A DNA stretch of 64,000 bases from Carcharhinus amblyrhynchos (lineage: Eukaryota): contig OZ336885.1 in NCBI GenBank assembly GCA_965287045.1, positions 65,782,001-65,846,000 on the forward strand, in the 5' to 3' direction. The translations under genes were made by a program, and so were the position numbers. Within the stretch, counting starts at the first letter, position 1, and the number at the start of each line of letters is the position of its first letter. Under the pieces are notes generated by a model that searched no databases, had not been told where the DNA came from, and saw only the letters and a program-made list of their open reading frames with translations. Below are positions 1 through 64,000 of this stretch, one piece after another.

Positions 1-2037
1 TGACTAAGACAAAGACGGATTTGAAAATTAACTAAAATTTAAACGTCCACTGCCCCGAATGTCCCATCACTTCTTGATAAATAACAGTCTATCCAGCGCT
101 GTTTTAACTTTCAGTCTAATATCTGTTGGAGCACATTTTATGAAGTTATTTGCAAATGCTCATGATACTCTTAGTGACAAACTATCATGTCATCACTTTT
201 TTTTAATAAGTCGGCAGTTATTTTATAATGCTGTCACTGGTGCCCGTTTTCCTCCACAAGAGAGAACACTGTATCGTCATTCAATCAGTCAAGATCCTTC
301 AGGATTCTATAAGTGTCAGCCCTTTCACCCCTTAACCTTCGAAATTTTAGCGAATTTATGACAAATCTGTATATTTCTTCCTCCTAAAACATTCGAACCA
401 TTCACTCAGTCGATAAGTTGAACCATTTCTGAATGGCTACCAAGTCCCCGCACCTTTCTTTAATTAGGTTGAACCCTTCTGTATGCAGTGCTGCCGATTT
501 GGTCGCGCGGATGCCTAGTGCAAGTGAAGCAGAATCACGGAATATTTATGTAAAATTTCCTTATAATATTACATTGGCATTTCTTATCGTTTCTTTTTAA
601 GCTCACACAAGATATGTACGAGTCATTATCTGCGCCTCCAAAGATGCCACATTCCAGGACTGTGCAATATTTTTTCCACCTAAATCACATGTTTTTGTAT
701 ATTTGTTTCCATCAAGAAGTGGGATTTTATTTTATTTCATCCAATTTTATATTCCATTTTCCAAACTAACGCCCACGCATTTTTGTTTTAACATCATCAA
801 ATTTGTCCATCACTTCATTACCATCATTCATATCAATTGAATTCATTTCCATTTCCTTGTAGATCTCCATTTGGTTGATACTGTATGATTACACCTGCAA
901 ACTAAAAAGAAAGAAGTTTGTCACTGCCTGATTACTTATCGATATATCTTCATAGGAGTTCTTTTTTAGTCGCCTTAAAGCTCCTCCAAGTTCACTCGCA
1001 TGCATTTTCAGCTCACAGCATTCCCTTGTTTAAAATGGTGGAGTTACATTCATCCTGCCCACTCATGGTGGCTTCTCCGAACATAGGAAATTTTGCAAAT
1101 TAAAAACAATCCATCAAGTATGAGAAGAAATATGTTTTTTTTTAATTTTGTACAGTGAGGTCCAGATTTCAGCGAAACGACACATCTTCCAGCATTTATG
1201 CACAACTTAGCAGAGCCAATCCAACTGACCTAATTATTGTTATGTCTTTCTTACAGGCTTCAATTACTTTATTCATGTCTGCAACACCCTGCCGATTTTG
1301 TACACTAACAGCATCAAAGAATTGTTCACTTATGCATTTCTGGCTACTGCAATGTTCTTGAAATGTATTTCACTTTCATTTACCTTTGCATACCTTTGCT
1401 CCTGTTTATTTCCCGCCGTACAGAACACAGATAGAATTTCATTGTTCAATCCATATGATATCGCCAACTTTGCGTAGCCAGTTCCCGAGGCGCACATTCG
1501 ATCGGATGGACGTTAAATTTTAACTAAGTTTTAAGCTTTGTTGTGTGGTAAATATTTAATAAAATAAACATCCCCCAATCCTTTATTCTGATTCATTTAT
1601 ATAATTATATTTCTGAGCTGAATTGACCTCTTCATTTTATAAGGCCTCCTCATAATAGATGAAAACATGATCACGAGTCTACTGAAGTTTCGGAATAAAA
1701 CAAACATGATTTTTTTTTTGTGTGTGGGTGCTGACAAGGGGTACCTTCAAGAAGACGTCATTAATTACTCCCAGCAAATATCACACTTCCCGACCGAGTA
1801 AAGTTTAAACTATGATTGACGAACATCGATACTATTATCGGCCCTTATCCCAGAATCATAATACACGCACGTCTTTGGCATTCCATGTTTTCAAGCTGTA
1901 AACAGTTGTTTTAAAATCGCACTATCCGTCATAGAATCGTATAAACATTGTCGTACAGAACAGTCAATTCGGCTCATCACATTTTGTATGAACCCATCGA
2001 AAGACAATCTTATCCAGGCCCTTCTAATGTAATACCG

Positions 2038-2362
2038 CATGGAGGTAAAGCGGTGAACACTGCTGCCTCACAGCGCCAGGTACTACAGGATCGATTCCCG
2101 GCTTGCGTCATTGGATGCTGTAAGTTTGCACTTTCTCCCCGGATCACCGTGACTTTCCTCCCGTCTTTGGGTTTCCACCCACAGTCCAAAGATATGCGGG
2201 TTAGTTGCAGCGACCATGATAAATTGCCGTTTCGTACCCACGAAACTAGCTAGGATAAGCACGTGTTTTTTTCGGGGTGGGGGGATAGACTGAGTGGGAT
2301 TGTGCAGAGCCGATGGGTTGAATAGCCTCATTTTGCACTGTATTACTCTATTATTCTACGAT
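2038..2362 (+). mobile_element. HE1-like tRNA-derived SINE (degenerate)
   Basis: Head 'gcggtgaacactgctgcctcacagcgccagg', body 'tttgcactttctcccc...cccacagtccaaagatatgcgggttag' and CR1-like tail 'gatgggttgaatagcctc...gcactgtattactcta' resemble the elasmobranch HE1 SINE as I recall it. Confidence 0.8.
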
Positions 2363-4344
2363 CTTAACATTACTAATTCACCCACCTACTCATCTTTCGA
2401 TGCCGAGGGGCAATCTAGTATGGGCAGTCCATCATCCGTGATTACTGCGGTAAATTTCTGACAAAATTAAATTATTTTCTGTGGTCTCGTTAATGCATTT
2501 TTTCCCAGGTGTAAGTGTCAAAATGTTCCTTCTGTTTCTCGGGCTTAGAAAAAAATACACACAATCCGAGTCACCTAAATCGCTTTCCAGCGAAGGATAC
2601 AGCTGCACCTGCATCTACCTCCACGTTTAATGGGTGACCGTTCGCTCGCAGCTGGATCTGAATTGGGGACAGTTTGATTGTGGTGATACAATTCAAAGCA
2701 AGGATTCATGTTAAAGAGTATTCATTAATCACAAGTAAGGCGTATATTAACATTGGCCTTCCTTGGCCTGGTTTGTCTGAAAATCTGGGTCTCGAGTTCG
2801 CTTCGCCCTTTCAATTAGGCGGTACTCGAATTGTTTTTTTTTGGGGGGGGCGGGTGGTAACCGTGTTGGGTACGCATTGGGCTGCATCTATGCCATTGCT
2901 ATGAATGATTTTCTTTATATTGTGGAATCAACCGTTTTGCCTTTTGCGCAATTTTATGGGTTTTTTGACCTTTCGTCCTTCCTCGCCAATAATTAAGAAA
3001 GTGTTGCTTTCTGCTGGGGACCTGGGTCTCCATTATGCGAGTCGGGCATGTCCAAGAGCCCTGCAATCTATGGGTTACTTAAGTTTCCATGCCCGTTTCT
3101 TCGCGTTTTTTGCTACGAAGATCCAGCTGTTTGAGTGTTTCAGATCCTGGTGCAGCTCAGTCTGTAACCTATTTTGAGTCGCTGCATTACGGATGCCACG
3201 CGCTCAGCCATTCCTCAACATTATCAGGAGTGCAGACCATATCTGCAATCATGCTAAACATTCGGACGTCAATTCCTTTGAATCTGCTTGTCGTAGATAA
3301 TCTATATCGCAATGATATAACGAACAGTTTCTGTTGCTACCAATGCTATTCAGTTTAAAACAAAAACTGTGTTTTTGAAACCACAGCTGCCGAATATTTC
3401 AAACGGCGTATCATGTTGAAATATGGCGCCCTGCCAGTTGGCATGAAAATTACTTTTTTGCAGGTTATCGCCATCTTTTACATTTTCTAGGAAGTATTAT
3501 TTCAATTCCTCGGCATACGCACCATAAACACAGCTATCGTTTGGTTCTACCTTTCCAGACAAAGGGATTGCAATACCTTGTGGTTACACTCTTAAGTGTC
3601 TGTCATGCGACAATGGTACCAAAAATGTTTCTTCTTCTTTATCGCCAAGAAAAATCTGAGCACTCCGACTGGAAAGCATAATGTTTGTTAAAAAAAAGTG
3701 TGAACTTTAACCACAGCTCTGTGGTACACATCTGTGTGTTCTGTCTGTGGCGGTCGGATCTAAAGCCTGGTTTGACGAGCTCCACCGAGATAGGGCATTG
3801 CCTCTCACCAGGGAATTTCTGTTCCATGAGTCTCACAGGGAGATCGGTTAACAGTTCCCCATGGATGTCCTGGAGGTTGTCACGCAATTCAGAAGGCTTC
3901 AGGTGAAAGTTGTATTTTCGGTATTCTTTTGATGCAGTGTTGAGTAACATAACTTGATGAATATCAGATGAAATCGACTTGTTGCTGCTCCAATCTGCAT
4001 TGAAAAGAAATGGTGGTACGGGTATGCCAAGATAGTTATATTCACCAATTTAAATTATCACCTGAATCTTGAGCACGAAGTACATAAATTAATTGAACTG
4101 ATGAAGTATTAAACTGATGGCCGCAGCATTTCCTTTCAAATCTTTTTAATCAAATATGTGTTCATCTAATCAAACAGCTTGTACAAATAGGATATTATGT
4201 GGCTTTGTCTTTCTGAAAAGAGCACTAAACTTAGAACAACATAACAATAGAAACATAAAATCCCTACGGTGTAGAAGGAGACCAATCGGCCCATCGAGTG
4301 TCCACCGGCCACAATCTCAGTCAGGCCGCATCCCGTAGCACCAT

Positions 4345-4572
4345 GAATCTTATCCCTGCTGGCCCCGCTGAAACTAAGCAGCAATTTAGCATGACAGATC
4401 CACCTAACACGTACACGCATCTTCGACCCGTGGGGAGAAAGCGGAGCACTCGGCGAAATGTAATAAAACACAAAGAAAATACGCAAATTCCATGCATACA
4501 CTGACCGGAGCCTGGAAACGAAACTGAGTCCCTTGCACTGTGAGGCATCTTTGCTGAGCACCACATCGCCCG
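4345..4572 (-). mobile_element. HE1-like SINE (degenerate)
   Basis: 'caatttagcatgacagatccacctaac...gtggggagaaagcggagcac...cccttgcactgtgaggca' is the reverse-complement HE1 pattern. Confidence 0.7.
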
Positions 4573-4801
4573 AAGTAGCACAATTTGGCATTTTTTGAGA
4601 AATGAAAGATGCTTTCATTGCCATTTTTCCTTGATCGTAACGAATCGCTATGAAATGGGTGTTCACAACAATTACGTAGCACTGGAAATTTCCAGAAATG
4701 CACAGGTGTTTGCAAGGTTTCCAAACTTTAGGAATTTTAAAAGGATGCTGTTGCATCTACTGTCAATAAACTATACCTTATCACCTGAAATTATGATTAC
4801 G

Positions 4802-4885
4802 ATGCAGCTTATGAGCGGCTGCTTCTTGCGATTGGCTAACGTTTCTGCTGTTCTTGCTGTATCATTGATGGTTTGATCACTTATG
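4802..4885 (+). pseudogene. Degenerate signal-peptide exon of micro-exon gene copy A (frameshifts and TAA)
   Basis: Starts ATGCAGCTT, identical to the 45943 start. Hydrophobic pieces RLLLAI and VSAVLAVSL lie in different frames. Ends ATC ACT TAT G|gtaacg, like ATT ACA TAT TCG G|gt (34534) and CTG ACA TAT CAA G|gt (46012). No clear acceptor. Confidence 0.35.
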
Positions 4886-5332
4886 GTAACGTGGATGCAA
4901 ACAGTCACTAAATACACCATATGAAGGGTGTTGCAATTCAATATACAGTTCGATATGGTGCAGTCAGAACATGAGATGCATGCAATTCCGAACCCGACAG
5001 GCACTTCAAAAGTCAGATTTCAGTTGCATTGACGTACAATCCGCTGCAAAAGTTTCATGGATCCTACACCGAAGAAGTTAAAAAGGTCTAAGACTTTGGC
5101 GATTGTAAAGCAATTATGGTTACCAATGAGTTCGGTGATAATTCATGTATACGCAGCAACATTATTTTTGGCAGCCTCGGATTGGGAGACGACTGCAATC
5201 TCAGTTGTGGATGCTGACTGACCCTTCTTATATCATAGGAGAGACGCTGAGGCGGCAACTAATGTTAAAATACTCACAAATGCAGTTCAAAGTTGTGGGT
5301 TTTTGCGATCAGTATTAAATATTCTTTTACAG

Positions 5333-5359
5333 ATCTTCAGGAACTTCTGCAGAAGACCA
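5333..5359 (+). CDS. 27-nt phase 1-1 micro-exon, (D)LQELLQKT
   Basis: ttcttttacag|ATCTTCAGGAACTTCTGCAGAAGACCA|gtaagc; paralogue at 52819-52845. Confidence 0.8.
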
Positions 5360-6363
5360 GTAAGCATACAGCGTTATTCATCAACACGTCTTGAATGATT
5401 TTAGTATTTGGAGGAAAATGGTGACAAATAAAATTATTAAAAGTGTATCACTTACTTTTTGACGATGGCCATGCCGTTATTGTTTAAGATTTTTTTTATA
5501 TCAAGGAGCCGTCCTTTGACTCCGCAACCGTTGGCGAATTGAGCATTAATTAGTTCAGCTCAGAATTCATTAATATTATTCGTGAGCATAGATATTGTGG
5601 ACAATAGGGATACTTGATAGTTATATAGATGATCTCACTTATGTAAAGTTCAAAAAAAAACGCCGAACCGATACTTTGCGATAAAATAAAAGAACGTCCC
5701 CCAAGTTTAGGCAACTTTTTTTTTCTCTTTGAGCCAAATTTTCATGACTGTCTTACAGAGTGGCAGATAACCGTACAGAGTATCCTCCGCCAGAATGACG
5801 TAACTCTAATACCGCCACTATTGAAGGAAGGCTAATGGAGTTACTTTGATATTTTTGTGTTATGTTTACTGGTTCTAATTTTTACAAATATAACAATTCG
5901 GAACGAAAACAGCATTGATATTATAAAGAACTTTAAGGACAGTATCTAAATAATGCAACATTGAAAAGAAACATGGAAAGGCAGATATGCTCAGCGTACG
6001 AAAACAAAAGTTTTGACACTGGTGTCAGAATCTTGAATTCTGCAATGAAAAGCACTTGGAAAATAACATTCAGCTTCTGCAGGTAAGTTTATGGAAGTTT
6101 ACTTAATTATTTACGAAATCTTTTTTTAAAAGACTGATGTGCGATCAAATTCACAATTGCATTTGTTTTGTTTTGCAGTGTTTTTTTGATCAAGTTAACA
6201 CTTGAATTGGAAAAAAAAACAGATCCACAGAAGTGTTAGCAGTGCTTATGACATAATTTCATGGAGACTGTTGCGAGTACAATGTTTGTTATGCTAATTT
6301 GTGGTAAACATCTGCCGGCATTCACGATATTACCTCATTTTCTCGATTTGACCTGTTTTTCAG

Positions 6364-6390
6364 TGGGCACACTATTTGAAAAGGAGAATG
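6364..6390 (+). CDS. 27-nt phase 1-1 micro-exon, (M)GTLFEKEN
   Basis: cctgtttttcag|TGGGCACACTATTTGAAAAGGAGAATG|gtatga. Confidence 0.7.
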
Positions 6391-7237
6391 GTATGAAGCC
6401 CCCAGCAACACAAATGAAATGCTGAATTTCCTGCTCAACGCCTGTATGGTAGAATAACGATCCAGTGGACGACAGCATGACTGTAACATCCGATGGCTGA
6501 GTCAAATTTCGATCGATCAGCAGGAACTGGAATGTATTGCCACAATATTGTTTACCCCTGTCGCCTGCGCAGCATAAAATATTTCAGAGTTAAAATTGTA
6601 TGCATAGCTGGTCCCCTTGTGTCACGAAATACAAACAATTGCAGCTCGCCAGAAACTTGTGAAGTCCATGTTATGGATTTTCACATAATTTGAAATATAT
6701 TTCAAAATATATGTAATGCTATACATAACGTACTCTGTGAAAGAAACGTTCCATGATAGCATTACGCAAATAATTGAGTTCAAATTGTACTTTGGCGTAC
6801 ACAAAAGCAGTATGCAAACCGGTACTAAATTAAGAATAAAATCGTCCGGTATAGCCCTGAAGAACGAAATGTGTTTTAATCTTGATGAACTCAAGTTTAT
6901 TTATTTTGTAAAACAAATAGTCTGCTGCGTTTCATTCTGCTCGGATTTTTCTCAAATTGTAACAGTAGGTAGCAGATGGTGTTCCAGAGATAAAGGGAGA
7001 AAGTTATTTTTTTCGTCTAAACAGTGAATGTTAACCGCTGAGAGTGATAATATTTGTGTACGTGTAACGACCAGTGCCTTCGGCGTACACAGGAAAGAAG
7101 AGAAAATAAAATCGCATTTCTCCTCCATACTAACATACCGAAGTTCTAGAAGAAATAACGTGCTATTAGTTGCATCATCAATGTAATTTGAGAATGAGAA
7201 CAATAATGTGACCGGGCAAAAATATTCTTTTTTTCAG

Positions 7238-7273
7238 AACTGAGGAAGTGCGAGCTGGAGCGTGAGGCAAATG
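7238..7273 (+). CDS. 36-nt (or 24-nt, ending 7261) phase 1-1 micro-exon, (E)LRKCELEREAN
   Basis: Acceptor tcttttttttcag|AACTGAGGA...; two in-phase donors (C|gtgagg at 7261, G|gttcgg at 7273); first 9 nt identical to the 36-nt exon at 27248. Confidence 0.6.
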
Positions 7274-8176
7274 GTTCGGGAAAAAAAATATTTGGATCAA
7301 CAGTCATGAAATTACTTTCGAATTGTGACACACCCCGTTCTTGAATGGATTGATTAAACTTCGCTGTATTTTTCCTGTTCGTTTTAAAATTTGCGATATT
7401 GTACCCGTTTGTAATCATGAAACGAGAGTTGTTTAAATAAGCATAAGAGGCATTTTAGCCTTATTTGCTCCAGCTCTTTTTAGCAGCTGTAATGTACGGC
7501 TAGCTGAGCTGCCTTTTCACAATTTATTTGGCAAATGTATCAATTAAAATAATCATCCATTGTCATTTTTTCCAGCTATATTTGTGTCTTATTCCACAAT
7601 TGCTTTACGAATTGTGACCAATGGCATAACAGTTCCAACTTAATGTAGTGACCAGGATTTCGTCACCAGACATTTTTTTTTTCCTCAAGTTATTAATACG
7701 CTAAGTTATCGATAGTTTTACCTTCATTCTGGTAGAAACTTAAACAAAGTCTTATTTGTTTCAAATTCTATATTTATTTAATACATGTGTTAAATTGTTA
7801 TTTAACCACCTGTTTTGAAACAAAACAATGACGTCTTCGATTTCGTCTCAGATTTGTCGATTTCCCGTTAGTGAAGCCACACGCCAGTACAACATTTCCT
7901 ACTTAGATTGATTGCTGAAATGCCTCCAGGTGACCGTTTCCGAGGTTCCACGTTAACTCGTTAAAATTGACGATCACACTCCCGAACTTTGTTGGTCTAT
8001 TTAAAAAAAAACTTGCCTCTTTTGTAATGTTTCATTCATTCATTTTCCAACCGTTTGCCAACGTGGCTATATAATGGATTTTCTGTTCCAATACTCCTGC
8101 AAAACGCATGAGTTTTATAGATGCATGACATGAAAGATGACACATTTTAATAGACATCTGTACATTTTGTTCACAG

Positions 8177-8203
8177 AAGAAGCAAAAGGAAAGTGGGCGA
8201 ATG
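8177..8203 (+). CDS. 27-nt phase 1-1 micro-exon, (E)EAKGKWAN
   Basis: ttttgttcacag|AAGAAGCAAAAGGAAAGTGGGCGAATG|gtagtt. Confidence 0.7.
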
Positions 8204-9371
8204 GTAGTTTTTTTTGTTTAATTGAATGACTCATTTTTTTCAGCATGTGCAAAATACCTAAATTTGCAGGAATCTGGTTGAATTATGAAGAACGTAGAAA
8301 ATGGAAACAACACATGCAGTATCTCACAAGCCCTTTCATATCGCTCTTTCTGAGTCCTTATGGGGTGACAATACATTTCCCCCCTCACATTGTAATATCA
8401 GCAGCGTATTGAAGTTCGAAGTGTATTGGCAACGCACTTGAAGGTGCTGACATTAAGTGGAAATTCCATCGAGTTTTGGATTACTCTGCAAGTCCCACGA
8501 CACTTTATAATAAACTATCATTGATTAGCAGGTTCAGCAAATTTCATGGGAAAAATAATGCATTGTGTATAAAATGCACGAAAAATACATAATTGCTTTT
8601 CAAAATGTATTTTCTCCAGGGTGATGACCCAATCTGAAACAATCGATTATTTGGAAAAGAAAACTAAACAAATTTCTTGCATGAGGGAATAATTCATGAA
8701 TATGATAATACCCCGGAATACCTTCTGGAATCCGATGCACTGGGACTTTCCACATGAGTTGGTTTCATTCTGCACATCAGGTCGATTTGTACAATCGCCT
8801 TCCATTTAGTGTAATAATCTGGTCAAAGGTAGAATCTGGAACGCCATTATTTCAAGCCAAGCGTTTCCTGGAACGTTGCCCACCGAAAGAAATTATATTG
8901 CTTATTGCCACCGGTCGTGTGACCTCAACTTCCTCTTGAAAAAATAAATGCTGAAAAAAAACGCCAAGGGAAGCAACATTAAGTAATATGCTTGAGGACT
9001 GAATAACCATCACAGATAATGATCTATGGTGCCTTTACAGAGCGATCTCTGTGTGTCCTAATATACGTACCTGTAAGTCTGGAACTGTAACAATTGAAGA
9101 GGGAACTCAAACGACACCAAATTACCTGTTGCCGTTGCATCTGTCCACTGAAGTATCTGTATGACCGATCATCTTACACTCAATTGCGGACAAAATATCG
9201 TGACAACATACACTCTGATATTGTGCTTCATTTAGTGGGTCAACGGCATAAATGGGAAAATCTCTATACAGATCTCAATCTCAAGCTTGAACATCTGCGA
9301 AAAACTGTGTACCATCAGCAGAAAATTGTTCTCCAACCACAATCTATTGTACCCGAAGCATTCTGGTACCA

Positions 9372-9680
9372 AAGGTATGGGAGTCTAAAACTAGGGGACA
9401 TAGGTTTAAGGTGAGAGGGGAGAGAGACAAAGGCGTCCAGGGGGCATTTTTTTCACACAGAGGCTGGGCAGTGCCTCGAACAAGCTGTCAAAAGTAGTAA
9501 TGGGGGGGGGGGGGTAATTTTATCTTTTAAAAATGTTTTAGATAGTTACATGGATACCCTAGGTAAAGAGGGATATGGGCCAAAAATGGGCAATTGGATT
9601 AAATTAGGGTTTTACAGAATGGCGACAGGGACAAGTTGAGCCGAAGAGTCTTTCCATGCTGTAAACCCCTATGACTCCAT
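9372..9680 (+). mobile_element. CR1/HER1 LINE 3' fragment
   Basis: 'gagtctaaaactaggggacataggtttaaggtgagagggg...tttttcacacagagg' (TRGH / FFTQR motifs) followed by a 3' UTR. Confidence 0.85.
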
Positions 9681-9789
9681 TGCTCTATCATTTGCTTTAA
9701 GCCAAGTGTTCAATCCTGGTTCAATGAAGAATGCAGCATGACATGCCAGAATAAACAACAGGCAGATCTGAAAATTAGAAGTCAAACCA

Positions 9790-11630
9790 GTGAATGTCCT
9801 TGCAAGATTAACTGCACAACACAACGTGCAAGTAGCAGGCAGAGCTAACTCTCCCACAATAAATGGATTACATCAGAGCTTTGTTGACATGCCACGTACA
9901 GCTAGGAATATTGTGCACAAGTCTGCAATGCAGTGGAGAGTCAGGTTCAACAGATTGCAAATCTCACGGCGGAATCCCAGCTCACCGGTGCAACATATGA
10001 GTCTTGAAGCATGCACAATAATCTTCCGCCAGGCATGCCAAGTTTAATACGTGTCGCAGTCCCTTTGTAGGAGTCCAAAATCGCATATGTTATATAGTCC
10101 CTTTCATTCAATGTAGACTGTGTAATGCAACGTCTGAAGGAACTGAAGACTGCTGAAGTCACTGTCGCTGAAACATGTGTTGCAATTATACTGGCGAGAA
10201 TGGACCCCTGGACATGTTATACTGGACTATCCATTAAAGGACAGAAACAACACGGCAATCTACAGAAAAGTGGGACACTGATAATATGTATCTTTGAAAG
10301 TGCCCTGCAAATCCAAACCGAACTCTTACCACCCCATCTTTGAAATGATGTAAAATGTAATGGACGTTATTAACATACGACACGTACTCAGCAATAAACT
10401 GTTCAAAATGACATATTTTGTTTCTGACATGTTGTCTCTGCTCACGGCCAAAAGAACACCAAAACTACGCACAAGGTTACAGGTGTGGCTTCACCAATGT
10501 CCTATACAATTATACCAAAACAGCCCTATTCCTATACTCAAATTCTCTCATTATGAATTCCAACATACTTTTTTTTTTGCCTGCTGTAGCCAAGAATAGC
10601 TTGCTCAAAATTTGGGCATAAAGGGATGCACTTCTGGAAGGAGGTCAGAGTGATTGCCTTGATATCAGGGATTATTGCGCCATTTATGCGACTAGTGCGC
10701 CCTTTCAATCATTAAACCAATGGTCGCCCAGCAAAAATTGCTTAAATTCACACCTGGGACAATAGAACTTGGTGGGGTTAGTTACAGATCAATCAGATAA
10801 ACTCCACGACATTGCTGTTGGAGTTCCACAGGGACTTCCCAGTGTCAACCAGTTTTCCTTCATCAATGACCTTAGGGGACATTTGGACAAATAACTGTAC
10901 AATGCTCAGAACAATTTGTGAGAATTCGGATCCTGAAGCAGTCTATTTAGACACGGAGGACTGATTGGACAAAAGCAACGTTTGAACTGACAACCGTCAA
11001 ACACCATCTGCCTCAGACACGAGCCGGTCAATAACATTTTCTACACATGAGAACCTAACAATTTCCCCTGGACAATTAACGGTATTACCATCGTTAATTT
11101 CATCATGCTGGGGGTAGCAGATAATAGAAATTGAAGGGCGCTGGCCATATAAATATGCTGGCTATAGAATGAGTGCCGTCCCAGAAACACTCAGTCAGAC
11201 ATAAATCATTCAGAAGAAGGAAGGCTGGTTGAATTTAAAACGTTTGCTGATCCTTCTCCTCGCCTGTCCGCCACTGACGAACCACAGTGGCAATTTCTTT
11301 CAAGCTGGACTGCGGGAACTCACCAGCATTCCAAACTCACGACGACTACCATTTTTCCGGACAAGCAATGTGTAGAAGGCGGTAAGCATTTGTAAACAAA
11401 ACCAAAATGAGTTTCCACTCCAAGTCACTCAACGTACTACATATGCAAGTTAGCACCTTTTAACCCTGTTTCTTCATCAAAATCTTGGAATTGCCGCCCG
11501 ACAGCATTCTGAGTGCGCATAAACGACATACATTCCGCTTTCAGGAAAGTACATAAGGAAGCATTTCAAGGGTACCCTGTGCAGGATAATAAATTCTGGC
11601 CAAGCCAGTGACGATTAAGTCATATTAATG
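9790..11630 (+). mobile_element. Old L2/CR1-clade LINE remnant
   Basis: Degenerate RT motifs EVRVIALDI (~10640), VGVPQG (~10818) and FINDL (~10860); 3' end 'aataaattctggccaagccagtgacg'. The 5' boundary is approximate. Confidence 0.6.
10478..10590 (-). mobile_element. Short CR1 fragment nested in the older LINE
   Basis: 'gtggcttcaccaatgtcctatacaattatacc...cctattcctatactc' is the antisense of the CR1 LY..LV motif region. Confidence 0.55.
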
Positions 11631-11654
11631 CATTTGAAACGTCAATGCAATATA

Positions 11655-13350
11655 TAAATAGATTCATGGATGTTTACAGCATTGAAACACGCCCTTCGGC
11701 CCAACTTGTCCGGACTGCTTTTTTGAAAAAAACCTATGCTACTTTCAATTGCCCGCATTTGGCCCATATCCCTCAATATCCATGTTACTCATGCAACTGG
11801 CTAATTGCTTTTTGAAAAGGCAATATTATACCACTTTTTCTACTATTTCTGGCAGGTGGTTCCAGATACCCAACATGACCTTTTTGCATTGCTGCCTCGG
11901 GACCTTTTTGCATTGCTCCCCTCCCACCTGAAGCCCTCTAGTTTTAGACATGCATACATTTGTGAAAGCAAATTTAGGTCAAGGTGATGTATGTCCGTCT
12001 TTATTTTGTAGACCTCTATAAGATCTCGTCTCAGTTTCTACAACCCAGAGAAAAAGTCCCAGTCAATACAACTTGTCCTTATAAGTCAAACCATCAAGTC
12101 CCGATGGCATCCTTGTAGATATTTTCTGCACTCTCTCTAGTTTACTAATATTGTTTCTATAGTAGGGTGACTAAAATAGCATGCAATATTCCAAGTATGG
12201 CCTGACCAATTTCTTGTAAAACTTCGACAAGGTGTGCAACTCCTGTATCCAATGTTCTAACCAATGAAACCAAGCCTGCAGACTGCCGTGTTCAACACTC
12301 TGTCTACTTGTGACTCCACTTTCAAGGAGCCATGGACATGTAACCCTAGATTTCTTTGTTCTCTAACTCTCCCATGGCCCTACCATTAACTGAGCAAGTG
12401 CTGCTCTGGTTCAATCTAACAAAATGCATCACCTCACATTTATCTAAATTAAGCTCATCAGCCCACTCGCCCAATTGATTAATATCCCCTTGCGATCCGA
12501 AATAACCTGTGACTATCGATGATTCGATTATCTCCACTAGGGAACCCGCATTTTTTTGCGTAGCCTCCCAATATGCCCTGGTATGCACTTCATCTGGTGC
12601 CGGGGATTCATCTACCTTAGTGCGCTTTAAGACTTCCGGCATCTCCGTCTCTGACATATGAATACTCCTCAGGGCTATTTACTTTCCCAAGTTCCCTACC
12701 ATCCATGTTTTTTTTTTCTCTCAACAGCAAATACTGATGAGAAATATTCGTTTAGGATCTCACCCATCTCTTGTAGATCCACGCATAGATGTCATTTTTA
12801 ACCTTAATAAGCCCTACTTTCTCCCCAGTTACTCTGTTGGCCTTTCTGTTGCTGTAGAAGCTACTTGGATTCTTCCTTGCTCTATCTGCCTAAACAATCT
12901 CGTGTCCCCTTTTGCCCTTCTGATTTGTCTCTGAACATAACCCCTACACCACCTGCCCTCTTCACGCGATTCACTTCATTCCAGCTGTCGATGTATGTCG
13001 TGTGCCTCTGTCTTCTTTTTGACTAGGACCTCATGTTTCGAATCACCCAGTGTTCCTTACCTCTAACAACCTTTTCCTTCACCCAAGTGGGATGTGATTA
13101 TCCTGAACACGAGTTAACATCGGCAGAGTCAGAAAATCTTTCAATTTTCGACATCCCGTTTCCTTCCCACCGACGCCCACAATTAGCTGTTGCATGTTCT
13201 TGCCTGATAATTACTAAATTGGCCTTGCCCCAATTTAGCATGTTGAAATTTTGGGCCAGACCTATCATTCTCCATCGGCATCTTAACAGTAATAGAGCGA
13301 GGGTCACTGGTCCCAAAGTGATCCCTCACTAAGGCTTCTGTCACCTGTCT
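11655..13350 (-). mobile_element. CR1/HER1 LINE, degenerate with internal deletions
   Basis: 3' tail 'atagattcatggatgtttacagcattgaaacacgcccttcggcccaac'; ORF pieces 'QLGEWADELNLDKCEVMHF' and 'LNWGKAN'. Confidence 0.85.
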
Positions 13351-13955
13351 GGGAACTACAGATTTGTGTATCAGAAAAAAATAGCGATTTATGACATAAA
13401 ATAGCAGAAACACGAACCTGTAAACGTGGATTTCGTGATAATGGCCACTTCGGGGGTAAGTTGATTTAAAAATTAACATTTGGAAGTATGGCATCGTCAA
13501 ATCGCAGGTTCTTTGTTTAAATAAATGCAGACCCTTCTGGCTCTGACAGTAGTTAATCTCGACCAGTAAAAGCGCTTGAGTTGATTTCTTGAAACGCTGC
13601 AGTGTATCTGTAATCAAGAGCTCCATATTTATTTTCATTTGAAATTTGTAAGATTTTCATAGTGAATAAGTGGAGTGTTAGTGGGAAACTTACAAATTCT
13701 AAAATCAGTTTCATTTCCAATTGTTCTTCCATAATTGCGTCACTGTTTCTTCAAATTTACTTTTCTGGAATCGTGTTTTTGCAGTGTGTCGTACAGTTAT
13801 GAACAAATTTTGTAATTTATGGATTGAACTAGTATGTATGTATGCATTGCCAGTCATTTGGCTAGAATCTTTATGTGTTTACGGTTGTATTCAATATTGT
13901 TCAGGCGTACACACCGAGGGAACGGTGCATGACATTCACGGCTTGTTTCCTGTAG

Positions 13956-13988
13956 AATACGGTGATCCAGTGGGAAGCAATGAGTTGA
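13956..13988 (+). CDS. Candidate micro-exon (E)YGDPVGSNEL; donor weak or uncertain
   Basis: Good acceptor cttgtttcctgtag; GDPxGS motif shared with the 50091 exon; donor A|gttcct is poor. Confidence 0.3.
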   Translation, partial: NTVIQWEAMS

Positions 13989-16981
13989 GTTCCTCACCAC
14001 ATTATTCTGAGCTCCACCAAGCGACTGTAGCCACACCATTTGCGTGCAGTTTCATTATGTGCCCTTTGAATGTTTTAGGGACCTGATCAGAAAACCCAAG
14101 AAAAATGAAGTTAGACTCGACCATAATATTATTTTTAATATTTTGGCTTTTGGGTCAGGACACGTTATCGAATCACGGTGTGATTCGCTTGGCACATCTT
14201 TGTTCCAAACGAACATTAATTTAGCATGTTGTCTAACTATAGCGAATTAATTAGCATCAAGGCTACCAATCTAAGTGCTTAAACATGATAAGATGCAATT
14301 CTTAAGCACTAACACATCGCCATTAGTTTTAATTTAAGGGATATTCCTCCTAGGATTAAACTCGCGTGCAGCATCAATTAGCAAACAGAGGGGTCACTTT
14401 TGTTTTCCTTTCGCCTTTCGTGATAAGTGACATATTTCTGCCTGTCACACAACCCAAATCTATCTTCTGTTGCGAAGGGTAAAGCTCAAAATAATTTACT
14501 GCGTCTCATTGACATAACATGTTATTCCAACTTCGTTGGTGAATTCATGTGTCGGCTCTGAATCTACAACATGGCTACACACAGATATCTTGGCAGAGAT
14601 AGAAGCAAGATTGGCATTTGGGCTATCACCATTGCTGAGAATATTGTTTTAGGGATATTTCTTTTTTTTTATTTTCATACAATCATGAGTATATTGAACA
14701 CAAACAACGATCCATGTTCTTTTTTGGGGTCTTCATACCTGTACGAGTTTTTATTTTAGACTCCTGTTCCAGCTGTTCATTTGGATTATGTCCATTTCAT
14801 TATGCTGTCTCAGTTCCTCTTGTCATCCCGTGGATTATTTTGTAGCAGGACGGCACTTCAGCAACACTATTAACATTTGTCGCAAATGTCGCATTCTCTA
14901 CATATTTTCATAACTTTTCAGACACAACGTTTTGATATATTTAGCATAATGTCCGAATGACTTTCTGGTTGATATAGACTTTTTCAAAAGAATGACCTCG
15001 GCCATTGATCAGTGCAGGGACTTTAGGAATATCAAGACTTCACCTGCATTTATAACGTTGTATTAATGTATATTTTCATTGGGTTTTTCTCCCACTTAGT
15101 TAAAAAATCATAATTCCCTAATCCCCATTTTTTTTCTGGTTGTATCTTAGCTTGCAATAATTTCTTCTCAATTCTCAGATGGCAAGCCACTGCAAATCAT
15201 ATCAAATTAAATGTTTTTTGCTTCACATTGGCATTTCTTACCGCAACAGATCAACGGATTTGGGCTCTGACGCTTCCAATCTTTTCTGTCTCTTTCATCC
15301 CTCCCCCGCCCCCCAAACATCTCTCACCCTCTCCCTCTGCGTTGCCTCCTTGAGAACCAGCTGCCGCATCCCATAGCCAGTCGTACCCGCATGCCGCATC
15401 CCACACCAGGTATTTCCCTCTGTCTGCGTTTTAACTCCATGAGTCTCGCTGTATCGCCATCCCAGACTCTCATGACTGTCTTTCCCCATCCCTCATGCCC
15501 GATTTTGAACTCGAGGTTTTATTTCTAGCGCTATGTCCTTTCTTTCTCCGGAATACCCCTTCATGCCAATCTCCCTTTCGTTTTCTGATTGCCTTCGATA
15601 CATGACAATGTGGTGCTCTCACTTTTCTTGGATGCTTTCCTAGCGGAAAGTTCTTTCTCTTCTTTTTTCCTGGCAAAGTGTTCTGTGGACCTTTTCACAC
15701 ACGTTCATTCGTATTAAACAACCCAACTCTTCACATCTTCTCCCACCATGCACCCTATTTCGTCCACAGTTCAGAGCACGTGGCGTATGTAAAAAAGTGT
15801 TCCATCTTTTTGGGACACGTATTTTTCTTTTTCATTACACCTGTTCTCCACAAACACTCAATGTGATACAGGCGAGTAAGCTTACAGCACTGAAGGCCTG
15901 TCTGGTGCTTCTCTAACTAATTGAGGTGGTCAATATAAACACATAGGCACCCCAAATTATGAGTCTTGACGTGTTGCCAGCAGACAATGATGTTATCCTT
16001 CTCACAGCGCCAAAAGATGTTGATGGATGTTTTCCTCTCGAAGCTATTTATTGCTAAACTTAAGTTTAAGTTAAACTCAAGAAACACAACGTGCTGAATT
16101 TATGACGTGACTTCATTTAATCAAACAATCAAATGGGATAATGGCATTCGTTAGCCCAACACTCAATTGTAGAATGAGCGAAGCCCACTGTTACTCTGAA
16201 GAAGCATGCCCCCATGAAGGCAAGTATGCATTTACGAAATAATATTGGTCACGTTTCAGCAGGGCATTATCGAATAAGAGTATATTAAATCAGTCAATAA
16301 TCTCACTGTCATTCACGGCAGCCAATGACGAATCACATCTTGACCTCACACACGTTAACTCTCTGAGTATGGACAGGTAGTTGTGATAATGTTTCCTAAC
16401 TATTTGAAATGACTTGACGCTCGTCCGACCCTGAGAAATAACTTATGGCTACCTCGCATTCCTGTTATCAGCACGGAGCTGCATAGCTCTATTCGTAAAA
16501 TTGGCATCGGTTGCCAGTTTGTTCCCGACAACTGCTGCTAATGTAGCATTCATTCAGTAGAAATATCCTTCTCTGAAACGCGGGCTATCATCTGCCTCAT
16601 CTATCCACTGGATTTTTCCATTGGCTGAATCTTTTGCAAAATGTAATGAAAAACAAATTGCATCCAGTTTATTAATCCAAAATATATGTTTTAAATAAGA
16701 AATACGCGTTATTCATATAGAGCTGTCTTCCTGAACTACAACAAAACTTTCAGCGTTCATCATAGCCTAAGATTATTCAATGTTAAGCCAGTTTTGTATC
16801 AGTCTTTCGAAACCATGGATCTGTGTTTTATTAAACTAAATAGCTCCCGTATCTCAGCTATTAAAAAAATGTATTCCAATTTCTGAATTCCTCGACATTA
16901 GTCGCTTAAATTGAATGAAAAAAGAAACAATTCAGAACAAGTTATATCGTTATATCACTCTTGTAACACTAACACATCTAT

Positions 16982-17691
16982 TGAAGGGAAAGGGTTAATG
17001 AATTTAACGCATTTTCTACCCAGCATATATCACAAACATAACAATTCCTCATGACTGAACTTCTTAAAGTTATACTGCTCCTGGAATCAATATAAATTAT
17101 TTATTCATGTTTCCCATACTTTTTCATATATTTTGTTCTTTACCTTTCATTCCTATAAAGACAGATAGCCAAATATGAATGATATTTATCAGACATTCCA
17201 AACCTTACCTGTTTGTGCTAACTGAATATCTTTTAAAAAGCTGCAGCTGGTAGGTTATGATACCGGCTCACAATTGCATCTGGAAGATTGCGATACTAAC
17301 TTTTTAACAGGAAGAGTCCTGCTGGGACAGCCGCAACTGCTCGAGTAAGTTCAAGATAAGAGATGCCGAAGCCGACAGACGTGTTGTGGGTCGTGATTGG
17401 ACAGAAGATTATATCGTGACTGCAGCTGCCAGATGGAATGTGAGTCCTCGTTTAATCAGAAGTTTGCATTGTTACCAAATTTGGAAGACCTGCGTTCCTA
17501 AATGGAATCGAGACTTTGCATCGTGATTGATGCTGGGACTCATGATGTACAAATATGCACTTGTATTTGTGTGCAATGAGAAGCCCGGTAAACCACTGTT
17601 AGGACCAGGTTTCTCAAAAAAAACTTTTGAAATAAACACTTACTGTGTTTTGTTTCACTAACAGTCTCAGAAATGTTTTTTTAACTAGAAC
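16982..17691 (+). repeat. 5' LTR of the ERV
   Basis: Colinear with 24710-25317; AATAAA near 17631; 3' boundary approximate. Confidence 0.85.
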
Positions 17692-19059
17692 CCGGGATTC
17701 TTTTTGTGGCCTCGGTTGAATGGCCACAACCGGAGCATCAGAATACTGAACTTAATCGGGTGAGTCAAACTATAGTGGGAGATCGTCTGTGAAGAGAGAC
17801 TGGGGACACTTTCGGGGACACCACCAATGATGACTGACAACCAGTGACAGCCAATCAGGGGTGAAGAAAGTCTGGAGTCTCCGATGAGATGCTCTAAGAG
17901 TGTGACAGAGATCTGAACTCTTGTGGTTTTGAAGTAGGTGTGGAGATTGGAGAAAGATGCCTAGTGTGTGATGCTCAAACGTGATTAACAAGGAGACTGT
18001 CTGAGTTATTGTAAGAGTAAAAGGAAAAGCCAGCTTAATGGTGTAAGTTTAATAGGGTAAGCTTACGAGTATAAGCCAAGGTACGAGGGCACTGATCACC
18101 CCTGGTAAGGATCACCGGACTCTAATCAGATCAATCCAGGAGGGGAGAGAGAGAAGGAAGAATAGGAGATTCCAAGTTGTGAGTATAAAACTTATCTGTA
18201 TTAGAGCGGGATCACAAGGACAGTGGGGACCCCCGGGATCCCTGATAAATGAATATATAACTGTGAGGGAAAAACTCAATTAACAGATGATAAAAGGGGG
18301 GTGGGACTCATCTCACCCGTTAGACAAACAACAGAAATGTTTGGATATAGAAAAAGAAATAACAGAACTAAGAAAATTGGAGTTCTCTTCGTTCACCAAT
18401 TTCTTGGATTAATTGAATAAGTCTTAGCCTCGGGAAAGAAATTGGCTTTTGATAAAGCAAAACTCAAGATGTTGGAATTACGCAATAGAGAACTAGAAAC
18501 GAGAAACCGAATTTTAGAGGACCCCTGTTGTGGATCCTTGCCTCCCTATGGTTGGCCATAACACCCATGGCACCCGTAGGAGACCTCGATCCCAATGAGG
18601 AAGAGGCCTATGATCCCGCTCCCAGAACACATGGTGGGACATTACAGAATCCCACTACCCGACACAAACCCTTTACCTCCGGGGAAAAACAACAAGTTTT
18701 GGCATCCCTGGGAAGGGTCCAGTCCCAGAATAACAATAACAAATTTTGGGCAGAACTGGACACCATTTGAATTGGACACAAGGGACACTTAGACTAAGTG
18801 GTGAAGGAGACTCCATATATGGAAGCAACTCTTTAGAGTATAGCAGGAATGTCTGGGAATGCCTGAAACAGCCCGAATAGACTTTCTTTTTGAGTCCTTA
18901 GTACCCAGAACTATGATGAATTACTGGAAGGCTAAATCAACAGCAAATAGCCTTAACTAATGGGATCTAGCCTAAGGAAACTTGTCATAATTCTGGGAAT
19001 CCAGAACGTTTAAATTATGAAGGAACTGATGGAAGAGGGGTCCTGCGGAAGACCACTAG

Positions 19060-20950
19060 TGCCACTAAATCCACGATTTGGTCGGTCTCCGTACGGGACT
19101 TAGGATTAACCATTCATTATAAAATTTTAAATAAATAACTCCTATAAATCATCCCATTGTGGCCAGCCTCTCCATCATCTTAAACGAATTGTCACCATCC
19201 AATGAGATTTTTAACAGTATTGGACACTGTCAATGGGTTTTGGTCCATCTCTTGATCTTTTTTTTAATTCACAGTAGGCGATACACAGTATACATGGACT
19301 AGGCTCCCTCAGGGATTCCATAACAACTCGTCTAGATTTCACCGGATAATGAGTAAGATACTGGAACAAGTGGAGCTCCCCGAGGGGAGCACAATTTTGC
19401 AGTGCGTTGATGACATCCTGATAGCCTCTGAAACAAAAGCAGAACATTAGACGCCACCATACTCAGTCTTGAAGATCTTGGAAGATCGAGGACTGAAGGC
19501 AAACCCAGAAAAGGGTCCAAATAGAAAACCTACCGGTATTGTAGTTGGGACGTTTAATATGCAAAGGGACCAAGGTTATGTCAGTAAACAGGAAAACGGT
19601 GATTCAACAAATGCCAAGTCACGTAACTTTCCGAGGAGTGATGACGGTTTTGAGATTGTTTAATTACAGCCACAACTTCATACCTGAATATGCCAAATTA
19701 GTTGAACAAATCCAACGGCACTTAAACGGTGGAAGCCCGTTTTGGAATCTGTGACGTGGTGATCAGAACAAGAAGAGGCGAATAGTAACTTATAGGTAGG
19801 ATTAATGTTGGCCCCAAGACTTGGGTTACGAGATGCCATTAAAGATTTTCATATCTATTGAAACAATGAAGGCGGGTTCTATTGAACAGTGGTGGCCCAA
19901 GTCCATGAGGACAAACAACAGCTGGTGGGTTATTATTGCACGACATAGGGCCCCGTGTTAACCAGCTTACCCAGATGTATATCCGCAATGGTTTGTGCAG
20001 CATGGGCTGTATATGTCAGCGAGTCCATTGCAGTACTGGGAAACGTAGTCTTGAACACCAAACATACATTCGTGGAAATGTTAACGACTAGGTAATTACG
20101 GTCTGTCTCAAATATGAGAAGGGCGAAGTGGGAGGCAGTATTTTTCCCCTCTTCAAAGTCGATCACCATCGTACAAGACATCTGAGAGAACCCCGCCAAA
20201 GCAATGTGAAGTGAGGGGAAACCACACATGTGTGGGGATGAAGAGATAGAGAAAAGTAGAATGAAGGATGTGCACTTGGAGGCACTGGAGGAGACCCTGT
20301 TTGTGGATAGGTACGGAATTATATAAACGGGTCACCACGAACGGGTGGGAGGTGGTAAACACGGACTAACAGGTGGTCAGGACTGGAAGGATAGAGGGAG
20401 GTATGTCAGCACAAGTAGGGTTAGTGGCCTTGACCAAGCTTTTTCTCAAGCGGTGGGTAGAAGAGTCAACATTTACACCAACAATAGATATGCGTTTGGA
20501 TTTTTGCATGACAATATGACCGTTTGGGGCAGAAGGGGATTTATTACAACCGGGGGCGGGGGGGGGGCGCACTCCAGTCAAGAATGGGCAGATAATCAAA
20601 GCCTTATTGAGGCCAGTGAGCTCCCATTGGAAACCTTGGTGCTGGTAGTAAAGGCATACCAAAAAAAAGCAGAAAAGCAAAGCCCTGAATGGTATTTTTT
20701 TTTAAGGGAAACCAGGCAGCCGATAACGCGACACAATCAGCTTTAGAAACGGGAGAAGTGCAAGCTGTGTCCACTGCCTCGGTTGAAGTTGAACCCCTGA
20801 TAGACTTATCGCAGCTACAGGCTGACGCAACTGAAGAGGAACAAGCAAGATGGGAAGTTCAAGGAGCTACGCCCGAGGAAAAGAGTGTATGAAAGTTAAA
20901 CGATAGAGTTTTGGCGCCTGAATGTATCCATCACACCCTGATGCGGTTCT
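19060..20950 (+). pseudogene. pol: Retroviral pol pseudogene (RT, connection/tether, RNase H, start of integrase), many stops and frameshifts
   Basis: LPQGF, YVDD mutated to CVDD, GLKANPEK, RNase H motifs in ORFs 20345-20746 and 20689-20892. Confidence 0.85.
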
Positions 20951-22967
20951 AAAATTTTGAGACAAAGCGACTATTTTCTCAACTTGCTAGGGAAATATTA
21001 TAAATTAAGCAGCAAGTTGGAAATTTGATTAGAGGGTATCTAATGTTGACCTAATACTTTGAGTGTTTTTTTTTGTATTTCAATGTATTTGTTTGGTCTG
21101 GTTACTCGTCAAACGCAGGTGATTGTTATTGTATTAGATCGAGAGCAGGAGTTGTTAAAGCATTGTGTTCTTATGGAGTATTGATTGCGGCAATAAATAC
21201 AATGTGTTATGCTTTGGATTAACTTCAAAGGGGCTGAGGTAGTGTTAAAACTGTTAGAACTTAAGTACAAGATTTCTTGAATTTACTTCTGTTTTCCAAT
21301 TAAATTACAGTTTGAAAGAAAGAAGTGTGAAGACGACTGTCTTAATCTTTTCTTTTTTAAAAAAAGTTTCTTTGAATGTATTAGAATGTTGGATTTGAGA
21401 AAAAGATAATGTGGGATGCATGTTGGAAGCTTCCATGGTGTCTGTGTGTGTTTAATAACGTGGTTGTGTGTTTTTTTTGTTGGCTTTATTTCTTTTTAAT
21501 GTTCTTCCCCTAATTATGATTTCACAACAGTGGGTCTGATACAGAGTTAAATAAAAATTGGAAAGTAAACTGAAATTTCAAGTCTAAAGTAAATAAACTG
21601 AAGTTTGCAACAATTATTTGGATGTTAAATAATACTGGGTTCAAAGTTTGTTAAGAAAGTATTTAAAACTTGACAGCCACCATGTGCTCCTTCCTTTGTC
21701 TTGAAAATAAAAAAAGAGACTAAATTAATTAATTTTAATCATGAATAACAAGTCTAGTAGTTTCAAGACTCCGAGCTCATTTATCAGTACGTAGTGATAA
21801 TTGAGAGTTGTAGACTTTGGCTTATTCAGATTTTCTCATTAATAACTTTCGAATTAAAGGGATTAGTTGTGCTTAAGTGTTACAGTTTCTGACATTTAAT
21901 TAATAGAATAAATTGAGCGCACAAAATAACAAACTTATAAGTTTAATTTTGACAAACAAAGGGTGATGAAAACAGAGTCTGCATGGGTTTTGTGTTTCAT
22001 CGAGGGGTGCATTGAAACATACTCTCACTTTATGATGTAACCATCCGGATGTGACATAATTTTACAAAACACTATCTGTTTGTATTGTTACTTTCCTATA
22101 CTGAGTAAATGTTACCTGTGGCAATCCTCATGTTGACATGTAAAGTTTGTTCGGTTCAAGGCGTGTAAACGCTAATAAATTGAGAGTTATTTTTCCTGAA
22201 AAGCTAAGGGCTCTGGTGAGTTTCAATGACTTTGCAACAGACGACAGGATGTTTCTTCATACTTAATTATTCGAGGTTACAAGATATAAAACGCTTGAAA
22301 GGGGACAAATAAGCTATTTGTGCGAATCATGATGTTTGTCAATGAATGGCAAAGTGGATGGAATAGTTCATTAAGTGGTAGAGAATAGTTTGAATTACGT
22401 TTAAATTATACTTTGGTTACATTGTGTTAATTGGTTCATAGACGAACGTAGTATGTGTGTGAAAGAAGGTGATAAATTTTGAGCGGTGAAAGTGGAAACT
22501 TAAATCTAAAATGGTAACTGTGACAAAAGGTGCTTATTATGCAAACTGGGATCATTTTTAAATAACAAATACCGTGGAGAATTAAACATACCTTTTCAGA
22601 AATTTTGGGTGCATGAACCCCCGAAAACTCAAATAGAAACGTTATTTCCGTTTGCTTCTATATCAATGATTTATTATTGTCTTGTGCGTCGCTGATAACT
22701 TAAAATGGTATTTAGGATATGTGATTACTTGTATTTGTAGCGTGTTGTTGTCTGTAACTTCTGAAATGTCAATATGGTATAGGAATGCATTGTCATTGTG
22801 CATGCCAATTCCTGGACCTCACTTGACTGGTGGGTGACTGAGGAATTCCTGACAGACACTGGTCCAGATTTTGCGATTCATCACACTTCGCGTTCAGAAT
22901 CAAAGAAACAACTGTGGTCAAACAGGCCATCTAAAATGGCGATTTCTAAAGCACTCTGGGACAATTG

Positions 22968-24150
22968 AACATAAGAAATAGGAGCAGGAGTAGGCCATCT
23001 GGCCCTTCGAGCCTGCCCCGCCATTCAATAAGATCATGGCTGATCTGTCGTAGCTCAATTCCACATTCCCACCCTCTCCCCATAACCCTCAATCCCCTCG
23101 CTTATCAAAAACCCATCAACCCGCGTCTTAAAAATATTTAGCGAGGCAGCCTCCGCCACCTCAACGGGCAGAGAATTCCAGAGATTCACCACCCTTTGAG
23201 TGAAGAAGTTCCTCCTCAACTCCGTTCTAAACCGCCCCTCCTTTATCTTGAGGCTGTGCCCCCTAGTCCTATTGTCCTTTCTGAGCGGGAAGAGTCTCTC
23301 CACCTCTATCCTATCCATCCCATTCATCATCTTATATGTCTCAATGAGGTCTCCCCTCATTCCTCTAAACTCTAACGAGTACGAGCCTAGTTTATTCAGC
23401 TTCTCCTCATAGCTCAAGCCCCTCAACTCCGGTATCAGCCTAGCAAACCACCTCTGCACTCCCTCCAATGCCAAAATATCCTTGCGTAAGTACGGCGACC
23501 AAAACTGCACATAGTACTCCAGCTGCGGCCTCACCAATGCCCTATACAGCCGCAGCAAGACCTCCCTGCTTTTATATTCAATCCCCCTCGCTATGAAGGC
23601 CAGCAACCCATTCGCCTTCCTGACCACCTGCTGCACCTGCAAGCTGGGTTTTTGCGACTCATGCACAAGGACCCCGAGGTCCCTCTGCACCGTCGCCTGC
23701 TGCAGTTTTTCGCCACGTAAGAAATAGTCCTTCCTACCATTCTTCCTACCAAAGTGGACCACCTCGCACTTGCCAACATTAAATTCCATTTGCCATTTCC
23801 TGGCCCATTTGCCCAGCCTATCTAGATCCTTCTGCAGACTCTCCACACCCTCCGCGCAATTTGCCGTTCCCCCAACCTTGGTGTCATCAGCAAATTTCGA
23901 CACCATACACTCGGTTCCCTCCTCCAGATCATCTATATAAATGGGAAATAGCTGAGGCCCCAGCACCGACCCCTGCGGCACTCCACTAGTCACCAACCGC
24001 CAATCCGAATAGCACCCATTAACCCCCACTCTCTGCCTCCTATTTGACCACCAATCCTCTATCCACGCTAACACCCTACCCCCAACCCCATGCCCCCTGA
24101 CCTTCTGCAATAACCTCTTGTGAGGTACCTTGTCAAACGCCTTCTGAAAA
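22968..24150 (-). mobile_element. Young 5'-truncated CR1 LINE nested inside the ERV
   Basis: 3' UTR 'aacataagaaataggagcaggagtaggcc' at the left end; uninterrupted RT ORF. Confidence 0.95.
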
Positions 24151-24158
24151 TTTGGCAA
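23055..24158 (-). CDS. CR1 ORF2 reverse transcriptase C-terminal part (367 aa open, 5'-truncated, not autonomous)
   Basis: FQKAFDKVPH, SGVPQGSVLGP, KFADDTK, WQMEFNVGKC, TRGH and FFTQRVV motifs. Confidence 0.9.
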   Translation of the reverse strand: MPNFQKAFDKVPHKRLLQKVRGHGVGGRVLAWIEDWWSNRRQRVGVNGCYSDWRLVTSGVPQGSVLGPQLFPIYIDDLEEGTECMVSKFADDTKVGGTANCAEGVESLQKDLDRLGKWARKWQMEFNVGKCEVVHFGRKNGRKDYFLRGEKLQQATVQRDLGVLVHESQKPSLQVQQVVRKANGLLAFIARGIEYKSREVLLRLYRALVRPQLEYYVQFWSPYLRKDILALEGVQRWFARLIPELRGLSYEEKLNKLGSYSLEFRGMRGDLIETYKMMNGMDRIEVERLFPLRKDNRTRGHSLKIKEGRFRTELRRNFFTQRVVNLWNSLPVEVAEAASLNIFKTRVDGFLISEGIEGYGERVGMWN

Positions 24159-24709
24159 GAATTAAAATGGCAAGCTGTAGTTTGAAGACGGAGACAAACA
24201 CGCTGCAAACCTGACGAAGGATCAAGTCCTGATTGATTAATTGGCAATGGCCAGAAGTTGCTTGAAACCCGACGAGTAATACCTTTCTCTGACCCCACAA
24301 ACGAGCTACAACAATGGTGACCATCACGAGCGACGAGCAACATGAGGAAAACCACCAAATCTGTGAAGGAAGGAAGGAAGAAAAGAGCCAGAGTGTCAGG
24401 CCAAACCAAAGAACTAGACTGTGCAGAGGATGACCAAGACCAACATACGGATAAAGGCCAGTGTTTGAGTGCTTGCCAGTCATGCAGGGTCAAATCAAGG
24501 TTTCATATTGGACTTGAACTTTAATGTTTTCCTGTAAGATACCTTATTGTTGGTTGATTGAGTGATCATTGAATTTTGTTGGCATAAATTACACCAAGTT
24601 GTCCTTTGTTTTTTTTTTAACTGCAGGTAGATCCACAGGCTGGTAACATTTGGCTCTGAATTGGTCATGGGGCCAAGCTTGGGCCTGGCCCTGACCATAA
24701 AGGGGGGAT

Positions 24710-25317
24710 TGAAGTTGGGGAAGGGTTAATGAATTTAATGCATTTTGCACCTAGCATATATTGCAAACATAACCCTTCCGCATGGCTGATCTCCTTAAGC
24801 TTATACGGTTCCTGACATCAATATAAATTATTAATTCATGTTTTCCTTCCTTGTTCATGTCTTACATTCTTAGTTTTCATCTCCATGCAGACAGATAGCC
24901 AAATATGAATGTTAATTAGCAGACATTGTAAACCTTACCCTCTTGTGCTAATCGTTAAATGACCACCCAAGTAACTTCAAGGAAGGAGATGCCAACACCA
25001 CCAGGAGTGTTGTGGTTCATGATGGGACCAAAGGTTATATTGTGACAGCAGCTGCCGTGAGGGCTGCAAGCCCTGGTTGAATCGAGAGTTTGCATTGTCG
25101 TCAAAGTAGGAAAACCTGCGGTCCTGACTGGAATTGGGAATTTGTGTCGTGATTGATGCTGGGACTCATGATGTATGAATACCCATTTGTATTTGTGTTC
25201 AATGAGAAGCCTGGCAAACCACTGTTAGGAACAGGATTCTCTCAAAAGTTTTGAAATAAATACTTGCTGTATTTTGTCTTACTAACTGTCTCAGAGGTTT
25301 TTTTTTTACCTATAACA
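24710..25317 (+). repeat. 3' LTR of the ERV
   Basis: TG...CA termini, preceded by a PPT; homologous to the 5' LTR with many substitutions and indels. Confidence 0.88.
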
Positions 25318-27247
25318 ATATCCTATTTAAGTCTTCCTTCTCTATCAACATAATATTTGATTATACTATCATGACACACATCTGAGTTTTCCTTCAACAT
25401 TGTGCTGTTATCAAATGTTTCTACTCAGTAGATCTTCTTTTAATTTGATGAGTCACACAAAAGCATGATTTAAAACTTTACCTACCATTGGTCAGAATAA
25501 CAATATGTTACCTCCACTCACAAAAGTACGAAATAATTGATGTCCTTTTTTTTTCTTTTTCACAGCTGGTACCACATTGAAATGTTGCCTCGTCAACTCA
25601 CCCACTTTTTTACCCCTAATGTAAGACACGTAGTCGAACAATGTAATCTCTGAATGCAAACTCCAAAAATGGTGTGTGGTCATCAACATTTTCGATTTAT
25701 CTCATTACAACAGATCAATTCCAGTTGATACATGACCTGCATCAATAATTGCAAAAAACAAACAAACAGAAAGAGCGTATGTATTTCATTGCTTGCAATC
25801 CTCTGGACAATTCTGACCACAGAACACAATTGCTTTAGCTATTTTTCCAATGAGTCCCCTGATTCTGGATGATGCATACCTGATTTGAATTACCGCACTG
25901 CAACACTATCCATAACATTCGAACAAAAGTGTGAAACTTAGCATGATTGTATTTTTGCTGGCATTCCGTATCTAGCAAGAACAATAAAACTCTGCTGAAA
26001 TCAATGTAGTATTAAGATTGCATAGCACAATATCCTCGGGAGATAGAGCAAATGCATTCCTTGTAATCACAACAAAATTCCTTTTGCTGTGGGGTGCAAC
26101 ACAATCAAGAATGACCTTAGTAAAGCTATTCTTCAAATGCTGGAATTTGTATTAAGTGTGTTGGCTGGACTACCGCTTGAGATGTTCTTATTAACTGACA
26201 TTTGGGAATGCCAGGCACACTCCAAAGACATGATTATGCAGTCCAGGGCAACAAGCATAGTTTTTCGAATTTGCCTTATTCCAATGCGAACTCATGCTCT
26301 CCCTGCAAAAATGACAATTTGATCATCCAAAAGTAGTATAGCTTAAAGAACTCCCGTCCGCTTTTCATCGGCTTAAATAGCTAAGCATCTAGAGTTTGTC
26401 TTTAAGATGTCATTTTTAATGTCGTAACAACCTGATGTAAATTCCACGTTTTCTTCTGCCTCAGCTTTCTGTTACAACGGTTTGATCTCGCACACTTCGC
26501 TTATCATTTGACCAATTTCCTTGACTAAGGATATCCACTTCGTCCTCCACGTGCTCTTGTAATTTTTCAACCATCTGGTCAGATGTTGGTTTTGGTAACT
26601 GATTTTAAACCTCTTTATACTTACTACTAGAATAATCCTCCGGTCTCAACTTATAGTTTTGTCACAATTTCAGGATAATAATCCAGCATTTATTTTCTGC
26701 AGCAACACAATTGTTTGAGTTTCCATTCCTATTATTCTATGACAGTGGGCGTCACTTCAAGATAGAGCCCGGCAATATCGTTACTTTGGATAAACAGTAT
26801 CACTGAAAGATATCAATTTGACTTTGACCACCGTGCTCTATTCTCTACCGGAAATTCCAACCTTATGTTGTATAATTGAACACTACTCTTTCCACCATGT
26901 TTCCCATATGTCATCACCTTTCCTGCCAACAGCACTTCCGAGCAACACATCTCCCCCTTTTCTCGTTAATTGTCCTGTTTCTCGCTTTTATAAGTAAAAA
27001 TCGACAAAATTTCTCCATCGTCAATTGGGAAATACTTACACAGCAAGCAACATAAGTAGGTTTAGATTTCCGAGGCATTGACACATTACTGTAATGAGAT
27101 TAGATTTCAGTTATTTACAGTCAAAGATCATGCAGCCAGACCTTCACGAAAAAAGAAGTTGTAATGATTTTAGAAGTCGCTGCAGCGAAAATATCTCATC
27201 AATGTCACATATATTTGTCAATTATTATGATATTTACGTGATTTCAG

Positions 27248-27283
27248 AACTGAGGACCATCAAAGGGAAATTGAAAGATGCAG
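27248..27283 (+). CDS. 36-nt phase 1-1 micro-exon, (E)LRTIKGKLKDA
   Basis: gtgatttcag|AACTGAGGACCATCAAAGGGAAATTGAAAGATGCAG|gtaaga. Confidence 0.78.
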
Positions 27284-27514
27284 GTAAGACAACCAATTTT
27301 TTTGAGATCATTAAAAATTTATTCAAATCATATCAGCAAGTTTAAACATAGCTTAGCCGTCGGATATCATTGCTGGTTACGCGGGGCACCCCGTGTGCAT
27401 TGACCTCATTAAAATTACTTTCATGAATTAGCGTCCAGGCTAACAATTGATGCAGTAAACTTGTGCAGAAATATTGTTTGGAAATTTACAATCGTGTTGT
27501 TTCTGCTTTAAAAG

Positions 27515-27541
27515 AGAACAAGCTTGACGAATCACAGACAG
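27515..27541 (+). CDS. 27-nt phase 1-1 micro-exon, (E)NKLDESQT
   Basis: tttctgctttaaaag|AGAACAAGCTTGACGAATCACAGACAG|gtaaac. Confidence 0.65.
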
Positions 27542-27797
27542 GTAAACGGACAGTGTGTGTATATTAAATGGTGCAATGGTCTAATACATTCTGGCTGACA
27601 TTGCGAGTGCCAAATTTTGTCTCACATGAATATGCAAATACCAGAGGGACAGGAATCAAGGTCAGGCGGAAGAGATTAGTTTAATTTTGTGTCATGTTTG
27701 GCGCAACATCGTGGATCGAAGGGCTTAACCCTGTCCTGAAGATTGTTGTGTTTCATATCATTGCATTTTTTTTTTCGTAATTGACTCTCAATTGCAG

Positions 27798-27824
27798 AAG
27801 ACAAAGAAAGGTAGAACCGGGACA
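27798..27824 (+). pseudogene. 27-nt micro-exon with in-frame TAG, (E)DKER*NRD
   Basis: ctctcaattgcag|AAGACAAAGAAAGGTAGAACCGGGACA|gtgagt; correct size and strong splice sites but a stop in phase 1. Confidence 0.55.
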
Positions 27825-28286
27825 GTGAGTCACATTTTGCAGCTTGCAGACTAAACTCCACATACACAGATTAGAGGGTCTGGGTAGGCATCAAATGTAT
27901 TCGCACAGCATCAAAGATTCCTCTGAATCTTACATCACATCACAACATTGAAGTCAATTCCGTTGGTTATGCACAAGCTGAATATGATTTATGTTAATAC
28001 AGCATAGCTGCCATAACTGAATTATTTTAGGCATAAATTAAGAAATGTCCGAGATAAATTTGAGCAAAAGAATCTCACAACTGAGCAATGCTGGTGGATA
28101 AACATCTATGGTACACTGCCAATCTGTATAGATCAGAAAGAGAACACATTAAGCGTGAGTGAAACAAAAACCTTCGGCTAGACACACTTCGCTAACACGT
28201 TTAATTTTCAATAACATCCTGACGTTATCTTGAAAATGAATTTGCAAAGCTGCAGGTGCGGGTTATTGAATATACAGAACATTGAT

Positions 28287-28545
28287 CATAGAACATTACA
28301 GCACAGTACAGGCCCTTCGGCCCTCGATGTTGCGCCGACCAGTGGAACCAATCTAATGACCCCCTAACCTAAACTATTCCAATGCTATCCATATGCCTAT
28401 CCACTGACCACTTGAACGCCCTTAAGGTTGGCGAGTCCACGACTGTTGCAGGCAGGGCATTCCACGCCCTTACTACCCTCTGTGTAAAGAACCTACCTCT
28501 GGCATCCGTCCTATGACTACCACCCCTTAATGTGAAGCTATTTCC
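28287..28545 (-). mobile_element. CR1/HER1 LINE 3' fragment
   Basis: 'catagaacattacagcacagtacaggcccttcggccctcgatgttgcgccgacc...taccctctgtgtaaagaacc'. Confidence 0.85.
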
Positions 28546-29934
28546 TCTGAATGTTTCATGAATGTTACCCGACTGTGTTTCCTTTTCCCCTGTATTCCTC
28601 CGTACTGACGAGAGCGTGTCTTACTCTAGTGCCTTGAGGGGTGCTCATCGGACTTAGAAACGCAAATAATTGCTCCACGATTCAATTTTTGCAACAAAAA
28701 AATGCTACAAATGAAATTGAAAGAATTTCAATGTTTGGGTCCACAGAGGCTTTCGTGTGGCAATCATGGTGTAGAATTGAGTATAAATGTATTGCAATAT
28801 TGTATGGACATAAAATTTAGTGTTGCGTCACTAACTATCCTTTCTGATGCAAACTGGTGATAATGCCGGTGCATTAGTGATTTTCATATTATGTTGCCTT
28901 TGCTGTTTTAATGGATTTGGAAGGAAGTCATTAGAATGATGCAAAAGAAGGTAATTAATCTTCCACAACAAAATGCCCGAAAATGTTGCATTTCTAACCA
29001 CAAGTCTTCAAAGAGTTGTGCGCAACTTGAAGTATTTTGGGGACAAACACTTGATAAATATGACGTGAAACAATACACGTTGCGACTTTTTGACCATTGT
29101 CGATCTTCCACAGCTGAACGCTGCCGCAATACTATCAGCGGCCTATATACTTTGAACGATGTCACCAGACGCCAAGATATCGCTTTTATTGCATCCTTAT
29201 TCCAAAGTGCATTGATGTCCTTTGAATTTAGTTGCTTCTGTGTCTTTATTTTCCATATCATAAGGACACATTTCTTAATTGACCTCTCAAGTGAAGTGGG
29301 ACAAAAGATGTGATGCACTTTTGATGGCGATGGAAGCACTTACTGAGTTTGAAAACTTTTTAAGACTCCCTATTCGTGTGCTCCCTAATATTTTGGGTTT
29401 GCAGTGCAGCCCAATTGTGTTACATGATTTTACGACTTGTTTCCAAATTGGCTTTCGTGGAAGAAATGAGAAAGTTGTTGCGGAATTGTCATTGCGTAAT
29501 TGTAGAATTGGTAAGTCTAAGCCTCAGGGAAAGGATTCAATGGGGCAGACTGGTTTCTCATATTTCAACCCGGTTGTGTATTAAACAAGTAAATGCTGTT
29601 TGGCTAAAAAAAAACAGGAAAGTTCACATTAACATGCCTTGAGTTAATTTGGAAATTGTGTAATTCTGATTAAAAAAACAATACGACAGAACAGAATAGA
29701 ATAAAATGTTGAGGGTACATTCAGCCTTTCGAGGATGCAGCGAGAATGCATCCACCCAAATCCCTTTCCCGTAAACAATAACCATGCAAAGCCCACTGAT
29801 ACGAATGGACAATTTGAAAAGAGCCATCAACCTAATCCCGATAGTATTTGAATTTTGGGAGAAAACTTAGAGTATGCAACATAAATCCATACAGTCAAGA
29901 GATCTGATCAACCATTATTCAGTTCGATCATAAC

Positions 29935-30413
29935 TGAAGAAGGGAACGGGTTAATGAATGTTGTAGTACTTAAAGATTTGTGCAAAGCGTTGAAAACTTG
30001 TTTTTGCACCCATGTAAACTTGTATATCAGTTAACTTGTTTTTGCAAGCGTGTAGTCTTGTATGCTGGCTAAACAAACCATGGCGATTCTATAACTCCTT
30101 ATCACACTGGAGGAACAGAACGGAGACATTCACGGCCTTGAGAGAGCTATGATTACAACGGACTACACAAAGGACGAAATTGCCAAGGCAGCGAAGACCA
30201 CATGATAGATGGTGAACCATGACAGGCATCCTGAAGAAATGCGGACATGACTAACGATGGGTATCGGGATGTAAAAAGATCTACTCTTACTTGTGTTTTG
30301 GGAGAAGTGTGGTGAACAGCTGTAAGGAACAGCGCTTCTCCCAAAAGCTTTTGTAATAAAACTATTGTATTTTGACTCAGGACTAGTCTCAGAAGTATTA
30401 TTTAACGTCAACA
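29935..30413 (+). mobile_element. Solo LTR related to the ERV LTRs
   Basis: Begins TGAAG..GGGAA.GGGTTAATGAAT; ends AATAAA...gtctcagaag...CAACA like the ERV LTRs; flanks ataac/ataag. Confidence 0.75.
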
Positions 30414-30554
30414 ATAAGGACAAAAGCAAGGACAAAACGTTGAAACGTACAATGTTAAACTGAATTTGCATGTTTTAACTCTCTTATAGGCCCTCAGATA
30501 ATCTTCATGCCGAAATATCCAGTAATCTGATCAGATCAACTGTCTCTTTTGCAG

Positions 30555-30581
30555 ATACAATAAGCTACGAACAGTTTGCAG
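30555..30581 (+). CDS. 27-nt phase 1-1 micro-exon, (D)TISYEQFA
   Basis: tgtctcttttgcag|ATACAATAAGCTACGAACAGTTTGCAG|gtacaa. Confidence 0.7.
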
Positions 30582-32479
30582 GTACAAATGCACTAATATA
30601 TGGCTTCTTCAACCCAATGTATATCAAAGAAGCGTACCCCCACGTCCATGCCAAAATTATGTTGGGTTGCTTCATCTGAGGCAGTATAAATTGTTGTGCT
30701 GTTATGAGATATACATTGTGGCAAGTATGCGATTACATGATGGATGATGATTAATCTTAGATGTCGTAAATCAAAGTTGTTTTTTCAGCATTATTGTATG
30801 ACGTTGGCAAACAAAAAAAAACACACTCACAAAAAATAATGCATTCGAAATCTGTAAACATAACCCCTGACAGTTGAAAGCCAAATCTTCAACACCAATG
30901 AGAGATTACAGCTTTTTTTTTACTTGCAGACAAAGAAGAGTTCTTACAGTGGAAAATGGTGTTATTACTAGATTGCGGGAAATGTATTTGGTTTGGTGGT
31001 TTCGGAAAAAAAAATACTTTTGAAGGCCCCATTTGCTGCCACCGCTTCGTTTGATTGCCATTTTATCTCCGATGTTCACTTCGGACTCGGAAACTTAAAA
31101 AATGATCTATTTTCTGCCGTTTCTCCTCAAATGTGTATGTGTCACGCCCATTCTCGGATCCATGAAATTGCCTTCCGATTCTTTGGAAGTGGCAACAGTT
31201 ATCGATGTGTGTCAATGTATTATGTCAAACTACTATCAGATCGCCCTCTGATGATGCTATATTTTCTGCATCAGAACTAGATAAGACGATCCTCGGCAAC
31301 ATCTGTTTTAATTATGTGGAATTCCGAACTATCATTTTGGATTGCCTGATCGAATGCCACCTTTTTGTAATTGTGCGTCCAGAACAAACAAATACGCAGT
31401 GCAGGCCCTTGCAATCTTCTGAAGCCATTTCATTTATTTTCCCAAAACCAAAGTGAAATGTTATCATAGAGCGACTGTGTTTTCCTTTTTGAGTGAGAGG
31501 TTTATTTTTCGCGATTGAATGGCATGAAACGATTGTTTTTTTTTAAATGGACCATCACTGCTAACTATTCAGCACCTACAATCCGGTCAAAACCACTGAT
31601 ATTTCAATTGCAGTCAATGAAAATGAAGACCATGCCAGGATTTCGACAAGTGTCTCGACTTGTTCCGGTGTTTACCTTTCATGAAACAGCAGTTGAATCA
31701 CTTTCGACTTACACCTAATTTGTTTTCTCTTTTTTTTTAATGTATGTGCTTTGCTTTACGTTAGTAACAACTGAAGATTAATTCAAATGAGTTATTAATT
31801 TTGAAAAGATGCTGAGTTCATATCACTGCAATTGATTATCAACTGCCAGGGCCATAGTTGTGTTCTTGCCATTTTACATCATTGTCCTTCAGGTCAAATC
31901 CATCCATCAACTTAGTTAACTATTGATATTTAAATATATTTCAAAATAAATTCGAAGACACCAAATATGCGTTTTAATTTCCTTGATAGAAAATCGCAGA
32001 CTGAGAGATGACCTGAAAAATAAAGGTCAGCTACATTCATTATTGTTCAGAATTAGTTGTTGTGCCACAGTTCGTTGCTTGTATGTATAAATTAGAACAG
32101 AGGGGAGAATTCCATTAACTGTAGGAAACTGCCTATTCTAACATAAACACAACTGAAAATGGAGAATAACACAAATAATGCATATTGGATGCTCAATTGT
32201 CGCAAAATATACCGAATTGTAACCAAAAACCACTTTTCCAGCTTTGTGAAACCACAACTGTACTTTGTCCTGGAAAGACCATGTTCTTGATTAGATACAG
32301 GATGTAAAATTGTGAAACTATTTAGCAGGTTAATGCCACATAAAATGATTGTCGTGCTGACTCAAAAGTTATTTGGTTGAATGATAATAGAAGTAGCAAC
32401 TTCATTATGAAAAAACAAAATAACTGTTGCAACATACTGTTGACTTCTTGGAAATATGCCGTTTTATAAGTTTTATTTA

Positions 32480-32762
32480 TTAGTGTCACGAGTAGGCTTT
32501 ACTTAGCTTACTATGCAATTAACTTACCATGAACATCCCCTTGTCGCCACGCTCTTACGCCGGTTTGGGTATACTGAGGGCGAATTCAGCTCGAACAATG
32601 CATAAACTGTCACGTCTTTTGGAACGCATGAGGAAATTGAAGCAAACGGAGAAAATCCAAGCGGCCACGTAGACTATGCACAGCCTTTACTCCAATACAA
32701 AAAAAACGAAACCCATTCCGTTGTCGTTGTGAGGCAACACTGCGAATCACTTTGCCGCTGCA
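32480..32762 (-). mobile_element. HE1-like SINE (degenerate)
   Basis: 'atccccttgtcgccacgctc...gggtatactgagggcgaattcagc...tgtgaggcaacactgcgaatcact'. Confidence 0.75.
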
Positions 32763-33374
32763 TTTCTCCCCAGGAACGAAAAAAGGAAACTCATCAATAC
32801 TGTCCAATTAAGAACATTATGTAATCAAAGACGAACCAATTTTTGAATTACGAACATGTAACGAATATCAGTAATCATCAAGTTGAAACAGTTTGTTATA
32901 ACGTCTGGTGCGTGAGCGAGTATCTGTTTTGGAAATGTCTATTGGCCATCATCAGCGTTTGCCTATTTGATTAACCATTGGACAAATTTGAATAGACTGA
33001 TGATTCTAGAGTTAATGCATATATAATTTATATTTCAAAACGTTGATCACAATTATTTTGAGTGCAGACCATTTCTCCATTGAAATGAAATATGTAACTC
33101 TCATGAGGATGTAAGAAATATGCCAAATCCAGGACGCTTAATATGAAACAGGAGGGATACCTAGTGACTGAGGCATTACTGCTTTGGATAATTGTTTGAA
33201 CACACTCCGAGTGAGATACTGATATGAATGCAATGCAAGTAATTGTATCACTCGATTTTAAAGGAGATGGTCAAAAGGAGCGCGTCTTAACAGAATTAAT
33301 ATTTGGTGCATCACACCTTTACATCAACATGGCAAAATAAATGGATTTGTTATAAAGAATGTAGCGAAAGATGG

Positions 33375-34300
33375 GCCAGCTTCAGCTTAAGATCATAGGC
33401 TGTTTTAATTTAGCGGTAATAACGCTGCCAAGTAAACCACGATCCCATCCTCAATGCATTCGTATAATCCTGTTTCCCACTCTGTCCAATGCGATCACAT
33501 GCTTCTGATGGCTTATCGACCAGAATCCAACAGAATTCTTCAGCGGAGAAATATTCAGTGCAAGGCTTAGGACCAGTACACATATCATGCTCTTTTACTT
33601 AATGTCCCTCCGAACCAATCCGACAACTCACCTGCCCTGCAAATGCCCATACACTATGCACACATGTGTACAAGTTGCCCCTATAACATTTGATGTTATG
33701 TCGTATGTCATATTGTGCATCCATTTTCCTCCTGTCAAATTACATTGTTCCAAACGTGTCTTCATTGAACTCCACTATGTTATTTTGTCTATGTCATTCA
33801 TCTTTCCATACGGTCCCTTCATAGTTTGCAATAGTTCCAAGTTCTGAGTTGTTCACAACCGTTGGAAAGGTTGATCAATTGATCATTATTGGTGATTCCT
33901 TAAATCCATCTAATCCTTTACCATTTTGCTGCTGCCATGTGTATTCATTATCGACTTTCTTTTCCTGAGGCTTGGAGTGCGATCCTATATCGAATGCATA
34001 TTTGCAGTTTATTTTCCCACAACCACAATATGCCGCACTTGAGAGTCATCTTTTTCTCATCAAAATATTTGAAAAAAAAAACAAATTCCAGGAAGATATT
34101 AAAACAACATACTTTCTTTTGAAACAATCTTGGCATTTCCTAACCAAACCAAATGTTTCCAAACGACCGCCAACTATGTCCAACATAATTTATTTTCTCA
34201 ATAGCATGCCAATGACCCAAATTATACGGCTAGGCCAAAAACGGATATTGTTCTCATTGAAACAATCGTGCAGTGGAATGATATTTGGATTTCCCTAGTC
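33375..34300 (-). mobile_element. Highly degenerate CR1 remnant
   Basis: Antisense CR1-like phrases 'cttcagcttaagatcataggctg', 'cagaatccaacagaattc', 'cctcctgtcaaattacatt'. Confidence 0.5.
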
Positions 34301-34460
34301 TTCTATGATATTACTTGTGTGTCTCGAGAACTGAAAGTTTACAGCCAGTGTGCCTGCAATTTTCATTGTAAATTATTTTAATATCTTTGGAAGCAGGTCA
34401 TCTAGTCAGGTCGCCTTGTCTATTCAACAATTTGTATTGATCACTTTGAAACAATTTTAG

Positions 34461-34534
34461 GCATGGAGTTTCCTCGCCTACTGTAGTGGCGTTTGCAGTC
34501 TTCGCATTAGTTCTGTTTGGAATTACATATTCGG
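34461..34534 (+). pseudogene. Signal-peptide exon of micro-exon gene copy C, 1 nt short (restored: MEFPRLLVVAFAVFALVLFGITYS)
   Basis: ttttag|GC ATG GAG TTT ... ACA TAT TCG G|gtattt mirrors ag|GC ATG CAG CTT ... ACA TAT CAA G|gt at 45941. It is 74 nt; adding one base at ~34482 restores the frame and a hydrophobic signal peptide. Confidence 0.65.
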
Positions 34535-36859
34535 GTATTTCTTCTGACATGCCCCGGCTCCCTTTTGAAATTGCATTCTCAGTCAATGTACAGTACTTAT
34601 CCGCCCTACACTAACAATTTAAAATGCATTACCAATGAGGGTTCCGCTTTCAGCTGGCAGTGACACCTTCTGCCCTGAATCAATTTTCTTCTCTGTATTG
34701 TCCATCTTCACATCTGATCCGGAGCTTCAGTATTTTGCTTGGTGTTATACTATGTATTGTGCTGGACAACTGACGACACCATATATTTATCTTGTGTTAA
34801 TTTAAAACATCCAATATGGAATAAAGATGACACTCCGTTAAGAATGGAAAATCGTCTTCTGAAAGCCTGTTTACGATCCGTGACAATGAGACCTATGTAA
34901 TCTGGCACGCGAAGAAGAGTGATCTGACACGAGAAGAACGTCACATTTTTGGTGCACTTCTCTGCTATCAAGGCTGCACAATACCTTCAGTAGCGTTTTT
35001 GGACAAAGATTGGCTCCCGATGAAATCTACGATTGTGCATTGAAGGTCAGCCCCTATTTCATACAACAACACACTGTTGCTAACAGAAGGCAGCACCACA
35101 ACATGTCTGTACTCACCTGACACATTCCATTTTTTGTCTTTTTTCATGTATTTGATTACTAAACATACATCACTCACCAGCTTAAGCCAGGCTTTGTTAA
35201 CATATCAACATTATTCAATACTATCCGTGCACAAATTTACATTGCAAAACCATTTTTCAACGTATGTTTTGCACTCCATCTTAATTAACTTCAAAACGCG
35301 TGCAAACATACACATTGCAAAGACTGCCGAGAACTCTCATGTTGCGAGCAATATATAGTTTCACGTTATTCTTCTCGATTTAGTTTCAACCCTCTTCAAT
35401 CAAGCACATTTTATTCCACTAAAATAATTGGTGCACTAATTCTACTGTGATGCATACAGTTTCAGTAGAATAGGCAACTGCTCCATCAGAAAATACGTAC
35501 ATTCAACATGAATATAATATTAGTGTCTGGCAGCTTTTCAAAACAAATTCACCGATCAGCTGGATTTTTTTTTCTACTGGCTAGGTCATGCCATTCAAAT
35601 CCAGAGATTTGTTTTTCCCAGCATTTTCAACTTCTCCAAAGAGTGTAACTCCAAAACAAACCGGAACTGAAGCAAACTCCAACTTCATTTGATTGCATGA
35701 GAAATGACATTGAAGTTAACATTTTAACTCTTGTTTACACTCGAAGGTTTTTTTTTTCTCCTCTTTCCCAAAATAGCCAACATATCCTCCGTGGTTCATT
35801 AAGATGGACACAGAAAAAAACTCTCTTCTTCTATATCATTTGCATTTTGGCTCTCGGTTCTCCATCCCAAATTACTATTTACACATTTGAACCATTGTTC
35901 CAACTCGACGTCCTTAGATTGTTGTTGCTTTTGGGGGTGTCCAATATTATAGCCCTTTAAAATTGCTTGACCATTCCTAAATTTTCTGCCGCAGTCTACA
36001 ATTTTGTTGACTCGAAATTTATGTTCGAGGTCATTAATTTTGGCTCAGCGACTCCCACAGAAAAGGTCGCTCAATGTGTTGATTTCTTGTTACTGATCAG
36101 CAATGATTCCACTGGACACGGAAGCTCGGAAATGCTGAGCCCCTCCGAAACACATTGTGCTCAATATTATGAATGGTCGACACTGACCAAGGTGCATATG
36201 GACTTTTCATTAACTTGTGTCAGGTGCTTATGCACGGTGATGAGCAAACGCATTAACAAGTCATCAGCAATCAAATACGTGGGCATTTTTTCTGTCAAAA
36301 CACGTCATTTCCCCTACTTTAACGTTCTTTCTCTCTGCCTTGTTGGTTTACTGTCACTGTTTTTTTTTCTTAATTTTTACCTCGTAATTTAAATTAATGA
36401 CCTGGCTGAAACAGAGTGAAAAAAAAATGACCGAATGCATTATATTTGTTGCACTATACCATGGCTATGAGCCAAGAGATCTCGCTGAGAGAAACAAACA
36501 ATACATCCATACCTCCATCTCGTTTTGTTATGCTCGCTAGAAATTCCCCTTTCTTTGAATTTTCACTTGCCGTGATTTCCTGTTTCCACTTGTCTTTTTT
36601 TAATCCTCACTATTCGTTTGAACTTGTCAGATCTCATCCGTCTATTTGTCGGTTTTCGGGAAGAAAGATTAATCTTTAGTTAATTAATGATTGGTTTTAA
36701 TACAACGAACAATAGACATTTTTTTTCATTTTGACTTGATTGAAGATACAAGTTAGGACTTTATATGAAAACGGGCAAAAAGGAAACAGTTTCGAATTTC
36801 ATGCAGAACTGAGATATTCACCTGTCATGACTCACATTTCCCATTATATCATGACGGAA

Positions 36860-39648
36860 AGAGCAAGCAATACCGAACAACGGGTATCAGACATTTAGGA
36901 AGTATAGACAGGAAGAAAAAGGAGGTGGGGCGTCTCAGTTAATTAAGGATAACATCACGGCGGTAGGGAGAGACGATATAGGCTCCAAAGGGCAAAAGAC
37001 GGAATCGTTGCAGGTGGAGATAAGGAACGGTAAAGGGACAACGTCACTGGTGGGTGTGGTCTATTGGCCCCCAAATAATAACTTTGATGTGGGGCGGGCT
37101 ATAAGCAAGCAAATAATGATGCGTGTAAAAACGGAACGGCAATAATCATGGGGGATTTTAACCTACAAATTGATTGGTTGACTCAAGTCGGAAGTGGTGG
37201 ACTTGAGGAAGAGTTCGTAGAATGATGTCGGGAGAGTTTCCTTGAACAGTATGTTATAGAAACAACGAGGGAGAGAGTTAACTTAGATCTGGTGCTGTGT
37301 AACGATGCAGGTAGAATTAGGTAACTGCTTGTGAGGGATCCTCTTGAGACGAGTGATCACAATATGGTTGGATTTCTGACACAGATGAAGGGTGAGAAAG
37401 TAAGGTCCCAAACCAGTGTCCTCTGCTTGAACGCAGGAGAGTATGATAAGATGAGGGTGGAATTGGCTGATGTAAACTTGGGGCGCAGATTGGTTGATAG
37501 GACTGCTGAGGAACAGTGCAGGATTTTTAAGGAGATCTTTTTCACTACTCAGCAAAAATACATTCTGGTGATAAAGAAGGACTGTAAGAAAAGGGATAAC
37601 TAGGGGTGGATATCAAAGGAAATAAAGGAAAATATTACATTAAATACCGATACGTACAGAGTGGCTAAAATAGTGGGGAATTTGAGGATTGGAAAAGATT
37701 AAAAAGAAAACAACAAAGAATCACTAAGAAAGTGATAAAGAAAGGAAAGATAGAGTATGAAACTAAACTGACTCTAAATGTAAAACATGATAGTAAAAGT
37801 TTTTACAAATTTCTAAAGAAGAGAGTGGCTAGAGTGAATGTTGGACCCTTGGAGGACGAGAGGGGGGAAATTAATGGTGGGAAACGAGGAAATGGCTGAG
37901 ACTTTAAGTATTTTTTTGTGTGTCAGTCTTCACGGTGGAGGACACAAATAGCTTACTGAATATTGAAGGTAGTGGATTGGTAGGAGATGATATCCTCAAT
38001 ACAATTATTGTTACTAAAGACGTATTGCTTGGTAAACTAATGGGACTGAAGGTGGACAAGTCCTCAGGACCGGATGGAATGCATCCCAGGGTTCTGAAAG
38101 AAATGACAGAAGTAATAACAGATGTGTTCGCCGTTATTTATCAAATTTCGCTGGATCCTGGGGAAGTGCCAGCAGTTTGAAAAAAAAGAAACTACTGTTA
38201 GGCTGCTGTTTAAGAAAAGGTAGCAGACAAAAGGCAGGTAACTACAGGCTGGTTGGTTTAACGTCCATAGTTGGGAAAATGCTAGAATCCATCATTAAAT
38301 AAAAAAACAGCAGCGCACCTAGAAAAGCATGGTTCAATCAAGCAGACACAGCATGGATGCATGAAGGGGAAGTATGTTTGACGAATTTACTGGATTTTTA
38401 TGAAGATGTGACGAGTGTGGCAGACAGAGGGGAAGCGGTGGATGTGTTTTTTAAAAAAAAATCCAGAAGACATTCGATAAGGTGCCTCACAAAAGGTTGC
38501 TGCAGAATGTTAGGGTACACGGGGTTGGGGGTAAAGTGCTAGCGTGGATTGAGGATTGGCTATCTAACAGGAAGCAGAAAGTTGGAATAAATGGGTGTTT
38601 TCATGGTTGGCAGTTGGTAACTAGTGGTGTGCCACAGGGATTGGTGCTGGTGACTCAACTGTTTACCATATATGGACGATCTGGAGGAGGCGGCTAAGTG
38701 GTGGGTAACAAAATTTGCTGATGACATGAAGATGAGTGGAAAAGCAAATTGCGTGGAGGACGTGGAATGTCGGCAGAAAGATTTGGGTGGGCTGATTGAG
38801 TGGGCGAGGATCTGGCAGATGCCGTATAATGTTGGCAAATGTGAAGTTATCCACTTTGGAAGAAATAATAGTAGGGTGGAATATTATTTAAATGGTGAGA
38901 AGTTGTAGCATCCTCCTGTGCAGAGGTACCTAGGGTCCTTGTGCACGAATCGCAGAAAAATCAGTCTGCAGGTGCAGCAGGTGATCAAGAAGGCGAATGG
39001 AATGTTGGCCTCTATCGAGAGAGGGATAGAATATAAAAACAGGGTGGTTTTGCTGCAACTGTACAAGGCACTGATGAGGCCGCAACTGGATTACTGTGTG
39101 CAATTTTGGTCCCCTTATTTGGGAACGGATGTATTGGCCTTTGAGGGAGTACAGAGAAGGTTCACCAGGCTGATACCGGAGATGAAGGGTTATCTTATGA
39201 GGAGAGATCGAGTAGACTGGGCCTGTGCTTGTTGGAACTTAGAAGGCCGGAGGGTGGCGGGATCTTATAGAGACATATAAGGTAATGAAGGGGCTAGATA
39301 GGGTAGAGGTAGAGGGGTTCTTTCCACTTAGAAAGGAAGCCAGACCGAGAGGGCACAACCTCAAAATAAGGGGAGTGGGGGAGGGGAAGTTGAGGAGGAA
39401 CTTCTTCTCTCAGGGGGTGGTGAATCTCTGGAATTGTCTGCCCATTGAAGTGGTGGATGCCACCTCATTGGATATGTTTAAGTCACGGTTCGATAGATTT
39501 CTAATCGATAAGAGAATTAAGGGTTATGTGGAGCAGGTGGGAAAGTGGAACTGATCCACTTCAGATCAGCCATGATCTTATTGAATGGTGGGGCAGGCTC
39601 GAAGGGCTGGATGGCCTACTCCTGCTCCTTTTTTTATGTTCTTATGTT
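36860..39648 (+). mobile_element. CR1 LINE with most of ORF2 (APE endonuclease and RT), frameshifted
   Basis: KGGG, IIMGDFN, SDHNMV, KSSGPDGMHPRVLKE, SGVPQG and KFADD motifs; 3' tail ttatgttcttatgtt. Confidence 0.95.
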
Positions 39649-40547
39649 AACTCTACTGGGGAGGCAGGCTGTCTCTATTACTTAAATAAACGACCGTTGT
39701 TCGAATGATTGATTGAAACCTAGCGGTCAGTGAATACAATATTACGTAGCATGCTTTATTCATTGCATTTGACTTGCTGCTGCTAAGCAGGGGATGAAAA
39801 TATAAGTCCTAGTTCTTCAGAACAAAAAAAAGTCCCATTCTGGAAAATTGCAACATATAATAGGTGCATGTCCAAACCTTTGTATTGTTTGTATAGTATT
39901 TCAACAGTGGAAGGATCAAACAGTTTGCTGTTTCTTCATGTTCATGATCGTTTATGTTCCACTATAAACAGGTTGAACACTCCTCCATTCTTCTTTCAGG
40001 GAAACAAACATTAGTGCGTCTGCAGCATTAGTTTTCAACGGTTTTGTATATTGTTTCACCGCCTGCTGACTCACTGAACATCATTTCTGCGGGTCTACAT
40101 GCACCACCCAAAGCATCGTGGTTGAACGTCAAGCTCAGAACCAGCATTTTTTAATGTAAAATTGAAATGTTCTATATATTTAATTTCGCAATGTGTGTTT
40201 CCCATATCCGCCTAGTGCATTAAAACTATATTTCCTGCAGTTGTTTTCATATAGTGAAAACCGAAGAAATGTTTACTTTGGTAGCAACAACTATTATATT
40301 ATCAACCTCTCGGCTGGTCTGCAATGTAGGATGTTTTAGTAAGGTGCAATTATCAGAGATCATTGACTGGGTCTTATATTGTACACTCTGAAAGCAAGGT
40401 AAAATTAACCAACTTATTTTCTGTACCGTCAAAACCAGTTTGCCAGCAAGCGTGTCGTCACAATAAGGGGAACATGCAAGCATTTACAAACAACAAAACT
40501 AGTTGTGTTTCCAGACTGATGTATTCCAAACATTTCATTGATTTCAG

Positions 40548-40574
40548 AAAAAATGCTCAACGTGAAAGATGAAG
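40548..40574 (+). CDS. 27-nt phase 1-1 micro-exon, (E)KMLNVKDE
   Basis: tttcattgatttcag|AAAAAATGCTCAACGTGAAAGATGAAG|gtacta; resembles the 49097 exon, and both are the first clear micro-exon after a signal exon. Confidence 0.68.
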
Positions 40575-41773
40575 GTACTATGATGCAAGTCATTGCGTTA
40601 AGTTTAATAAAGACATAAGTTGAGTGTTATATTGTTGATAAATTGATCTGAGACTTAAGCGAAAATACATTTTCACATGCCTGCAAAGATAAGGCGGGTA
40701 AGATCATCTGGATTGTGCTTGTGATATTTTCCACGAATCTATTCTCTGGACAGTCCCATAATTGTGGATACATCTACGATTATCTGTCACTTACCTGATA
40801 AGTAAGCTGAGGCATTTCATGTATAAGCATGATAAAATAATTTCAGTGTCCTATGTTGAACAATGCTGCTGAAATATAAATAGCATGTACTGAATCTGAT
40901 TGTAGAGCACATCATAGAAGAGAATGCAAATTGGTTGTGGAGAAGATTAAGTAATTTCTGAAGCTAAGCTTTCATTGATAGTATCTGCTGCCAAGCCGCA
41001 AAGCAAGTTTAAGAAATACATGTGGGATAAAATACCTGTATCACCCAGTTCACAAACTCTTTGTGGTAACGCCATGGCATATTCTGGAATTTAACTTCAT
41101 GTCATTCATGGAACTGTTGATCAGAGATCTGGTATATGCAATGGTCGCATCAAGCACCAATCTAATGGCTTCGTAGTCTACAAAGGTCATTTTTGTGCTG
41201 CGTGAATGAAAATTATCACCTTTCCTGGTTTCTCAGTCATATTATGACGTCGGTGTAAACCATCTGTTTGACATCCGACAAATTATTCTTCCATGATGAC
41301 TTAAACTTGATTTTGAATGTCAGCAAATCATGGCTTCCATTCGCACGTGATAAAATGTCCCCTCTTTGGCGAGGATCAATCAAGTGCATACTCCAGTAAT
41401 TAGGTAGTTATTTTCCAAGCAAGATTTCTCAGTTGTTCTGCAACTGTCCTGCAATTGATTCGCTAAAACATTGCTTCCTGTAAAACATGTTTTTTGTCAT
41501 TAACCACTGGAATTGAGCTCGAAGCATGTCACTGTTACCAGAAGGTCGTGCAAGCCAACAGATGTATGGCACGACTGAATTACGTGTTTTTTTTTACTCA
41601 GAAGGCACGCAAAGATATGTGTTTTTATCAATCAAAATTATATTCGGACATGATTATTTTGCCAATATGAATTTCACAAACACGCTCACATGCACACTCG
41701 GATATGCACGTTAACACACGCATGCACAAACGCATACATACACACAGGGGCACAGGCATCCACAGACGCATGC

Positions 41774-41807
41774 ACACACACAGACACACACACACACACA
41801 CACACAC
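41774..41807. repeat. (CA)n microsatellite
   Basis: Directly visible. Confidence 0.9.
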
Positions 41808-42882
41808 TTACTCGGACTGTCATGTATCCTTTTTATCTGTCATGCTGTTTACCGTAAAGCGCCAGTGTATTTATCTGTTAAGCCATTCATTTCACAGGAA
41901 AATAGGCAGTACGATGAATTATGCCACTTACCCTTTAGAATACAGCACGTGTTTGTTGTATCCGCATCGTTGCTGATTTTCATTGTTCCAGCAGACATGT
42001 CTCTTCTTATGGGTCGTTTTCTTCTTAAGTCAGTCGAAATCTGCATGGTATGGATAATTCAAATCGAAGTCACACGAATAGACCATAGATATGTAGCATT
42101 ATACCATTTGGTTTTGAAATCTACTCCCATTGCAATTCTCTTCTCTTTGACCCTGCATGTAAAATAATATTGTGCAGATTATTTGGTTGTAGCAATGCAT
42201 TTTATTGAGTGCAGACGCTGTATTTAGATCAAGTGAAAACCAAATTTTGTTCGTCAACCTACTGGAGGCAGACATTTGGGGCTATCCGACTAACAGATAC
42301 TTCCCAAAGTTTACACAATGAAAAGTACATGAGTGAGGGTTCTTTGTATGTAGACGTATCCTTATTGAAACTAATGGCCAGAAGGGACTCATCAAAGGGT
42401 AAAGCAGCTCTGACAAACAACAGAATCAAAAATAGATCAATTAGAACATTTTAATCAATCATTCCCACCTTTCAGTGACATGAAATCAGTTATCTTCAAA
42501 ATACTCAAATCTACATTAATAATTCTGAAATACTTTGGCCGATCATATTCCACTCCCCAACATATTGCCAATTTATTAGTCCATGAAACGCGGACGCCTT
42601 GGCTTAAATCGCTCAGTCTAGACTTCAAATACAATTTCTCACAATGTTTCTTAATTGTAACTTCCTTAGTAGACTAACTCATGAAACTACACCTGGACAC
42701 CAGTCCATCTCGTTCGGACAGTAAATAAACAAAATCATGAAATATGATGAAGTGTTCTAAACATTCATTCCAGACAAAATATTAGCTGATAAAACTTCCA
42801 TACTTGAAATGCCACATCTTGAAATGTGGCATAATCCTAATGTATCTTTTAGCTGTGATTCTGAGCAGTAAACTGTTTTTGC

Positions 42883-43012
42883 NNNNNNNNNNNNNNNNNN
42901 NNNNNNNNNNNNNNNNNNNNNNNNNNNNNNNNNNNNNNNNNNNNNNNNNNNNNNNNNNNNNNNNNNNNNNNNNNNNNNNNNNNNNNNNNNNNNNNNNNNN
43001 NNNNNNNNNNNN
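42883..43012. other. Assembly gap (130 N)
   Basis: N run. Confidence 1.
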
Positions 43013-43186
43013 CAATTACATTCACTCGTTTGAATCAATTTCCGCATTTAATATGTATAAATTGTTTCTTGTTAGGTAATATACATTTTAACATCAATTT
43101 AACCGAATGCTGCAGCTAATAAGAAGCAATTTATACATATTAAATGCGGAAATTGATTCAAACGAGTGAATGTAATTGTAAAATGC

Positions 43187-43261
<75 letters not shown>
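43187..43261. repeat. (GATA)n microsatellite
   Basis: Directly visible. Confidence 0.97.
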
Positions 43262-43932
43262 TGTAGGTCTGCACATTTTGGGCAAAAACAGTTTACTGCT
43301 CAGAATCACAGCTGTCAGAGCCTTAATGTCTACTGGTTTAAAAATGTGACCCCATTCTGGGTTCTTCTTAGAATTCCTCCTTCAGGCCATTGGCTAATGC
43401 AATACTATGCAGGCAACAAAAAGGTAGCTAATATTCGAAAAGTGTGTGTGCTACTGACTCATTTCTTCTTTAACTTGATTGTCATTACAAAAATTGCAGT
43501 ACAATCATTGCATCGATTAGTACCAAATAAAATGAGGAAAAGTAGTGTAGTCTCCTGAACGCGAATAAATTTATTTACAAGAGCACATATTCTCATAAAC
43601 TGGAGGAAGATTTCGAAATGAAGACTTTCTATTTCTAAAACGGGGGCAATAAATATTGGGTTAAAATTGACAGAAACGTCAAACGTCATCAATCTGATTT
43701 ACGTCTGTTGCAACGGTCCCAAAACATCTAATTTTCAGTAGAAGCCGTCACGTCTTGACGACTACCAATGAAAAGCATGCATGGATGCTGCCTGGGCGTT
43801 CATCATTGGTTTACTCCGTCGATTTAGTTCTGGTTGCTTAGTTGATGACGATGTTCACTGAGGGTACGTTTCGGCGATTATGATGTTACATAACTAGCTC
43901 GATTATTTTTGTCTTTGACATTTGCATTTCAG

Positions 43933-43968
43933 AGATGAACGCACTAAAATCGCTGTTAGGAGATCGTG
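43933..43968 (+). CDS. 36-nt phase 1-1 micro-exon, (E)MNALKSLLGDR
   Basis: tttgcatttcag|AGATGAACGCACTAAAATCGCTGTTAGGAGATCGTG|gtatga. Confidence 0.75.
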
Positions 43969-45940
43969 GTATGAGATTTTCTAGTCAACTGTTCCTGTTG
44001 AATTTTGGTGCGATTTCATAGAAATCAAACCCCAAGAGGAACTACTAAAACACAGGCCAGAAAATCCAAATGTATTGTGAAGTTAGTATAGACTCTGCAT
44101 TTTACATTTGATTTCTCTTATGTTCAAGATATAGCTTTCAACTGTCGGTACGACTCAAGTGATCCATTAGGAAGCATTTTTCTTTTCAACAAAGGTTATT
44201 TGAGAAACTGATAGAATATGTCAAGAAAATAACAGTTATTTTAACAATTACCAGATGCAATCATGACATATTGTAACTCCTAACAGGTATTTGCTGTTCC
44301 AAGTGAAAGTGCTTATATCATACAAAAATCCCCCCCCCCCAACACCACCCCCCCAACCCAAAACGCACCCTCCTCCACCTCCCACCCCCATCCCCCACTC
44401 CGCTGTCCCATTCTGGATTGGTTAGCACAACAATAAATATGCTCATGCAATTCTAGACTTCCTGCTTTGTAACACTTAGGGCAGCAATGTGATATCCGTA
44501 CTTTGAAGGAGTATTTCAGAAAAGGTAGCAATGTTTGTTATCGTGGTGAAACAATAGCGTTCCATACGATTTGTTGAGGGGGCAGAGTCCAATGAAGTGA
44601 TGTGAGGTGCCTCCTGCAGTCGAGTGTCAAAACTATGCTTTTGAATACATTATGTCTTAGCCATTTGTTAGCTTTATCATAGGTTCTGGTTCTGCCTAAT
44701 TTCTTTCCATCTGCAGTAGAAACTCAACTGACCTGTTGAATAACGAACATCCTGCGCTTTTTGCACGTTTCTGGAAACAAGGCCACAAAGTCACAGGTTA
44801 GACTCGAGAAAATAACAATGAAAAGGTAAATATGTTGAAGTTCAATTGTTAGAAAAAAATCCATAAGATCGATGAAAACAAACAGGAGTATGTTGAAGGC
44901 GACGTGAACATCTTTTTTAAAGTTTCTGAATGTTGGCAGGGTACAAATGGAAGTTGTCAAAGTTGTCAAAGAATTTGCCCTAAGTGTCAAGAGGTTGGAA
45001 GCGTAGCATTGCATAAGCTTAAGTATGTCATTGATAAGTAAGTCCGAAGAAGATTGTATATTGGTGTGATGTGTTTTAACTCGGAATAGCAGATGTAGCT
45101 AATTCTTGGGACTTATTGTCTGTCATGTTTATATCTGGTAATTGGTAAAACTCATTTTTTTTATTTTAACTCTGTTGTGTTTTTAACTAAACACAACGTG
45201 GGAAATAAGCCTATAGGGTCACTCGGATCATATGTTAAGTGAAATACTGAGAGCTCACCGACCTCAATGTGAAATGTAAAACTCAGGGACTGGTTGTCTT
45301 AATGTAACATTTCGGACATTCTTGCCTAAGTCTTTAAAAAAAAAATGGTGGCTCTGGGTGTAATTGGAATGTGTGTTGCTTGCTTGCTTTGGGACTATTG
45401 GACTCCAATAACACCAAGGATCAAAATGCAAGCCAACAGTATTCGCAGAATATCGTGAAAAAAGACATATTTCAGGGAGGTAAACCCTGTATGTAGCAGC
45501 ATCCAAAAACAGCCATCCAGGGTATTGAATCCCCAACTCCAAAGAGGCGGACCGCATCTTACGTGCTCTCCAGTTCAAAATGTTATATTTTTGACTATTC
45601 TCTGAAGATCTTAGCATCCTTCTTCACGGCAATCATCAGAAACCGGCCGCACATTGTACAAACATCGGGGAATGCGCCAGAACAACACTAATTCGGATAA
45701 ATTAACATTATAGCAACTAGATGCAATGCTGATGTTACACGACAATAAAGGATTGCATTGGCTACACATACACTGGCAAAATTGCAAGGCCTGCTCAGAA
45801 CATCCCGTCGAGAATCACGATAGTCAAACATCTCTTGGCCGCACAGTGCCACCACAGATTGTAAAAGTTCACATTAAATAATCAACAGCAGAAAAAAATG
45901 TATCTCACACATGTAGAGAACTGCACTTAATCTTCCACAG

Positions 45941-46012
45941 GCATGCAGCTTGTTTTGCTTTTGATTGCCGTCTTCGGGTCTGCACAGTTACTTTATGCGC
46001 TGACATATCAAG
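45941..46012 (+). CDS. Signal-peptide exon of micro-exon gene copy D: MQLVLLLIAVFGSAQLLYA-LTYQ (ATG at 45943)
   Basis: cttaatcttccacag|GC ATG...CAA G|gtacat; hydrophobic h-region with a small residue (A) at a plausible -1 position; phase-1 donor matches the micro-exons. Confidence 0.8.
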
Positions 46013-47609
46013 GTACATTTTTTTTTAATTTGAGTGTGAACTTGAGCCAAAACCATAGTTTTTTTTTGTCGTCGTCAAATATAGCCGTCTTGGAGAAACG
46101 AGCAAGGCACAAGCACATGAATATTCTCTCAGTCATTTCACGACAATATAAACATACCCAGCAACACTATATCTTAAAAATGAGCGACAAAATGTATTGT
46201 GCCGGTTACCAAGAGGGATAGCAATGTCGGCGGAATGAATGCATTGTGTCGACCTGTATGGACAGGGGATTGCCTTTTGGCCCTGCTGCATTGTTGAATT
46301 GACCCAATGAAGATTTAATATGGACGGATAAATGAGCATGTGGGCGAATGTGTCAAATGATTCAAGTGCGAGATCTTTACAGGCGTGATGCTTGAAGGAG
46401 GAGAATGTTTTCGATGACGGTAGATGCAATCCCTTATTGGAGAGAAGGAATTAGCAACCCCATTGTGGTGAAGGGTGCTCCAGAAGGACAGGACTTCTGA
46501 ACTTGCTGTCACACTTCTAAGGGAAGGTTTCCAATTGTGCTATCATTTAACATGTATCGTTGTAACATCGGTTCGTTAAATTCCAATACATATTCAATTC
46601 CACGAATACCATTCAGCTACAAAGTGCAATTTATTTCAGTTGACTTTAAACTAATTCCTGCAGCATGTTTAAATAAATGATTAAAACATTAATTTTCTGC
46701 CGTTGCGTTAAAGAAATGTGATTCTGCAGAAAGCTGTATTTTTGCAAACTGAAGCGTTACATCCCATTATGTACACTACGTTTTCGTTTCTTAATTGCGC
46801 CACTGAGGGCTCCAGCAAACAAAAGATCGTCAGACAATTTATCAAAAATTACTGAAACAATCTGTTGGCCAGAATTAATATGTATCCTGCCAAAGCACTC
46901 TGATTGCTTGAAATCGTTTCAACATTGTTCAAGTATACAAGAAGAAGACAAGAAAAAACAGAGTCAAATAAACCCAGCATAATAGAATACAAAGTGACTT
47001 GGTCGAAAATGACACATTTTCCTCAGGTGTCTGAGAAATACAGTAGGTTTGTATTTTAGATTGAAAGAAAGGCAATTTATTCGATAACGGTGTGTTGTAA
47101 TCATTCCTGAGAACAAAGGAGTTTGGTATGTTTTCTCAGTGAGCTACCTTCCAACATAAGGACAATTTTCCCAGTATATTGAACAATGGTTAATCGTAGC
47201 TCCTCGGGTACAGGATTGCGTTTCCAGGAATAACAACAACGTCCTAATGTTCATGATTACCCTGGTAAGTAAATACAACTTAAATGTGAGGGAATTAATA
47301 TACCAGAACGGACCGTAAGTCACTTTGGCCAAATTAATTCTTAAAACAAATGAAATAAGCATACAATGATTAGCATGTTTCCCGAAGTCAAGAATCTTCG
47401 TCTACTCTATGTCCAGTAGACAATATATAGGATGCTCCATAGGTGTAACGACGACTAATGGAATGCAGTGATCAACTGCTGGCGTGGCAACACGCTACGC
47501 AGGTAAAATTGGAATAAGCGTTAAATTCTACCTGATAAGTAATCAAATAAAATATTATACTGCATAATTTATTTAGATTCTGAAGGGAAAAAAAAGTATT
47601 GTTTTAAGT

Positions 47610-48712
47610 TTATTTCTTTATTGATGCAATAAGTGGGCTTATGATAAAACTGCAGTGAAGTTACGGTGAAAATTTCCTGGTCGCCACACTCGGACAATTT
47701 TTCAGGTACACTGCCGGAGAAATCAGCTTGCCAAATATACCTAACCAGAACATCTTTCAGACTCTTAGGGGAACATAAGAAGATAAGAAATAGGAGCAGG
47801 AGTAGGCCATCCAGCCCTTCGAGCCTGCCCCGCCATTCAATAAGATCATGGCTGATCTGTCGTGGCTCAGTTCCACTTTCCCGCCCTCTCCCCATAACCC
47901 TTAATCGCCTCTCTTATCAAAAACCCATCAACCCGCGTCTTAAAAATATTTAGCGAGGCAGCCTCCACCACTTCAACGGGCAGAGAATTCCAGAGATTCA
48001 CCACCCTTTGAGTGAAGAAGTTCCTCCTCAACTCCGTTCTAAACCCCCCCCCCCCCCCCCCCTTTATCTTGAGGCTGTGCCCCCTAGTCTTACTGTCTTT
48101 TTTGAGCGGGAAGAGTCTCTCCACCTCTATCCTATCCATCCCATTTATCATCTTATACATCTCAATGAGATCAAGCCTAGTTTATTCAGCCTCTCCTCAT
48201 AGCTCAACCCCCTCAACTCTGGTATCAGCCTCGTAAACCTCCTCTGCACTCCCTCCAAGGCCAAAATATCTTTGCGCAGGTGCGGCGTCCAAAACTGCAC
48301 ACACTACTCCAGCTGCTGCCTCACCAATGCCCTATACAGCCGCAGCAAGACCTCCCTACTTTTATATTCAACCCCCCTCGCTATGAAGGCCAGCATCCCA
48401 TTCGCCTTCCTGACCACCTGCTGCACCTGCAAGCTGGGTTTTTGCGACTCATGCACAAGGACCCCGTGGTCCCTCTGCGCCGTCGCCTGCTGCAGTTTTT
48501 CGCCACGTAAGTAATAGTCCTTCCTACCATTATTCCTACCAAAGTGGACCACCTCACACTTGCCCTACCAAAGTGGACCACCTCACACTTGCACACAAAC
48601 GCACACAAACCTGGGGAGAACGTGCCAACTCGGCACAGACTGTGATCCAAGCCAGCAATCCAATCCGGGTGCCCATTGCTATTGGACAGCAGTGCTAACG
48701 ACTGTGGCCCCT
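47610..48712 (-). mobile_element. HE1-like SINE split in two (47610-47771 and 48593-48712) by a CR1 insertion
   Basis: Left 'gaagttacggtgaaaatttcctggtcgccacactc...cctaaccagaacatctttcagact' continues on the right as 'ggggagaacgtgccaactcggcacagactgtgatccaagcc...cagcagtgctaacgactgtg'. Confidence 0.8.
47772..48592 (-). mobile_element. Young 5'-truncated CR1, same subfamily as 22968-24150
   Basis: Near-identical to the 22968 copy by eye; ORFs 47867-48160 and 48304-48552. Confidence 0.95.
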
Positions 48713-49096
48713 TCTGAAGGAAGAAGGCCTTTCAGTTTTATTTGAATTCTTCATCGGCGAGGGAAGAATAGATGCTGACACTGGAAAGAAACATTGTACT
48801 ATTGGGTGATCAAATATTCTATGATGACTTGATGCAGCTTTGCTCCCATATAACGACATTTTTTTGTCTGTATTCATGATTAATTTGTATTTGAAGAATG
48901 ACAACGCTGTGGGCATCACTAAATATGGCTGAGTTGTAATCTCAACAATATCATTCATAACTATTCTAATGGAATAAGGGTGAAAGGAAATGTTGAATTT
49001 CCTATTGAACGATTTTTTTTTCAAACTGCCTCTCATTATACAAAATGTTAATTTAATGTATACGACTAAATTTTAGAGTTTTTAACGTTAATACAG

Positions 49097-49123
49097 ATGA
49101 AAGGCTGAAGAAAAGAGACGAAG
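49097..49123 (+). CDS. 27-nt phase 1-1 micro-exon, (D)ERLKKRDE
   Basis: ttaatacag|ATGAAAGGCTGAAGAAAAGAGACGAAG|gtaaga; contains a dibasic KR. Confidence 0.78.
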
Positions 49124-50090
49124 GTAAGAAATTAACATAAGCACCAGATACGTGACTTTTTTAAAGGAGACTAAACAAACCAGCTTGCCCTAGTTGAAAA
49201 ATACAAACAATGATGCCTATTGGTGCTGTTTTTGAACTTAAAATGCCTTTGACTTTAGGAATACAGGTATTATTTACGAGAGTGGAAAAGATATGTAGAA
49301 TTCTATAAATATCTGCCTCGTTGTGAAGAAGACTGACATTGATCTCCGTACGTCTCACCTATGGGTAAAAAGGTGAATTCCTGGGAAAATATATAGATGC
49401 GATTAAAGAAAGTAAGCCCATGAATGAGTTATTTGAGCCACAATGTTAGTGTGTTGAACTTCTAGTTAGTTGATTGGAACTAATTTGATTTTTGGAGGCC
49501 AGATAAGATCTAGAAGATTATGACATGTTGTTGCATCGTAATTCACAGACACACATAAGTCGATATGTGTTATCTGTGCCTTATGCTCACAAGGGCATAT
49601 TTGAAAGGAGTACCGACAATGATTTCACATCCACTACTGTGTGGTTAATTAATGACTGACTATTACAGGTTTATGTAAATGATATGCTTAGTAGAACTAA
49701 TGCGATCGTCTCTTAGAGGGCGACGTACCTTTTATCAGCATTATCAACACATGGCTGCTCCATGTTTCATCACAATCATAAAGAAAATAGATGATTGTGC
49801 TTCGATTTCAGCCCTAAAATCACAATTAGCATGCAGACATTTTGTAGCAAGTTCCTTCCTAGTCCAGTTTTCTTCAAACAAACAAAAATCCTCGTTTTCC
49901 AGTCAACTTGAGCAGGTAACCAAATAGTATTCAGATATCGGGATTGTGCATTGCTCATGCCAACACGTTTGTACGGTTTTTGAGTCCGTGAAGTGCATGT
50001 TCTGCATTCGATTAATTTTCGCGTCATGATACATCCGAGTAAGCTAAACAAAATTCATTTTAAACATGCTTAATTCTTCCCTTTCTGAAG

Positions 50091-50126
50091 TTGGGGACCC
50101 CACTGGCAGCGGAAAATCCAACGATG
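50091..50126 (+). CDS. 36-nt phase 1-1 micro-exon, (V)GDPTGSGKSND
   Basis: ttcttccctttctgaag|TTGGGGACCCCACTGGCAGCGGAAAATCCAACGATG|gtaact. Confidence 0.72.
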
Positions 50127-51758
50127 GTAACTGCATTTATAATTCATAATTTTATAATTATAATTTTCTGCATTTTATTTCCTGCATCCAAAATTATATT
50201 TTCAAAATTGTCGCTCGCCATGTTTTGATGATCTACCCTCCTGTCTCCCTTATTTGTTAAGATGAACTATGGGAGTAAACATCCTTATTGCTGTTAAAAA
50301 TTAGGTTAACAAACTCGTAAGTGTGTTTTCAATATGTTGTGAAAGCCTATAATAGGATTGACTGTGAAAGGAGCTGGAACGTGTGATAAAGTATACATGA
50401 ATGCGTATGTACGCAATGGTTTCATTGAACGTCGTCGAAATACATCGGAAGAGCACCCAAAATGATATCCAACCAATGGGAAAAATCAGCCCACGATATT
50501 CATGGCAGAGCACTATAGATCAAGTCAATCCGTTCGGTCCCCACTCCAATCAACCTTCTCTCTGTCTCTCTCTCTCCCCTGCCTTTCGCGTTCGTTCTCC
50601 CTCTCATTCTGTTGCCCGATAAGATATTTGTCAGAAACTTTTTCATTTAAATGTCGTATGAAAGCTTCCGTGTGAACGATTGTCAGATACTGTAAATTGC
50701 ACATAATTAGCAGTCAAATGTTCTATTGGAAACAAATTCTTCCACGGCACCATTGGAAAAAGTAACGGTCAATGCACATTTTAAATATGTAATTCCCGTT
50801 CCTTGCAGCATCAACTTATGTTAGAAATGAAACATTTTTTTAGTTCAATTTGTCATTGTGCCGTATCTGTTATTCCTCCAAGAGATCACATTTCAATCAC
50901 ATCCACTTGAAAGGAAATGCGCCCTGCCTCAGTAATAAAAGTAATTGAATCGAATGAATGTCTCCGTTCCCACAGTTCCCATCTCAATAGATTGCAATTT
51001 ATTGAGATAAAGTTCTGTACATGGGGAAGGAATGCAGAGAGTGCTGAATGCAGTGTCACATTCAAAGCGAGTGTAGAGTTATTATTTTATTTACAAACTA
51101 GTTATCACTGTAACACTGCATTCTGAACTCATTTTTCCTACCTTATATGCGATATGTTTCGTCTCTATAGTCTACAATTAACATTTTTTTACTGCACAAT
51201 AATATGCTACAATAATCAATCAAATCAAACCAAAATAAAAATAAAATTTCAATAGGTCTACTTGCGAATGCACATACCTATCTGAGCACTACCTACAATA
51301 ATGACACCATATTCTTAGTAATATGACTCATAAACATCTGAACTTGAAGTCATGTAATAACTGTGCCATTTAATTTATCTATTCTTAACGTATCCCTTCT
51401 GTGAAACTGCATCAGTAGGAATTCATGGACTCCAACATCAATCAGTGAAATTTTATTATCCCGTTAGTTGTAAAAAGAATGTGTTCGGTATTCCTGGTCT
51501 TGTTCTGAATGTCTACATTGTTGCATGCCAGCATCAACTCCGAGATCGGATTGTTAACAGGTTTTTTTTTATAAACTAAGATTCGTAAGCGTAAATTTTT
51601 GTGATGTATCATAATTCAAAATAAACTAGTGATTTTCGGACTGAACACAGCAATATTGAACACATCCTGTCTCGCGATCAATTCATAACTGCTTACTGAT
51701 TCCTTATTTTTAAACCATTTTATACGGTAATAATTGTAGATCAGTTTCCTATTCAAAG

Positions 51759-51782
51759 AAACATTTATTGTCAACATGTCTG
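51759..51782 (+). CDS. 24-nt phase 1-1 micro-exon, (E)TFIVNMS
   Basis: tttcctattcaaag|AAACATTTATTGTCAACATGTCTG|gtatgt. Confidence 0.5.
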
Positions 51783-52818
51783 GTATGTGCAACTAAATAG
51801 TTAATCATCTATGGTCGTAACAAGTCGAATGCATTGAATTATCTTCATATGCCTCAAACTTTTAATTCATCAAGAAGACCGAGTGAAGTGGTCGATAAAA
51901 AGTTTTTTTATGAACTCTACATAATCTATTACGGTTATTAATTGATTTCCACAATTTAGTTTTCAAGTTTTGCAACAGATACGTTTATGGCAAATTCCTG
52001 ACCGTCGAATGATGTTGAATTCAACAAAGGCCAATGGTTGGAATGCCTTTAGCACTTTTCGCATACGGAGTTTCTCACTTATCCTGTTCTGAAGCTTCCG
52101 AGTTCGGTGACAAGGGAGAAACATTTCATTTTCTTTTCGGGCGGTCAACACTACCTAAAATGTATCAGCTGTGATACAAGCTAGCGCAAAGGCCTCTCCG
52201 TATGAAGATGTAAAGTTAAACTCGTCTTAATAATCGGGACATCTAATCTCTCCTCTTTGTCTGCCTCGCTCCTTCTCTTGTTGTGCCTCTTCACTTTCCT
52301 TCTACCCCTTTTTCTGCATCCTTATTTCATCATGTATTTCTTCAGCATTGATTTATTCTACATATCTCTATTTAGCTTGTTTGCATAAAAGGTATTCACA
52401 CACATGTATTTCTCTACTTGACTGTGAATTCTACTTTAGCTCATTAATCCACCGATGTATCTGACCATCGACCTCAGTATCCAAAATTCTATGCTGCATT
52501 CACAGTAGCGAAAATGAGTGTGTTGAGGTGTTTTTTTTTCGTGTAGTTGTCCGCAAAACAGCAATTGAAAACAATCTGACAAACATTACTTGTTTTTTGC
52601 CATTCATTTGTTCAAAACTTCAAGCAACAAGGAACCTTCCATGACTATAATCAACAGTGTTTTTTCTACAGTTATTTTACTCCACCTAAACACTTTGCTT
52701 AGCCAAAAGCAGATTGTACATACGATTGTTGCGCACAGTAAAGGGATGTGGTAGGTGAAAATCATATGTTGTCTTTCTGATTGCAGAATCAAATCTGTTC
52801 TTTTTTAATTATTTTTAG

Positions 52819-52845
52819 ATCTTCAGATGCTGCTGGAGAAAACAA
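52819..52845 (+). CDS. 27-nt phase 1-1 micro-exon, (D)LQMLLEKT
   Basis: attatttttag|ATCTTCAGATGCTGCTGGAGAAAACAA|gtaagt; paralogue of 5333-5359. Confidence 0.82.
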
Positions 52846-52936
52846 GTAAGTGCTGACAAACTCGGAAAATTGAACAGCTAATATCAGTGTAGTTGATGGA
52901 TTCAGTTTAAAATGATTTTACTATGCATACCCAACA

Positions 52937-53518
52937 TTAAGAATGTAAGAACTAGGAGCAAGTGTAGGTCATCTGGTCATCTGTCTTGTCATCAATAAGA
53001 TCATGGGTGATCTCGTTTTGGTTTCAGCTCCACTTACCCGCCCGGTCACCATAACCCTTAATTCCTTTACTATTCAAAACCTTGTCTATTCTTCCCATAA
53101 AAACAAATCAACGAGGTAGTCTCAACTGCTTCACTGGGCATGGAATTCCACAAGTGAACATATCTTTGTGTGAAGAAATCCCTCCTCAACTAAGTCCTAA
53201 ATCAAATTCCCCTTATTTTAAGGCTATGCCCCCCGATTCTTATTGCACCCGCCAGTGGAAACAACTTCCCTGTTTCTCTCCTATTTATCCTATCCATTTA
53301 TTTCATAATCTTATACGTTTCCATACGATCTGGCCTCATTTATTTCTGACTGCCAATGAGTATAGCCCCAGGCTACTCAGTCTCTCCTCTTGAGATAACC
53401 TTCTCAACTCCGGAATCAACCTAGTGAAATTCCTCTGCACCGCCACCGCCCCCCCCCCCCCCCCTCCCCCAGTGCCAATATATATTTTCTCAAGTCATGA
53501 GACCAAAACTGTAAACAA
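52937..53518 (-). mobile_element. CR1 3' fragment
   Basis: 'taagaactaggagcaagtgtaggtcatc...gtgtgaagaaatccctcctc...gaccaaaactg'. Confidence 0.9.
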
Positions 53519-53519
53519 C

Positions 53520-54350
53520 AGTATGGTAGAAGTAATAGTAGGAGGGATTATGTTTTAAAAGGCGAAAATCTGCAGCATGGTACAGTGCAGAGGGACCCGG
53601 GGATCCTTGTGCACGAATCGCAAAAACCCAGTCTGCAGGTGCAGCAGATGATCAAGAAGGCGAATTAAATGTTGGCCTTTATCGCGAGGGGATAGACTAT
53701 AAAAATAGGGACGTCTTGCTGCAACTTTACAAGGCACTGGTGAGGCCGCAACTGGAGTACTGTGTGCAGTTTTGGTCCTTGCATTTGTGACAGGATATAG
53801 CGGCCTTGGAGGGTGTACAGAGAAGGTTCACCAGGCTGATACCGGAGACGAGGGGGTTAGCTTATGAAGAGAGATTGAATAGGTTGGGTCTTTACTCGTT
53901 AGAGTTTAAAAGGCTGAGGGAGGATCTTATGGAGACTTACAAGATAATGAAGGGTAATTACAGGATAATTATCTTCAAGATAATGAAGATAATGATAGGG
54001 TAGAGGTAGAGAGAATCTTCCAGCCTAGAAAGGATAGCAAAACTAGGGGGCACAGCCTCAAAATGAGGGGGTGGGTGGTTGGGGAAGTTTAGAACGGAGT
54101 TGAGGAGGAACTTCTTCACTCAAATGGTGGTGAATCTCTAGCATTCTCTTCCCATTGACCTGGTGGAGGCTACCTCGCTGAATATATTTAAGTCACGGGT
54201 AGATAGACTTGTGATAGACAAGGGAATTAAGAGTTATGGGGAGAAAGCTGGAAAGTGGAACTGATGCACTTCAGATCAGCCATGAATTTATTGAATGGCG
54301 GGGCAGGCTGAAAGGGCTACTCCTACTCCTATTTCGTATGTTCTTATGTA
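53520..54350 (+). mobile_element. CR1 3' fragment, head-to-head with the previous element
   Basis: EGVQRRFTRLIP and TRGH motifs; tail gtatgttcttatgt. Confidence 0.92.
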
Positions 54351-55057
54351 TTTTAACCTGGTATTGGGAGACGTCTTACTGTAATGAAAAAGGCAACGAA
54401 CAGTGCGGGTCTGTGAGTGCTTGAAGGCACCTTCTAATATGAATGTAAATATTGTAAAACCAATATCGTCTCAACAGGATAGATCAGCGAATACAACATT
54501 GATTGAGAAACAAAAGCTCGCAAACTCAGCTAAATTCTTCATCGGATTATAATGTGTGGCTAATCTCAGGCCAGTACTAAGTTTAGTGATACGAATTCAA
54601 CAGAGATCACATAAAGATTACACTTTTAAAGGAGATAAGTTTCAGCAGCAGCTGAATTAATGACGATGATAAGCATGTGTCACTAGAAGCATTAGTCTTT
54701 ATCAAATTACGTCCCCACTTTGAGATCACCTGGTGAAGCGAAAAAAGAAAGACTCCTCGAGCAGGGCGATGTAGTCAGAATCTACACGATTTAATTGAAG
54801 CGCGTTCCTTCTTCTCCGAGGCAGAAACTTCCGAATATGAGTGGACGAAAATTGACACTAAATTCTGGTAACACAATGTAATGCATATGGTTTGATGTTT
54901 TTCACCATGCATGCATATTTTTACATGGCCGCAGATGGGGTGGTGCAGAAATTGAAATGAGGCTAATATAGTTATAATCTCTTTGCGATTCGATTAAGCA
55001 CAATTCCACTGCAGTTGATTGAAAATCTGAGATATGTGTATGTTTGATCTTTGACAA

Positions 55058-55140
<83 letters not shown>
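55058..55140. repeat. (GATA)n microsatellite
   Basis: Directly visible. Confidence 0.97.
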
Positions 55141-55339
55141 TTGGGAATAATAAGATAAGCATATTTCTGGTTGGTCATTGTTCGGTGCAGACACAAACAC
55201 ACCATAACCTTCTTCGTGGAAGGAGAGTTGGAAGAATAGAAGAGCGAAACGGGATATCCTTATAAATCTGTGTGTGATAAAAATGCACGGTTGAACTAGA
55301 CGGGGAATTGTGAACACGCTGAACCATCAAAAGGGGTTA

Positions 55340-55850
55340 TGTGGCGCACTGCTACGGATATTACAATGAGAAAGCACATTTTAGTCTCGATTAATCCAGA
55401 CTTTAATGCACCTAGTGCAGGCTCAATTATCCTGTCAACCGATCAGCAACTTGACTAATGGGTTCTGAAACGCCGTCTTCCCGGGATTCTATTGGCAGAA
55501 GGCAAAGGACAGGTGGAATAAGCATGAGGCCACAGCGGATAAAAAATCAGCATTTCTGGCACCTTGTGAGCGGAGATTCAAGACTGAGACGACTAAGACC
55601 AGGCGAGACCAGAGAAGGGGGAATGGAAGCAAGGATGAAACGGCGAGCGAGAATCAAATTCATGAAGACCAACCAGAAGGACTCTAGGAGCGGATCTGGG
55701 ACCTATGAAAACATAATGTTGGGTAGCATAAATTAGTTTCCTGTTTACTGAGTGGGCGATTTACCGGTTAACTACATATAATAAAGTTTGTAGCATTATG
55801 TCTGTGCTCGTACGTTTTTATTCTCATAAGTAAAAGCACGTGGGTAAAAC
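55340..55850 (+). mobile_element. Putative solo LTR (family unknown)
   Basis: TG start, purine-rich middle, AATAAA near 55780 followed by a U5-like T-rich tail; no partner LTR in the window. Confidence 0.35.
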
Positions 55851-56599
55851 GCTGATTGAGAAACTGGTAGAAATTGTTGGTTCAATAAATGTTGCGTTAT
55901 TTCCATAGTGCAAACTCTGTTTGAGAAAGAGAAAGGTCAGTCTTTGTTCACCCTGTGGTAATTGATTATTTTTTTCAGTCGCACGAGAATGTTATAACTA
56001 TTGTCTTCATCTTATTCACGTTTTCATCTGTAATTTCAACGATTGTTAAAATCCCGTATACGTTGCAGGGATATGTTCAGCAGGGGAAAATAGAATGGAA
56101 GAGCATGTCAGTGTGCATGAAACCCACAATGTTATCTGTCCATATCAATTGGATAATTCTGAAATGCGTTTTGTTTCAAGTTAGCGCATCCCAACAAACT
56201 TGATACCCTGGTCCTGGAGGTCGATCTGCTCGTCAAACAGATGTATGAACATTGATACATAAGTCAAAGCGTATAAATACGTTTTCCTGAGAACAGGAAC
56301 TCTTTTCCTGAGAATAGGAGACACGTTTCCTATTCGGTTTTCCTATTTTATCAAATATGTAAAATCCGGGCTCCTTTTGCAAGGAAGCGAAAACCTGTCT
56401 CACGTTATCGCTGTAAGTGAGATGAAAATTCTTTCCTCAAACTGCCATTCGCTTTTTTGGAAGTTTTCCCTGCAGTCTGCAGTGGGGACTTGTTTCCTGA
56501 ATGCATTGATGGGTGAAAAAAGTTAACATTACATGTTTCAGCAAACGTGGTTTTGGAAGCAGGCCAAATGCAAATGCTTATAACACTGCAGACCGTATT

Positions 56600-57130
56600 T
56601 ACTAACAGTGAGAGAATTAAGGGTTCAATAATTATTGTTTTAAGGTGTTACGACTACAATGTTGTTCTTCAGAAGTTTTACAGATATACCATATACGACA
56701 TTGTTTCTGGTTGTATCAGAGCTTGGTATGATTCCTGCCCTGCCAAAAACCGCAAGAAACGACAAATGATCGTGAATGTAGCCCAGTTTATCATGCAAAC
56801 CAGCCCCCTATCCATTAACACTTTCTACGTGTCCCGCTGCCTCAAAAAAAAGGCCAGCATAATTTACGAACCGATGCACACTGGACATGTTTTTTTTTAC
56901 CTCCTTCTTCCGTCGGAAAACAGAACATATACAAACCCTGAAGTCTCAAGAATTGCTTCTTCGCTGCTGCTATCAGACATTTGAATGGACTTACTTCGTA
57001 CTAATTTGATATTTTTCTACAACCTAGCTATGCAGGTTCTCTTCTCTCTCTATGAAAAGTATGTTTTGTCCGTATAGCATACAAAAACAATACAATTCAC
57101 AATAGACGGATAGATGCGACAATAATAAAT
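56600..57130 (+). mobile_element. Rex1/Babar-like LINE 3' fragment
   Basis: Translation FYRYTIYDIVSGCIRAWY...NRKKRQMIVNVAQ...SRCLKKKASII...HTGH..F.LLPS resembles the Rex1 ORF C-terminus. Confidence 0.8.
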
Positions 57131-57445
57131 CAGATCAAATCAAAACATATCCTTTCATGAGCGGTAAGAGGCTGTCAGATATTTCTGTTAGACCTTGTCA
57201 TATGTCAACCCACTACATAAGTTGTTGGAGCATGGTCCAAATAAAATAAATTTGCCTAAAAAAAACTTCGTGAATACAGCCTGTGAAATTTCTACTCATA
57301 CAATAACTTTGTAAACACACCTGGATTTAACAGTATAAAGCTACAAATTCTACTTGACGTGCGCTTTCAGCTGTGCTTTGGAGACAAGCATTTCAACCAT
57401 ATCCAACGAAAATACACAAATCACCAATTTGGTATTCAATTACAG

Positions 57446-57469
57446 AACTAAAAGCACTCAGGGACAAGG
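57446..57469 (+). CDS. 24-nt phase 1-1 micro-exon, (K/E)LKALRDK
   Basis: tattcaattacag|AACTAAAAGCACTCAGGGACAAGG|gtaaga; AACT start like the 7238 and 27248 exons. Confidence 0.7.
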
Positions 57470-60400
57470 GTAAGAGGAAACTAAAAACAAACAGTCTGAA
57501 GCTTAATATCCAATATTGTTTTCAACAGAATTGTTATGTTCCACGAGAAAAAAAAAGCACATTTTCACCGTTCCCTCATTAATAATTAGTGCATAGAGAG
57601 CATTCAGATATCGTTGCCTTAACTATAAATGGAGATTTGAACTTTTAAATACTCAATCCTTCTTATTTATTCTGCCCGCCTTCACTCTTGCTTGCTTTAT
57701 TCTTCTATGTTCCCGCAACGACATTTGCATCCGCTTGCTAAGTAAAATCAGATGGCTGACAGGTAAGCAATATTGATATTTTCAGCTATGTTCGTCTTCG
57801 CATACGAAGAGACTGCTCAGCTCTTATTTTGTTCAAAGTACATCTCCATACCAAGATATTACATCAATGTAGAGTGATCGAATGTCGTCTTTTAGCTTGC
57901 TGAATGTTGACTGCTTGAATATGGCTGCATATTGTGAACGTCTCCCATACTTCTGCAGCTCTCTCAGAAAGCGTTGACATTCTTTTCCATTCATTTCGTC
58001 GTCAAGACTTACCTCGAACTGTTTCTACTTGCTTCCACTTGGTGTGCCTGTTGGAATTTGGTGGTATAATACGACCAGAAAAGTCCTTGGAACGTGTACT
58101 TTGTTTAGAAGCGCCAAATAAGTACGTTTTGTTGCAAATACAGTGTAGTGTAAAATAGGACGCTATATTTTTTTTTGTGCAAACGTGTTATTTATTTTAT
58201 AATAGCAGTAAACAAAGGTGTTTATCTACAAGCTGTAAAAAGGGTTACCCCACAGGAGGGAAGGAATCCCCAACTAGAGATATAGGTGTCAAACTAGGCA
58301 AGAGTTTAACATGATTTTTGTTTCTCTCAAATTGAAAAGCTATTTCAAAATCCTGTTCGTCTCAAACAGGATATCTTCATTATTGTCTCAGTGTCACAAC
58401 AGGAAATATCGTGGAAATAATGAATCTGATTGATATTCACGTACTAGAAGATACATGAAATTCGTTTTGATCTTTGTTCAAATTTCACGGGAGTATTCCA
58501 TTATTGCCGTGCTGATGAATCATACGTTTTGAAATTGTCTTGAAATTTAATTTACATGAGACGTTTTGACAATTGCATTCCTTCAACTTTGGAACAGATC
58601 GTGTAAACGTGTTAACGAGCTTCTGAATGGACACAACTTGTTCGTGGAATAAAAGTACACCATCACGAAAACACAATGTGACTCGCTTTGAGCACATGTG
58701 AACCTGAAATCATTGTTGCTAAAACTCCAGAATCGACGAGTCCACGTTGACATATTGCATTATCTTGTTTTTTTCCCCCTTTGTACATAATGCGCGTGGC
58801 TCTCCGCATCACCTTTCCCTTTACGTTCTAGCATCTGAGCGCATTGTAATTATGTTCAATAAGGTATACCAATACCAAAAGCAATTGTCTCTGATGAAGA
58901 GTGTGGCGGCAGGAGTGACATTTTCTCGGCTGTCCACTGGGTTACATTCTAAGGGCATGTGGCATAATTATTGGGAGGAAGCTCTTCACTGTCTTCGACA
59001 TGTTTATTTAATTTCATTTAACTGAACAACTAGAATGACAAAGAAATATCGTTGGTGACGAGGGTGAAAATCGCTTTGCACTGATGTTATTGCATTCGCA
59101 ATACAATGGCCCAAGCTAATGCTTTAATACGCTGGGTCAATCAAGCCAGGGCAGGGTATGAAGTGCGTAAAGTATAACATGTTGGAATTAATTTTAACAC
59201 ATCACCACAATATATCAAACACGTCCACGCCACAAAGAGGACGAAGCCAGAAGAAAATCTCGCAATTGGAACAGATGACTCCAAAAATATCAACACACAG
59301 TACTCTGTCGACTCAGGAAATGTATTTCTAGCGATCTGCGGTGAGAGGCTTCCAAAATGCAGCCAATGATCCTGTAGCACGACATCCATACTCAATATGA
59401 CAATTCACTTGTATGATTGCTTTTTTGAACTGATTTTGCAGCACATCTGTTGGGTGGCGATCATCAGTAAAGACACACTTGCAAACAAATGTGTTACCAT
59501 TAATTCAAACATTGCCAATGTAGTCTCATTTTGATCTCCACCTTGCGCAAATTTCAGCCTGTCAATCAGGATTCTCTCGCTATCAATACGCTATGCAAGA
59601 GGCACTGCTGATCATATGGCTGCACAACATATTCTGGAGTGATATTTCAATATACAAAACCAACAGTGGTTCATTTGAAAAACAAATACTGAATGATGTA
59701 TTACAGCGATGGATTCCTCAACGGTTAAACTGATTAACGGTGGAGAATACAAGAAGTGGACGAACTTTCCTGTCTCCACCATGATTTCAAAACATGGAAA
59801 TCTCTGGCTAAGACGTGTTCCATTCAAAATTATCACGGCCGTAATGAGGGTGTATAACATTTTCAACTCCTACAATTCATGTAGTGTTGACACAGGCACA
59901 GTCATGTCAGGAAAAATAAAATAATACAATCACACTACAGGTTTCAGATGTGCATTTCCAAGGCAACATTGGGGCATATTTGCACTACCATGCTCTCCTG
60001 GATCGAAAATGGCGTTTTCACTTGTGTGAAATCCCCACAGGAATCAGTCATCGTAACGAATGTGATTGATTCTCACGGTAAAAACTGAAAAAAAAAAGAC
60101 ACGAGGCGTTTGCGGCAATGAGAACCAGCAGAATTTGATTTGTGAATGAAAAATGCAAATGCACACTTATCTTTCACTCACAATTACAATCATTCCAGTG
60201 GATCTGTCTTGACTCAGGGCCTAATATGTCAGAAAATAAGGAGTGAAGTTAAGAAATCGACATGATATAGAAATGTTGTTCCTCAGGAGAGTAAGCATTA
60301 CAATGTGACTGAGAAAATCATCCCCCTCGCCCCCCACCCCTCCCCATCCCCCACCCCCTCCCCCCCCCACCTCCCCCCCACCACCCCACCCCACCGTTCC

Positions 60401-62112
60401 CCAAGTGCTGCAGATAGTAACATGACATTGAACAACATTTCAGTCGGGAGGGAGCCAGCATAGAAACAACACTTATGGGCGTCCGTACAATGAATCTGTA
60501 CTAGCAATTGTAGATCACGTACAAAACTGAGAGGGTATTCGGACCACGTACAAGAAAGAACATCCTTCTCAGACATTTCACTCCGCCCAAACTTTTACCT
60601 CTGCAAAACCGGCATGACGAATTCACTTAATTTGTAGTTTGTTGTCATGTACAGATAATTAAGCATGAGCGGGCCACCTCACCTGCTGAGCAGGTGATTC
60701 CGCCTCCACCCCCCCCCCCCATCCCCCCACACACCCCCGATGTATTAAAGTCATATAGATTAAACATATGTCTTATCTTCTCAAAAAAAAAGTCCTCAGT
60801 TCTGGACCTCGCTATGCTGCAGCAACCAACTGTAGCAAAATATTGGAAGCCAGTTATGCATTGGGAAAAGAAGTGAAGAAGAGAAATGAGTCCACAACCT
60901 CAATTCAGGGGCGTACGGTAAATAAATTTAAATCCAATCTGAGAACAGTGCGGCTACAATAAATACATGTCTGGTGATTGTTGGACGAAACTTTAAACGC
61001 AAAAAAGAAAATGCTCATTTGCAGACCGGCTACGACATGGTGGCAAAGTGGTAAGAACTGACCAAAGTGGTAAGAACTCAGCCAGTATAATTAACGACCC
61101 CACGCATTCCGGACATTCTTTCTTCCACCTTCTTCCCACGTGGAACAAAATTTTTAAACAAGTCTGAGGTCACGTACCAACCGACAGAAGAACACTTTCT
61201 TCTCTGCTGCCATGAGACTTTTGAAATGGACTTAACTTGCTTTTTTTTTCTACGCCAAGCTATAACTGCAATACTGCAGTCGGTACTCTCTCCTTTCCTT
61301 CTCAATGAACGGTTTGCTTTGTCTTTACAACGGGGAAGAAACAATACTTTTCAATGTCTGCTAATAGACGTGGCAGTAAGAGCTCAAATCAAAACGTATT
61401 TCATTTTTCAATTATGTGTTTTCTGTCTATTGTTTTTGACATTGTCACAAACTGTAGCGCAAATTTAAGATTTCTGATGGAGAAACCTTGCACACTTGCC
61501 GCCTCTTATCAGAAAATAATTAGCAATTCAGTTCCTATATTTTCCGGAAATTTTGCAACTTATGATGTATTCCCCGCCACCCCAGAACTTCCAGAAAATT
61601 TCCAAACTCTGCAAGCTAGGTGAAATATCAGTATAAATATTTGCAGTTACCGACAATGTATCCGGCTGAGATGTTTTTCCAGTAAGTCGGCGCAGACTCG
61701 ATGAAATGAATAGGCTCTGCCTGCATTATATTTTGATTTATTATTTTCACATATATTGGGACAGAGTAAAAAAAAAACGTTTTTTTGCGCGTTTTACCGA
61801 CTCAGAATACCGTTGCGATGATGCATGGGAAAGAAAGAAAGCAGTGGGTGAAGGACATAGTGCAGCAGTAACAAATTGGGTGACGTGAAATATCAGATTA
61901 ATGTATTATGGGGCCATTGTTTTATCTGATGGCATCAGACAATAAGTTGTTGTTCATCAGGTTGTTACGTGTTCTCAGCTTGTTGTATATATTTTCTGCC
62001 GGAAGATCAGAGAGAGAGTGCGTTTCGATGTTCCATATGAAGAAACTGTACAAACCACGAATTACGATTCTCTTGTCCATTTGGCTCGTGTGAATGATTC
62101 CTATATCAAAAT

Positions 62113-62146
62113 GTTATTATTATTAGTAGTAGTAGTAATAGTAGTC

Positions 62147-62183
<37 letters not shown>

Positions 62184-62200
62184 TGGTAGTATTGTTATTA
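62113..62200. repeat. (TTA)n/(GTA)n trinucleotide microsatellite
   Basis: Directly visible. Confidence 0.92.
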
Positions 62201-63225
62201 TCGTCACCGTTGGAGGAATTACGAAAATAATACTTTTAATAATGTGTAAAGTGCAGTCGATCCATTCAACTGGACATGTTGCCCCTTCACCTGGTTAACT
62301 CTCAGACGCACAAAAGCATTCATTATAAACTGGCTGGAGTCGCTTAAATAACAGTAATGTCAATACAGAGAGCGTTTTCCCCGCACTAAAAATTCAACGT
62401 ATACCTATTTCGGCGAATTTGATCAGCCACTAACAGAAAGATGTTTAGCATAACATTCTACCCTCGCAAAAAAATCACAAAAAACATGCTGAAGATAACA
62501 AATATATTAATTCTTTTGTTGATGCGATGTGCATTTGTCTCATATTGTCTCAGCTACAAATTGTTTTCTTACAACTGAAAGCGGAGTTAAGGAATATTGT
62601 GGGAAAAAAGACACCGAAAATATGATTGCTACACCTTTTTTACGGTGATGAATCGTCCAATGGAATCTCACGTGAGAATAAACAACCGCCAAAATATGAA
62701 TGGAAAATTCCCCCCCAAAAAAATCTCAACCTATCCAGACAGAAACTGACTGAACGTTTTGAATCTCAATTTGTACACATGTGCTTATTCAGTAAGTAAT
62801 GTTTCTAGTTATCTTGCTAATAAAAGCGCGCATTGCGTTTACAAGAGAATGCACGGCGTTAGGACTGAAATAATTTGACACTGGATCGCCTTTTATGGAT
62901 CATTGAAAATTGCGAATGCACGAAAGCCCAACTAATAAATCCCATATGACGCCTGCTGAGCGCAGTTGGCTAAAGCAACAGACTGCATTATCAAGAACAC
63001 GCATTGATAGTATAGGCTCCCGAATCTAACAGAGTGTCGAAAAGTCTTTTACGAGTTTTACGTTACTGATGGGTGTGTTTTGCTCCTTTATGCAGCAGAG
63101 AATAACGTTTTATTTTGTCTGATGAGTATTTGTTTCGAAGTAACGCGCTCTCACACAAACTTCCATGATGTTTGTAAAAGATGTCTCCACATTTCCATAC
63201 ATACTTGTCATTTGAACAGATCTAT

Positions 63226-63226
<1 letters not shown>

Positions 63227-63258
<32 letters not shown>
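63227..63258. repeat. (CA)n microsatellite
   Basis: Directly visible. Confidence 0.95.
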
Positions 63259-63259
<1 letters not shown>

Positions 63260-64000
63260 TTCAGGCTTGTGGATTTTGATACATCATTGCATGATTTGAC
63301 CTTTTAAAGAGACAAGAGCGATGAGAGATTCAATGTTATTTTAGTAGGTCCGGATTCCATATCATTAAACGTGGAAACATAAGTCATCAAGTGCAATCAT
63401 ATTCAATACAAAGCCATCAAACTCACCTGGCATATTCTTCCGCCGAAATATTTATCACAGCTAAGGGCAACGCGGCATGCAGCCTGCCAAGAAGGAATGT
63501 ATGCAGTTTGTTTCCTGTCTGAAAGCACACACCATTTTGCACGTTTGTCACAGCAACAAGGCCCTGACTTACACTACATCATTTTGAGGGACCTGATTTC
63601 CTAGTTTCTGATTATTCTCCATTGCGGTGAAAAGAAACTTCGATCTACTTGAAAGAAATGTCTAATCGCAAAGACTTGGCTAACATCGTTAGTTGATTTG
63701 CAGCGTTTGCATGTTACTGAGAGTATACTTTGTGTACTTTGATTCTTACATTGTCTGGAGATAAGCTGGGACAGCCTGAAAAAAAAGGCCGTAATGCATA
63801 ATTACTTGTCCATTCATGGATTCCTAGGCACGCAAGAAAAGTCTGCTTTTTTATATGTTCCTTTCATGTTGATCCTGAAAAGATAATGACAGCCGTGTAA
63901 AAAAACACAGAATGATTTGCGCTAGGGGCGTGCGTGGTGGGCAGAATGAGATATCCATTACGGCGTTGACTGAAGGATGTTGATCTCCGGCAGATGAAGG

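What the first reader, a model, noticed from the sequence alone, without database searches (positions are those of the whole stretch)
4802..57469. Hidden tandem cluster of secreted-protein micro-exon genes (symmetric 24/27/36-nt phase-1 exons)
Seen: about 15 short + strand segments bounded by polypyrimidine-AG and GT (5333, 6364, 7238, 8177, 27248, 27515, 27798, 30555, 40548, 43933, 49097, 50091, 51759, 52819, 57446). All are multiples of 3 and phase 1-1, all but one are open, and most encode charged, helix-like 8-12mers (DLQELLQKT, ELRTIKGKLKDA, EMNALKSLLGDR). Signal-peptide exons with a shared ag|GC-ATG...T-Y-x-G|gt layout recur at 34461 and 45941, with a decayed one at ~4802. Known: signal exon plus strings of symmetric micro-exons is the architecture of schistosome micro-exon genes (MEGs), where exon skipping diversifies secreted proteins. 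Small phase-1 exons also occur in triadin and butyrophilin/BG tails, but those lack this layout. Inference: a lineage-specific elasmobranch family of 3-4 tandem copies that could make combinatorial secreted peptides (skin, mucus, gland or immune). ORF finders miss it. Caveat: I searched by eye for this pattern, so some exons may be chance.
Basis: partly seen in the sequence, partly recalled or inferred. Interest (0 to 1): 0.88.

Follow-up and report, generated by a model that had tools for sequence, protein, structure and literature searches.

The report
Giant micro-exon coiled-coil B30.2 gene
The tiny exon-like segments are not chance: they are likely the front end of one roughly 600-kilobase cartilaginous-fish gene whose 125-155 mini-exons would build a long, probably secreted coiled rod ending in a B30.2 binding domain, a family whose database entries carry misleading automatic names.

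Summary
The micro-exons are more than chance, but they are probably not 3-4 small peptide genes. 27- and 36-nt phase-1 exons continue on the + strand only, from about -104 kb to +648 kb (window coordinates), encode a K/E/L-rich coil and end in one B30.2/SPRY exon at +654 kb. The intact signal-like exon at 45941 is the last convincing start before 124-154 such exons: a predicted 1,500-1,800-aa protein. A paralog 2 Mb away keeps the exon order from window exon 55909 to its own B30.2. The B30.2 belongs to a well-supported clade known here only from sharks, rays and chimaera, with no RING, B-box or Ig. Relatives include a 295-aa skate protein and a 1,697-aa chimaera protein with signal-like N-termini; RefSeq isoforms differ mostly by 9-aa blocks. 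Signal exons 4802 and 34461 are broken. No RNA was available, so splicing, gene continuity and secretion are inferred. Verdict: a new, extreme variant of the coil+B30.2 (butyrophilin-tail/TRIM-like) design; MEG-like in exon layout only.

The parts
4802..4885 (+). Decayed signal-like exon (no acceptor before ATG, stop in ATG frame)
5333..5359 (+). 27-nt coil micro-exon, paralog of 52819
   Evidence: score 14.1; 4 of 7 mismatches to 52819 at third codon positions
6364..6390 (+). 27-nt coil micro-exon, paralog of 55909
   Evidence: score 5.4; 6 of 8 mismatches to 55909 at third positions; matches catshark XP_038672306
7238..7273 (+). 36-nt coil micro-exon (alternative donor gives 24 nt)
   Evidence: scores 13.5 / 15.0
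8177..8203 (+). 27-nt micro-exon
   Evidence: score 10.3
8620..8965 (+). Possible terminal exon of the upstream unit (acceptor, immediate phase-1 stop, AATAAA near 8943); uncertain, read by eye
27248..27283 (+). 36-nt coil micro-exon
   Evidence: score 14.5; matches XP_038672306, 0 of 300 shuffles; collinear counterpart in paralog at C16:64.362 Mb
27515..27541 (+). 27-nt micro-exon
   Evidence: score 11.2
27798..27824 (+). 27-nt exon-like segment with in-frame TAG
30555..30581 (+). 27-nt micro-exon
   Evidence: score 7.9
31990..32025 (+). 36-nt coil micro-exon (new)
   Evidence: score 14.4
34461..34534 (+). Frameshifted signal-like exon (74 nt)
   Evidence: status in relatives could not be read (tables cut)
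40548..40574 (+). 27-nt coil micro-exon
   Evidence: score 10.6
43933..43968 (+). 36-nt coil micro-exon
   Evidence: score 11.3
45941..46012 (+). Intact 72-nt signal-peptide-like exon (ATG at 45943); predicted first coding exon of the giant gene
   Evidence: splice scores 9.9/5.9; layout resembles N-termini of P0152 and P0030, but alignment scores are weak, 26 and 21
49097..49123 (+). 27-nt coil micro-exon
   Evidence: score 12.5
50091..50126 (+). 36-nt Gly/Ser linker-like exon; probable
   Evidence: generic splice 7.0/6.3; coil model -0.8; linker match
51759..51782 (+). 24-nt candidate; doubtful
   Evidence: coil model -0.1; no family match
52819..52845 (+). 27-nt coil micro-exon
   Evidence: score 11.0
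55909..55935 (+). 27-nt coil micro-exon (new)
   Evidence: score 9.9; collinear counterpart in paralog at C16:64.328 Mb
57446..57469 (+). 24-nt coil micro-exon
   Evidence: score 17.3
57470..64000 (+). Predicted intron running off the window's right end. Beyond the window lie the rest of the 27/36-nt array (G000:C16:65.846-66.430 Mb) and the terminal phase-1 B30.2/SPRY exon (G000:C16:66436397-66436911 = L091:397-911, 654.4 kb in extended window coordinates; AATAAA about 450 nt after its stop)
   Evidence: array; B30.2: PF00622 E 2.1e-12, sequence, fold

Best explanation
The window likely holds the 5' coding end of one giant cartilaginous-fish gene, in which the signal-like exon at 45941 would be spliced through about 125-155 symmetric 27/36-nt exons to the B30.2 exon 609 kb downstream, giving a predicted secreted coiled-coil rod of 1,500-1,800 aa with a C-terminal binding head. 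Shown: the exon array, its strand and phase, its end at a single B30.2 exon, the collinear paralogs, the family tree. Inferred: continuity of the transcript; secretion; parallel oligomerisation of the coil (about 190-230 nm at 0.148 nm per residue, recalled value), which would display two or more B30.2 heads on a long spacer for avid ligand binding, most plausibly in innate defence or mucus/plasma. Because every exon is phase 1-1, any can be skipped in frame; a 36+27 pair is 21 aa (three heptads), so paired skipping would change length and keep register. The upstream exons (5-44 kb and on to about -104 kb) are old repeats of the same modules with their own signal-like exons, two of them now broken; they are probably alternative or decaying 5' starts of the same locus.
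For: Strand and length: on + from -105 to +364 kb (not used for training) 93 calls, 77 of them 27/36 nt; on - 9 calls, 1 of them 27/36 nt. Phase: of 193 + candidates chosen on splice score alone, 21 have a stop in phase 1, 107 in phase 0, 90 in phase 2; of 38 on -, 15/16/11. One B30.2 exon 6.7 kb after the last micro-exon and no second one in 1.06 Mb. No RING, B-box or Ig in + ORFs of the array (134 of 134 window ORFs >=66 aa; 207 of 208 non-repeat flank ORFs >=100 aa). Paralog at C16:63.736 Mb is collinear at the 3' end (score 358, null max 142 of 60) and, in sparse tiles, from window exon 55909 to 322 kb (8 of 11 exons in order; 1 of 1000 shuffles). Window exon runs match coils of catshark coil+B30.2 proteins (0 of 1000 shuffles for three runs, best of 7 proteins). 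In the ortholog of XP_038668997, coil residues 136-185 map block by block onto four short exons before the B30.2. Skate XP_055510696 (295 aa) and chimaera XP_042192744 (1,697 aa) begin with signal-like hydrophobic stretches and end in this B30.2.
Against: No RNA evidence for this locus was obtained. Five of seven family proteins examined have no hydrophobic N-terminus (they may be incomplete models). No convincing signal exon was found at the sampled 5' part of paralog 63.149 or in the other paralog stretches. The 5' part of paralog 63.149 aligns to the array no better than chance (62 vs 48 +/- 11). Exons continue upstream of the signal exon in both this locus and paralog 63.736, so 45941 need not be the true start. 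N-glycosylation sequons are not enriched in the B30.2 clade (19 seen, 20.2 expected, 16 domains). Heptad periodicity of the in-script chain is only moderate (peak 3.62 in the 3' half; top peak 3.0 in the 5' half). Weak signal-like candidates at 178.7, 188.1 and 198.4 kb were not excluded.
Confidence: 0.58

Rival explanations
1. One locus, but membrane-anchored or intracellular: the 72-nt hydrophobic exon is a signal anchor or an internal membrane segment (it is itself phase 1-1), the true start lies further upstream, and the coil plus B30.2 face the cytoplasm like a butyrophilin/BG tail without Ig domains.
For: 72 nt is symmetric. Micro-exons continue to about -104 kb, and 21-nt heptad exons to about -249 kb. 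The paralog also runs on upstream. B30.2 of butyrophilins is intracellular (PMC12841164, passages). No sequon enrichment.
Against: ATG sits 2 nt after the acceptor in both 45941 and 34461. The hydrophobic core of 45941 is about 10 residues followed by a polar, small-residue stretch. Skate P0152 starts with such a stretch at residue 1. No Ig exon in the scanned ORFs from -300 kb onward (partial lists).
Confidence: 0.2
2. Several separate genes: each signal exon in the window heads a short secreted coil peptide without B30.2, and only a gene starting further downstream carries the B30.2 exon.
For: Three signal-like exons, each followed by micro-exons; a possible terminal exon at 8620; stop-bearing candidates at 157.9 and 207.9 kb; paralog 63.149 spans only about 490-520 kb.
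Against: No convincing signal exon between 46 and 654 kb. Ordered duplication of the whole stretch with its B30.2, though a cluster could also duplicate as a block. A 1,697-aa chimaera protein shows that the long form is annotated elsewhere.
Confidence: 0.16
3. The window's exons are relics: the 5' part of the locus is a pseudogene in this species and is not made.
For: Two broken signal exons, a stop in 27798, a 29-nt candidate at 30930 that has no gap in a relative's contig (X4 record 28).
Against: 45941 and all coil exons after it in the window are open with good splice sites; third-position bias in paralog pairs although the introns no longer align.
Confidence: 0.06

Closest known systems
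RefSeq cartilaginous-fish coil+SPRY models (XP_055510696 'TRIM69-like', XP_038668997 and XP_038672306 'TRIM39-like', XP_069775384 and XP_038671249 'A33-like', XP_042191566 'TRIM58', XP_042192744 'nuclear-pore anchor-like')
   Same: Same B30.2 clade (100/100), same coil modules, same short-exon build.
   Different: Automatic names only; none of the seven scanned has RING or B-box. No 1:1 ortholog of this giant gene was returned (best single-domain identity 48-52%; word searches blank).
Butyrophilins and chicken BG
   Same: Heptad repeats followed by B30.2 (butyrophilin; PMC12841164 passages); coiled-coil tail of heptads (BG; PMC11835228 passages). Best PDB sequence hits are BTN3A1 B30.2.
   Different: No IgV/IgC; main exon sizes 27/36 nt (21 nt in BTN/BG is recalled); about 150 exons; separate B30.2 clade; B30.2 predicted outside the cell.
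Schistosome micro-exon genes (MEGs)
   Same: Signal peptide, symmetric micro-exons forming most of the coding sequence, in-frame skipping possible (PMC4015677 passages).
   Different: MEG products are small; here a repeated coil ends in a conserved globular domain, in a vertebrate, with no sign of common descent. SmVAL6 (domain plus micro-exons, same paper) is the nearer analogy.
Ohanin/vespryns (secreted B30.2 proteins of snake venom)
   Same: Signal peptide plus B30.2 (architecture recalled; one search showed only that ohanin is a venom protein).
   Different: Short propeptide instead of a 1,300-1,600-aa rod (recalled); relationship not tested; nothing here points to venom.

Membership tests
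Schistosome MEG | Symmetric micro-exons make up most of the coding sequence | tested here: met
   124-154 exons of 24-36 nt against one 72-nt and one 515-nt exon, under the single-gene model
Schistosome MEG | N-terminal signal peptide | tested here: inconclusive
   45941 has the pattern; no SignalP available; sequon test blank
Schistosome MEG | Isoforms by exon skipping | tested here: inconclusive
   No RNA run available for this locus; relatives' RefSeq isoforms differ by 9, 18, 6, 9, 9, and 7+9 aa in 6 pairs
Schistosome MEG | Small products; flatworm gene family | tested here: not met
   Array ends in B30.2; relatives are cartilaginous-fish proteins of up to 1,697 aa
Butyrophilin / BG | Extracellular IgV (and IgC) | tested here: not met
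   No Ig hit in + ORFs of window or array or in 7 family proteins; the one V-set exon lies about 52 kb downstream of the B30.2
Butyrophilin / BG | Transmembrane segment before the heptads | tested here: inconclusive
   45941 could be signal or anchor
Butyrophilin / BG | Heptad repeats then B30.2 | tested here: met
TRIM (RBCC-B30.2) | RING and B-box | tested here: not met
TRIM (RBCC-B30.2) | B30.2 of the canonical PRY-SPRY type | tested here: not met
   Fold is B30.2 (TM about 0.7), but PRY is below cut-off or absent and the clade is separate from the 15 canonical rows (midpoint-drawn tree of 32)
Cartilaginous-fish coil+SPRY clade (unnamed) | B30.2 within the clade; coil built of 27/36-nt phase-1 exons | tested here: met
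Ohanin/vespryn | Sequence relationship and venom expression | not tested
   No such sequence was compared

The most novel reading that the evidence does not exclude
Sharks, rays and chimaeras have a family of secreted, length-tunable rods: genes of 500-750 kb with more than a hundred interchangeable in-frame micro-exons and several alternative signal exons, all feeding one B30.2 recognition head. That would be a vertebrate counterpart of schistosome micro-exon diversification, applied to an extracellular B30.2 defence or mucus protein.
Probability: 0.3. Interest if true: 0.86.

Novelty: new variant of a known kind. Interest (0 to 1): 0.66.

Why it matters
If right, it defines an unnamed gene family of cartilaginous fishes (at least 8 members in this genome, three spanning about 0.5 Mb or more) that gene finders fragment and label TRIM-like although it lacks RING and B-box. 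It would put a B30.2 domain, normally a cytosolic sensor, on a secreted rod of about 200 nm whose length can be changed exon by exon, in the oldest living lineage with antibody-based adaptive immunity. The model gives exact junctions to test by long-read cDNA and a domain to test for ligands.

Tried and rejected
RNA: no RNA holder listed for the B30.2 exon plus 3' UTR; this is no evidence either way. The four runs laid on window 27150-34650 were genomic contigs 2-7% diverged that cross the introns; the tables were cut (40 of 697 substitutions, 12 of 51 indels, 15 of 30 joints shown), so the 34461 frameshift and 27798 stop could not be read in relatives. Idea that the frameshifts are homopolymer errors of the assembly: not supported for 30930 (X4 contig, 0 gaps, depth 2), untested for 4802 and 34461. 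Word-index protein searches with the B30.2 exon found nothing; the profile search returned 9 proteins, one of the clade (P0170). The signal exon matched only itself in the genome; two exon patterns matched only the two window pairs. 252.1 kb 'signal' is an ordinary 27-nt exon with a T-rich acceptor. 31614 and 59317 score below 0 and were dropped. In one search I first sampled the wrong side of the C16:60.449 paralog; the right side shows 20 sense calls against 1. Pair matches picked by protein similarity are biased to third-position differences, so those counts are supportive only. ESM Atlas lists chordate clusters of large SPRY proteins (1,579 aa, 137 members, score 0.92; 1,277 aa, 55, 0.90; 1,802 aa 'isoform X51', 79, 0.79): leads, membership not checked. 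Earlier findings: none shown. SCPP rejected: its introns are phase 0 (recalled).
Full report
OBSERVATION. The window is G000:C16:65782001-65846000 of a 2.92-Gb genome. All 15 listed segments carry AG and GT at 24, 27 or 36 nt; 14 are open in phase 1, 27798 is not. A blanket 3n excess is absent, but 27- and 36-nt AG..GT pairs are in excess on + only: 8 and 6 against a mean of 1.72 for other lengths, with 1 and 2 on -. The pairs 5333/52819 and 6364/55909 differ at 4 of 7 and 6 of 8 positions in third codon place while their introns no longer align. Of the three signal-like exons only 45941 is intact. No + ORF of 66 aa or more in the window hits a Pfam domain other than a LINE reverse transcriptase and two sub-threshold matches (134 of 134 scanned); - strand ORFs of the window were not scanned.

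THE ARRAY. I took 300 kb to the left and 700 kb to the right. The 27/36-nt excess runs on + from about -104 kb to +648 kb and stops there. In the part not used for training (-105 to +364 kb) there are 93 + calls, 77 of them 27/36 nt, against 9 and 1 on -. Among 193 + candidates chosen on splice score alone, stops occur in 21 in phase 1, 107 in phase 0 and 90 in phase 2; on -, 15, 16 and 11 of 38. The called exons are 19% K, 16% L, 11% E, 0.4% P. From 77 to 153 kb they repeat as 36-27-27-27 with two Cys; beyond 360 kb mostly as 36+27, that is 21 aa or three heptads. After 46012 there are 124 calls at score 10 (1 on -) and 154 at score 6 (8 on -), 1,276-1,578 aa. 6.7 kb after the last one lies a phase-1 terminal exon with a SPRY domain (C16:66436397-66436911; E 2.1e-12), the only B30.2 in 1.06 Mb. 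Its model (pLDDT 77, 10-row alignment) matches TRIM7, TRIM21 and BTN3 B30.2 domains at TM about 0.7. 207 of 208 non-repeat + ORFs of 100 aa or more between -150 and +645 kb outside the window gave no RING, B-box or Ig; ORFs lying over 30% in high-copy repeats or of low complexity were left out, and ORFs crossing 10-kb borders were cut. Further left, about a dozen 21-nt coil-like exons lie on + from -249 to -124 kb; whether they belong to this gene is open.

FAMILY. The genome has five close B30.2 paralogs on C16 and one on C9 (150 of 332 candidates scored); the tree adds C9:103.96. All six whose upstream side was examined have sense-strand micro-exon calls, mostly 27/36 nt. A search of 1.84 billion representatives returned cartilaginous-fish proteins (and two unnamed ones) as the closest single-domain hits. 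In a 32-row tree these, the genome paralogs and our exon form a clade of 17 with support 100/100, apart from 15 canonical TRIM/butyrophilin-type rows (one search, midpoint-drawn). The seven family proteins scanned have SPRY with weak or no PRY and no RING, B-box or Ig, so their TRIM-like names mislead. Skate XP_055510696 (295 aa) and chimaera XP_042192744 (1,697 aa) open with a hydrophobic stretch; the other five do not. Six isoform pairs differ by 9, 18, 6, 9, 9 and 7+9 aa. Runs of window exons, scored inside a script, match coils of catshark members (5333-7238 and 6364-7238 to XP_038672306, 52819-57446 to XP_038671249, each 0 of 1000 shuffles, best of 7). In the ortholog of XP_038668997, residues 136-185 map in order onto four short exons before the B30.2.

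ONE UNIT OR MANY. The paralogs at 63.736 and 63.149 Mb match our 520-635 kb exons in order (358 and 299 against null maxima 142 and 182 of 60). Twelve 10-kb tiles at 64.00-64.45 Mb extend this: 8 of 11 exons fall in order from window exon 55909 to 322 kb, and 10 of 18 when all tiles are used, reaching 27248 and -27.9 kb (each 1 of 1000 shuffles). So the window's exons were duplicated together with the B30.2 exon. Against a simple picture: the 5' part of paralog 63.149 (exons to 63.64 Mb) does not align above chance, no paralog signal exon was found in the stretches sampled, and exons continue upstream of 45941 in both loci. No convincing signal exon lies between 46 and 654 kb, though weak candidates near 179-198 kb remain.

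MECHANISM. Most likely 45941 starts a 1,500-1,800-aa secreted protein: signal, long parallel coil, B30.2 head (confidence 0.58). Oligomerisation, a rod of about 200 nm, inter-chain disulfides at the Cys repeats, avid binding in defence or mucus, and length tuning by skipping are inferences from the parts and from general knowledge of coiled coils and B30.2 domains; B30.2 as a ligand-binding module is stated in PMC2657112 (passages). The sequon test gave no support for secretion and the periodicity test only moderate support for heptads. No RNA run was available, and four DNA runs show only that the stretch exists elsewhere at 2-7% divergence.

WHAT IS KNOWN. It works like a butyrophilin/BG heptad tail with B30.2 but fails membership (no Ig); it has MEG-like exon layout but is not a MEG; it is not a TRIM. 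Papers: I saw search listings with abstract starts and passages only of PMC4015677, PMC11835228 (92, first 300,000 characters held), PMC12841164, PMC2657112, PMC8075977, PMC6795676, PMC11788884; no supplements. Searches for B30.2+shark+microexon, B30.2+cartilaginous fish+signal peptide+coiled-coil+secreted, and PRY-SPRY+shark+signal peptide+TRIM each returned 0 papers; the other five showed nothing on this clade among listed rows. The library lacks most subscription papers, and shark genome supplements could list these genes. Automatic models of long SPRY proteins exist, so the architecture is in databases but, as far as these searches reach, undescribed.

VERDICT. Real feature; first reading partly right; new variant of a known kind. 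Interest 0.66.

Noticed in passing
window 16980-17685 and 24708-25309: Two direct repeats about 79-80% alike bracket a decayed stretch with retroelement-like reading frames (17.3-21 kb) and a LINE piece; looks like an old LTR element.
   Followed up: no
window 42851-43313: Inverted repeats (32 nt perfect; 63 nt 97%) nest around the 130-N stretch and an ATAG array; fold-back element or assembly feature.
   Followed up: no
window 22958-24161, 37.3-39.7 kb, 47770-48600, 52930-54350: LINE (reverse transcriptase) fragments in introns on both strands.
   Followed up: partly
L047-L059 (extended -249 to -124 kb, + strand): About a dozen 21-nt phase-1 coil-like exons, single heptads, upstream of the 27/36 array; no Ig found in the ORFs scanned nearby.
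   Followed up: partly
L007 (extended -41602, 62 nt, + strand): Another exon-like segment with ATG just after the acceptor and a hydrophobic then basic peptide; possible further start.
   Followed up: partly
L022-L026 (extended 170-204 kb): Recent tandem duplication inside the array with near-identical 36-nt exons.
   Followed up: no
L037:624-3016 and L039-L040 (extended 314-317 and 337-340 kb): Retrovirus-like ORFs in introns of the array (zinc knuckle, aspartyl protease, env-like). Observed only.
   Followed up: partly
L093:3291-4214 (-), L096:2878-3399 (+), L097:7358-7636 (-), L100:3006-3338 (-): Right-hand neighbours: single-exon 7TM receptor, V-set Ig exon with a membrane-type exon at 711.7 kb, DUF4430 exon, claudin/PMP22-type exon.
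   Followed up: partly
G000 C9 96-112 Mb, C41, C46, C53, C73: About 140 other B30.2 exons in dense clusters, about 30% identical to the array's.
   Followed up: no
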